A stretch of DNA of 45,163 nt from Synechococcus sp. (lineage in GTDB: Bacteria > Cyanobacteriota > Cyanobacteriia > Thermostichales > PCC-7336). How positions within the stretch are numbered: position 1 is the stretch's first letter; every line of letters starts with the position of its first letter. Shown piece after piece: positions 1-45,163 of the stretch. The notes under the pieces were generated by a model. That model searched no databases. It was not told where the DNA came from and saw only the letters and a program-made list of their open reading frames with translations. The stretch spans positions 1-45,163 of the forward strand of contig JBFRWN010000112.1 of NCBI GenBank assembly GCA_051439605.1. Reading direction: 5' to 3'. The position numbers were made by a program, and so were the translations under genes.

Positions 1-123
1 TTACTCGCCTGATGCTGGATTGGCATTACCAACGCATACTCCGCTTGGAGGAGCGTCAAGACTCTCTTCATTCCTTTGACCTCTCCTTTCGAGGTACCTC
101 CTGAGGCAGGTGCAAAATGTCAG
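1..123 (+). mobile_element. Probable right end of an insertion sequence (family unresolved) that truncates the relaxase
   Basis: An open frame from the window edge (TRLMLDWHYQRILRLEE...GTS) stops at TGA 102-104 and is followed by GGTGCAAAATGTCAG (109-123). The terminal TCA of that sequence supplies the relaxase stop codon in mid-domain. IS identity is inferred. Confidence 0.45.
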
Positions 124-2051
124 TTAATCTCCAACCGCTCCCGATTTGTGCCCGCCAGCACGAGCGTTCTATCCCGTTCTTCGGGTGAGAGAGCTAAATA
201 GTCCTCCACCAACCGGGCTTGCCGTTCGGATTCGTCGGCGATCGCCTCTATGCAGCCTGCCTGCTGCAACTGCTCGATCCCTTCTCTCACGCGACCTCTA
301 GAAATCAGCCTCACTGCCCGTTGCAGTTCGGGAGTGCGCTGCCGCCTCGACTCGTCCAAATAAGCCGTGCGCATCCCCGCTTGCTGCAAGCTCTTGAACG
401 GATTGCCCGCCTCCACCGCCGACAGCTGCCGAGTATCCCCCACCAAAATCACCCGAGCTCCTTCCCATTCTGCCCGCGCCAACAAAGCTCGAGCATCCTT
501 AGCACTCAGCAACCCGGCTTCGTCCACTACCCAGACCTCCTTCGAGTTCGGGCGATCTGACAGTGGCGAAAACAGCAGACTGGCCACAGTCGAACTGGAG
601 ATGCCCACTTCTTCTCCCAACACCTTGGCTGTCTCAGCACTCGGAGCAAACCCTTTCAGCACGTATCCCTGTCCTTCGGAGATCGCCTTGAACTCCTTCA
701 AAGCAAAAGTTTTTCCAGCCCCAGCCACCCCTTGCCAAGCCACGACGCGATCGCTGGCAGTTGCAGCCAATTCGATCCCCTCATGCTGTCCTGCAGTCAG
801 CCGTTTATCCTTGGGTGAGCGGGCTTCTCGTTCGTCCAGCAACCGAGCAACGTATCCCGGCTCGGCGATTGCCTCTACATGCTCTTGTCCCTGTTTCATC
901 AAGCGAATCGTAGATAGTTCCCGCTGCACCGCCTTCTCGGTGGTCACTTTGTCATCCAGGTAAATCAACTCCTCCGATTCGGCGATCTCTGTCTGCACTT
1001 GACCGAGAGAGAACTTGCCAATCTCGGAAAGAACAAACTGCTCGATACTTTCGGTCGGAAACGCCACCTCCCGTTCGGAACAATGTTCGATACCATCCGC
1101 GATCGCCCGTTTCAGCAGCTCGTCATTGCTTTCACCAAGCTGCGATCGCTCCTCCCGTTGCGGAAATTCAATGCCAATTGACTGCGCTTCCCGAAACCAG
1201 AAATCCTGCAGTTCCTGCCGTGAAACCGGCTCACCCTTCTTCGTCCGAGTTGCATCCCAAACCGATTCTCTCTCCGCCCAAGTGGAGTTCTCCCCGATAT
1301 GCTGCAGAATCTGCCGCCTCCGCTCGGAAAAGAACTCCAACTGCTCCCGACTGAAACCCGCAATCTCGAATTGCCCGTGGTCTCTGGGCTCGATCCGATA
1401 GCCCAACTGCTGCACCTGCCGAGCCAACTCGTTCTGATAGATTTGCCCCAACAGCTTGCGGTGCTTGTAAATGCGATCGTTGTGCAGGCTGTACCACCTG
1501 CCGTTCTCCAAGCGAGTCATGTTCAGCAGAACGCAGTGGGTGTGGAGGTGAGGGCCGAGTTCACGGCTGGTGTCGTGGTGAAACTGTCCCACTACCAAGT
1601 TTCCGGTGGTAACGACTCGACGGTCTTCCTCTGCCGACCCGAAGCGAACCCGCGTTTGGGCATAGCGCTGCTCGACAACCTTTAGCGTCCGCTCTACAGC
1701 AATGCGGTGAGCCTTCTCTAATTCACCATCGCCATAGGCAAGAGCCATAAGACTGACGCTCTTGGGAGCGGAAAACGTCAGGTCCAATCCCGCTCGTACC
1801 TGGGGCTGCTTTTTCCCCGGTGCGGCGGGTTGTTGCGATCGCCTGTGGGTGCGGAAGCGATCGCCAGAAGGTAGCACCCCTTTCAACAACTGCTCGAACA
1901 CTTCCGACTCAACTTGTCCTCGCAGTCCCAACTGCTTCGCCCCTTTTCCAAACCAGCGCGACTGTTCCTGCGAATGTTCGCTGGAATAGTAGTTTTCTGT
2001 CTTGTAGTAATGCGCCCCCATCCCGGGGGTGACATTCTTGGCAGTTAGCAC
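120..2051 (-). pseudogene. mobF: MobF/TrwC-family conjugative relaxase-helicase, C-terminally truncated
   Basis: Tyr pairs HYYKTENYY, DLTFSAPKSVS, HUH motif HHDTSRELGPHLHTH, helicase motifs GVAGAGKT, VVDEAGLL and LVGDTRQLSAVEAG. The ORF stops abruptly just after LVLAGTNRER, before the later helicase motifs. Confidence 0.9.
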
Positions 2052-2230
2052 GATTTTGAAAACCTATTGTCCAATCTGGAGTTCGAGCTTTTGCGTGACA
2101 ATACTTCAGGATTTATGAGTTTGAATCAATCGGTTTCATTATAAGAGATACAAGCAAAATATTGTGTAGCAGAAGTGCCCTTTCTGGGCGTACTGTGCGG
2201 GCGCAGCCTTCAGCCCTACGGGCGATTCAA
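2052..2230. promoter_or_regulatory. Candidate oriT / relaxase promoter region
   Basis: Non-coding DNA directly upstream of the relaxase. TATTGTGTAGC (2160-2170) loosely resembles MOBF nic sites and is followed by short GC-rich inverted repeats (GCCC-TTTCT-GGGC). Confidence 0.3.
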
Positions 2231-3214
2231 GCTAATAGATATCAAGTCTATTCAATGTTGTCACAAGTTACTCTAAATCGCTTTTAGACGCTTGAAGTCG
2301 TCAATTGTTGGCAACTCTTCTCTCTTCATGATACTGATTCTCATTTATATAGATTATTGCTTGGCAAAAGTCGTCAAGAAGTCGAAAAAGATAGCTATAA
2401 ATAGACCAGATTTGTCTTAAATCGCTTCTGGTTGAATCGAGAAGTTAAGTAAATCTATGCTGCACAAAAAGACTTCAGATTTCAAGCCTGTTTCACTGGC
2501 TATGCTGTTGGCAAGTGGCGCTTAATCGCTCGAAATTGTCACTTTCTGCCGACTTCCCATTTCGGCCCAATTTCGAGATTTTTATTGCTCTTATTGACAA
2601 CGGGTTGACCTGGAGACTGCCCGATGGACTTGATGCTGTCGAACGACCTGACTTTTCTCGTTATCTTTTGGCGAATGCAAGACTGCTCGCCTTTGGAGGG
2701 CTGAACCCCTCGTAGGCTCGTAGCCGATTCTCAAGAGACCGCTCTTATTGAGAATTGAGGCTGATTCCAGAACCCTTACACATAGGGGGCTGTAGGACTT
2801 AGCAGGAAAAGTCAGCTTCGACTCTGGTTTACACTCCAGGCGACTTTTCTCAATGAAATCAGCATTCTTTCCGTAGAGTTTGTGATCGTATCCTCAAACC
2901 ATTACGAGGTGGCTTGCTTTCGCCTGGTTTATTACCCAAAACTGGCCGATTTTAACCATGCCGAAAATGTCAATGCGATGCTCAATCGTCGTTGCACCTA
3001 ACTCAATTGTGCGTTTGCTTTAGTAACTCCTCCATAACTTTTTGGCCTTAAGTACATGCTCCTCTCACAACTCATCCTCGTAAATTTTGCGGGTGGAGTA
3101 TAATTGCAATCGAAGTATAGAGAAAAAATCTACTGTGCATCCTCCTTGTACTTAGGGGATTGCGGCATAAATTCATGAATATTTTACAGAATCATACTAT
3201 TTTCCCTAAAAACA

Positions 3215-3997
3215 TTGAAGCGTTTAACTTGGACAGTTCCACCTCATCCCCTAATAGCCCTAAAAGATGAGTTGGTCCATGTATGGATGTTTGAACTGGA
3301 TTGTAACCTCCAAATTATTGTCCACCTGAAGAAATTCCTCAACCAAATGGAACAGCAAAAAGTAGAAAGATTCTATTTTACTCGGGATCGAAATTCTTAC
3401 GTGGTGGCGAGGGGACTATTGCGCCTGATTTTAGGATTGTATCTGGACGAATCTCCCGCAAATGTGAAATTTGACTATGGCGCTCAAGGAAAACCGGCGC
3501 TTGCAGAACAGCACATTTCCTCAATAAAATTCAATCTTTCACATTCGAAAAACATTGCCTTGTTTGCATTTAGCTGTAATCGTGACCTAGGTGTTGATGT
3601 CGAATATCATCGCTACTTATCGGACTGGCATGGCATCGCCAAACACTTTTTCGCACCTAGCGAACAGTCAGCCCTGAATAAAATACCCCCAGAGCATCAG
3701 CAACATGCTTTTTTTGACTGCTGGACTCGAAAAGAAGCCTTTATCAAAGCTCTGGGCGGAGGATTAAGTATTCCTCTCGACCAATTTGAAGTCTCTCTTG
3801 CTCCCAACCAACCTGCAAGCTTACTAAGCGTCGAAGGAAAAACGGAGAACTCCAAGCGCTGGAGCATGGTAGGACTCGACACTCAATCTGATTATTCAGC
3901 AGCACTCGTAGTGGAAGGTCCACCCCCCAAAATTCATACTTGGCTGACTTCGATTGAGTCACTACTGAGTCACTACTTCCGAGATCTGAGTAATTAG
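3215..3997 (+). CDS. Sfp-type 4'-phosphopantetheinyl transferase
   Basis: Motifs GKP, FNLSHS, LGVDVE and FFDCWTRKEAFIKALG; TTG start is uncertain. Confidence 0.93.
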   Translation: MKRLTWTVPPHPLIALKDELVHVWMFELDCNLQIIVHLKKFLNQMEQQKVERFYFTRDRNSYVVARGLLRLILGLYLDESPANVKFDYGAQGKPALAEQHISSIKFNLSHSKNIALFAFSCNRDLGVDVEYHRYLSDWHGIAKHFFAPSEQSALNKIPPEHQQHAFFDCWTRKEAFIKALGGGLSIPLDQFEVSLAPNQPASLLSVEGKTENSKRWSMVGLDTQSDYSAALVVEGPPPKIHTWLTSIESLLSHYFRDLSN

Positions 3998-4170
3998 GGT
4001 TGGCTGATTAAGTTTCAATCTATTGCTATTACTAGCTTTCAAGGCCATGAGGCAGGGGGCAAGTGCAAGGGAAATTGAAATAATCGCCCAAAAGCCTAGC
4101 ACCATCCATTCGCCATATACCGACGCATACCCCCCGGTCAGTTATCTTTTGTAGATTTCTACCTGCCCTT

Positions 4171-4852
4171 TAGAACTAATTTGTAAATTAAATCTTATGC
4201 TGCCATTCTGCGAGTCATGAGGCGAATTAAGGTCCCAAAAATCATCGCTTCACTCATTTCTGTGTACAACTCATAATCCTTGCTCAGTCGGCGAAATCGG
4301 TTCAGCCAGCCGAAAGTACGTTCCACAATCTAACGCTTCGGCATCATCTTGAACTCTTTGGCAGGGCGCCCAATCACTTCCATTCGTACCTGCTCTCCAC
4401 ACACTTGCTTCACTGCCTGGGCTAAACCTGTCGCCTGAATATCCTTGGTCAACCCACACCACCTTTAACCTGGACAGCTTGTGCGCTTCCTCCCCAAGCC
4501 CACCACTGCCCCCAATCGTTCGGAAGCATTGGCCTCACTTACCAACACCCCAATCAACAGTCCCTGCGAATCTACGACGATATGGCGCTTACGTCCCTTA
4601 ACTTTCTTGCCACCATCAAAACCGTAGATCTCTCCCTTTTTTCCGTTGTTTTCACCGATTGAGAATCGGCGATAGCAACGGCGGAGTCTGCTTGACGACC
4701 CATGCTCAGCCTGAGCTGATGTCGCAATTCGTCGTAAATCTGTTGCCAGATCCCTTTGCACTGCCACTTGCGAAAATAGCCATAGACGGTGGCATTGGGC
4801 GGCAAATCATGCGGTAACATTTCCCACTGGCATCCCGAGCGCTGGACGTAGA
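4171..4852 (-). mobile_element. IS5-family (IS1031-like) transposase remnant, 5'-truncated and inactivated
   Basis: Fragments YVQRSGCQWEMLPHDLP, DSQSVKTTEK, GFDGGKKVKGRKRHIVVDSQG, VWVDQGY and [11 protein letters not shown] (TGG to TAG at 4330-4332). A6G slippery site at 4634-4642, extra frameshifts, stop at 4195. Confidence 0.88.
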
Positions 4853-4903
4853 TATCTGCCCAAGTCCTCGCTCTATGTGTCTATCTAGAGCTTCTAGACA
4901 AAT

Positions 4904-5689
4904 TCAACCAGGAGGCAACCCCTCAACCAGTTGGAAGATAACGGAGCTAGTGATATCCTCAGCATCTTGAACTAGGGCAACCAGCTCGGTGGTCTGAGCC
5001 CAATAAATTGCTGTATCTGGTGCCGAGGTGCCCAGGTTGTAGGGGCCAACCGTAAATTGATATCGATCCTGACTGCCTGCTAAATACAACGTGTCTTCGC
5101 CGACTGTGAAATCGGTGATGCGGGCGTGTCCGTCGATGCTAGATGAAGATTGGGGACCATCCAGATAGAACACTGTGTCGTCGATGCCAAGGACAAAAGC
5201 ATCCTCACCAGCCCCGCCAGTTAAAACATCGATCTCGCCAATGCCGGGTTGCTCTGCCGACTGCTCGACACCAGTAAGAGAATCGTTGCCATCTTCACCA
5301 TTGAGCCAATCATTCCCACTACCCCCATGGAGGTCATCTTGACCGATACCGCTGACCAGATAATCGTTACCATCTTGTCCGTAAAGGAGATCGTCGTCAG
5401 ATAGACCGTAGATATCGATGTTGTACCCGCTATCAAGTTGGTCGTCGCCGTCACCACCATACAGTTCATCGTCGCCTGTGCTGCCGATGAGAACGTCATT
5501 ATCGGGACCGCCCTCAAGTATGTCGTTACCGAAACCGCCGTCAATGCGATCTTGTCCTTCCCGACCACTCAAACTGTCACTTTGAAAGTTGCCGGCCAGC
5601 GTGTCGTTGCCATCGCTGGCCGCAATCCTATCGACAGATGGGGTGCCGGGGAAAAAATTGGCAGAAGGTGGAACAGATGGAATAGCCAT
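4904..5689 (-). CDS. RTX / hemolysin-type Ca2+-binding repeat protein
   Basis: Many GGxGxDxL nonapeptides (GGFGNDIL, GGDGDDQL, GGSGNDWL), then EIDVLTGGAGEDAFVLG...ARITDFTVGED. ATG at 5689 is preferred over the ORF-track start at 5806. Confidence 0.85.
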   Translation of the reverse strand: MAIPSVPPSANFFPGTPSVDRIAASDGNDTLAGNFQSDSLSGREGQDRIDGGFGNDILEGGPDNDVLIGSTGDDELYGGDGDDQLDSGYNIDIYGLSDDDLLYGQDGNDYLVSGIGQDDLHGGSGNDWLNGEDGNDSLTGVEQSAEQPGIGEIDVLTGGAGEDAFVLGIDDTVFYLDGPQSSSSIDGHARITDFTVGEDTLYLAGSQDRYQFTVGPYNLGTSAPDTAIYWAQTTELVALVQDAEDITSSVIFQLVEGLPPG

Positions 5690-5893
5690 ATAACTTCTCA
5701 AGCCTCTAGCAACAATTTGAGAGACATACTCTGGTAATTGGGGAAAGTCAGAGGAGATTGCTGATGAATAATCAATTCTATACATGTGATACTCACTCAA
5801 TCCCAAATATAAGGAAGACAGTCGGTTACTAGCAGGCGCTAGCGATATTAAAACTGGGTCAAACTACTAATTTCTACAATTTCTAACTTCAAT

Positions 5894-7036
5894 CTAGCTG
5901 TGTTTGAGTTGCTTGTCTGTAAAGCCTATAACCAAGTCAATGGTGAAATCGTAGTTGTCGAAAATAAAGGAAAAGTCTGTACTGATTTGCTCGGATATCA
6001 GACCAAATTCGTCTAGCTGATTTACACGATGCTTGCGTTGGTAGTGCTTCTGAGATTCTGCCCGATCTGAAACTAGCGCTTTGAGGCGATTGCTCGGAGA
6101 TAGATCGGCAAATTTAATAATACTGTCGAAGACAGTTTGTAAGGAGGATCGCAACTCACCATACTGCACGATCTTAGTGTTTCTCTGCGTAATCTCTTGG
6201 CGTTCATTGAGCATATGGAAATAGCGATAGAGATCAATATCGTAGCGATAGCGGCGATGATAGTAGCGCTTAAGGATTTGAGGCGAAATCTGCTCAATCC
6301 CAGCCTTATTTTGGAGTGCAATGCGATCTAAGGAGAGGTGAGACGGAATTGTTTCGTGGGGCGATCGCAGAATATAAATGAATTTCGCGTCGGGAAAGAC
6401 GTCGAGCAAAGTTTTAATTCGGTGGGTGGAATAATGCGCTTGGGCGATCGCCCGACTGGTACCAGTGTAGTAAAGATGACGCTGAAGGCAGGCTTTGTAA
6501 AACTTGACCGATGCGTGACGACGAGCAGAGGATTGTCGGTCGTGGAATCTGAGTTCGGGGTACTCGCGGTCGTCAAACGCTAACGGCGACAGTAGGAGTA
6601 AAAATTGGGTATCGAGACGATAGAGAAATAGAAACTCGTCGTGTTCGATGCCATTAAGGTACAAACCGTGACCGCTTTCTTCGGGCATGATGGTGGTGCG
6701 ATTGGTGCGAATGAGCCAATTAATAATCGGCTTGATAAAGGCCCTAGCCGTAAGGGACGGAAATAATAAATGCCAGGTTTGAAAGGCAGCATACTCCTCA
6801 GTCTGCGTTAGCAGCCTGTGTAAGAAACTAGTTCCGCTTCTTGGATTACCAATGATGAATACTGGATTGTCGATTGGCTGCTGGCGATACTGTGGGAAAA
6901 ACAGGTTGTCTAACAGTAATGTGCAGCGAGTGAATCCGAGAAATACTGGCACCCCGATGAGCCATTGCAGCAACGTCCAACTGACCCCGTAGATTTTCCA
7001 ACATGCTTGCAGGATGTGGAAGTAGGTGGTGAGCAT
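5894..7036 (-). CDS. PAPS-dependent sulfotransferase (Sulfotransfer_3-like) with hydrophobic N-terminus
   Basis: 5'-PSB loop PVFIIGNPRSGTSFLHRLL and 3'-PB motif YILRSPHETIPS; ATG 7036 preceded by a GAGGA RBS. Confidence 0.9.
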   Translation of the reverse strand: MLTTYFHILQACWKIYGVSWTLLQWLIGVPVFLGFTRCTLLLDNLFFPQYRQQPIDNPVFIIGNPRSGTSFLHRLLTQTEEYAAFQTWHLLFPSLTARAFIKPIINWLIRTNRTTIMPEESGHGLYLNGIEHDEFLFLYRLDTQFLLLLSPLAFDDREYPELRFHDRQSSARRHASVKFYKACLQRHLYYTGTSRAIAQAHYSTHRIKTLLDVFPDAKFIYILRSPHETIPSHLSLDRIALQNKAGIEQISPQILKRYYHRRYRYDIDLYRYFHMLNERQEITQRNTKIVQYGELRSSLQTVFDSIIKFADLSPSNRLKALVSDRAESQKHYQRKHRVNQLDEFGLISEQISTDFSFIFDNYDFTIDLVIGFTDKQLKHS

Positions 7037-7141
7037 AACGATCCTCGAAAAACAGTAGTTGAGGGGTTGGTGTGCAAGGCTGAGCAAGTTTGGGGGGAAG
7101 ATTGATTGTCAACAGCAAGAAATTCTTTGTCACTGAGAACT

Positions 7142-8164
7142 TCATGACTCAGGCAATTCTGGAACGCGGCGAAGGTGAGGATGGAGTTGTCTTTGGAGTC
7201 GCAGCGAGCCGATATAGACCATGGCCGAGAATAGCGAGAGGCCAACAAGAAACACTGCAACTGAGAACCAGCCCAATTGAGGGGTAATTGGCAGGATCAG
7301 CAGCGCGACAGCAAACTGAATGACAATCGAGGTGAGTAACAACCTAACGACAAACATCTGGGAGCGGGTGGCAATGAAGCGGGCTCCCAAAGGAGCACCC
7401 ACCACCACCACTGGAATAGATACCCACCAGTAATTCCAGGTTTCGGGGGCAATGGAGGTTGAGCTGATGCCCAGCCGCCAAGCAAAACCAACCATGGCGT
7501 TGCCTGCCATAAGGATGACCGAGGTTGGCGTTGCTACCGTTTCGTCAATACGAAAGGCGAGCACCAGCAGGGAAAACGTGACAATATCGAGGCCACTTCC
7601 TGTTATGCCGCTGACCGAACCGCCGATGACGCCGATGCCAGCAAACAAAGCCGCATCCCAGCGCTCGAATGTATCGATTTGGCGATTAAGGGTTCGTTGG
7701 CGATCGCGATTCATCCACAGTAGCGCCACACCAAAGCTGAGCCAGAGGGTCACAAAGAATAATTTTGTCGCCACCGGCGGTAGGTTGGGAGCCAGGAGTT
7801 CGATGCCGATGCCGACGCCACATATCCCGCCCAGACTGGAAAAAAGCAATGCCCGTGGCTCGATGGGAATGCCACGCCAGAGAATAGCGATCGCCGCTGC
7901 GCTCATGCCCACGGACTGAATCATGAGCGAGAAATCTCGGGCCACTGCGGGGGGAATGTCGAATAGCAATGTCATCACCGGGAAGGCAACCGCTCCACCG
8001 CCCTCACTAGTGGACCCGGCGATAAACGAACCCACCGCCATCGTGACGGACATAAACCAGTTGTCGACAAACAGATGCCAGCGATGTCCGGCAGTCACGA
8101 ACACTAGCCAGATCGTCCAGACGGTAACGGGTACACACCAATCGCGAACGGGAATGTTTTTCAC
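7142..8164 (-). CDS. TauE/SafE-family (sulfite/organosulfur) membrane transporter
   Basis: Polytopic hydrophobic protein with the internally repeated GSFIAGSTSEGGGAVAFP and GGSVSGITGSGLD motifs. Confidence 0.82.
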   Translation of the reverse strand: MKNIPVRDWCVPVTVWTIWLVFVTAGHRWHLFVDNWFMSVTMAVGSFIAGSTSEGGGAVAFPVMTLLFDIPPAVARDFSLMIQSVGMSAAAIAILWRGIPIEPRALLFSSLGGICGVGIGIELLAPNLPPVATKLFFVTLWLSFGVALLWMNRDRQRTLNRQIDTFERWDAALFAGIGVIGGSVSGITGSGLDIVTFSLLVLAFRIDETVATPTSVILMAGNAMVGFAWRLGISSTSIAPETWNYWWVSIPVVVVGAPLGARFIATRSQMFVVRLLLTSIVIQFAVALLILPITPQLGWFSVAVFLVGLSLFSAMVYIGSLRLQRQLHPHLRRVPELPES

Positions 8165-8218
8165 GGGAGTAGGGGTGGTAATGGACGGCTTTGAGAACAG
8201 ATCGACATTCGCCCCGGC

Positions 8219-9838
8219 TCAAAAATCGAGTTCGGGCTCGAGCGCCGCACAGCCTGGCAGGTGAGACAACCCTTTGAGCAGGGGATATCCGATCAGACCT
8301 CCCACACCCCAGACCAGTTGGAACAGCACGAAAAGAGAGGTTTCCGCCGGAGTTTTTAGCTTGTGGAGATGCAAGCCTTCGCGGGCGATGATATCTGGAG
8401 CGGCGGGATCGGCATAGGGACCGCTCAGCCGGAAATGAGGAGCTGCCACGGTGCCAAAAAGCACGCTCCACAACACTCTGGGCTTCAATAGCAGGTGACG
8501 CAGTACCGGACGGCAGCCGATCAGGTCGGCCAGCTCGTACATGTAGGGAACGAACGAGACGATGGATGAGACGCGATCGCACACGAGGGGTTTGAGTTGA
8601 GCGGTTCTGGCAGCATCGCGTGCGATGGCTGTCTGGAGGCGATCGCCCTCAGGTAAGCGCAACCGACCGCTGGCTACTCCGGCAAAATAGCGAGCTTGCA
8701 GTTCAGTTACTGGAGGCATCGCACCGATGTTGGGACGGGCGAAACCGACGAAGCCCATGTTGGGCAGGTCGGGGTGAAACACCTTTTTGTAGAGCTTGCC
8801 CCAGTCCCAACCGCGGCTCTCGATGGGAAGAAACGGGAAATAGACTTTGAAACCACTGGAGAAAATTACTGCGTCAGCCTTAGCTTCGCTGCCGTCTGTA
8901 AAGATGACGCCGGTCGGCGTACATTCCCGAATACCCGGTTTCAGCGTCACGTTGGGCTTGGTCAGGGTGGAAGTGAATACATCGGATTTCGTGATGAACT
9001 GCTGATGATAGCTACCGCCAGACAGTTCGATAAGATGTTGGCGCATTTGCCAAGCCGCTTTGTTGCGGTTGATGGCCGTAAACATCTGCTGAATGGCAGT
9101 TTCGATGCGGTAGTAAAAAACGGGCGGCAGGTGATAGGTGGCTCGATGGTGGAAGTAATCGCCCGGTAACGTCATGGTGTCGTCGAGCTTGGGCATGACG
9201 AACACCCCGCGTCTGAGGCTGAGTGTGGCAGTTGTTGCCACTTGAGAGACCTCGTGCAAAATATCTCCGCCACTTTCGCCACCGCCAACAACCACAACGT
9301 GTTTATCTCGATAGGGAGAGTTATCCTTGTACGACGACGAATGCACGAAATCCCCCTGAAAGCACTCGGCCCCGGGAATTGTCGGCAGGTTTCGTTCTTC
9401 GTTGAGGCCGGTGCAAACTGCCACAGCGTCGACGGTTTGACGAACAATGTGGCCTGACTGATTGAGCTGAAGCAGCCAGCGATTGCCCGTTCGCTCGATT
9501 GATTCGACTGCGGTGTTGAACTGAATGTGGCGCTTGAGATCGAAATGCTGAGCATACGCCAATAGATAGTCGAGGTACTGGCTGTGTTTGACAAAGTGAG
9601 GGTAATCCTCGGGTATGGGGAAGTCGGAAAAGGCGGTGAGGTATTTCGACGAGGTCAGTTCGGTGTTGCGAAATACGCTGATGCCGTTTTCTCTAAACTG
9701 CCAATTGCCGCCGATGGCATCAGACTGTTCGAAGGCCTGCACGTTCAGTCCTTCCTCTAAGCACGACTTAATGGTCGCGAGGCCCGCGAGACCGGCACCG
9801 ATAACAGCAACTGTTTTTTGAGGGGAAGTGGCTTGCAT
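8219..9838 (-). CDS. Class B flavin-containing monooxygenase (FMO-like)
   Basis: FAD-binding GAGLAG, FMO fingerprint FQGDFVHSSSY, NADPH-binding GGGESG, hydrophobic C-terminal helix. ATG 9838 avoids overlap with the upstream gene. Confidence 0.9.
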   Translation of the reverse strand: MQATSPQKTVAVIGAGLAGLATIKSCLEEGLNVQAFEQSDAIGGNWQFRENGISVFRNTELTSSKYLTAFSDFPIPEDYPHFVKHSQYLDYLLAYAQHFDLKRHIQFNTAVESIERTGNRWLLQLNQSGHIVRQTVDAVAVCTGLNEERNLPTIPGAECFQGDFVHSSSYKDNSPYRDKHVVVVGGGESGGDILHEVSQVATTATLSLRRGVFVMPKLDDTMTLPGDYFHHRATYHLPPVFYYRIETAIQQMFTAINRNKAAWQMRQHLIELSGGSYHQQFITKSDVFTSTLTKPNVTLKPGIRECTPTGVIFTDGSEAKADAVIFSSGFKVYFPFLPIESRGWDWGKLYKKVFHPDLPNMGFVGFARPNIGAMPPVTELQARYFAGVASGRLRLPEGDRLQTAIARDAARTAQLKPLVCDRVSSIVSFVPYMYELADLIGCRPVLRHLLLKPRVLWSVLFGTVAAPHFRLSGPYADPAAPDIIAREGLHLHKLKTPAETSLFVLFQLVWGVGGLIGYPLLKGLSHLPGCAALEPELDF

Positions 9839-9881
9839 GAGGATTAAACCCGGAAGACCCAGGGAGCTAAGACTCTGAGGA

Positions 9882-10484
9882 TTACGACTCTGAAGATACG
9901 GACAGTGAGAACCAGCCAAGGCGAGGCATGAGGCAAGGGCGATCGCCTAGAGCCGTGGCGTAGTTGGTGTCGGCACGTAAGGCTCGTTCTTCAGCAGGAA
10001 TGCGCTGACTCATCAGCCAGGCGTTGGCGAGGGTAAAGATAATCGCCGTCAGATAGGCGGTGTGAATCAGAGGCAGAGCAGCGATTTCGAGAATGACTCC
10101 CAACCAGTTTGGATGCCGCAGGTAGCGGTAAATGCCGGTGTTGACTGCTGAAGAATTGGGGATTGTAGTGATGGTGAGCGTCCAGCGATCTTTGAGCGCT
10201 CGCATAGAGAGATAGCGCAGCAGTTGACCGGCCAGTAAGAGAACGAAGGCGATCGCCCCCAAAGCTGGAATAAAGGGACGGTCGAGCACCCACACTTCAG
10301 CCAGCATGGCAATCCACCAACTGGTTTGCAGCAGCTTGACTGCCGGCAGCCAGTTATCCCCATGCTCTCGTGCTCTTTGGCTGAGCAATTTGGAAAGATG
10401 ACGCTGACTGATTCCCATCTCGACCAGTCGCTGCCCGATCACGGCAACGACGATACCTGTAAAAAGGACCTGAGTGGACATCAC
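9882..10484 (-). CDS. Isoprenylcysteine carboxyl methyltransferase-family membrane methyltransferase (SrsB/BpsB-like)
   Basis: QRLVEM, GIYRYLRHPNW and RIPAEERAL motifs; lies directly downstream of a type III PKS, as srsB and bpsB do. Confidence 0.88.
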   Translation of the reverse strand: MMSTQVLFTGIVVAVIGQRLVEMGISQRHLSKLLSQRAREHGDNWLPAVKLLQTSWWIAMLAEVWVLDRPFIPALGAIAFVLLLAGQLLRYLSMRALKDRWTLTITTIPNSSAVNTGIYRYLRHPNWLGVILEIAALPLIHTAYLTAIIFTLANAWLMSQRIPAEERALRADTNYATALGDRPCLMPRLGWFSLSVSSES

Positions 10485-10491
10485 GCACCGC

Positions 10492-11619
10492 CTACCACTG
10501 CAATAAGATGGCTTCTTGCGAAAACCCCGGCCCCATCGCCACCATCAACCCATATGAGCCGGGCGGTGGCGGATCGCCTGCCAGACAAGCATCGAGAATG
10601 AACAACACCGTTGGCGATGACATGTTGCCGTACTTAGCCAGGGCATCACGGCTGGATTGGAGGAGCTGTTCATCTAAGCCAAATTCAGCTTCGACGGCCT
10701 GAATAATCTTGGGGCCGCCAGGATGGACAAGCCAGCGAGCGATATCGTCAATGGCCAATCCGTGTTCGGCGAGTAATGGGTCAATGGCTTGGCGCAGCCC
10801 GACTTTGACGTGGTCGGATACTTCGGGCCGCAAGATGTTGCGGGTGCCTGTATTGACGACCTCCATGCCCATGAGGTGGACGGTGTTGGGCAGCAACACC
10901 GAGCGGCGATCGACCACTCGCGGGTGCTCGGATTGGCTGGCAAGGGGATGTTCGTCGCCCACCATCAACACGGCAGCAGCTCCGTCACTAAACAGAGCAG
11001 CGGTGACGATGGTCATGATGATGTCGCTGTATTGCGAAGGATCGTTGGGAAGCTGGGTAATCATCGAGTACATATCCCGTTGCAGTGGCCCTTGCCACAG
11101 ACCGGATGACAGCTCGACCGAGAACAAGATTGAGGCTTCGTCGGGATGGCCGGAGAGATAGTCGGCAGCCCGCGACACGCCGATGGCACTGCCCATGCAG
11201 CCAACACCACCCAGCGGCATTCGCACGAGATTGGGCGAGAACGGCAGTTGATTCATCAGCCGTGCGTCTAAAGAGGGAACCGCCGGAATCAGCGATACTG
11301 AGGTGATTTGGTTGATGTCTTGGGGGGTTAGACCGACTGTATCCAGCAGTCGCGTCACCGTATCGGCCACCAAATCGACGCTCATCTTGACCGCATTCCC
11401 GACGGTTTCTTCCATACCGTTGGGTGGGTCGAAAAAACTGTCGAGTGGAAAGGCGCAGTAGCGACCGTCGATTTTGACATTGGTGAAAAAGCGGTCAATA
11501 CTGTCGAGGTCGAAGTCAAGTTCCATGGCTAAGCAGTACTTTCGCAATGCCGCTGCCATGACATCTTGAGGATAGTAGTGGGGGGGCAGCCCCGTCGATG
11601 TGGCGATGATGTGGGCCAT
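10492..11619 (-). CDS. Type III polyketide synthase
   Basis: Catalytic triad Cys (GGVGCMG), His (HPGGPKII) and Asn (YGNMSSPT); C-terminal AMGPGFSQE. Confidence 0.95.
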   Translation of the reverse strand: MAHIIATSTGLPPHYYPQDVMAAALRKYCLAMELDFDLDSIDRFFTNVKIDGRYCAFPLDSFFDPPNGMEETVGNAVKMSVDLVADTVTRLLDTVGLTPQDINQITSVSLIPAVPSLDARLMNQLPFSPNLVRMPLGGVGCMGSAIGVSRAADYLSGHPDEASILFSVELSSGLWQGPLQRDMYSMITQLPNDPSQYSDIIMTIVTAALFSDGAAAVLMVGDEHPLASQSEHPRVVDRRSVLLPNTVHLMGMEVVNTGTRNILRPEVSDHVKVGLRQAIDPLLAEHGLAIDDIARWLVHPGGPKIIQAVEAEFGLDEQLLQSSRDALAKYGNMSSPTVLFILDACLAGDPPPPGSYGLMVAMGPGFSQEAILLQW

Positions 11620-11631
11620 GATGCTGCCTCG

Positions 11632-14600
11632 TTAGGAACTGTGAAGGGGAAGGGTTTGGAGTAGCTGTTGCGCGATGTGTTGGAGCAGAGCTTCCCGCTC
11701 GCTGTGAATGAAGAAGTGATCGCCAGAGAACATCTGGAGCGAGAAGTCAGAGCGGGTTTGGTCGCGCCAGGCGGCGATCGCCTCCATGCCAATTTTTCGA
11801 TCCCGCTTGCCGCCAAAAGCCGATATCGGACAGGTGAGTGGATCGCCTCCGGTGTAGAAGTAGGTTTCGAGGATGGCGAAATCCGCCCGCAATACCGGTA
11901 AAAACATCTGCATTAGCTCCGGATTGTCGAGCACCTCAGCCGATGTACCGTTGTATTCCCGCAGCTTGGAGATGAACTGTGGGTCAGGCAGGCGATGGAT
12001 GGGGGCGGCGAGATCGGGCAGGTGCGGGGCAAGACTGCTGGAGACAAATAGGCGAGCTGGCTCTGGCAGATTCTGCTGACGCAGAGCGCGGACCGTTTCA
12101 AAGGCAATCGTTGCTCCCAGGCTATGCCCGTAGAAGGCAAAGGTCGTGTCGAGGTAGGGCACCAGCGCCGGTACCAGCCCATCAACCACGGCTTTGATGC
12201 GAGTCAGCGGTGACTCGTCACGACGCGATTCCCGTCCAGGTAGCCGGATAATGCATAGCTCGATATCGGCGGGCAAGAGATCTGTCCAGCTTCGGAACAC
12301 AGAGGTACCGGCTCCAGCATAGGGAAAGCAAAAGAGACGGGTTTGGGCCTGGGGATTGGGATGCGGTCTGATAATCCACGGATCGTTGTCGGAGACGGAG
12401 AGCGATCGACCCTGCTTAAGGACTGGAGATGGGTTGGGGATCGAATGTTGCCGCTCGATGAGAATCAGCACTTGGGTCAAAAACTCATCGATACCGAGGT
12501 CGGCGAAAAATTCAACTGGCACGTTGATGGCAAAGTCGGCTTGAATGCGCTGCCTCAGATCGGCTGCCATCAACGAATCGAGTCCCAGCCCCGATAGCGT
12601 CTGCTTGGGAGCTAACGCAGATGCAGGCAACTTGGCCACGGTAGCTAACAGGCTGGTGAAGTAGGGTTCTAGCAGTTCTCGGCGTTGCTCGTGTTGAGTC
12701 AGAATGCTGTCGCGTAAATGCGACCGTTCGGCCGCCCGATCGTGCTCGGCGGAGCACTCGGACTGGCTGCGAAGGCTGCTATCGGTTGGCATGATGTCAG
12801 GAGCGGTTGGCATCGTTCGCCCTGATATTTCGGTCAGCACGCTGAGCAATTTGGGCAGCAGTGCCGCTTCATTGCTCGACAGTTTCCCCGATGAGATCAC
12901 CTGCCAAGCCAGTTGTTCGGTGCGCTCGGGGGTGAAGCGAAACTCACTGGAAGAGCCGAGGCTATCCACCCAGTAACGCTGACGCTGGAAGGGATAGGTC
13001 GGCAAATCGAGACGCTGACTTGTCCGATCGCTCTCGAATCCCGACCAATTCACGCCCGCCCCTCGGCAATAAAGTTCGCTGACGCTTTCCAGCAATTGTT
13101 GCCAGTCTTGCCGTCCCGAACGCAGGCTAGGTAGCCACAATCGTCGGTCATCAGCAGGCAGGCAATAGCGGCCCATGCCCACCAGCACCGGCTGAGGGCC
13201 AAGTTCTAGATAAACCTGGTAGCCCATCGCATGCAGCGTCTCCATGCTGGCGGCGAACTGGACAGGCTGGCGGATATGGCGACACCAGTAGTCAGGGGTA
13301 GCGAGCGCCTCTGTAGCGATCTGGCCGGTGAGATTGGAAACGATGCCGATTGTTGGTGGTGCAAACCGAATGCTGCGAGCGACTGACTCGAACTCGGCCA
13401 GCATGGGTTCCATCAGCGGCGAGTGAAACGCGTGGGAGACGCTAAGGGGTTTGGTGTCGATACCGTCAGCGCTGAAGCAGGCGATCGCCCCGTCAAGGGC
13501 ATCCTGCTTGCCGGAAATCACAATGCACTCCGGGCCGTTGACTGCTGCAATCGCTAGGTCTGGGCGATCGCCAATAACGGCGGCAACGCGGTCGCGGCTG
13601 GCAAACACTACGGCCATACCGCCGTCTTGGGGTAAGGCTTGCATCAGCTTGGCCCGCATGGCGATCGCCTTTAGGCCATCTTCTAAGCTAAAGACTCCCG
13701 CAACGCAGGCGGCGACATATTCCCCAACGCTGTGGCCCATCACCACCGAGGGCACAATTCCCCACGAGCGCCACAGCTCGTACAAGCTGTACTCCAAGGC
13801 GAATAAGGCTGGCTGCGTACAGGCTGTCTGGTGAAGGGCGGAAGCATCGCCGGATTCGGGATACAGCACCGACAGCAGGGGAACGTCTAAGTACGGCTCC
13901 AAGATTTCAGCACAGTGATCGAGAGACTGACGAAAGACGGGCTGCGTGTTGTAGAGCTGACGGCCCATGCCAATGTATTGCGAGCCTTGGCCGGTGAATA
14001 AAAACACGACTTTGGGGGGATCGTCGCACTGGTCGCGAACAACACCAACGGTGGATTCGCCTCGGACAAATGCCGCTAGGCGATCGCGTAACTCGGCGGG
14101 TGACGCGGCGATCGCCGCCAAGCGACAGTCAAAGTGCGATCGGCCGACGTTCGCGGTGGCGCAGATGTCAGCTAGCGAACTGTCATGATGCTCGCTTAGA
14201 TAGGCAACGTAACGTTCGGCCAAGCTGCGGAGAGCGGCATCGATTTTAGCGGAGAGTGCCAACAGGTGAAGCGGTCGGGTGCTCTCATCTGCCGAGGACG
14301 GTGACGGTGATGGAGCAGCTTCCAACACAACGTGAGCATTGGTACCGCTGAAGGCGAAGGAACTCACACCGGCCAGTCGCTGCCCTGCGCAATTCCACCC
14401 TTGGTGTTGAGTGGTGACGCGGACGGGCAAGTTATTCCAATCGACATAGGGATTGGGCTGTTGGAAATGGAGGTGAGCTGGGAGTTCGCCCTGTTGGAGG
14501 GCGAGCACTACCTTCATGAGTCCGGCGACACCGGCAGCCCCTTCGAGATGGCCGATGTTGGTTTTGACCGAGCCGAGGGCGAGCGGACGATCGGGCGAGC

Positions 14601-15699
14601 GGTGTTGGCCGAAGACAGCCCCCAACGCTCCCACTTCGATGGGGTCGCCCAGCGAAGTGCCCGTACCGTGGGCTTCGATATAGCTCACCTGGCTGGGATC
14701 GACGTTGCCGTTGGCTAAAGCCTCTCGGATGACCGCTTGTTGAGCGGGGCCGTTAGGGACGGTGAGACCACTGCTGCGACCGTCTTGGTTCACCGCCGAG
14801 CCGCGAATCAGCGCCAAGACGGTATCGCCCTCTTGCTGTGCGTCGGAGAGGCGCTTGAGCACAATCGCCCCACAGCCCTCGCCGCGAATATAGCCATCAG
14901 CAGCGGCATCGAAGGTCTTGCAGCGTCCGTCAGGAGCCAACATGTGCGCCTTGGCAAAGTTCACCGTCGATTCTGGCGACAGCAGTAGATTGACCCCGCC
15001 GGCGATCGCTAGATTGCTTTCGCAATTGCGCAGGCTTTGACAGGCTAAATGAATGGCAACTAGCGAAGACGAACAAGCGGTATCGACCGCTAGGCTCGGC
15101 CCTTGTAAGCCTAAGAAATACGAAAGTCGGCCGGCAGCAACACTGTGGGCGTTGCCGGTGCCCATGTAAGCATCAATGGTGTCGATACCCTGAGCTAGGA
15201 GGCGCTGCGAATAATCGCTACTGCAAATACCGACAAACACCCCTGTTTTGCTGCCCGTCAGCTGCTCAGCAGCAATGCCAGCATGCTCTAGCGCTTCCCA
15301 GCTCACCTCCATCCACAGTCGATGTTGCGGATCGAGGCTGAGGGCCTCGCGTGGGGTCATGCCGAAAAATTGCGGGTCGAAGGCGTCGGGCTGGTCGATG
15401 AAACCGCCGTAACGGGTGTAGATCTTCCCCGGCGTGTGGGGATCGGGATCGAAATAGGCATCCACATCCCAGCGGTCGGTCGGCACCTCGGAGATCGCGT
15501 CTACTCCGTCGCGCAAGAGCGCCCAAAATTCTGACGGATTGTTCGCTCCGCCGGGAAAGCGGCAGCCCATACCGACGATGGCAATCGGTTCGACCTTGGC
15601 TTTTTCCACAGAATCGAGTCGGGCGCGCATTTGCCGCAACTCCAGCAGCGCCTTCTTCATTAAGGTCGGATAGTCCGGTGTGGTAGGAGGGGTTCCCAT
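11632..15699 (-). CDS. Type I PKS module 3: KS-AT-ACP-TE
   Basis: N-terminal docking helix; KS DTACSSS/HGTGT/GHLE; malonyl AT GHSVG/HAFHS; ACP LGLDSL; thioesterase [19 protein letters not shown]. Start overlaps the upstream stop (TAATG). Confidence 0.95.
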
Positions 15700-18600
15700 T
15701 ACGAATTGCTGTCCTCTATAGCCGTGAGTTCGCGAGCCAGCAAATCAGCTAGTTCGCTCTGAGACAGATCGTCAAGTCCGTCTGATGGTGCGTCGCTCTC
15801 TGGAGACGGTGCTGTGGGTGAAGTCATGGGCACGATCGCCCCCCGATCCGTGCCGAGTAAAGGCGACTGTTCGGTGGGGATGTCGAGCATCAGCACGTCT
15901 CTTGCGAGATAATTCGCCAGCGCCTCAGCATTGGGGTAGTCGAAGGCGGCGGTACTGGGAATTGTGCAATCGAGACTGGTTTGCAGCCGGTTCCTCAGCT
16001 CTACCGAAGTCAAAGAGTCCATGCCTAAGTCGGCAAATCCTTGGCGGAGGTCGATCTCTTCAGGCGAGCTGGCCCCCAAGACGCGAGCGATTTGAGACCG
16101 CACGAACTGAATCAGCAGGGCTTGGCGATCGCCCGGTGGTGCAGCCGCCAACTGGTCGAGGAATACCGGTTGGGTGGTTGCAGACTGCTGAGTGGATGGA
16201 GCCACATCCTCCAAAAATGGCCAGTCCGTGCCCGGCGGCAGTTGCGTCCGAAACGTCGACCAGTTGATGGGAAGCACCCCCACTTGAGTCGCTCCCTGCT
16301 CCAGCAGCTCTCCCATCACGGTCAAGCCGCGATCCGGAGGAATCGGCTCGGCACCTTGCGCAGCCAGTCGCTTGCGATCGCGCTGTTGCAGCTCGGCGGC
16401 CATGCCCGACTGAGCCCACGGCCCCCAGTTGACGCTCAGCCCCGGTAAACCGACGTGACGGCGGTGATGGGCCAAGGCGTCCATAAAGGCATTCGCCGCA
16501 GCGTAGTTCCCCTGACCGGGAGAACCTAGCAATGCAGAGGCTGACGAAAAACAGACAAACCAATCGAGGGACAGTGACTGCGTAGCCGCGTGTAAATTCC
16601 AAGCACCGGCAACTTTGGGAGCCATCACCGCCTCGAACCGTTCCCACTGTTGCTGCATCAGCACGCCGTCATCTAACACTCCGGCGGCATGAATGAGACC
16701 TCGCAGGGGTGGCATAGAGGTTTGAATGCGTTCGAGTACTCGGGCCACATCGTCCGACAGAGCGACATCGGCCTTGGCGATCGCCACCGTTGCCCCCGAT
16801 GCTTCTAACTCGTTCACAGCGTTCCGAGCATCCCCGACAACTCCCCTGCGACTGGTCAGCACTAGATGCTGCGCTCCTTTGGCGACCAACCAGCGAGCGA
16901 CTTCCAGCCCCAGCGCCCCCAGACCGCCGGTAATCCAATAGGTGCAGTCCGGACGAACAACCGGCTGATGGGGCTGTCGAGCGCTAGTCGGCACCGGAAT
17001 CGAGATGACCACCTTACCAATGTGCTTAGCTTGAGCCATGTAGCGAAAGGCGTTGACGACCTCGCTCACGGGAAACACCTTGTGGGGCAAAGGCACGAGA
17101 TGGCCGCTGTCAAACTCCGGCATCAGCTCGTCGAGCATCGCCCGAATGGCGGGGGGGGTATCGGTGGAAATATCCAGCAGGTCAAAGGGGTGATAGCCCA
17201 CATCGGGGCGCAGGTCGCTCACCTGACGATCGCCCCAGATACCCAATTTGCCAATTTCGACAAACCGGCCCTCGGGGGCCAAGACCTGCAGGCTCTTGGG
17301 AATGAACTCGCCGTTGAGACTGTTGAGTACGACATCAACGCCCTGCCCCTGCGTTGCGGCCATGACTTCGTCGGCAAACTCAAGGGTGCGCGAATTCATC
17401 ACCCGTTTAACGCCGGTGCTCTGGAGAAAGGCCCACTTGCCCTGGCTCGCCGTTCCCCATACCTCTGCCCCTGCCTGTTGAGCCAGCTGTACGGCAGCCT
17501 GACCGACACCGCCCGCCGCTGAATGAATTAAGACGCGATCGCCCGCTTTCACCTGTGCCCACTGGCAGAGACCGTGATAGGCCGTCAGGAAGGCGATGGG
17601 AATGGTTGCAGCAGCCTCGAAGCTGAGGTTTTGCGGCTTGTAGGCGACAAAATCCGCTGGAACGGTGACGTAACTGCTCAAACTGCCAATGGCTTGAGCC
17701 GCCACCACTTCGTCACCGACCGCAAATGCTGTGACCCCCTCACCGACGGCTACAATCGTGCCCGCACATTCGCCTCCAAAGGGCATGTCGGTGCTGGACT
17801 CAATGCCTAGCTGTTCGGAATACTCGCGCAGCATGCCCAAGGCATTGAGCACATCTCGGAAATTTAGCCCCGTTGCCCGCACTTCAATTTCCACTTCGCC
17901 CGGCTGCGGCGATCGCCTCTGCATCGGCGCGAGGGTGAGATTTTCGAGAATGCCGTACTCGGAAATTTTGATTTGAAAGGGTTCCGTAGGCAGAGATTCC
18001 TTCTGCGCCGATTGAGGCGAATATCTCACCAGCCGAGCTACGTGGCGATCGCCCTGACGGTAAGCAATGCGATCTTCGCGGTCGGGAGAGAGGAGATCGT
18101 TAATTAACATCAGGCTAGTGTCGCGATCGCCAGACGGATCGAGATCGACACGCACGCATTTGAAGTCGGGATGCTCTAGAGCGATCGCCCCTCCTAATCC
18201 CCAAAGTGGAGCCTGTTCAACAGCGATAGGGGGTCGCTCGGCATCAATGGCTTGAGCACCTCGCGTTATCAGCCATAATCGCGGCATTGCTGAGGACGAA
18301 CGAGCGGCAAGGGCTTGAACTAGGTGGAGGACGCTACCGCAGCTATGGAGTTGAGATGCTTGCAGTGACTCTGAAGACGTCGATTCCTGGCAGTCCAAAC
18401 TCCACAGATGCACGACACCGTGCAGGGGGTCGTTGCTCGCTACCGCACTCAGGAGTTGCTGGAAGTCTTGCGGGCGAGCCGGATTGACAACATACGTCGA
18501 CTCGTCGAGCTGACAGAATGATTCGCCAACAGTGACGGTCACCGGGCGATCGCCCCGTTCCCGCAATTGTTGGGCCACTGTGGTACCAACGTCGCCAGCG

Positions 18601-21600
18601 TCGCAAAAGAGCAACCACTGCCTCGAGGGTCGGTGCCCGTTGTGGGTCGATGCCGAAGTGACTAGAGGCTGCGGATTCCAAGAGGTGCGGTACAGCCAAC
18701 TGCCAGTATCGACCTCAGTTTGCAACATGCGCTGGATAACCTTGCGGCTCACGCTGCGCAGCGACAGTCCGCTGACATCGGCAACGAGAATACCGGTCTC
18801 GTCTAACAGTTGTACGTCAGCGACGAGCAGTTGTTGCTTGGCACCTTTAATGTCGCGAATCTTGGCTCGACTCCACACCTGCGCACCCGGACGGCGGTAG
18901 AGGGTCAATGACTCAATACCCACCGGCATGTAGGTATCGCGTCTGCCGTTATCGGGGGCGATCGCCCCGAGTATTTGGAAGCAGGCATCGAGTAACGCCG
19001 GATGCAGGTGATACTGACCGACCTCAGCGGTTAGATCCTCTGCCAGTCGCATTTGTCCGAGGGCCGTTCCGTCAGCTTGTTGCCAGAGGTTCTGAAGTCC
19101 CTGGAAGCTGGGGCCGTAGTCCATGCCGCGCTCGCGGAAGCGTTGATAGTGGGCATCGACTGCTATCGGAGTGCCACGTTCAGCCTGCTGCAGCGGTGCA
19201 ATGTCGCTAGTTTCTGTAGCGGTTCGAGCTGGCGCTGCTTGAATCTCGCCAGTCGCATGAAGCGTCCAGTCGGATTCCTCAACCGCATCGAGAGTTTTGG
19301 CACTGAAAATCTGGAACGAATACGCTGCGTCGGTTTTGGGAGAGAGGATGAGCTGGACAGTTGCGGGCGTATCCCCACTCAGAACCAGCGCTTGCTTGAT
19401 GGCAATGTCGCTGACACTCAGGTGTTGAGAACGAAGTGCTGATGTACCAGCGGCGATCGCCATTTCAACGTAAGCCGTTGCCGGAACGACAACCGCCTGA
19501 CAAATCTGATGGTGCGCTAGCCAACTCTGAGTATCGAGAGCGAGCCGGGATTCATACTGAATGTGCTGGAGTGCTGACTGTAACCGCTGTCCTAGCAACG
19601 GGTGCGAACGAGTGCTGCCGTAACGGTTAGTGGCCTTGACGACAGGGGGTTCAGTCGGCTGACGGACTTGGCTAGTACTGTGGGGGCGAACCCAAAATCG
19701 CTGTCGCTGGAACGGATAGGTCGGTAGCAAAACCGCTTGACGATGGTAGTCGCGGTCGAAGCCCGACCAATCGATGTCTGCACCAGAGGCATAGAGTGTG
19801 GCCAGACTCTGGAGTAACCGATGCCAGTCTTCGCGACCGGGTCGCAAACTCGGCAGCCAGTGAGCGTTGTCATGCCGATCGGGCACGCACAGTCGTCCCA
19901 TGCCGAGCAACGTGGGCTTAGGCCCGACTTCCAGCCAAGCATCGTAGCCCTGCCGAGCTAGGGTCTGAACGCTGCTGGCAAACAATACCGGCTGGCTGAT
20001 GTGACGACACCAATAGTCGGCGCTGGCGATCGCCCCAGTTGCCGTTTGACCGGTCACGTTTGAAATGAGTTCGATCTGGGGTGGCGAATAAGCAATCGTG
20101 CGGGCCACGGCTTCGAACTCCGCCAGCATTGGTTCCATCAGCGGCGAGTGAAACGCGTGAGACACCCGTAGCGGTTTAACCTTGATGCCCTGCTGTTTTA
20201 GCGTCGAGCAGACGCGATCGACAATCGACTTGCGACCGGAAATAACGGTGCTATTCGGGCCATTGATGGCGGCGATCGCCACGTCCCCAGCGTAGGGTTT
20301 GATGGCATCGCGGACCAGCTGAGCGTCAGCTAGCAGCGATACCATTGCTCCATCGCGCGGCAACTGCTGCATCAATCGGGCGCGGGTGGCCAACAGCTGC
20401 AGCCCTTCTTCCAAACTGAAAACCCCTGCCAAGCAGGCGGCGACATATTCGCCAACACTGTGACCCATGACGGCACTGGGCCGAACGCCCCACGATAGCC
20501 AGAGCTGAGCTAGTGCGTATTCCAGTGCAAATAGAGCGGGTTGAGTGTAGGCCGTATCGTTTAACGGAGATCGCCGACCAGCTGGCGGATATAACACTGA
20601 CAGCAACGGTTGCTCTAGATAAGGGGCCAGAATATCTGCACAGCGATCGAGTGCCGCTCGGAAGGTCGGCTGGGTCTCGTAAAGCTGGCGACCCATATCG
20701 ACATACTGAGACCCTTGGCCGGTGAAGAGAAAGACCACCCTCGGGTGACTGGCTCGTGGGAAATGACCAGTCGTCATGTCAGCCGAACTTTGGCCGGGTG
20801 AATAAGTGGCTAATTTGTCGCGTAATTGCTGAGGTGACGAGGCGATCGCCGCCAGTCGATAGGCGAAGTGAGAGCGTCCAGTATTGGCAGAACAGCAGAG
20901 GTCAGCGAGTGACTGCTCGGGATGGGCGGCCAGATGACGTTTGTAACGACGCGCCAGATCGAGGAGGGCTTTTTCCGATTTGGCCGATAGGGTCAGCAGG
21001 TGGAGGGGGCGATCGCTCGTCTCGCCAGATCCTGTTTTGCTCGATTCTGTAGAAGGTGATGGTCTGCTGGGAGCTTCTTCCAACAGGATATGGGCGTTGG
21101 TCCCACTGGCCCCGAACGAACTCACCCCCGCTAGTCGCGGCTTATACCCTTGAGGCCAAGGGGTTAAGCGGGTGGGAATCGTCACCGGCAGCTCGTCCCA
21201 GTTGATATAGGGGTTGGGCTGTTTGAGATGCAGGTGGGGGGGAATCTGCTGGTGCTGTAGCGATAGGATGACTTTGATTAAGCCCGCCACACCAGCCGCC
21301 GACTCTAAATGGCCGATATTGGTTTTCACCGAGCCGACCGCAATCGGGCGATCGCCCGGGCGATTGTGTCCCAATACAGCAGCCAAGGCCCGTATCTCGA
21401 TGGGGTCGCCCAGCGACGTTCCGGTACCGTGGGCCTCAACGTAGTCCACGTCAGCTGGTGTAATGTTGGCGGCGGTCAACACGCGCTGCATCAACGCCTC
21501 TTGAGCGGCTTTGTTGGGCACGGTAAACCCGCTACTCGGCCCGTCTTGGTTGACTGCCGAGCTGCGAATTAGTGCCAAAATGCGATCGCCGTCGCGCTCG

Positions 21601-22450
21601 GCATCCGAGAGGCGTTTGAGCACTAACATGCCGCAACCCTCCCCCCGCACGAACCCATTGGCTGTGGCATCGAAGGTTTTGCAACGACCGTCAGGGGCCA
21701 TCATCCGCGCCCGCGACAGAGCCACTGTATTGTCAGGAGCCAGAATTAAGTTCACTCCCCCAGCCAACGCTAAATCGCACTCGCCATTCCGCAGACTTTG
21801 ACTGGCTAGATGCACCGATACCAACGACGACGAGCAAGCTGTATCGATAGCTATGCTCGGTCCTTGTAGCCCGAAGGTGTACGACAGTCGACCGGCAACC
21901 GCATTGAGGGGATTGCCCGCCAAGAAATACGTATCGATGGCGTTGAGATCGCCCCCCGGTACCAATAACCGTGCGTAATCATTGGTGGTGATGCCTACAA
22001 ATACCCCAGTCTGGCTGCCCGATAACTGTTTGGGGATCAGGCCGGCCCGTTCCAACGCTTCCCAGCTCACCTCCAGCAACAGCCGTTGTTGCGGGTCCAT
22101 GTTGGCGGCTTCTCGAGGTGAAATGCCAAAAAATTGCGGATCGAACTGGTCAACCTGCTGCAAAAAGCCACCGTAGCGCGTGTAGGTCTTACCGGCTGCT
22201 TCTGGATCGGGATCGTAAAACTGGTCAATATCCCAGCGCTCTGGCGGCACCTCGCCGATCGTGTCAACGCCCTGGCTCAGCACCTGCCAGAACTCTTCAG
22301 GGTTATTGGCACCGCCGGGGAAGCGGCAGCTCGTGCCGATGATGGCGATGGGTTCGGTTTTGGCCCGCTCTACAGCTTCGAGCTTGGCGATCGCCTCGTC
22401 AAGAGCGAGGAGGATGCGCTGCGAGGAAGGCTGAGTTTCGGTTCGGTTGC

Positions 22451-22454
<4 letters not shown>
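15699..22454 (-). CDS. Type I PKS module 2: KS-AT-DH-ER-KR-ACP
   Basis: [89 protein letters not shown]; docking helices at both ends. Confidence 0.95.
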
Positions 22455-27298
<4,844 letters not shown>

Positions 27299-27355
27299 AT
27301 CAAGTCCCTTGCTCTATCGCGTTACCGCTTGCACCATCAAGAAATTGAATGAAGG

Positions 27356-27371
27356 GGGCTCGCCCGAGCCC
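27356..27371 (-). other. Small GC-rich hairpin between halogenase and PKS1 (possible attenuator or stability element)
   Basis: GGGCTC-GCCC-GAGCCC; no strong U-tract. Confidence 0.25.
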
Positions 27372-27417
27372 GCAAGTCAAGTTAAGTGAGTTGCGCTTGG
27401 CACCAGACTTCGGTGAT

Positions 27418-28830
27418 TTACGCACTGGCGGCGATCGTCCTGGTCAACTGTTTGAAAGCCTGCCGATTGTTCTTCAACGCTTTCTCAATCGAGCCACCTG
27501 CCTGCATCAATCGCATCTCGCGATTGACCGGCCATAAATAGTCAATGCCGTCGAAAAATCGGCGCAAATCGGCAAGCAAGCGATGGTGGTACTTGAGATT
27601 GATGTGAAAGCCTTCGTGCTCTTTGCACAAACACTTCTTCAACCAATGCAGAGCATCGGAGGAATTCATCTCAAACAGTGGCGACTGCAAGAGTTGGTAG
27701 AAGGACTCGATAAAGTCAGCATCGTTGCGAAATACTGCAGGCAATCCTCCTGACAGGCCGCTATGTCCAACACGCTGAACGCGGTAAACAATTGTGTTAG
27801 CTAACGCTTTTTCATAAGCCGTCGGCTTATAAAAGTCCTTGTATAAATCACGAGCAATTAACTGGGAAGTAGTCGTATGAAATGCTTCATCTTGCAGATG
27901 ATAATTGGAAATAGCAGTAGGAGCTGGAATAAATACATCTTGCTTCTGCAACTCTCTGTAGTACTGGCAGTAGCGATACTCGTAATTTTTGAGCAGCATA
28001 TTCGCCATATAACGAGTCACGTAGAACAAGCAGGCAAGAAAAGGAGAGCTTCCACAATTGAGGGTAAAAAATTGCAGAAATGGGCGTGCTCCCCACTGAC
28101 CGACCAGACCCGTAGTCTGAACGGGAATCGGCTCTCCTTTTTTATCTAGTTCCTGTAGGTACTTCGAATAGTAGGGCGCTTTATCTTTAAGCATTATTTG
28201 ATGAGCAATCAGTCGGTAGACTTTTTCCCGTACATTGCTAGAAGTTAGTTGCTTGCGAATGGAAGAGGTCGGCCGGTCGATCGCTTTACCAATTTTTGCT
28301 CTGACGCGTTGGGGAGATGATGCTGACCGATTTCGCATCGATGCTCCAAATGCCGATTTGCCCAGCAGTGCTCGCTTCGTTTTGTAGCCAATCGAATGAA
28401 ACGCGTGAATGTGATACCGCTCTTGATCGGTTTCTAAATCTAATTCTTGGCACAATACATCGTAGCCACTCAGGGTCGCAAATACTCCTGCCGTGATTTG
28501 GTTATACAGCACGGCATTCGCTTCGGTTGCTGCCGTTTGGTTGTACTGTCTGGCCCAATATAAATGGTTGAGAGCTAGCTTCTGCGCCTGCGAAGCCTCT
28601 TCGTAGAGCGGCGTGCCGTAAAGTGTCGATAGCTCGGGAGCGCCCCAGAAGGTATGCTGATTATCGCTGTAGGAAAAGCTCTTATCAAGCTCGGCAATTT
28701 TTTCAGTGTAGTCAGACTCTACATTCCGCTGGTAGTTGATGGCATTCAGCTTGATATGCTTCTTAGTTTTGTTATTTTGACTTTCTTCAGTCGTTGGTTC
28801 GAAAGGTAGCGGATTTGCTGTACTTACCAT
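27418..28830 (-). CDS. CylC-type dimetal-carboxylate (ferritin-like) acyl-ACP halogenase
   Basis: FWGAPELSTLYGTPLYEEASQAQKLALNHLYW and metal-ligand motifs ETDQERYH and HLQDEAFH; lies between a free ACP and a PKS, as in cylBCD. Confidence 0.88.
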   Translation of the reverse strand: MVSTANPLPFEPTTEESQNNKTKKHIKLNAINYQRNVESDYTEKIAELDKSFSYSDNQHTFWGAPELSTLYGTPLYEEASQAQKLALNHLYWARQYNQTAATEANAVLYNQITAGVFATLSGYDVLCQELDLETDQERYHIHAFHSIGYKTKRALLGKSAFGASMRNRSASSPQRVRAKIGKAIDRPTSSIRKQLTSSNVREKVYRLIAHQIMLKDKAPYYSKYLQELDKKGEPIPVQTTGLVGQWGARPFLQFFTLNCGSSPFLACLFYVTRYMANMLLKNYEYRYCQYYRELQKQDVFIPAPTAISNYHLQDEAFHTTTSQLIARDLYKDFYKPTAYEKALANTIVYRVQRVGHSGLSGGLPAVFRNDADFIESFYQLLQSPLFEMNSSDALHWLKKCLCKEHEGFHINLKYHHRLLADLRRFFDGIDYLWPVNREMRLMQAGGSIEKALKNNRQAFKQLTRTIAASA

Positions 28831-28888
28831 GATGGCCTCTTGAAAGTAGAACTGCTCAATCTGACATGTTCTCGCAAATTCTCTGAAG

Positions 28889-29152
28889 TTAAGCTGCTTC
28901 GGCTAGGTGTTTGGAAATACCATCTATTGTTGGATAGTCGTAGGGTAATGTCGGGTCGAGTTCTCGCCCTAACCAATCTTCCAAATCTCCTGTCATGCCA
29001 ACAGCCGCTGATGAATCGAGTCCATATCGGTCAAATGGAATGGTGGTGTCCACCTCGTCAGGATCGATTTCAAGCAAGTCAGCCAAATAATTGGAGAGCC
29101 AAACACGTATTTCGGCTTCAGTTTGCTGCGTTTTGGTTACCGTTTCACTCAT
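28889..29152 (-). CDS. Stand-alone acyl carrier protein (CylB/JamC-like)
   Basis: 87 aa, acidic, with FDRYGLDSSAAV phosphopantetheine site. Confidence 0.95.
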   Translation of the reverse strand: MSETVTKTQQTEAEIRVWLSNYLADLLEIDPDEVDTTIPFDRYGLDSSAAVGMTGDLEDWLGRELDPTLPYDYPTIDGISKHLAEAA

Positions 29153-29284
29153 CGATGACCTGCCTTTTCTGTGTGCGTTTCACGTCCTAACGTTTCCTAA
29201 TGACAGAGTGTGCTTTACTTACTGTCGGCGGTAGATATCAAGGGAACAAATCTCGCGAATGGGTACTGTAGCAAAATGTCTTCC

Positions 29285-30283
29285 TTAGCGTTCTCTGGTT
29301 TTCAGAGCCTTAACGGATGGCACCTGAACGTCCCAAATCCAGCCAGCGCGTTCGAGCGTGCGGATAAACCAGGTGCCGGGGTCAATTTGCCACCAGTGCA
29401 AACCGGCGATCGCTGAGGTCGGGAATGCGTGATGGTTGTTGTGCCACGACTGTCCCCAGCTAGGGATGGCCAGCCAGGCATTGTTCGTGCTGTGGTCTTC
29501 AGATCGATAGGGAGTGCTCCCGAACAGGTGACCAATCGAATTGGTGCTGTTGATGACGTGTTGACCCATGCAAATCCGCACTAAGCCTCCCCATAAAAAT
29601 CCCTGCAGCGCCCCAACCCATGAGGTTGTCAGCACTCCCACTAAAACTGTGGGAACCAGAATGCCCAGCAGTACCCAGATGTGCTGTAACTGATTCACCC
29701 GCGAAATCGCTTTATCGCGCAGCAAGTCTCTAGCAAACAGTGCTGAGTTAGTCACCTCACCCTCAAAGGTCCACCCCATGTGGGAATGCCACAGACCGCG
29801 TAAGCGATCGCCCAAACTCAGACCGTACAAGTGCGGCGAATGCGGATCGCCCGGTTGGTCGGTGAACTGGTGGTGACGTCGATGGTGAGCAACCCAGAAG
29901 ATGGGTCCTCCCTGCGCAGCCATCGATCCGAACACGGCAAGCAGCACCCGCATAGAGGCATTTGCCTGAAACGACCGATGGGAAAAGAGGCGGTGATAGC
30001 CAACCTCAATGCCCAATGTTGTTATGGCGTAGAAACTGATTGCCACACCTATCGCCACCGAACTCAGACCGGTGTAAGGCAACAATCCAATAGCCACAAC
30101 CGTTCCCAGCAAAGGAATCAGAACTGTCGCCAAGCTCAAACGTCGGTAAATGGTTTGTAGGTAGTTGCTGGAAACTTTGATCTTGAAAGGCTTGCGAGAT
30201 CGTGCAGACGCTGATGGGCGATCGTCAGGTTGACGGTGAACCCGACCTTCAGCTTCTCCGATCGCGGAACTGAACTGAGTCAT
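29285..30283 (-). CDS. Membrane acyl-ACP desaturase/acetylenase (JamB-like), copy 2
   Basis: His boxes HRLFSH, HRRHH (followed by DPHSP) and HNNHH; GWTFEGEVTN segment; adjacent to the ACP. Confidence 0.85.
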   Translation of the reverse strand: MTQFSSAIGEAEGRVHRQPDDRPSASARSRKPFKIKVSSNYLQTIYRRLSLATVLIPLLGTVVAIGLLPYTGLSSVAIGVAISFYAITTLGIEVGYHRLFSHRSFQANASMRVLLAVFGSMAAQGGPIFWVAHHRRHHQFTDQPGDPHSPHLYGLSLGDRLRGLWHSHMGWTFEGEVTNSALFARDLLRDKAISRVNQLQHIWVLLGILVPTVLVGVLTTSWVGALQGFLWGGLVRICMGQHVINSTNSIGHLFGSTPYRSEDHSTNNAWLAIPSWGQSWHNNHHAFPTSAIAGLHWWQIDPGTWFIRTLERAGWIWDVQVPSVKALKTRER

Positions 30284-30331
30284 GACTGTGCCTCGACTGC
30301 GATTAACTGAATCTACTGCGGCGCCGAAAAC

Positions 30332-31306
30332 TTAGGATTTCACTCGTTTAGAGGCTTGCATTTCTGGCGATGGAACTTTGACTGACCACGCTAGCCCGAG
30401 TATTTCGAGCAGTCCGATCGTCCAGCCGCCGATGTCTACCTGCCACCATGTCAGACCAAACATGGCTGAATTCGGAAAGGCATGATGGTTGTTGTGCCAG
30501 CCTTCTCCACCTGTTGGGATGGCTGTCCAAACGTTATTCGTGCTGCGTTCGCGGGTGGCAAAAGGGCGGCGACCGAACAAGTGGGTAACCGAGTTAACAC
30601 TCCAAATGGCGTGATGCACTAGGAAGACTCTGACAAACCCGCCCCATAGCAATCCGCGGACAACACCTGTCCACGAATCCAGCCACATTCCTCCGATGGC
30701 CGCTGGGATGGCAAACCCAAGCAATACCCATAGCAAGTACGACTGATTAATTCTGACCAGGACTCGATCTTTTAACAGGTCTTTGGACAACAGAACATTG
30801 GGAAACTCGCCTTCGAATAACCAACCCACATGGGAATGCCAAAACCCATACAGACCCCCGAGGGATTCCCCCGTCTTGCCAATATGAGGAGAGTGAGGAT
30901 CGCCATCCGCGTCACTGCACTGATGGTGCCGTCGGTGATTGCTGACCCAATGAATGACGTGGCCTTGAGCAGCCATTGAACCCAATACGGCTAACACAGC
31001 CTTTACCGCAGATCCAGTCTGGAAGGCACTGTGTGATAGAAGGCGGTGATAGCCGACAGTGATGCCAATAAGCGTTGCCAAGTACATCACAGCCGCAACA
31101 GTACCCGTAACCCAGTCAAATCCCACTGTTCCGAGCGATCCAACTGCCACAAGGGTACCGATGAAAGGAATGAAGACAGCAGCGTAACCAAACAGCTGCT
31201 GCACAGTCGTCAGTCGATCGTTCAACATAGTGACACTGCTGCGACCCCGCCATGAAGGCACCGACTGAAGGCTGCTCTGAATTTCCGCACTATTCAACTG
31301 CATCAA
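30332..31306 (-). CDS. Membrane acyl-ACP desaturase/acetylenase (JamB-like), copy 1
   Basis: His boxes HRLLSH, HRRHH (followed by DPHSP) and HNNHH; GWLFEGEFPN segment; first gene of the long minus-strand operon. Confidence 0.85.
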   Translation of the reverse strand: MMQLNSAEIQSSLQSVPSWRGRSSVTMLNDRLTTVQQLFGYAAVFIPFIGTLVAVGSLGTVGFDWVTGTVAAVMYLATLIGITVGYHRLLSHSAFQTGSAVKAVLAVLGSMAAQGHVIHWVSNHRRHHQCSDADGDPHSPHIGKTGESLGGLYGFWHSHVGWLFEGEFPNVLLSKDLLKDRVLVRINQSYLLWVLLGFAIPAAIGGMWLDSWTGVVRGLLWGGFVRVFLVHHAIWSVNSVTHLFGRRPFATRERSTNNVWTAIPTGGEGWHNNHHAFPNSAMFGLTWWQVDIGGWTIGLLEILGLAWSVKVPSPEMQASKRVKS

Positions 31307-32120
31307 CCCACTTCCTTACAGAACAACAAGAATACTGATTCGCTATCAATTGCTAAAGGCAATGCTCGATACAACTACAGCTGTTCGCTTTGCGCGCAAT
31401 CGATGGAAACCGGACTTAATCTATGGACGCCTCCCTACTCAAAAACATGAATAAACAGCTGATGAAACTACACATCCATACTGACAATGCAAACAGAACT
31501 AATGCTCATCCAAATTTCCAAAAACAGAAAATGGAAGACATCAATATCTCAGGTAATACAAGCCTGCTATAGCAAGCAGTAGAATAATGTCAGCTGCATG
31601 AAGGGATTCCATTTGCCGCACAAGTCTACTGTGTGAGTAGGTATACAAAAACTGTCAGCACTGCTATGCAGCAACCATCTAAATCATATTTAGAGGTAAC
31701 CTACACGACAGAAAGCCTAACTCTGTCAACGTAGAGGCATGAAGTTCCTGCAGGGATTCTTTGGAGGCTGATAAAACCTTTATTCCAAAAGCATAGTAGT
31801 TGGTTAAAGCTACTCCCTTCTAGCCAAACGTGGTTTAACTAGACAATAAGCAAAGCAGAACGAGCAAGATATCTGCCAGAACTAATGATTTAACATTTAG
31901 CTATCTCACTAACATGCACGTAATTTAGACTTAGTTTCTAATTTTGTCTGTCGATAAAATCAACAATTTTATTATTTTCTAGGAATAAGTTCGACAATGT
32001 TGAGTATTTCAACTCTTAAAAGTTAATTTTGATACAGCAGATGCATGAATACAGTTCATGTGGTAATAAATGTTGCTTTTTCTGGATTGTAAAAGTTTAT
32101 TTATACACATTTATGTAAAA

Positions 32121-32162
32121 GTATCCCTAAATACAGATAGTCAATGTAATTTTAGGTAGCAT
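32121..32162 (+). promoter_or_regulatory. Canonical NtcA-activated promoter (GTA-N8-TAC-N22-TAN3T)
   Basis: GTATCCCTAAATAC at 32121-32134, a 22-nt spacer, then TAGCAT at 32157-32162, in the AT-rich divergent intergenic region and facing the FAAL. Confidence 0.6.
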
Positions 32163-32485
32163 TTTATTATTATTGCCGTAAGTGTTTTCCGTTTCCGATT
32201 CGAGGATTTGCTCTAGGCAGTGACGTCGTCATTGATCTTTGGCTTCTATTTCTCATTATTAAGTCATCTTGCTCTGTTTGTTCCTATCAAATATCAGATT
32301 CATGCATGAGATGATGCGTGAGCTGTATGGCTGTCTAGATTGGTTATGAAGCCTCTAGTCTAAAGCACGAATTTTGTAGTATCTGAATCCGTAATTCGGG
32401 ATTTCATGTGAGGTTGCTCGCAAGAGGTCTGCTGTTTTATTCAACAACCCACCCATGCTTTCATGCGCTTAAAGGATTGCCGCTC

Positions 32486-34345
32486 ATGTTACTTACTGGT
32501 ACTCGCTCGACCCCAGATACTTTCGTCGATCTCCTACATCACCAATCATCAAGCAACCCTCACCGCATCGCTTACAAGTTTCTAAAGCATGGAGGAGACA
32601 AGCAATCGTCGACTGTCACCTATCAAGAGATCGCGCAGCAGGCTCAGGCGATCGCCGCAGAGTTGCAGCAGCATCACCCAGCAGGTAGCCGTGCTTTATT
32701 GCTCTACCAGCCTGGGATCAATTACGTCGCGGCCTTCTTGGGGTGCTTGTACGCTGGAATTGTGGCGGTTCCCGCCTATCCGCCACGACGCAATCAATCT
32801 GCGATACGGTTGCGGGCCATTGTGAACGATGCCTGCGCATCTGTGGCTTTAACCACAGCAGCCGTTTTGGAGTCAGTTCAAGGGGCGCTGACTAGCAACA
32901 CTGACCTAGCTCAATTGCGCTGGCTAGCAACTGATACGCTTCCATCCGATCTAGCTACTGAGTGGTCTCCTACGAGCATTGCTGGCGATACCTTGGCATT
33001 CCTTCAATACACATCGGGTTCCACTGGCGATCCAAAGGGAGTCATGGTCAGCCATGCCAATCTGCTGCATAACTCAGCAACCATTCACCAATGCTTCGGA
33101 CATTCGACAGACAGCCAGGGTGTAATTTGGCTGCCTCCTTATCACGACATGGGACTGATTGGCGGAATTTTGCAACCGCTGTACGGTGGCTTCCCCGTAA
33201 CGCTGATGTCACCCGTTGATTTTCTGCAACGACCGCTGCGATGGCTGCAAGCGATTTCAACTGAGCGCGCCACTACTAGCGGTGGCCCTAATTTTGCTTA
33301 TGACTTATGCTTGCAGAAAATCACGCCGGAGCAAAAAGAATCCCTGGATTTGAGCAGTTGGAACGTTGCCTTTACTGGTGCTGAACCCATTCGTGCTCGC
33401 ACCATTGAGCGCTTCTCTGCAGAATTTTCAGCCTGTGGATTTCGTCGAGAAGCGTTTTATCCCTGCTATGGCATGGCTGAGGCAACGTTAATTGTTACGG
33501 GTGGGCTGGTGAACGAGCCGCCGACCACCTACATTGTTGACGGTGATACCCTGAATCAGAACCAGGTCACTTCGTTTCATCCGGATGCTCGTCCAGCCAA
33601 CAGTCGGCAGTTGGTAGGATGCGGCACAGCTTGTCGAGACACGACAATTCGGATCGTCGAGCCAGGATCGCGGGTTCAATGTCCGCCCCAGCAAGTGGGT
33701 GAGATATGGTTATCGAGCCCCAGCGTGGCCCGGGGATATTGGAATCAGTCAGAGAAAACTCAAGCTACGTTTAATGCCTTCGTGGCTAATACTGGAGAGG
33801 GGCCGTTCCTTCGCACTGGTGACCTGGGCTTTATCCAAGATGGCGAACTGGTGGTAACCGGCCGCATCAAGGATATGACGATTATCAAAGGCCGCAACTA
33901 TTACCCTCAAGATTTGGAACTCACGGTCGAAAACAGTCACCCTGCTATTCGACCGGGCTGCGGAGCAGCCTTTGCCGTTGATTTAGATGGTTCTGAACGG
34001 CTGGTTATCGTGTATGAAGTTAAGCGCAGCTACCTGCGAAAGCTCAATGTAAACGAGATCGTTGGTTGCATTCGCCAGGCGATCGCCGCCGAACATTCCT
34101 TACAAGTCTATGCAACAGTATTGGTTAAAACTGGCAGCATCCCTAAGACATCGAGCGGAAAGATTCGGCGTTTTGCTTGCCGAGATCGCTTTTTAAGCGG
34201 CCAGCTTAATGTTGTCAATGACTGGTGTAAATCACCCCAAGGTCGTTTTGATTTTATCAAACTCAAAGCAGATATTGAGTTCACATTACACAATTTGCGA
34301 GAGAATTTGAATCACAACAAGAATGTCAAAAAGATCTTCAAATAA
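32486..34345 (+). CDS. Fatty acyl-AMP ligase (FAAL; CylA/JamA-like loading enzyme)
   Basis: LQYTSGSTGDPKGV, WLPPYHDMGLIG, YPCYGMAEATL, FLRTGDLG and IPKTSSGK; ATG 32486 has an AAGGA RBS. Confidence 0.94.
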   Translation: MLLTGTRSTPDTFVDLLHHQSSSNPHRIAYKFLKHGGDKQSSTVTYQEIAQQAQAIAAELQQHHPAGSRALLLYQPGINYVAAFLGCLYAGIVAVPAYPPRRNQSAIRLRAIVNDACASVALTTAAVLESVQGALTSNTDLAQLRWLATDTLPSDLATEWSPTSIAGDTLAFLQYTSGSTGDPKGVMVSHANLLHNSATIHQCFGHSTDSQGVIWLPPYHDMGLIGGILQPLYGGFPVTLMSPVDFLQRPLRWLQAISTERATTSGGPNFAYDLCLQKITPEQKESLDLSSWNVAFTGAEPIRARTIERFSAEFSACGFRREAFYPCYGMAEATLIVTGGLVNEPPTTYIVDGDTLNQNQVTSFHPDARPANSRQLVGCGTACRDTTIRIVEPGSRVQCPPQQVGEIWLSSPSVARGYWNQSEKTQATFNAFVANTGEGPFLRTGDLGFIQDGELVVTGRIKDMTIIKGRNYYPQDLELTVENSHPAIRPGCGAAFAVDLDGSERLVIVYEVKRSYLRKLNVNEIVGCIRQAIAAEHSLQVYATVLVKTGSIPKTSSGKIRRFACRDRFLSGQLNVVNDWCKSPQGRFDFIKLKADIEFTLHNLRENLNHNKNVKKIFK

Positions 34346-34365
34346 ATAAATAGTTTACAGATGCC

Positions 34366-34395
34366 ATCTCACCTAGGTTCTAACCTAGATGAGAT
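34366..34395 (+). terminator. Inverted repeat 20 bp after the FAAL stop (possible terminator)
   Basis: ATCTCACCTAGGTT-CT-AACCTAGATGAGAT: 14-bp arms with one mismatch. Confidence 0.45.
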
Positions 34396-34793
34396 AGATT
34401 TGATTAAGACAAAATTGAGCTAAGACCGAAGTCTATCACTCGTAATATCAACATATAATCTAGAGCTTCTTTCAATCTCGCATCAATACTTTTGGCAGCA
34501 ATTCCAGACTGGTTCACACTTCTTCATCATAATCCTTGGTATCTCCATATAGTTTCCACATACATTACCTATCGTTAACAGTAACGGACACTAGATCGCT
34601 CGGCGATAAAGCATACTTATTAAACTAGAAGGCAAGTCATTATGGGTATGTTTCTGTATGTATTGTGGACTAAGAGCGATAGATCGACTCTTTATATAGC
34701 GAACTATCCAGCATCAAGGATTGCAGGTTTGCATTTATTTAGACCTTGTATTTCCAGCAAGCTAGTTTCGGGTAGAGTTTGGACATTAGCGAC

Positions 34794-35066
34794 ATGTTTA
34801 GCGACATTCAGTATACTTCAACCAATGACCTGCAACAGCTATCCAATCAGTTAGAAGAGCTTCATCCACTTGATTTTCGATTGGCATTTGGTTTAACCCA
34901 CGAAGAGGCTGCTAAAGAGTTATGCTTAGAGCCTCAAACGATGCGAGCCTATTCCAAAAACAATCCTTCCCGGCGTGTAAAGAAGTTGGCAGCAACAATT
35001 GCCAAACGATGGATATCTATGGGGCGCGAAGTGGTTGACATCAAGTATCTAGTGGCGAATCGATGA
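34794..35066 (+). CDS. Small putative helix-turn-helix (XRE-like) protein
   Basis: FRLAFGLTHEEAAKELCLEPQTMRAY resembles an XRE-type HTH; start uncertain (34779 or 34794). Confidence 0.55.
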   Translation: MFSDIQYTSTNDLQQLSNQLEELHPLDFRLAFGLTHEEAAKELCLEPQTMRAYSKNNPSRRVKKLAATIAKRWISMGREVVDIKYLVANR

Positions 35067-35513
35067 GCTTTCCAGCGTTCGTTGGTGAAAACTATGCAAG
35101 TAGAGTTTCATGACCAAATACCTATAACTTCAACCTTCAATTATGGCAGGAAATATTATTTTGGATGCTCTGTAGTAAAGCGGTATAGTTTGACAAATAG
35201 ATTATTAGGATTCAGGACTATTTCTTTAGGCTGGGAGTATACTTTTTTGGAAGTGATTCTATGCAAAATAAGATTAACTAATACCGTTAAGCATTATAAG
35301 CAAGCAGGCTTATAATATTTATCGAGAAAAATAACTACTTAATCAAGTAAGATTTTCCTGATTAAATAGAGGAGATAAATCAGCATTCAAGAAAGCATCA
35401 ATTTTTGGTTCTATCAATCGAAAATATGCTTGGTATCTTGCCCCTTATCCGTCAGGTCAACAGTACCCTTTAGCGTCAATTTCCACACCCAAAATGCTCT
35501 GGAAGGCTTATTC

Positions 35514-36782
35514 GTGACTCAGTTGCAACCCAAACCGGATTTGGATCGCCAGCCTATTTCGACTGGGGGCTTGCCACACAAACCCCGACGGAGGTTGAAA
35601 GTGGCGAGTGCAATTGCGGTGGCGATCGCCGCTACAGGCATCGTCACATGGCAATTCCTAGACCAGCCTGAATCGGGGGTTCTGCCTGTGAGTGGACGGA
35701 TTGAAGGCTACGAAACGGATGTCAGTGCTAAAGTGGGCGGGCGCATTGGGTTCGTGGCCGTACGGGAAGGGGATGCGGTGAAGCAGGGGGAGCTACTCGT
35801 GCGTTTGGATGACGAAGAGGCGCAGGCGCAGTTGCGGGGATCAATGGCGCGGCTGACCGCTGCCAAACAGCAGGAGCGGCGATCGCAGCTTAACCTGGCT
35901 GTAATCGAGAGTCAGATCGAAGAAGTTCAGCTGATCGTGCGCCAATCCCAAGGCGATGCCGAGGGGCGAATTTTGCAGGCGGAGGGGCAACTGGCAGCGG
36001 CAGAGGCGGAATTAGTGGAAGCAAACGCACAGGTGGAAGCAGCGCAGGCGGATTTGAAATTGGCCAAGGCAGATCGCGAACGGCTTGCCCAGTTGCTAAA
36101 AGAAGGTGCCATCCCCCAGCAGCAGTTCGACCAAGTCCAGGCTCGTTTAGAGACGGAAAAGGCAGCGTTACAGGCTCGCGAGGCAATTGTCATTGCTGCT
36201 CGCCAACAAGTGGATGCGGCTCGCGGGGCATTGGGGCAGGCCAGAACTTCCGCTTTGAATCCTGACATTCGCACAGCTCAACTGGCGGCTTTGCAAACGC
36301 AACTGCTCCGGGCTGAGGCCGAGGTGGAGGCAGCCCGAGCGGATGTGGTTAACGCCCGCGCTGCTCGAGAGGAGATTGAAGCCCGTCTCGATTTCTTGCA
36401 CGTTGTGAGTCCCATCGATGGTGTGACACTGGCTCGCATGGTGGAACCGGCCGAAGTGGTCGGTGTGGGCACGGCTCTACTGTCACTGGTGAACCTAGAT
36501 ACTGTTTACATGAGGGGTTACATCCCGGAAGGGGATATCGGCAGGGTGCGGGTGGGTCAGGCCGCCAGGGTGTTTTTGGATTCAGCCCCCGATCGCCCCC
36601 TCAGTGCCCGCGTGATTGCGATCGATCCCGAAGCATCGTTTACGCCAGAAAACATCTACTTTCGAGATGATCGCGTCAATCAAGTATTTGGTTTGAGGAT
36701 CGGCATTGACAATCCGGAGGGGTTTGCAAAACCGGGCATGCCCGCTGATGCAGAAATTCTCATCGGCGAATCCGAACCATGA
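35514..36782 (+). CDS. HlyD-family membrane fusion protein (YbhG-like)
   Basis: N-terminal TM helix, VSGRIEG, long coiled coil, EASFTPENIY, AKPGMPADA. GTG 35514 has a GGAAGG RBS (ORF-track start 35430). Confidence 0.9.
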   Translation: MTQLQPKPDLDRQPISTGGLPHKPRRRLKVASAIAVAIAATGIVTWQFLDQPESGVLPVSGRIEGYETDVSAKVGGRIGFVAVREGDAVKQGELLVRLDDEEAQAQLRGSMARLTAAKQQERRSQLNLAVIESQIEEVQLIVRQSQGDAEGRILQAEGQLAAAEAELVEANAQVEAAQADLKLAKADRERLAQLLKEGAIPQQQFDQVQARLETEKAALQAREAIVIAARQQVDAARGALGQARTSALNPDIRTAQLAALQTQLLRAEAEVEAARADVVNARAAREEIEARLDFLHVVSPIDGVTLARMVEPAEVVGVGTALLSLVNLDTVYMRGYIPEGDIGRVRVGQAARVFLDSAPDRPLSARVIAIDPEASFTPENIYFRDDRVNQVFGLRIGIDNPEGFAKPGMPADAEILIGESEP

Positions 36783-38770
36783 GTATGGAAAAAGTGGGTT
36801 CGAGATCGGGGTTGAACGGTCATCAGACAGCGACTGGGCTTCTCAATGCAATCGCCGTCAAAGGACTCTCCAAACGTTATGGCCAGTTCGTCGCCGTGGC
36901 AGGACTCGACTTCGCGGTTCGGCCAGGGGAAATCTTCGGTCTGATCGGTCCTGACGGGGCGGGCAAGACGACAACCTTTCAGATTTTGGCCGGGGTGATG
37001 GAAGCCACGGCGGGGGAGGTGAGGGTTCTGGGACGAGTGCCGAGGGAGGCGCGACTGGACATCGGCTATATGACACAGCAGTTTTCTCTCTATATAGACC
37101 TCAGCGTGGACGAAAACCTGCGGTACGTGGCAGGACTGCGGCAAGTAGCTGCCGATGCCTTTGCGGAACGCCGCCGCAAGTACTTGCAGCTCGTGGGACT
37201 GGAGCCATTTAGTGATCGCCTCGCCGGGAATCTGTCCGGCGGTATGCGGCAGAAACTCGCTCTCTGCTGTGCCTCGATCTCGCAACCGCAGGTGTTGTTG
37301 CTGGACGAACCGACGACAGGCGTTGACCCCGTCTCCCGGCGGGAGTTTTGGGACATGTTGGGGGCCCTCGCCTCGGAAGGCATGACGATTGTTGTGGCAA
37401 CTCCCTATCTGGATGAAGCCGAGCGCTGCCATCGCATTGCCCTGATGTATGGCGGGCAGATTCAGCAGCTAGGAACGCTGCCAGAGTTGCGATCGCGTCT
37501 TGGGTTGGAACGGCTAGAGGTCCGAGCCTCCGACATTGCAGCAGCAGAACTGGTGTTGAGAACCGCCCCTCCGTCCAAACTTCAGCCAGGGGCGCGTTCT
37601 GCAGTGGCTTTGGCCGACATTCAGTCGTTTGGCGATCGCCTCGACATCTTGGTTGAAGACGCTGCTGTTGCACAACCGCACATCCACGCGCTGCTGAGGC
37701 GACATGGGCTCAAACCGCAGTCCATCCAAACGGTACCCCCAACCCTCGAAAACGTTTTCGTCAGTCACTTGCGCCAGCAAAGGTCGGAACCTCCGTACAT
37801 TCCCTTCGATCGCCAAAAGCCAGGAGGCAATCGGCAGTCCGATGCGATCGCCATTGGCGCGCAAAAACTGTACAAGACCTTCGGCAGCTTCCCCGCAGTG
37901 AAAGGGATCGATCTGGACATTCGCTACGGTGAGATTTATGGCTTGCTAGGAGCGAACGGTGCAGGCAAAACGACCACGATTAAAATGCTGTGCGGGCTTC
38001 TCGTGCCCACCAGCGGCGATATCTGCCTGGCTGGCGAACGAGGGGACTTGCGCCGCCAAGCCGTGCGGCAGCGGATTGGCTACATGAGCCAGAAATTTAC
38101 CCTCTACGACGATTTGACAATTGGCGAAAATCTGGAGTTTTACAGCGGCGTTTACGGCATTCCAAGACGGTTTCGCAAGGACCGGATTGCATGGGTTTTA
38201 GAAACCTGCGGGCTGGTCGGTCGCGAGCATTTGCTAACGGGTCGGTTGCCGGGGGGGTGGAAGCAACGGGTGGCGTTTGGCGCTGCGGTGATGCACGAGC
38301 CGGACATTCTGTTCCTGGACGAGCCTACTTCTGGCGTAGACCCGCTAGCGCGTCGCCAGTTCTGGCGGTCGATCGAGGACTTTGCCCGTCAGGGAACGGC
38401 GGTGCTGGTGACCACCCACTACCTAGAGGAAGCGGAGCACTGCCAGCGGATTGGGCTGATGGTGGCTGGAGCCATCGTAGCTGCGGGTTCGCCCAGCGAG
38501 ATTAAGGGATCGCAGCCAGGACAGATGCTGGAGGTGGTTGTCGATCGCCCGCTCAAGGCTTCGACAGTCCTGAAGTCGTGGATGGCCCCCTGGCAAGTCT
38601 CGATTTTCGGCGATCGCCTCCATCTCGTTCTCGACAATCCGGAACGAGACCTGCCACCTCTGCAAGCGGCTCTCCGGTCAGCGCAATTGGACCTGCATTC
38701 GGTGCGATCGATTCCGTTCTCGCTCGAAGACGCTTTTATTGGCATCGTGCAGCGGACTGAGGTTGGGTAG
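36779..38770 (+). CDS. Double-domain ABC transporter ATPase (YbhF-like)
   Basis: Two Walker A motifs (GPDGAGKTT, GANGAGKTT), signatures LSGGM and LPGGW, Walker B LLLDEPT and LFLDEPT. Confidence 0.95.
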   Translation: MSMEKVGSRSGLNGHQTATGLLNAIAVKGLSKRYGQFVAVAGLDFAVRPGEIFGLIGPDGAGKTTTFQILAGVMEATAGEVRVLGRVPREARLDIGYMTQQFSLYIDLSVDENLRYVAGLRQVAADAFAERRRKYLQLVGLEPFSDRLAGNLSGGMRQKLALCCASISQPQVLLLDEPTTGVDPVSRREFWDMLGALASEGMTIVVATPYLDEAERCHRIALMYGGQIQQLGTLPELRSRLGLERLEVRASDIAAAELVLRTAPPSKLQPGARSAVALADIQSFGDRLDILVEDAAVAQPHIHALLRRHGLKPQSIQTVPPTLENVFVSHLRQQRSEPPYIPFDRQKPGGNRQSDAIAIGAQKLYKTFGSFPAVKGIDLDIRYGEIYGLLGANGAGKTTTIKMLCGLLVPTSGDICLAGERGDLRRQAVRQRIGYMSQKFTLYDDLTIGENLEFYSGVYGIPRRFRKDRIAWVLETCGLVGREHLLTGRLPGGWKQRVAFGAAVMHEPDILFLDEPTSGVDPLARRQFWRSIEDFARQGTAVLVTTHYLEEAEHCQRIGLMVAGAIVAAGSPSEIKGSQPGQMLEVVVDRPLKASTVLKSWMAPWQVSIFGDRLHLVLDNPERDLPPLQAALRSAQLDLHSVRSIPFSLEDAFIGIVQRTEVG

Positions 38771-39883
38771 ATGGTCGGTCGTCGCATTTGGACTCAGTGT
38801 GTTAAGGAGCTGAAGCAATTTCAGCGCGATCGCCTTACCCTCGCTCTGGCGTTTGTGCTGCCGTTAGCCATGCTGCTAATCTTCGGCTACGCTATCCGCC
38901 TGGAAGCGAAAAACATTCCGCTGGCGATCCAAGATTTCGATCGCAGTCCCCTCAGCCGCGCCTACATCGAGCGTCTCTTTGCCACTAATCAGTTTCAGCC
39001 GGCGGCCTGGCCTAGCGAGGGGAGTCCGATTGAGCCGATCGATCGAGGGGTGGCTAAAGCAATAGTTGTGATTCCCCCCGAATTTTCCCGCCGGATTGCG
39101 TCGGAGCGATCCCTCCCCCTCCAGGTGCTGGTGGATGGGACAGATGTAAACAACGCTCGCGTGATTCGCGAAAGTGTGCGAGCGACGACAAATTTCTTTT
39201 TGCGCGATCGCGGCCTGCAATCCGAACCCCAACGCATCGTCCCTCGCACTCGCCTCTGGTTCAATCCCGGTCGCAAAGAATCTCTGTACATTGCGCCAGG
39301 AGTTTATGCCGTAATTTTAGCCATCTTTCCGTCCCTACTGGCTGCTGTAGCCATGGTGCGAGAGCAGGAAAAGGGAACGATTGTGCAGGTTTACGCCTCC
39401 AGTTTGACTGCAGCAGAATTACTGCTGGGGAAGGGATTGGCTTACTTCTTGATTGCCGTAGGAGAAACGGCGATCGTGATGGGTAGTGGCTCGCTGCTAT
39501 TTCGGCTGCGATTGGCGGGAGATCCCACGCCCCTATTGCTGGGCACCCCTCTGTTTTTATCTGCGGGGGTTGCCTACGGTCTCTTTATCGGCGTTCGCGC
39601 CCGAAACCAAGATGCTGCGGTTCAGATCGTTGCCCTGACGGGATTTCTGACTTCGCTCCTGCTGTCGGGCTTTATCTATCCCCTCAGCAACATTCCCTTT
39701 CCCCTCTCTGCCATCTCCAATATCGTTCCAGCCCGCTACTTTATTGTTTTGACTCGGGATGCTTTCATACGGGGAACGGGCTGGCTGGGCGTTTGGTTTG
39801 CCCCCATCATGCTGGCAGTTTTGGCGGGTACGTTTTTTGCAGCGGGCTGGCGCGTTTTGCGGCGCATGCAGCTAAGGGAGTAA
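38771..39883 (+). CDS. ABC-2 type permease (YbhS-like)
   Basis: KELKQFQRDR, LWFNPG, VREQEKGT and multiple TM helices. Confidence 0.92.
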   Translation: MVGRRIWTQCVKELKQFQRDRLTLALAFVLPLAMLLIFGYAIRLEAKNIPLAIQDFDRSPLSRAYIERLFATNQFQPAAWPSEGSPIEPIDRGVAKAIVVIPPEFSRRIASERSLPLQVLVDGTDVNNARVIRESVRATTNFFLRDRGLQSEPQRIVPRTRLWFNPGRKESLYIAPGVYAVILAIFPSLLAAVAMVREQEKGTIVQVYASSLTAAELLLGKGLAYFLIAVGETAIVMGSGSLLFRLRLAGDPTPLLLGTPLFLSAGVAYGLFIGVRARNQDAAVQIVALTGFLTSLLLSGFIYPLSNIPFPLSAISNIVPARYFIVLTRDAFIRGTGWLGVWFAPIMLAVLAGTFFAAGWRVLRRMQLRE

Positions 39884-39886
39884 GTC

Positions 39887-41017
39887 ATGCTGAACGTTCT
39901 GGCAAATCTGTTTGAAAGTCGGTTTTGGGCTTTGGCTCAAAAAGAGTTGGGTCAAATTTTCAAGAACCGGCAACTGCTCCTACTGCTGATTGTGCCGCCT
40001 ACCATTCAGCTGTTGATCTACGGGTTTGCCCTCAATCCTGAGGTTCAGAACCTCCGGCTGGGGATTGTTGATTATGACAATACCGCCGCCAGTCGAGAGC
40101 TAGTGTCGAGCTTCACGGAAAATCGCGTGTTTCTGGCCAAGCGCTATAGCGGCAGTCAGCAGGAAGTTGGCAATCTGGTGCGGACCGGACAGATCGACGT
40201 GGGTCTGGCGATTCCACCGGACTTCAATCGCGATCTGATTGGGGGCAAGACGGCGGAAGTGCAGGTCTTAATTGATGGTGTCGATGCCAACACAGCTGGA
40301 ATTGCCAATGGATATGTGGCGCAGATTGTCGAGCAGTACAGTCGTCAGCTGGATGGCATTCGCGCCCCCCCTTTAGTCGAACCGCAGGTGACATTTCTCT
40401 ACAACCCCGGATTGAGGAGCAGTTGGTTTTTTGTGCCGGGGATGATTGGCGTTGTAGTGACGCTGATTAGTTCGTTGGTGTCTGCCTCCGCCGTGATTCG
40501 CGAGAAGGATACGGGCACGCTGGAACAGCTATTGATGACCCCAGCTTCGGCAGTTGAGATTATCTCGGCTAAAATCGTGCCGCTTTTCGTGCTGTTGATG
40601 GGGGATGTGGGGTTGGCGGTGGGTGTGGGGCGGTGGGTGTTCGACGTGCCCTTTCGCGGCCACCTGTTTCTATTTATGGCACTCTCGAGCCTCTATCTGT
40701 TTGTCGGCATCGGGATTGGCACAATGTTGGCGACGTTGGCTCAAAATCAACAGCAGGTGATGCTGAGTTCGTTTTTCATCAACGTGCCTCTGATTCAGCT
40801 GTCGGGGGCGGTTGCGCCGGTTGAAAGTATGCCTGCTTTTTTTCGCTATTTGTCGCAGTGGTTGAATCCCTTGCTGCATTACGTGGTGATTCTGCGCGGC
40901 ATCATGTTGAAGGGGGTAGGAATAGACGTGCTTTGGCCCCACGCGCTGTTTATGGCTGTGTTTGCTATCATTCTTCTCTCCATTAGTATTAGTCGGTTGA
41001 ACGATCGGCTCGGCTGA
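39887..41017 (+). CDS. ABC-2 type permease (YbhR-like)
   Basis: FLYNPGLRSSWFFVPG, IREKDTGTLEQLLMTP and multiple TM helices. Confidence 0.92.
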   Translation: MLNVLANLFESRFWALAQKELGQIFKNRQLLLLLIVPPTIQLLIYGFALNPEVQNLRLGIVDYDNTAASRELVSSFTENRVFLAKRYSGSQQEVGNLVRTGQIDVGLAIPPDFNRDLIGGKTAEVQVLIDGVDANTAGIANGYVAQIVEQYSRQLDGIRAPPLVEPQVTFLYNPGLRSSWFFVPGMIGVVVTLISSLVSASAVIREKDTGTLEQLLMTPASAVEIISAKIVPLFVLLMGDVGLAVGVGRWVFDVPFRGHLFLFMALSSLYLFVGIGIGTMLATLAQNQQQVMLSSFFINVPLIQLSGAVAPVESMPAFFRYLSQWLNPLLHYVVILRGIMLKGVGIDVLWPHALFMAVFAIILLSISISRLNDRLG

Positions 41018-41125
41018 GGTTTTAGGATGTGAGGGAGGGCGATCGCAATTTTAGGGCTGGTTCAATCTGGAGTTACGGTTCGAGAGGCGTTTCCATAGAA
41101 AATCAGCAATCTTTCCGTGTGATTT

Positions 41126-41204
41126 GCGATCGCTCACTACAGCCATCACATGGTGGTTGACATTATCCTGTTTTGTTACACCAAATTGCCCAGGTTTGAA
41201 CCAT
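41126..41204 (+). repeat. Degenerate copy of the IS right end found at 43759-43838
   Basis: Hand alignment gives about 60/80 identities, including ACAGCCATCA, AAATTGCC and terminal TTTGAACCAT. Confidence 0.7.
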
Positions 41205-41211
41205 GACCCAT

Positions 41212-42963
41212 TTAAGCAACAAAGTCCTGCAGGGCTAGGTCAGTTGACAGCTGAGCCACCCACGGATCGTACGATCCAGCATTGCCGGAACCTAAAGAGC
41301 CATCTGTAAATCCAGCGACAAAAATACTGTCTGGCCCAATGGCAATACCTTGCGATCGGTCGTCTCCTGCCGAGCCAAACTGAACCGTATTGAGAATGTT
41401 GCCATCACTATCCAGTTGGGCTATCCAGGCATCGTCCTCCCCGGCTGACGAGCCGTCGGCTAATGTACCGCTGGTATAGCCAGTCACCAGTATGTTGTCG
41501 TCTTCATTTACCTCGATGCCAAACGGCGTGTCGGTGCCCGTACTGCCAAACTGTTGGACCCAGAGCTGGTCGCCGTCGGGCTCGTACTTGGCTACCCAGG
41601 CATCGTATTCGCCAGCATTACTACCGCCCAAGTCGCCTAATGTGAATCCTGTTGCGTAAACGTTGCCCTCACTATCAGTAGCCGTACCGTAGGCAAAGTC
41701 GTAGTCCCCAGTGCCGAGCTGCTCAATCCACAGCTGATTTCCGTCACTGTCGAATTTTGCTATCCAGGCATCGTACAGACCAGCGTTGGTGCCCCCCAAA
41801 TCGCCAATCGTCCATCCTGTAGCGATGACGTTGTTATCTAGGTCTGTAGCAGTACCGAAGAGTTCGTCAAATGTGTCAGTGCCAAACTGTTGGGTCCAGA
41901 TTTGGTTGCCACTATTATCGAACTTGACAAGAAATGGGTCGGTTTCACCTTCATTTGTACCGCCCAAGCTACCTTGCGTATAGCCACCTAAGACAACGTT
42001 ATCGGCACTGTCTATCGATAAGCTGCCTTCGAATGTGTTGTCGAGGCTTTCTGTTCCAATTTGATCGATAAACATTTGATTGCCATCGCTATCAAATTTT
42101 GCAATCCAGGCATCATTTCCTCCTTCATTTTCGCCGCCTAAATCACCACTGGTGACTCCAGAAACAAAAACTTCCCCATTACTATCAATTGCCACACTAA
42201 AATTAGTTTCTGACTCGGGAGTACCGAATTGTTGGATAAAATTTAAACTTCCACTGCTGTTGTATTGAGCAATCCAAGCATCATTACCTCCTTCATTCTC
42301 GCTGCCCAGCTCTCCAGATGTTCCACCTACAATCGTGACATTACCTTCGCTGTCAGCAGCCACGTCAAAGGCAAAATCGGCTCCGGGCGAACCTATCTGC
42401 TGAACCAATGCCACTTCTGCTTCTGAAGGAGGCGGTTCGCTAACGTATTCGAAATAGTCTGCTGTGAGGCTGAGATCTGAGTCACCTGCAATAACGGAAA
42501 TAAGATCGTTTCCTTCGTTTCTAAATAAGACGGAAAATGATGCCCCTAAGAATGGAATATTGATTTCTCTGAGTCTGTAGTCATCAGAGCTACCATTCAG
42601 CCGAATTATGTCTGCATCACTATTGAAATCTGCAACAATAGCAAAATCTAGCAGGCTCGCTTCTGCATAGTAGGGATTCAGGCCATCACCCAAAACAAAT
42701 AAATCTGCATCGGGAGCAACCGTAGTTCCCAAGCCATCAAAAGCTTCGATTGGTTCAGCCGGACCACCAATTAATACATCAATTTGGAGATCGCCAGCAT
42801 TATTACCAATCTCACCAGGATCGACGCCTAACAACACGTCGTCGCCAGTTCGCCCCAGAATAATATCGTTGCCTGCAGATTGGAAAATAATGTCGTTGCC
42901 AGGTGTTCGCGCAGTGAGGTTGAAAAAACTAAGAATGATAGAAATTAGCTCTTCAGGAAACAT
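41212..42963 (-). CDS. CylK/BrtB-like protein: N-terminal RTX-like Ca2+ domain plus 7-bladed SBBP beta-propeller (putative alkyl-halide alkylating enzyme)
   Basis: IILGRTGDDVLLGVDPG, DLFVLGDGLNPYY, DLSLTADYFEY, seven Q(F/I/L)G(S/T) blade repeats including GTGDYDFAY, C-terminal NAGSYDPW...QDF. ATG 42963 has a GAGGAG RBS. Confidence 0.8.
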   Translation of the reverse strand: MFPEELISIILSFFNLTARTPGNDIIFQSAGNDIILGRTGDDVLLGVDPGEIGNNAGDLQIDVLIGGPAEPIEAFDGLGTTVAPDADLFVLGDGLNPYYAEASLLDFAIVADFNSDADIIRLNGSSDDYRLREINIPFLGASFSVLFRNEGNDLISVIAGDSDLSLTADYFEYVSEPPPSEAEVALVQQIGSPGADFAFDVAADSEGNVTIVGGTSGELGSENEGGNDAWIAQYNSSGSLNFIQQFGTPESETNFSVAIDSNGEVFVSGVTSGDLGGENEGGNDAWIAKFDSDGNQMFIDQIGTESLDNTFEGSLSIDSADNVVLGGYTQGSLGGTNEGETDPFLVKFDNSGNQIWTQQFGTDTFDELFGTATDLDNNVIATGWTIGDLGGTNAGLYDAWIAKFDSDGNQLWIEQLGTGDYDFAYGTATDSEGNVYATGFTLGDLGGSNAGEYDAWVAKYEPDGDQLWVQQFGSTGTDTPFGIEVNEDDNILVTGYTSGTLADGSSAGEDDAWIAQLDSDGNILNTVQFGSAGDDRSQGIAIGPDSIFVAGFTDGSLGSGNAGSYDPWVAQLSTDLALQDFVA

Positions 42964-43300
42964 AAAACTCCTCAAACTCCTCAGAAACGGTGTTGGCTAG
43001 TCTTATTTACTATTCAACTTTTTTGCATTGAGCTAGGCTGTGTAACTTCAACCACAGATAAGAAGCCAGACAAAATCAATCACACCAAATGAGTGCTGAA
43101 AGCCTGTCCTCGTCATAAGCTAGCAATCAAATATTTCTCTATGCACGCCTGATTGTACATCAAATAAAAGTAGTGTAAGTGATTTCTCGTAGACATTCTA
43201 GAAACCTGTGGATTTTCTGAATCAGTCTAAGGTATCCCACAGAACATTTTGGTATTTTTTATACGTATTGTAGATTTAATATTGTAGATTTGATGCAGTC

Positions 43301-43447
43301 AGATACTCCCGGCAAAGCCGGTGGCTTGATAAGTGTTACCGCCTCAAAGGCGGATGTCCTTGCCGGGAGTCTCTGGAGCAATCCCTAGAACTGACCACTC
43401 CTATCTGAGATATCTTGCTCTCGGATATACCGTTTCATAGCCTCTAG
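43301..43447 (-). mobile_element. tnpA: IS200/IS605-family remnant: 3' end of tnpA plus terminal hairpins
   Basis: Minus-strand LEAMKRYIREQDISDRSGQF* (43385-43447) carries the Y-x-x-x-Q motif. Nested hairpins follow: ACTCCCGGCAA...TTGCCGGGAGT, AAGCCGGTGGCTT and CCGCCTCAAAGGCGG. Confidence 0.75.
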
Positions 43448-43449
43448 CT

Positions 43450-43840
43450 TTCTTCCAGTCCTCGAAGCGGTAACGGAGGCGATGGCACAGACGCCAAGGG
43501 CCAGCTCGTTGGTGGAAAACCTGAACTCTCGTCTGCGGAATTATTTCTTCCTGCGTCGACAGTTGGGAGCTCCATACCTCGAGCTGCTGAGGTTCTTCCT
43601 TAACCATCGGACATTTATGCGCAGTCAGTGTCCTGAGCGGGTGGGCAAAAGTCCAGCGGAATTGATGGCGGGGCAACCGCATCCTCATTGGTTAGAGCTG
43701 TTAGGATTTGAACGCTTTCGACGCAATCCGGCCTAAAATCACACCCTGACGCCAGCTTGCGATCACTTCCCACAGCCATCATCAGGGTGGCTCAATTTCG
43801 CCTATTTTGTAACCCTAAATTGCCGCTTTTTGAACCATCC
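43450..43840 (+). mobile_element. 3' fragment and right end of an unclassified cyanobacterial transposase element
   Basis: RASSLVENLNSRLR...FFLNH...GKSPAELMAG...HWLELLGF is a DDE-transposase-like C-terminus (stop 43736); no N-terminal part is present. Confidence 0.7.
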
Positions 43841-44071
43841 CGATTTTTAAGTTTTCAGAATGCATGCACAGAAAAGGTTTGAGCAATCTAACTAATCGTC
43901 TCCTAAGCGCTAGGTCGTGGGTTAGAATCCCGCCAACTCCGCTTCGACAATCACGCTAAAATCATTGCCATACTTGACTTCTGGCTGCTGTAACATCCAA
44001 AAGCAGCTGACTGCTTCTATCTCACCAATCCTACTGAATATACTTAAGACTCAATCTCCATACGGCATCGG

Positions 44072-44446
44072 ATGGTCGCTAAACCCCTTCGTTGGACTAC
44101 CCGAGACCTTGCTGCCATGCGTGACGATGGCCGCTGGAAGCGCTACGAAATTGTGGATGGTGAATTATTTGTAACCCAGGCCCCACACATTCGCCACCAG
44201 AGCGTCGCTGGTAAGTTGCAGGTTCGTTTAGAACTTTGGTCCGAAAAGGCCGGGCTGGGGAATGCATTCCAAACTCCGGGAATTGTTTTGTCTCCCACTG
44301 ACGCAGTCATTCCCGATGTCATTTGGATTAGCCAAGAACGTCTCTCCAGTAGCGTTGACGATGTAGGGCACCTCACTGTTGCCCCCGAGTTGGTTGTCGA
44401 CGTTATCTCCCCTGGCGAACTCAACGAACAGGGAGATAAAGAGGTC
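44072..44446 (+). pseudogene. Uma2 (DUF820) endonuclease-fold gene interrupted by an IS1-family element
   Basis: RYEIVDGELFV, PHIRHQ, PDVIW and APELVVDVISPG; similarity ends at NEQGDKEV, where the IS end begins. Confidence 0.85.
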
Positions 44447-45163
44447 GGTCGTGCTTCAGAGAAACGTGGGATAGGCAACCATATCCTGCCAAGACCAAGA
44501 GCAAGAGGCTATTCCAGCTCGTTGAGCTGCCGTATCCTTCGTTCGACTATGACGCCAAATCCAATTGAAATAACCGACGACCAATCGAGTCGTGACTTTG
44601 GTCTGCTCCCATAGCTTTCCAAATTTGTTTTGTCGTCGATGCCATCGGGCTGTCTGCTGGCGAATGATGCCGTTGGTGCGTTCTAATCGCTGAGTATTTT
44701 GCTTCCCAATGATATGAATCATCTCGGGAGGCAAAACACGCTCATACCCTCCCCAGTCATCCGTATACCAAAGCTTGCAGGCCGTTTTCCCTTCCGTATT
44801 CGCCACCAATTCAGTGAGAAATTCATCAGTATGCTTGCCAACTCGGGTAGTGACGATCAATCCACTCTCCTTGGCTAAACTGACACCAATCCAGCAGTCC
44901 CCGACTTCTAATTCTTCAGGCAAGCAATGTTTCTGCTTTTTTTCACGAATGACCACATCTCGTCAGCCACGAGCTCCTCACTCTCAACCTTTTTCACTTC
45001 TTGGTTGTGGACCTGTTGAGCTTTCTGACTGGCTGCCCGCACAATGCTGACCACAGTTCCATAGGCTCGTTGACCAATCCGACTGACGCCCCTCAAACTA
45101 CTGCCTTCCGCATGCGCTTGCAGGATCGTTTCCACCTGCTCGGGGGTGACTTGACGCCGGTAA
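44447..45163 (-). mobile_element. IS1-family element (runs off the window) with a two-ORF transposase joined by programmed -1 frameshift
   Basis: ORF A ...GSSLRGVSR...ADEMWSFVKK; A7G slippery site at 44937-44943; ORF B YTDDWGGY, TQRLERTNG, RWHRRQNKF (stop 44456); end sequence GGTCGTGC at 44447. Confidence 0.9.

Follow-up and report, generated by a model that had tools for sequence, protein, structure and literature searches.

The window analyzed here is the whole stretch of 45,163 nucleotides of contig JBFRWN010000112.1, which belongs to a metagenome-assembled bin of Synechococcus sp. with 4.12% contamination. All of the 22 ORFs scanned were intact and kept their catalytic motifs, and every gene named in an earlier note on this DNA was found to be a real, intact ORF at or near the place assigned to it. 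The features are as follows.

3215..3997, plus strand: Sfp/HetI-type 4'-phosphopantetheinyl transferase, PPTase (Pfam ACPS, 5.6e-21; AASDHPPT_N)
4904..5806, minus strand: RTX-repeat protein of 300 aa, last operon gene (Pfam HemolysinCabind, 1.5e-24)
5894..7087, minus strand: PAPS-type sulfotransferase (Pfam Sulfotransfer_3, 1e-18; 68.8 bits against a cut-off of 27)
7142..8164, minus strand: TauE/SafE-family anion transporter (Pfam TauE, 4.8e-21; about seven hydrophobic segments in a hydropathy scan)
8219..9919, minus strand: class B flavin monooxygenase (FMO), membrane-anchored (Pfam FMO-like, 6e-88; gene call P0241 starts at 9838)
9882..10484, minus strand: ICMT-family membrane methyltransferase of CylJ/MerF type (Pfam ICMT, 8.5e-25)
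10492..11619, minus strand: CylI-type type III PKS (PDB CylI 8YSP, E=2.6e-148)
11632..15699, minus strand: type I PKS module 3, KS-AT-ACP-TE (Pfam and motifs)
15699..22454, minus strand: type I PKS module 2, KS-AT-DH-ER-KR-ACP, fully reducing (Pfam and motifs)
22451..27298, minus strand: type I PKS module 1, KS-AT-KR-ACP (Pfam; ETACSSS, GHSVG/HAFH, YAAAN)
27418..28830, minus strand: CylC-type dimetal-carboxylate halogenase (motifs QERYH, HLQDEAFH)
28889..29152, minus strand: stand-alone ACP of 87 aa (Pfam PP-binding, 1.5e-13; GLDS motif)
29285..30283, minus strand: membrane fatty-acyl desaturase 2 (Pfam FA_desaturase, 8.9e-23; HRLFSH, HRRHH, HNNHH)
30332..31306, minus strand: membrane fatty-acyl desaturase 1 (Pfam FA_desaturase, 3.5e-19; HRLLSH, HRRHH, HNNHH)
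31307..32407, no strand: AT-rich intergenic region separating the operon from the divergent FAAL (GC 37% against 55.8% in the operon), no ORF of at least 100 aa
32408..34345, plus strand: fatty acyl-AMP ligase, FAAL (Pfam AMP-binding, 3.2e-68)
34779..35066, plus strand: small conserved ORF of 95 aa (62% homolog between FAAL and ACP-CylC in genome G005)
35430..36782, plus strand: HlyD (Pfam HlyD_3)
36779..38770, plus strand: ABC ATPase with two NBDs (Pfam ABC_tran, twice)
38771..39883 and 39887..41017, plus strand: two ABC-2 permeases (Pfam ABC2_membrane_3, twice)
41212..42975, minus strand: CylK-family alkyl-halide-utilizing enzyme (PDB 7FH6/7RON, E~1e-124, both domains; gene call starts at 42963)

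Thirteen genes on the minus strand (31306 to 4904) compose an operon, in which neighbors are separated by 1-132 bp or overlap by 1-4 bp. The single exception, a nominal 38-bp overlap between the ICMT and FMO genes, vanishes with the FMO start of the gene call (P0241). The divergent FAAL, the HlyD/ABC-2 genes and the PPTase on the plus strand and the CylK homolog on the minus strand lie outside the operon. The genes in 35430..41017 overlap or abut, and are predicted to encode an exporter of HlyD adaptor, ABC ATPase and ABC-2 permeases. The PPTase matched NCBIfam HetI at 5e-63, under the model cut-off. Neither the RTX gene nor the 95-aa ORF is listed in the earlier note; the latter, which matched nothing in Pfam or NCBIfam, is possibly a regulator. 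No member of the HMG-CoA synthase or ECH family was detected by Pfam among the 22 ORFs scanned, which bears out the lack of beta-branching genes stated in the earlier note.

The FAAL matched the NCBIfam fatty-acid--AMP ligase models at 1e-116 to 1e-142, under their cut-offs. The halogenase matched only AurF in Pfam, below the threshold, and no PDB sequence, and its two motifs fit QExxH and HxxDExxH, those of the CylC type (PMC12101540). It was 44-67% identical to homologs that were preceded by an ACP in 69 of the 80 metagenome loci, and FAAL orthologs (53-62%) adjoined ACP-CylC in 56 of the 80. The two desaturases, 51% identical to each other, were placed in different subclades of the tree, desaturase 2 clustering with that of locus L155 (FAAL-Des-ACP-CylC-PKS). 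Cassettes of FAAL, one to four desaturases and ACP occurred in six other genomes, while a desaturase and CylC shared one ACP cassette in 3/80 metagenome loci. Such a cassette resembles JamABC, the alkyne starter of jamaicamide, in its make-up, namely an acyl-activating enzyme, a Delta9-type membrane desaturase carrying three His boxes, and an ACP of its own that feeds a PKS, but the window carries two desaturases of different subclades and a chlorinase on the same ACP. Desaturases, CylC, CylI and CylK were found together in none of the 13 CylI-like loci, the 80 CylC loci and the three sister clusters described below (flanks of up to 10 kb were compared; other combined clusters may exist).

Catalytic motifs were intact in the KS, AT, KR, DH, ER and TE domains of the three modules and in the triad of the type III PKS. 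Module 1 begins directly at KS, and its KR has YAAAN without LDD. Module 2 bears the DH His, YGP and DxxxQ, GGVG in ER, and LDD and YAAAN in KR, and module 3 bears DTACSSS, HGTGT, GHSVG, HAFH and GLDS with GHSLG in TE. The HAFH motif of AT indicates that the three modules are malonyl-specific. The type III PKS possesses Cys (GCMG), His (HPGG) and Asn (GNMSS), and was placed in a CylI-like cyanobacterial clade. The E-values of this enzyme and of the beta-propeller protein against CylI and CylK put the gene identities far beyond chance, and the profile and PDB matches bear out the cyl-type logic (FAAL/ACP/CylC/type I PKS/CylI/CylK) recognized earlier.

The desaturases, FMO and sulfotransferase listed in the earlier note as additions to this logic were recovered with Pfam. 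The methyltransferase, which had been listed with them, is instead ordinary for cyclophane clusters: 10 of 13 mapped CylI-like loci have an ICMT-type gene 3' of the type III PKS, 55-61% orthologs followed the type III PKS in L009, L011-L017 and L055, and the accessible text of PMC11264947 gives ICMT as the annotation of merocyclophane MerF.

The best PDB match of the FMO was ancestral FMO5 (6SEK, 1.7e-75), and the protein contains the motif FQGDFVHSSSYK and, C-terminally, a hydrophobic stretch (529-548). We rejected a class A flavoprotein of SrsC/HidB type as the hydroxylase, as Pfam, the PDB match and the motif all point to a class B FMO. Aromatic-ring hydroxylation by an FMO-type enzyme is unusual, and the window FMO could perform Baeyer-Villiger or other oxygenation in place of ring hydroxylation. 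Its family comprises about 31 protein clusters at 64-70% identity, followed by animal FMO5 at 32-38%. This type occurred in 1 of the 401 cyanobacterial genomes sampled (that of the window) and in 3 of 61 in the family of genome G441; with such rarity, its co-occurrence with the cluster genes is not background. A relative of the FMO, P0275, is fused to a sulfotransferase domain, tying oxygenation to sulfation. The sulfotransferase itself has the loop GNPRSGTS, matched 2Z6V best in PDB (7.7e-9), and had sulfotransferase clusters at 0.98 as its Atlas matches. The genome encodes an APS kinase on another contig, which must supply the PAPS, and the cluster is thus nearly, though not entirely, self-contained as had been claimed. 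The RTX protein resembles the CylK N-domain weakly, and shares 31% identity with the RTX domain fused to the C-terminus of another CylK homolog (P0169); RTX-like genes adjoin CylK homologs in L012, L017 and L114.

The gene combination, regarded as unfamiliar in the earlier note, recurs elsewhere. The order FAAL-ACP-CylC-PKS(TE)-T3PKS-ICMT-FMO-TauE was found in three genomes of another cyanobacterial family (G464, G452 and G446) and on two metagenome contigs (L169 and L131), which match the window up to TauE, where their fetched DNA ends. In all three genomes, sulfotransferase and CylK homologs continue the block, and the order from T3PKS to CylK is kept at about 54-71% identity. The arrangement in G464 is FAAL-ACP-CylC-PKS(TE)-T3PKS(71%)-P450-PhyH-ICMT(60%)-FMO(70%)-FMO-TauE(69%)-SulfoT(54%)-CylK(49%), with G452 and G446 arranged likewise but carrying three and two CylK copies, respectively; P450 and PhyH are inserted between T3PKS and ICMT in two of the three. 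TauE orthologs (69-72%) sit between FMO and sulfotransferase in the three genomes and 3' of FMO in L131 and L169, and sulfotransferase orthologs (52-55%) hold the equivalent position in the former. The nearest named proteins, FMO P0242 and CylK homolog P0137, are both labeled Pleurocapsa sp. PCC 7319 in NCBI. The sister clusters share the FAAL-to-CylK order with the window (to TauE in L169/L131) at 44-71% identity, but have one PKS module and lack the desaturases, the operon-end RTX gene and the HlyD/ABC-2 exporter. Some of them additionally encode a second CylC, a P450 with a PhyH dioxygenase, a class A hydroxylase, another sulfotransferase or an MFS transporter, and the number of CylK copies reaches three. 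As the combination recurs in other genomes, the window belongs to a conserved orphan family as one of its variants, distinguished by a JamABC-like pair of desaturases and two further PKS modules. The hallmark of this uncharacterized sub-family is the conserved ICMT methyltransferase-FMO-TauE-sulfotransferase block with CylK homolog(s).

The window shares with the cyl and mer clusters FAAL and a free ACP, CylC-type chlorination on ACP, a type I PKS ending in TE, a CylI-type resorcinol synthase, an ICMT-type methyltransferase (CylJ/MerF) and a CylK-family enzyme whose halide site has Arg/Tyr. It differs from cyl in having no HMG-CoA synthase/ECH cassette, from mer in having no C-methyltransferase domain, and from both in possessing three modules rather than two, a pair of desaturases, FMO, TauE, sulfotransferase and RTX protein, and Glu/Asn in place of Asp440/Glu374 in the CylK homolog. 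By their descriptions, the Microcystis PmNT3/MKS orphan cluster is set apart by having neither CylC nor CylK, with no sulfotransferase, TauE or desaturases reported. The sulfatostatin cluster (adp) of Streptomyces davaonensis is similar by gene content in that a clustered, PAPS-dependent sulfotransferase O-sulfates an alkylresorcinol made by a type III PKS, but it lacks type I PKS, halogenase and CylK, and has its own PAPS cassette in contrast to the APS kinase located elsewhere in the window's genome. As the earlier note had supposed, we found no characterized pathway matching the cluster in the literature searched. Altogether, the locus probably represents an intact cluster of the cylindrocyclophane/merocyclophane lineage in this tailoring sub-family.

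We propose the following pathway from gene functions assigned by homology, with the order of steps and the substrates inferred. FAAL would load a free fatty acid onto the 87-aa ACP, on which the two desaturases may desaturate the acyl chain, perhaps as far as a triple bond, and the CylC homolog would chlorinate an unactivated carbon. The three malonyl-specific modules would elongate the chain, module 1 leaving a beta-hydroxyl, module 2 reducing fully and module 3 delivering a beta-keto thioester, to which the CylI-type enzyme would add two malonyl units and cyclize them to a 5-alkylresorcinol with the side chain ring-CH2-CH2-CH2-CH(OH)-(rest of the fatty acid with Cl and unsaturation). Ring O-methylation by the ICMT-type enzyme, oxygenation by the FMO and sulfation of a hydroxyl with PAPS made elsewhere in the genome may follow, and TauE might, as a guess, move a sulfur oxyanion or the sulfated product. 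The CylK homolog would take the alkyl chloride as electrophile, and the ABC-2 system would export the product, which should be a chlorinated, unsaturated, methylated, sulfated phenolic lipid. Fatty-acid chain length, chlorination site and desaturase regiochemistry are not readable from the sequence.

The CylK homolog keeps the equivalents of the halide-binding Arg105 and Tyr473, but at the nucleophile site Asp440 is replaced with Glu and Glu374 with Asn. Asp440 and Glu374 of CylK are implicated in holding resorcinol, and D440N abolishes activity, in the part of PMC8916777 available to us; BrtB and NglO, described in available parts of the same source and PMC10849952, have Glu at the Asp440 site and form C-O bonds. 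Among the CylK homologs counted, which are kin and so not independent, the Arg/Tyr pair was kept in 105 of 120 (including that of the window), Glu at the Asp440 site with no Glu at the Glu374 site was found in 9/9 examined from sulfotransferase-bearing type III PKS clusters, and Glu374/Asp440 were kept in 4/4 examined from cyclophane-like clusters. The pocket of G464, RNFEY, is of the Glu type as in the window. The likeness to NglO (nostochloroside) and BrtB (bartoloside) lies in the pocket residues, namely Arg/Tyr at the halide site and Glu at the Asp440 position, along with a CylC partner and, for NglO, an associated RTX domain (fused there, a separate gene in the window); their clusters have no type III PKS, and BrtB has Arg at the Glu374 site instead of Asn. 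Since the O-alkylating BrtB and NglO bear Glu where CylK has Asp440, we tentatively favor an oxygen nucleophile, a side-chain or ring hydroxyl, which would give an ether, over CylK-like C-C dimerization, an argument with two characterized enzymes behind it. The pocket change could also just accommodate a methylated or sulfated resorcinol, with the reaction still proceeding through carbon.

The dimerization suggested in the earlier note thus stays among the options, but cannot be assumed without the Asp440/Glu374 pair. A true paracyclophane, in which two chlorinated alkylresorcinols are joined by two Friedel-Crafts C-C alkylations as in cylindrocyclophane, would have longer bridges, made of three carbons from the PKS and those of the fatty acid as far as the chlorinated position, and would bear methyl and sulfate decorations. 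The full cyl-type set from FAAL to ICMT and CylK, the conserved Arg105 and Tyr473, and a type III PKS sister to those of cyclophane-like clusters are consistent with it; the pocket residues above argue against it, and O-methylation and sulfation, if earlier, would lower the nucleophilicity of the ring. We regard this product as unlikely.

We give the same low rank to a linear chlorinated, sulfated and methylated alkylresorcinol resembling cylindrofridins or sulfatostatins, with the CylK homolog, and perhaps the exporter, outside the pathway. Transcribed separately, the CylK gene lies 10 kb away from the operon and has a GC content of 47.8% against 55.8% in the operon core. CylC clusters commonly yield final products that are still chlorinated, and sulfated alkylresorcinols exist in Streptomyces, according to the accessible portions of PMC8406957 and PMC12135136. 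On the other hand, CylK homologs are syntenic with the tailoring block in all three sister genomes, the genome yielded no CylK homolog and no ACP-linked CylC other than those of the cluster, and PMC8916777 puts the co-localized share of CylC/CylK pairs at about 80%.

Intramolecular closure by the CylK homolog, with the resorcinol or a hydroxyl attacking the mid-chain chloride of the molecule's own unsaturated side chain, would yield a nostocyclyne-like acetylenic cyclophane with the alkyne made by the two desaturases. The window alone, among the loci compared, unites desaturases with CylC, CylI and CylK, homologs of which, together with an internal alkyne-forming activity, are proposed to be needed for nostocyclyne A in a 2019 review, which states that neither a producer nor a cluster was known (PMC6836626). 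Our literature search found no nostocyclyne cluster. We consider this closure improbable, as nostocyclyne came from a terrestrial Nostoc bloom but the window DNA occurs in marine sediment runs, triple-bond formation by the desaturases is putative, and nostocyclyne is not known to bear a sulfate.

Finally, an assembly or binning chimera, or decaying mobile-element cargo from which the host makes nothing, is very unlikely, even though the contig of this bin carries a TrwC relaxase, IS4/5 fragments and an IS1 copy and no CylC homolog was found in three genomes of the same genus, given that the ORFs and motifs are all preserved, the gene order agrees with independent genomes, paralogs of the relaxase (89%) and PPTase (76%, on C68) lie on other contigs of the bin, and a 93% identical desaturase occurs on another public contig.

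All genes listed in the earlier note were recovered in the ORF listing and in the Pfam and NCBIfam scans. The operon genes are separated by gaps of 1–132 bp or overlap by 1–4 bp in the ORF listing, and the features of the contig are as follows:

120–2051, minus strand: TrwC-type relaxase with part of an AAA_30 helicase, 643 aa, at the contig start
3215–3997: HetI-like PPTase, on one outer flank of the cluster
4195–4820, minus strand: broken pieces of an IS4/5-family transposase, in the stretch that separates the PPTase from the end of the operon
31306 to 4904, minus strand: operon of two desaturases, ACP (87 aa), CylC-like protein, three type I PKSs (module 1, KS-AT-KR-ACP; module 2, KS-AT-DH-ER-KR-ACP; module 3, KS-AT-ACP-TE), type III PKS, ICMT methyltransferase, FMO, TauE, sulfotransferase, and RTX protein
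Plus strand: FAAL; 95-aa ORF without family (34779–35066); HlyD, an ABC ATPase with two NBDs, and two ABC-2 permeases
41212–42975, minus strand: CylK homolog, on the other outer flank of the cluster
44072–44614: Uma2-family ORF, the family match covering residues 15–123 only
44456–45162, minus strand: IS1-type transposase, at the right contig end

The gene combination had been regarded as unfamiliar, but this view was not borne out, as the order recurs in three other genomes, G464, G452, and G446 (percent identities in parentheses):

G464: FAAL-ACP-CylC-PKS(TE)-type III PKS (71%)-P450-PhyH-ICMT (60%)-FMO (70%)-FMO-TauE (69%)-sulfotransferase (54%)-CylK (49%)
G452: FAAL-ACP-CylC-CylC-PKS-type III PKS (66%)-ICMT-FMO (70%)-TauE (70%)-sulfotransferase (55%)-class A hydroxylase-sulfotransferase-CylK-MFS-CylK-CylK
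G446: CylC-PKS-type III PKS (67%)-P450-PhyH-ICMT-FMO-TauE-sulfotransferase-CylK-MFS-sulfotransferase-CylK

The combination therefore represents a conserved orphan family, of which the window is a variant. What sets the window apart from the three sister clusters is its pair of desaturases, its first two PKS modules, an RTX gene, and the ABC-2 exporter. The nearest named relatives of the FMO and the CylK homolog are labelled Pleurocapsa sp. PCC 7319. Should a sister cluster be present in this strain, the family could be tested by published halide-depletion metabolomics, despite the uncultured bin from which the window derives. Our literature search agreed with the earlier note in that no paper was found to tie such a cluster to a product. 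PMC8406957 reports 13 type III PKS clusters with CylC, some of them in Pleurocapsales, and the sister clusters may already be among those drawn in its supplement. Characterised products of cyanobacterial type III PKSs comprise only hierridins and [7.7]paracyclophanes (PMC8086630), a short list that the family would extend with sulfated, halogen-derived phenolic lipids; a precedent for sulfated alkylresorcinols is given in PMC12135136.

The cylindrocyclophane (cyl) cluster carries an HMG-CoA synthase/ECH beta-branching cassette, whereas a scan of 22 ORFs in the window revealed neither gene, in agreement with the earlier note. An HMGS-type beta-branch was dropped because the genes are absent, and likewise an NRPS component, none being present. 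In the Srs and Hid operons, a class A FAD-dependent hydroxylase lies beside the type III PKS and the methyltransferase, whereas the window has an FMO instead; the SrsC/HidB-type class A hydroxylase was thus rejected for the window. Among the relatives, FAD_binding_3 genes were found only in locus L011 and in G452. Both SrsB and BpsB are methyltransferases of the ICMT type. The merocyclophane (mer) pathway has, according to PMC6836626, a C-methyltransferase domain in the first PKS, whereas Pfam detected no methyltransferase domain in the three PKSs of the window. The Microcystis orphan cluster, as described in PMC11264947, resembles the window in possessing an ICMT and an FMO-like gene.

The FMO of the window belongs to the PF00743 family, bears the FxGxxxHxxxYK signature, and has a hydrophobic segment at its C-terminal end; among solved structures, ancestral FMO5 (6SEK, 1.7e-75) is its best match. 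Its family consists of approximately 31 protein clusters at 64–70% identity, after which identity drops to 32–38%. Beyond this small cyanobacterial family, the nearest matches in the search (P0242–P0360) were vertebrate FMO5-like proteins at 32–38%, not other bacterial FMOs. Of 400 other cyanobacterial genomes sampled, none yielded this FMO type, which was detected in 3 of the 61 genomes in the family of genome G441, and CylK homologs at E ≤ 1e-100 occurred in one of 400 other sampled cyanobacterial genomes. In one relative, P0275 (839 aa, 48% identical to the window FMO), this FMO type is fused to a Sulfotransfer_1 domain, which ties oxygenation to sulfation, albeit by a domain of another sulfotransferase subfamily than that of the window. 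The sulfotransferase of the window (5894–7087) scored 68.8 bits for Sulfotransfer_3 (cut-off 27) and has the loop GNPRSGTS; it is predicted from its sequence to be of the PAPS-dependent type, and an APS kinase for PAPS supply is encoded on contig C82 of the same genome.

The type I PKSs retain Cys/His/His in all three KS domains, as well as GHSVG and HAFH, the latter being a malonyl signature, in all three AT domains. Module 2 possesses the DH His, YGP, and DxxxQ motifs, GGVG in the ER, and a KR of the LDD type, while the KR of module 1 has the catalytic YAAAN and no LDD, and module 3 ends with a C-terminal TE bearing GHSLG. The type III PKS carries the Cys/His/Asn triad motifs, matched CylI (8YSP, E = 2.6e-148) and then Pks11 (3e-60) in the PDB, and was placed in a CylI-like cyanobacterial clade with a support of 98/96. 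The motifs QERYH and HLQDEAFH of the CylC-like protein fit QExxH and HxxDExxH, which are conserved across 241 CylC homologs according to PMC12101540. This protein scored 21 bits against Pfam AurF, under the cut-off of 29.6, and found no match in a PDB sequence search; its AlphaFold2 model (7 sequences) was all-helical with a mean pLDDT of only 52.6. The fold expected for CylC-type dimetal-carboxylate halogenases is a ferritin-like diiron four-helix bundle. With the ACP encoded directly upstream and a FAAL in the cluster, its context is that of an ACP-tethered fatty acyl chain.

Scanning genome contigs for the type III PKS yielded 101 relatives, 80 of which were kept. The 23 proteins of the window were mapped on the 13 loci with a type III PKS identity of at least 49%; the other 67 kept loci, none of them cyanobacterial and all with 40% identity or less, were left out. 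Ten of the 13 mapped loci have an ICMT gene after the type III PKS, and CylK homologs were found in seven, a sulfotransferase (46–52% identity) in five (four of Moorena and the MAG J06635_1), an FMO in J06635_1 alone, and TauE or desaturases in none. In the type III PKS tree, the window grouped with Cylindrospermum NIES-4074, a Chroococcales MAG, and J06635_1, and this group was sister to the pair of Nostoc DedVER02 and Calothrix NIES-4105. In a 2019 review (PMC6836626), NIES-4074 is the only member of the clades nearest the paracyclophanes with a CylC/CylK pair; beyond NIES-4074, the Moorena type III PKS loci also possess CylK homologs. In Moorena bouillonii PNG5-198 (L102 13148–14293, L103 14652–16331, and L104), a CylK homolog (47%) lies ~9.5 kb upstream in the type III PKS cluster and a shortened CylC-like ORF ~30 kb upstream. 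The review records no CylC/CylK pair in this clade. The marine MAG J06635_1 (G042:C5; loci L109, L110, L105, and L106) has a longer assembly line, in which FAAL-ACP-CylC is followed by modules that alternate between KR-only and fully reducing, with a sulfotransferase-like gene and then a CylK homolog after them, and its type III PKS-ICMT-sulfotransferase-FMO block resides on a contig separate from the FAAL-ACP-CylC line.

No relative was found when metagenome contigs were scanned with the CylC homolog as a single sequence, but when an alignment of seven CylC homologs served as the query, 263 relatives were obtained and 80 of them kept. As the flanks of these loci were limited to 10 kb, long clusters are only partly visible in the following counts: ACP in 69 of the 80 kept loci, FAAL in 56, CylK in nine, a desaturase in three, type III PKS, ICMT, FMO, and TauE together in two (L131 and L169), and a sulfotransferase in none.

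Both desaturases (30332–31306 and 29285–30283) retain three His boxes. They fell into separate subclades of one clade, well apart from the three other desaturases of the same genome. FAAL-desaturase-ACP cassettes with one to four desaturases were found in six other cyanobacterial genomes, and such a cassette accompanied by CylC in three metagenome loci. Judged by gene content, the window and the JamABC cassette have in common an acyl-activating enzyme, a three-His-box membrane desaturase, and a dedicated ACP, and by this analogy the arrangement appears to follow the JamABC logic of an alkyne or alkene starter, described in PMC10088813.

The CylK homolog aligned with 7FH6_A over chain residues 75–571 and 552–655 of 667 (HMMER, E = 7.1e-125) and, in the alignment to CylK structures, spans both the N-terminal Ca2+-binding domain and the C-terminal beta-propeller. 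The CylC homolog, its putative partner halogenase, is encoded 12.4 kb away on this contig. According to PMC8916777, Arg105 and Tyr473 of CylK bind chloride and Asp440 and Glu374 the resorcinol, BrtB having Glu and Arg. The sites were read against the C. stagnale homolog P0215, whose local sequence in the HMMER output agrees with that of CylK at each of the five positions. At positions 105, 374, 438, 440, and 473, the window has RNFEY as opposed to RELDY in P0215; the halide-site residues are kept as R38 and Y397, both invariant in the alignment. Among the 120 closest CylK homologs, Arg and Tyr are kept in 105 (that of the window included), RNFEY, with 18 occurrences, is more common than any other pattern, and Glu374 and Asp440 are both present in 10. 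The counts per cluster type are not independent because the sequences are kin, but all nine CylK homologs of sulfotransferase-type type III PKS clusters (the window, G464, J06635_1, Moorena, three of G452, and two of G446) carry Glu at position 440 but a residue other than Glu at 374, two of the nine bearing Arg at 374 as in the BrtB arrangement, while four homologs of cyclophane-like clusters (C. stagnale, Nostoc DedVER02, Calothrix NIES-4105, and Xenococcaceae) have RELDY. The pattern of the NIES-4074 homolog is RKFDY.

The RTX protein (300 aa; 4904–5806, minus strand), which the earlier note did not list, is similar to the RTX tail that forms part of the CylK homolog of Nostoc DedVER02. Ether-forming NglO has Glu428 and a C-terminal RTX domain, as reported in PMC10849952; the RTX domain is part of the enzyme in NglO, whereas the RTX protein of the window is encoded by a separate gene. 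RTX domains fused to CylK homologs were seen in other clusters as well. Over its C-terminal third, the RTX protein of the window is weakly similar to the Ca2+-binding domain at the N-terminus of CylK homologs, with Glu in place of Arg105. In G452, a 1209-aa ORF (L195 3961–7590; G452:C229) contains two tandem CylK-like units with RAPEY and RRYEY; at a distance of 1.4 kb there is a third CylK homolog.

Assigning gene functions by homology and inferring the step order and substrates, we propose the following pathway. FAAL would load a fatty acid onto the ACP, where the desaturases and CylC would alter it. Module 1 would add C2 and leave a hydroxyl, module 2 would add C2 with full reduction, and module 3 would add C2 and keep the keto group, after which the CylI-type enzyme would add two malonyl units and aromatise the product. 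From the carbon bookkeeping known for cylindrocyclophane, the hydroxyl would be placed at side-chain carbon 4. Methylation, oxygenation by the FMO, and PAPS-dependent sulfation would follow, the CylK homolog would displace chloride, and the product would finally be exported.

For the CylK step, we tentatively favour an oxygen nucleophile over the alternatives. C–C dimerisation is unlikely; the nucleophile-site residues of CylK sensu stricto, Asp440/Glu374, are Glu/Asn in the window. It is just as unlikely that the homolog plays no role in the pathway. An intramolecular, nostocyclyne-like closure is very improbable. The literature search turned up no description of a nostocyclyne gene cluster. 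The pocket of the CylK homologs in this cluster family co-varies with the sulfation and oxygenation tailoring block, which points to an unstudied substrate class and perhaps an unstudied bond type. To our knowledge, only three reactivities of CylK enzymes are known, namely C–C, ester, and ether formation. There is demand for CylC and CylK enzymes as biocatalysts, both in selective C–H chlorination and in alkylation with alkyl halides. A bolder and rather improbable proposal is that, in the FMO-TauE-sulfotransferase/CylK sub-family, cryptic chlorination leads to a CylK bond type not yet described, e.g., ring or side-chain O-alkylation of a sulfated, methylated alkylresorcinol to give ethers, oligomers, or macrocycles, and that the two-desaturase variant in the window would then be the first gene cluster known to encode an acetylenic (nostocyclyne-type) cyclophane.

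The source genome is a cyanobacterial bin of 4.9 Mb in 143 contigs, with 99.98% completeness and 4.12% contamination, and the window is its complete contig C112 (45,163 bp). A CylC homolog was not detected in the three same-genus genomes searched and is present in 10 of 41 relatives, that of the window counted; thus, the cluster is accessory, and it is probably mobile. The GC content of the operon is 55.8% against 51.3% in the genome. The TrwC relaxase has paralogs in the same genome, one of 89% on contig C13 and partial ones of 48–55% on C34, C104, and C9, and the contig may be a plasmid or a piece of an integrative element. A megablast search of PLSDB plasmids with 24.9 kb of the operon gave no match, and scans of the window for Rfam families, tRNAs, and inverted repeats returned only the repeats of the PKS modules and the propeller. 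The rest of the genome yielded no further homolog of the type III PKS, CylK, or FAAL, and no close one of the sulfotransferase; a distant second CylC-like ORF (407 aa, 31–38% identical) is located at G000:C16:25449–26558. The sequencing runs containing window DNA were marine sediment metagenomes of two studies, one of which may be its source, and no RNA run was among the runs listed. The 95-aa ORF is 62% identical to an ORF of the same-family genome G005 (L090 19692–19958) that lies between FAAL and ACP-CylC; it may be a cluster-linked regulator.

Follow-up and report, generated by a model that had tools for sequence, protein, structure and literature searches.

Introduction

Enzymes of the CylK family are defined by an RTX-like N-terminal domain, a seven-bladed propeller and >24% identity to CylK (PMC8916777). 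The literature searched gives CylK, BrtB (PMC7081238, PMC11686503) and NglO (PMC10849952) as characterised members. The nucleophile differs among the three known reactions, and there is demand for alkyl-halide coupling enzymes as biocatalysts. In CylK, R105 and Y473 bind the halide, and D440 and E374 hold two phenols (PMC8916777). The E374A variant has little if any activity and D440N is nearly or fully inactive (PMC8916777, section 7); the reaction inverts the centre, and phenol is not converted by CylK (PMC8916777, PMC9804301). Residue 440 is Glu in both published O-alkylating members (PMC8916777, PMC10849952). The same paper counts 286 two-domain homologues: both halide-binding residues occur in 53, and 10 are clustered with CylI. 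It also notes that E374 and L438 are not widely conserved in the family (PMC8916777, section 9). The family itself is thus in print, with hundreds of catalogued members, and so are its catalytic residues and its untapped diversity.

Orphan type III PKS/CylC clusters have been listed in surveys (PMC8406957, PMC8086630, bioRxiv 10.64898/2026.09.06.749771), and bryozoans are a known source of sulfated alkylresorcinols (PMC5706034, PMC7230173). No product or enzyme from a cluster combining CylC, CylI and a sulfotransferase was found in the literature searched, which includes few subscription papers. Fig. S9 of PMC8406957, on type III PKS clusters, may already include a related cluster. The locus described here lies in 45,163 nucleotides of Synechococcus sp. 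DNA (contig JBFRWN010000112.1), the whole of which is called the window.

The protein and its family

The CylK-like gene is an intact open reading frame of 583 amino acids counted from its ATG, and the start site is the same in the close homologues P0006, P0007 and P0009-P0011. Its propeller DNA has a repeat spacing of 168 nt. Pfam detected SBBP repeats and one weak RTX repeat, and the NCBIfam LipL53 score of 234 fell under the cut-off of 400. The original prediction held that an enzyme with an RTX-like N-domain, seven blades and sequence blocks shared with CylK was disguised behind the SBBP repeats, and this was borne out. A phmmer search of PDB sequences (E<=0.01) returned four distinct sequences, all CylK, at E of about 7e-125, and the shared blocks were found in the alignment. 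An AlphaFold2 model built from 92 sequences (pLDDT 93.2, pTM 0.92), with seven blades visible, was superposed on five CylK entries, a check also proposed at the outset, giving Z of 59.6-61.1 and rmsd of 1.5-2.0 A over 549-565 residues, covering both domains at 42-43% identity; the next-best fold had a Z of 33.7. This model superseded a shallower one from 12 sequences, in which the N-domain was poor and with which Foldseek had matched CylK at E 1e-53 to 1e-55 and the next structure at 2e-11.

The protein has both domains and >24% identity to CylK, equivalents of Arg105 and Tyr473 by sequence alignment (R38 and Y397), an acidic residue at position 440 (E367) and, on the same contig, a partner CylC halogenase. 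Judged from sequence and model, it is a member of the known CylK family, in an uncharacterised branch. A generic SBBP surface protein was also considered, but this is contradicted by the CylK N-domain and the conserved R, Y and acid.

The protein differs from each described subfamily. With CylK, CabK and MerH it shares the two-domain fold and T84, R105, Y473 and F499, and a CylI-type monoalkylresorcinol synthase is present in its cluster; however, E374, H391, L438 and D440 are replaced by N309, Y328, F365 and E367, the N-terminus is ~70 residues shorter, and the protein forms its own clade outside the CylK clade in both trees. BrtB, which esterifies bartolosides with fatty acids (PMC7081238), shares the R/Y pair and acts on a chlorinated alkylresorcinol, but of its characteristic features (R374, E440, Y499, I318, W334 and a DarAB rather than CylI context) only E440 is held in common. 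NglO, which etherifies nostochloroside (PMC10849952), has the same R/Y pair and Glu base and is a candidate model for O-alkylation; it differs in its length (861 aa), extra C-terminal domain, glycolipid substrate and cluster, lack of a type III PKS and position on the opposite side of the tree. The ester and C-C reactions named in the original prediction are both published, whereas the ether formation by NglO had been left out of its list (PMC10849952).

The surrounding gene cluster

Genes from a phosphopantetheinyl transferase to an exporter occupy 3215 to 41017 in the window (Table 1), and the CylK-like gene closes this cluster, which is an orphan of a sulfotransferase-containing type. In common with the cyl cluster it has a FAAL, an ACP, CylC, a type I PKS ending in a TE, CylI and a methyltransferase. 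It differs in having three PKS modules, two desaturases, an FMO, TauE and a sulfotransferase, and neither an HMG-CoA cassette nor a Rieske protein was seen among the ORFs scanned here. The best match of the type III PKS was CylI (8YSP, E 2.6e-148; next 3e-60). The CylC-type protein, which bears the halogenase motifs named in PMC12101540, had no sequence match in the PDB, and the ACP is 60-67% identical to a small ORF sitting between FAAL and CylC in related clusters.

Table 1. Features of the window and residues of the CylK-like protein, numbered from the first nucleotide of the window.
Feature	Coordinates	Strand	Basis
4'-phosphopantetheinyl transferase (PPTase)	3215..3997	+	
Stand-alone RTX protein; cap module as in CylK N-domain, Glu at Arg site, propeller-less	4904..5806	-	
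Sulfotransferase	5894..7087	-	
TauE/SafE-family transporter	7142..8164	-	
Class B flavin monooxygenase (FMO), FMO5-like; start likely near 9835	8219..9919	-	
ICMT-family membrane methyltransferase (MT)	9882..10484	-	
Type III PKS, CylI-like alkylresorcinol synthase	10492..11619	-	
PKS module 3, KS-AT-ACP-TE	11632..15699	-	
PKS module 2, KS-AT-DH-ER-KR-ACP	15699..22454	-	
PKS module 1, KS-AT-KR-ACP; without DH, KR without LDD	22451..27298	-	
CylC-type dimetal halogenase; QExxH (QERYH) and HxxDExxH (HLQDEAFH)	27418..28830	-	
Stand-alone acyl carrier protein (ACP), CylB-like, 87 aa, DSS motif	28889..29152	-	
Two delta-9-type membrane desaturases (29285-30283, 30332-31306)	29285..31306	-	
Fatty acyl-AMP ligase (FAAL), CylA-like	32408..34345	+	
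ABC exporter operon with adaptor, double ATPase and two ABC-2 permeases	35430..41017	+	
CylK-family alkyl-halide-activating enzyme gene	41212..42963	-	sequence, model, structure alignment
Seven-bladed beta-propeller, ~residues 181-575	41239..42423	-	
R536, blade 7, in register with 374/440	41356..41358	-	alignment
Y421 (GDYDF), CylK Y497, non-catalytic position	41701..41703	-	alignment
Y397 (AGLYDAW), CylK Y473, halide binding	41773..41775	-	alignment
E367 (FDE), CylK D440; proposed to be the general base, Glu also in BrtB and NglO	41863..41865	-	
N309 (LDN), CylK E374; binds the second phenol in CylK, Arg in BrtB	42037..42039	-	
N-terminal RTX-like Ca2+-binding beta-roll and cap, ~residues 14-175	42439..42924	-	
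R38, CylK R105, halide binding (role from PMC8916777)	42850..42852	-	alignment
Shine-Dalgarno-like GAGGAG ahead of ATG at 42963	42968..42973	-	

A MobF relaxase and IS relics mark the cluster edges. Six genomes of the same family (85-100% complete) gave no match to the CylK-like gene at E<=1e-40, and five of these none to the type III PKS; together with the borders, this suggests that the cluster is a mobile island. A plasmid search gave three records at about 30-33% identity and no close cluster, and a search of genome contigs for related loci gave two distant loci. Searches with the N-domain alone gave three proteins in one case and matches in 46 of 401 genomes, mainly generic RTX proteins, in another, and a search of 50% representatives was swamped by long propeller repeats. 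The DNA occurs in marine sediment runs, with no RNA run listed among those containing it. Read depth was 26-38 from cylC to the CylK-like gene in the best of these, X1, possibly the source and no independent support. A promoter and terminator scan found 1 and 2 sites, where 3.9 and 2.2 would be expected.

Active-site residues

The chain numbering of 7RON reproduces the published T84, D96, R105, H391, L438, D440 and Y473, and alignment positions could therefore be mapped directly. R38, the arginine picked out in the original prediction, aligns with the catalytic R105. The tyrosine named alongside it is Y421, which aligns with the variable Y497; the equivalent of Y473 is instead Y397, in blade 4 by a count of model strands. 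F423 corresponds to F499, so that T84, R105, Y473 and F499, plus an acid at 440, are kept, while the resorcinol site of CylK (E374, H391, L438, D440) reads N, Y, F, E and its second bromide site (S318/W320/N334) reads T/F/V. The column of R536 is Arg in 9 of 10 aligned clade members, and R536 may contact an anion.

The frequency of these residues was assessed in two-domain homologues, of which 147 of 201 were kept after removal of near-duplicates and fragments. In this set, which is skewed toward the best matches of the query and relies on a profile built from R/Y-bearing sequences, position 105 is R in 147/147, position 473 is Y in 146/147 and position 497 is Y in 103/147. At position 440 there are 116 E and 30 D, at position 374 the counts are 38 N, 28 Q, 16 T and 13 E, and N374/E440 is the most frequent pair (37/147). 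The matching columns were scattered in a control of 72 propeller-only proteins (Y in 26 of 142 and E in 16 of 110 aligned stretches). Because R and Y are essentially universal and N/E is the commonest pair among the 147, the protein is, on sequence grounds, a typical family member outside the cyclophane clade. The LDN and FDE motifs had been correctly read as differing from CylK, but they are not special, Glu being the family majority at 440 and E374 being rare, and they were rejected as a mark of novelty on their own.

Phylogeny and related clusters

Proxies were used to place the described enzymes in the trees: P0107 for CylK, by its numbering and Table 4 residues; an ORF of L134 for NglO, with R84, E428 and Y460 at the published numbers (PMC10849952); and L191/L192 as BrtB-like proteins, not proven BrtB, with 18/23 BrtB table residues including R374. 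A single-query search for BrtB recovered 0/14, whereas an alignment-based search did find it. In a FastTree tree of the 147 sequences, the query clade (P0002, P0006-P0011, P0013, L054, which is P0014, and L084) had support of 1.0, and all its members carry the same active-site fingerprint. In an IQ-TREE tree (64 sequences, 550 columns, SH-aLRT, midpoint root) the query clade had a support of 94.3 and was separate from the CylK clade, and a split with SH-aLRT 100 placed query and CylK on one side and NglO and the BrtB-like pair on the other. The query is 55% identical to the G865 protein, 44% to the CylK proxy, 39% to NglO and 36% to the BrtB-like proteins.

Among the clade members, P0014 ('SBBP repeat-containing protein', Pleurocapsa sp. 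PCC 7319) is 49-55% identical, and an identical protein is encoded in genome G865 within the arrangement FAAL-ACP-CylC-PKS-CylI(71%)-P450-PhyH-MT-FMO-FMO-TauE-sulfotransferase-MFS-sulfotransferase. That cluster differs from the present one in its single PKS, its pairs of FMOs and of sulfotransferases, its P450, a PhyH-family enzyme that bears an HQA motif, and its lack of desaturases. A row of eLife Supplementary file 2 (PMC8916777), a file that gives IMG ids only, places CylC 13 and CylI 11 ORFs away, counted here as 12 and 10, and this relative may already be catalogued there. No product or activity for P0014, or for the orphan type III PKS/CylC clusters of PMC8916777 and PMC8406957, was found in the literature searched.

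The clade members with readable flanks, G865 and L084, adjoin an FMO (67-70%), TauE (69%), sulfotransferase (55%) and methyltransferase (60-64%), and in L084 the CylK-like gene immediately follows MT-FMO-TauE-sulfotransferase. The presence of the same FMO-TauE-sulfotransferase cassette in both relatives ties the CylK-like gene to this pathway, in agreement with the original prediction that the enzyme belongs to this cluster. A search with the FMO in 401 genomes of one cyanobacterial order gave eight matches at E<=1e-60, three of them at >=67% identity; all three of these genomes have a CylK-like gene <=7 kb away, of another subclade in G955 and G937. More clusters of the same plan were found in G1003, G775, G826, G991, G846 and G781.

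When CylK-like genes <=25 kb from a sulfotransferase match were counted, 11 clusters were obtained, the window included; loci whose fetched DNA contained no type III PKS (G834, G782, G1164, G1140, G661, G833 and contig C92 of G991) were excluded, as was G872, which ends before the place where its relatives carry the sulfotransferase. All 16 CylK-like genes in these clusters have E440 and none D440. At position 374, N occurs in eight, R in four, T in two and A in two, both A calls lying in a shortened loop where alignment is uncertain; none aligns with E374. The type III PKS loci in which no sulfotransferase was detected (G1066, L085, G904) each have an E374/D440 enzyme. The L085 locus ends early, and a sulfotransferase could lie beyond the fetched DNA. 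The pattern, read from sequences, is a correlation among few and related lineages. In several related clusters a PKS lacks a KR, by length and best match to module 3, yet the sulfotransferase is kept, a sign that sulfate is transferred to a phenol.

The proposed reaction

These data favour, at a probability of roughly 0.4, an enzyme that forms a C-O bond by displacing the chloride of a chlorinated alkylresorcinol in which one phenol is capped, a reading that takes in O-alkylation by either a phenol or an alcohol and draws on sequence comparison and the model. By analogy with the cylindrocyclophane pathway, FAAL would load a fatty acid onto the ACP, CylC would chlorinate it and the desaturases would oxidise it. 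The three PKS modules would then extend the chain, leaving a hydroxyl, a fully reduced unit and a ketone, and the CylI-like PKS would close a 5-alkylresorcinol whose side chain is the starter plus three carbons, with a 4' oxygen expected by cyl logic (PMC6836626). More tentatively, the sulfotransferase and/or methyltransferase might cap one phenol and the FMO might oxidise ring or chain. The protein would act as a Ca2+-stabilised enzyme in the last coupling step: the C-Cl bond would be bound at R38/Y397, E367 would deprotonate a hydroxyl, either on a second molecule or within the same one, and chloride would be displaced by SN2. Oxygen would be the likeliest nucleophile, most probably that of the remaining phenol, giving an aryl alkyl ether dimer, oligomer or macrocycle, with a side-chain alcohol, as in NglO, as the alternative.

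With Asn in place of E374 the grip on two free phenols would presumably be lost, and a ring capped by an anionic sulfate or a methyl would be a weaker carbon nucleophile with its phenolate oxygen left free. The residue and sulfotransferase pattern fits a substrate with one phenol capped, which favours O-alkylation. N374/E440 is, however, the commonest pair of the family and need not reflect sulfation, and the place of the protein on the CylK side of the fully supported split, away from the BrtB-like proteins and NglO, stands against O-alkylation. O-methylation is not assured, since the same methyltransferase adjoins the E374/D440 enzyme in L085 and the CylJ protein of the cyl cluster is itself uncharacterised (PMC6836626). 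In its most specific form, in which the whole clade would run an enzymatic Williamson reaction, with a secondary alkyl chloride displaced by the phenolate of a sulfated or methylated alkylresorcinol and aryl alkyl ether dimers or macrocycles as products, the proposal is rather unlikely.

Alternative explanations

It is quite possible that the protein, with its site remodelled, carries out Friedel-Crafts C-alkylation as CylK does and couples chlorinated alkylresorcinols at a ring carbon before sulfation. The products would be a larger cyclophane, a linear dimer or a nostocyclyne-type monomeric ring, for which the two desaturases could supply the alkyne. The CylI-like synthase, the place of the protein on the CylK side of the tree, in a wider clade that holds E374/D440 enzymes of type III PKS clusters (G904, G833), and the retained T84, R105, Y473, F499 and acid at 440 all argue for it, and CylC, CylI and CylK are predicted for nostocyclyne A in section 18 of PMC6836626. 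Against it, the four resorcinol-site residues differ from every cyclophane enzyme in Table 4 of PMC8916777, the protein is outside the CylK clade, related clusters have no desaturases, and the sequences of the two desaturases did not tell alkyne from alkene formation.

A passenger or relic, moved by an IS and acting on another substrate or serving as a non-catalytic Ca2+-binding surface protein, is improbable. In its favour, the exporter separates the gene from cylC, 12 kb distant, and the type III PKS is 30 kb off; the gene is its own transcription unit, convergent with the exporter operon, and lies between two IS-end-like relics (41124-41204 and 43757-43838), and its four-fold-site GC is 0.46 compared with 0.63-0.74 in the PKS, FMO and TauE genes. 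The low GC was dropped as proof of foreign origin; the G865 orthologue shows the same pattern (0.27 versus 0.35-0.42 in its neighbours). Moreover, the gene is the sole CylK-like match in the 4.9-Mb genome, its relatives sit in the same cassette, and R, Y and E are retained here, whereas they are scattered in propeller-only proteins.

Still less probable is an enzyme that, in the manner of BrtB, joins free fatty acids or other carboxylates to the chlorinated carbon as esters. Glu at 440 is as in BrtB, and a capped resorcinol would be a poor nucleophile, a situation shared with bartolosides (PMC7081238); but R374 of BrtB is Asn here, 6/23 BrtB table residues match compared with 18/23 in L191/L192, and a separate R374/E440 paralogue in the related clusters of G955, G937, G1003 and G991 is a better candidate for the task.

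Formation of a C-S bond from a thiol or persulfide can scarcely be credited: although the bryozoan pentaporins, compared here by verbal description only, combine two 5-alkenylresorcinols, whose C15 chain has two double bonds, with a sulfate on the side chain and a bridging disulfide (PMC5706034), and the two desaturases, DH-less KR, sulfotransferase, FMO, TauE and a C12 starter extended to C15 could yield such disulfide-bridged, sulfated alkenylresorcinols, the cluster has no sulfur-mobilising gene, relatives without KR or desaturases still keep the sulfotransferase, the methyltransferase is left unexplained, and no link of pentaporins to cyanobacteria was found in the literature searched.

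Implications

The protein is a useful target for specialists rather than a surprise, because the family, its residues and its diversity are already in print. The analysis groups orphan clusters that combine CylC, CylI, a sulfotransferase and CylK-like genes lacking E374/D440; a named strain from a culture collection is among the close relatives. If aryl ether formation is correct, the CylK family would gain a fourth type of bond. A class of sulfated marine cyanobacterial lipids would then be defined, the products of no fewer than 11 related clusters, several of which carry two or three differently tuned CylK paralogues.

Cluster borders and features of the window

Traces of mobile elements, together with the other features located in the window, are listed in the table below. 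The MobF relaxase stops at 643 aa, within its helicase part, at the contig edge. Contig C68 carries another copy of the PPTase gene; the cluster's version shares 76% identity with it, suggesting that it was recruited locally.

Features of the window and their coordinates
Feature	Position	Remark
MobF relaxase	120-2051	89% identity to copy on contig C13
Degenerate IS-end-like repeat	2857-2960	Far end of cluster
Cluster PPTase	3215-3997	
Stand-alone RTX protein	4904-5806	Cap module as in CylK N-domain
Degenerate IS-end-like repeats	41124-41204, 43757-43838	Flank CylK-like gene on both sides
Amphipathic-looking N-terminal helix (residues 4-13)	42925-42954	Common to clade of window CylK-like protein
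Right end of window	43300-45163	IS1-type and other transposase fragments, truncated Uma2 gene

CylK-like and RTX proteins

The window CylK-like protein is strongly acidic (D+E 17%, K+R 2%), and no signal peptide was seen when its N-terminus was inspected by eye. Two clade members, the protein of locus L084 (9887-12319) and P0008, have a partial N-domain duplication upstream of the intact unit. A 1740-aa protein composed of two tandem complete CylK units was found in locus L001 (9902-15124; also L135/L154), where the neighbouring genes encode a PKS, an SDR, a glycosyltransferase and a methyltransferase. The first of the two units falls close to the etherifying enzyme NglO. The stand-alone RTX protein has Glu where the CylK N-domain has Arg, and its gene is directly preceded by a sulfotransferase gene; L084 has its CylK-like gene at that place.

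Related clusters

In genomes G846 and G781 (L113-L119) the CylK-like gene is flanked on one side by a PfaA-like operon that includes a CylC gene, and on the other by an operon of the order DevBCA-ACP-PKS-CylI-MT-MT-sulfotransferase. A PhyH-family Fe/2OG enzyme is encoded in the G865 cluster (G865:C7, near 403200-404400; L111) and likewise in those of G937, G1003, G775 and G826; the G865 copy contains an HQA motif, which is typical of halogenases. G775 and G826 additionally have a flavin-dependent halogenase-like gene. The window's own genome encodes a second, distant CylC-like gene outside the window (G000:C16:25452-26558; 31-38% identity).

Two or three CylK paralogues per cluster are present in G955:C229, G937:C113, G1003:C74 and G991:C117 (L173-L178, L190), the residue at CylK position 374 varying among them between N, R (the BrtB state) and A. 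The clusters of G955, G1003, G775 and G826 have two CylC genes each. Several CylK paralogues and paired CylC genes possibly reflect a division of labour in the related clusters between two sites and two nucleophiles.
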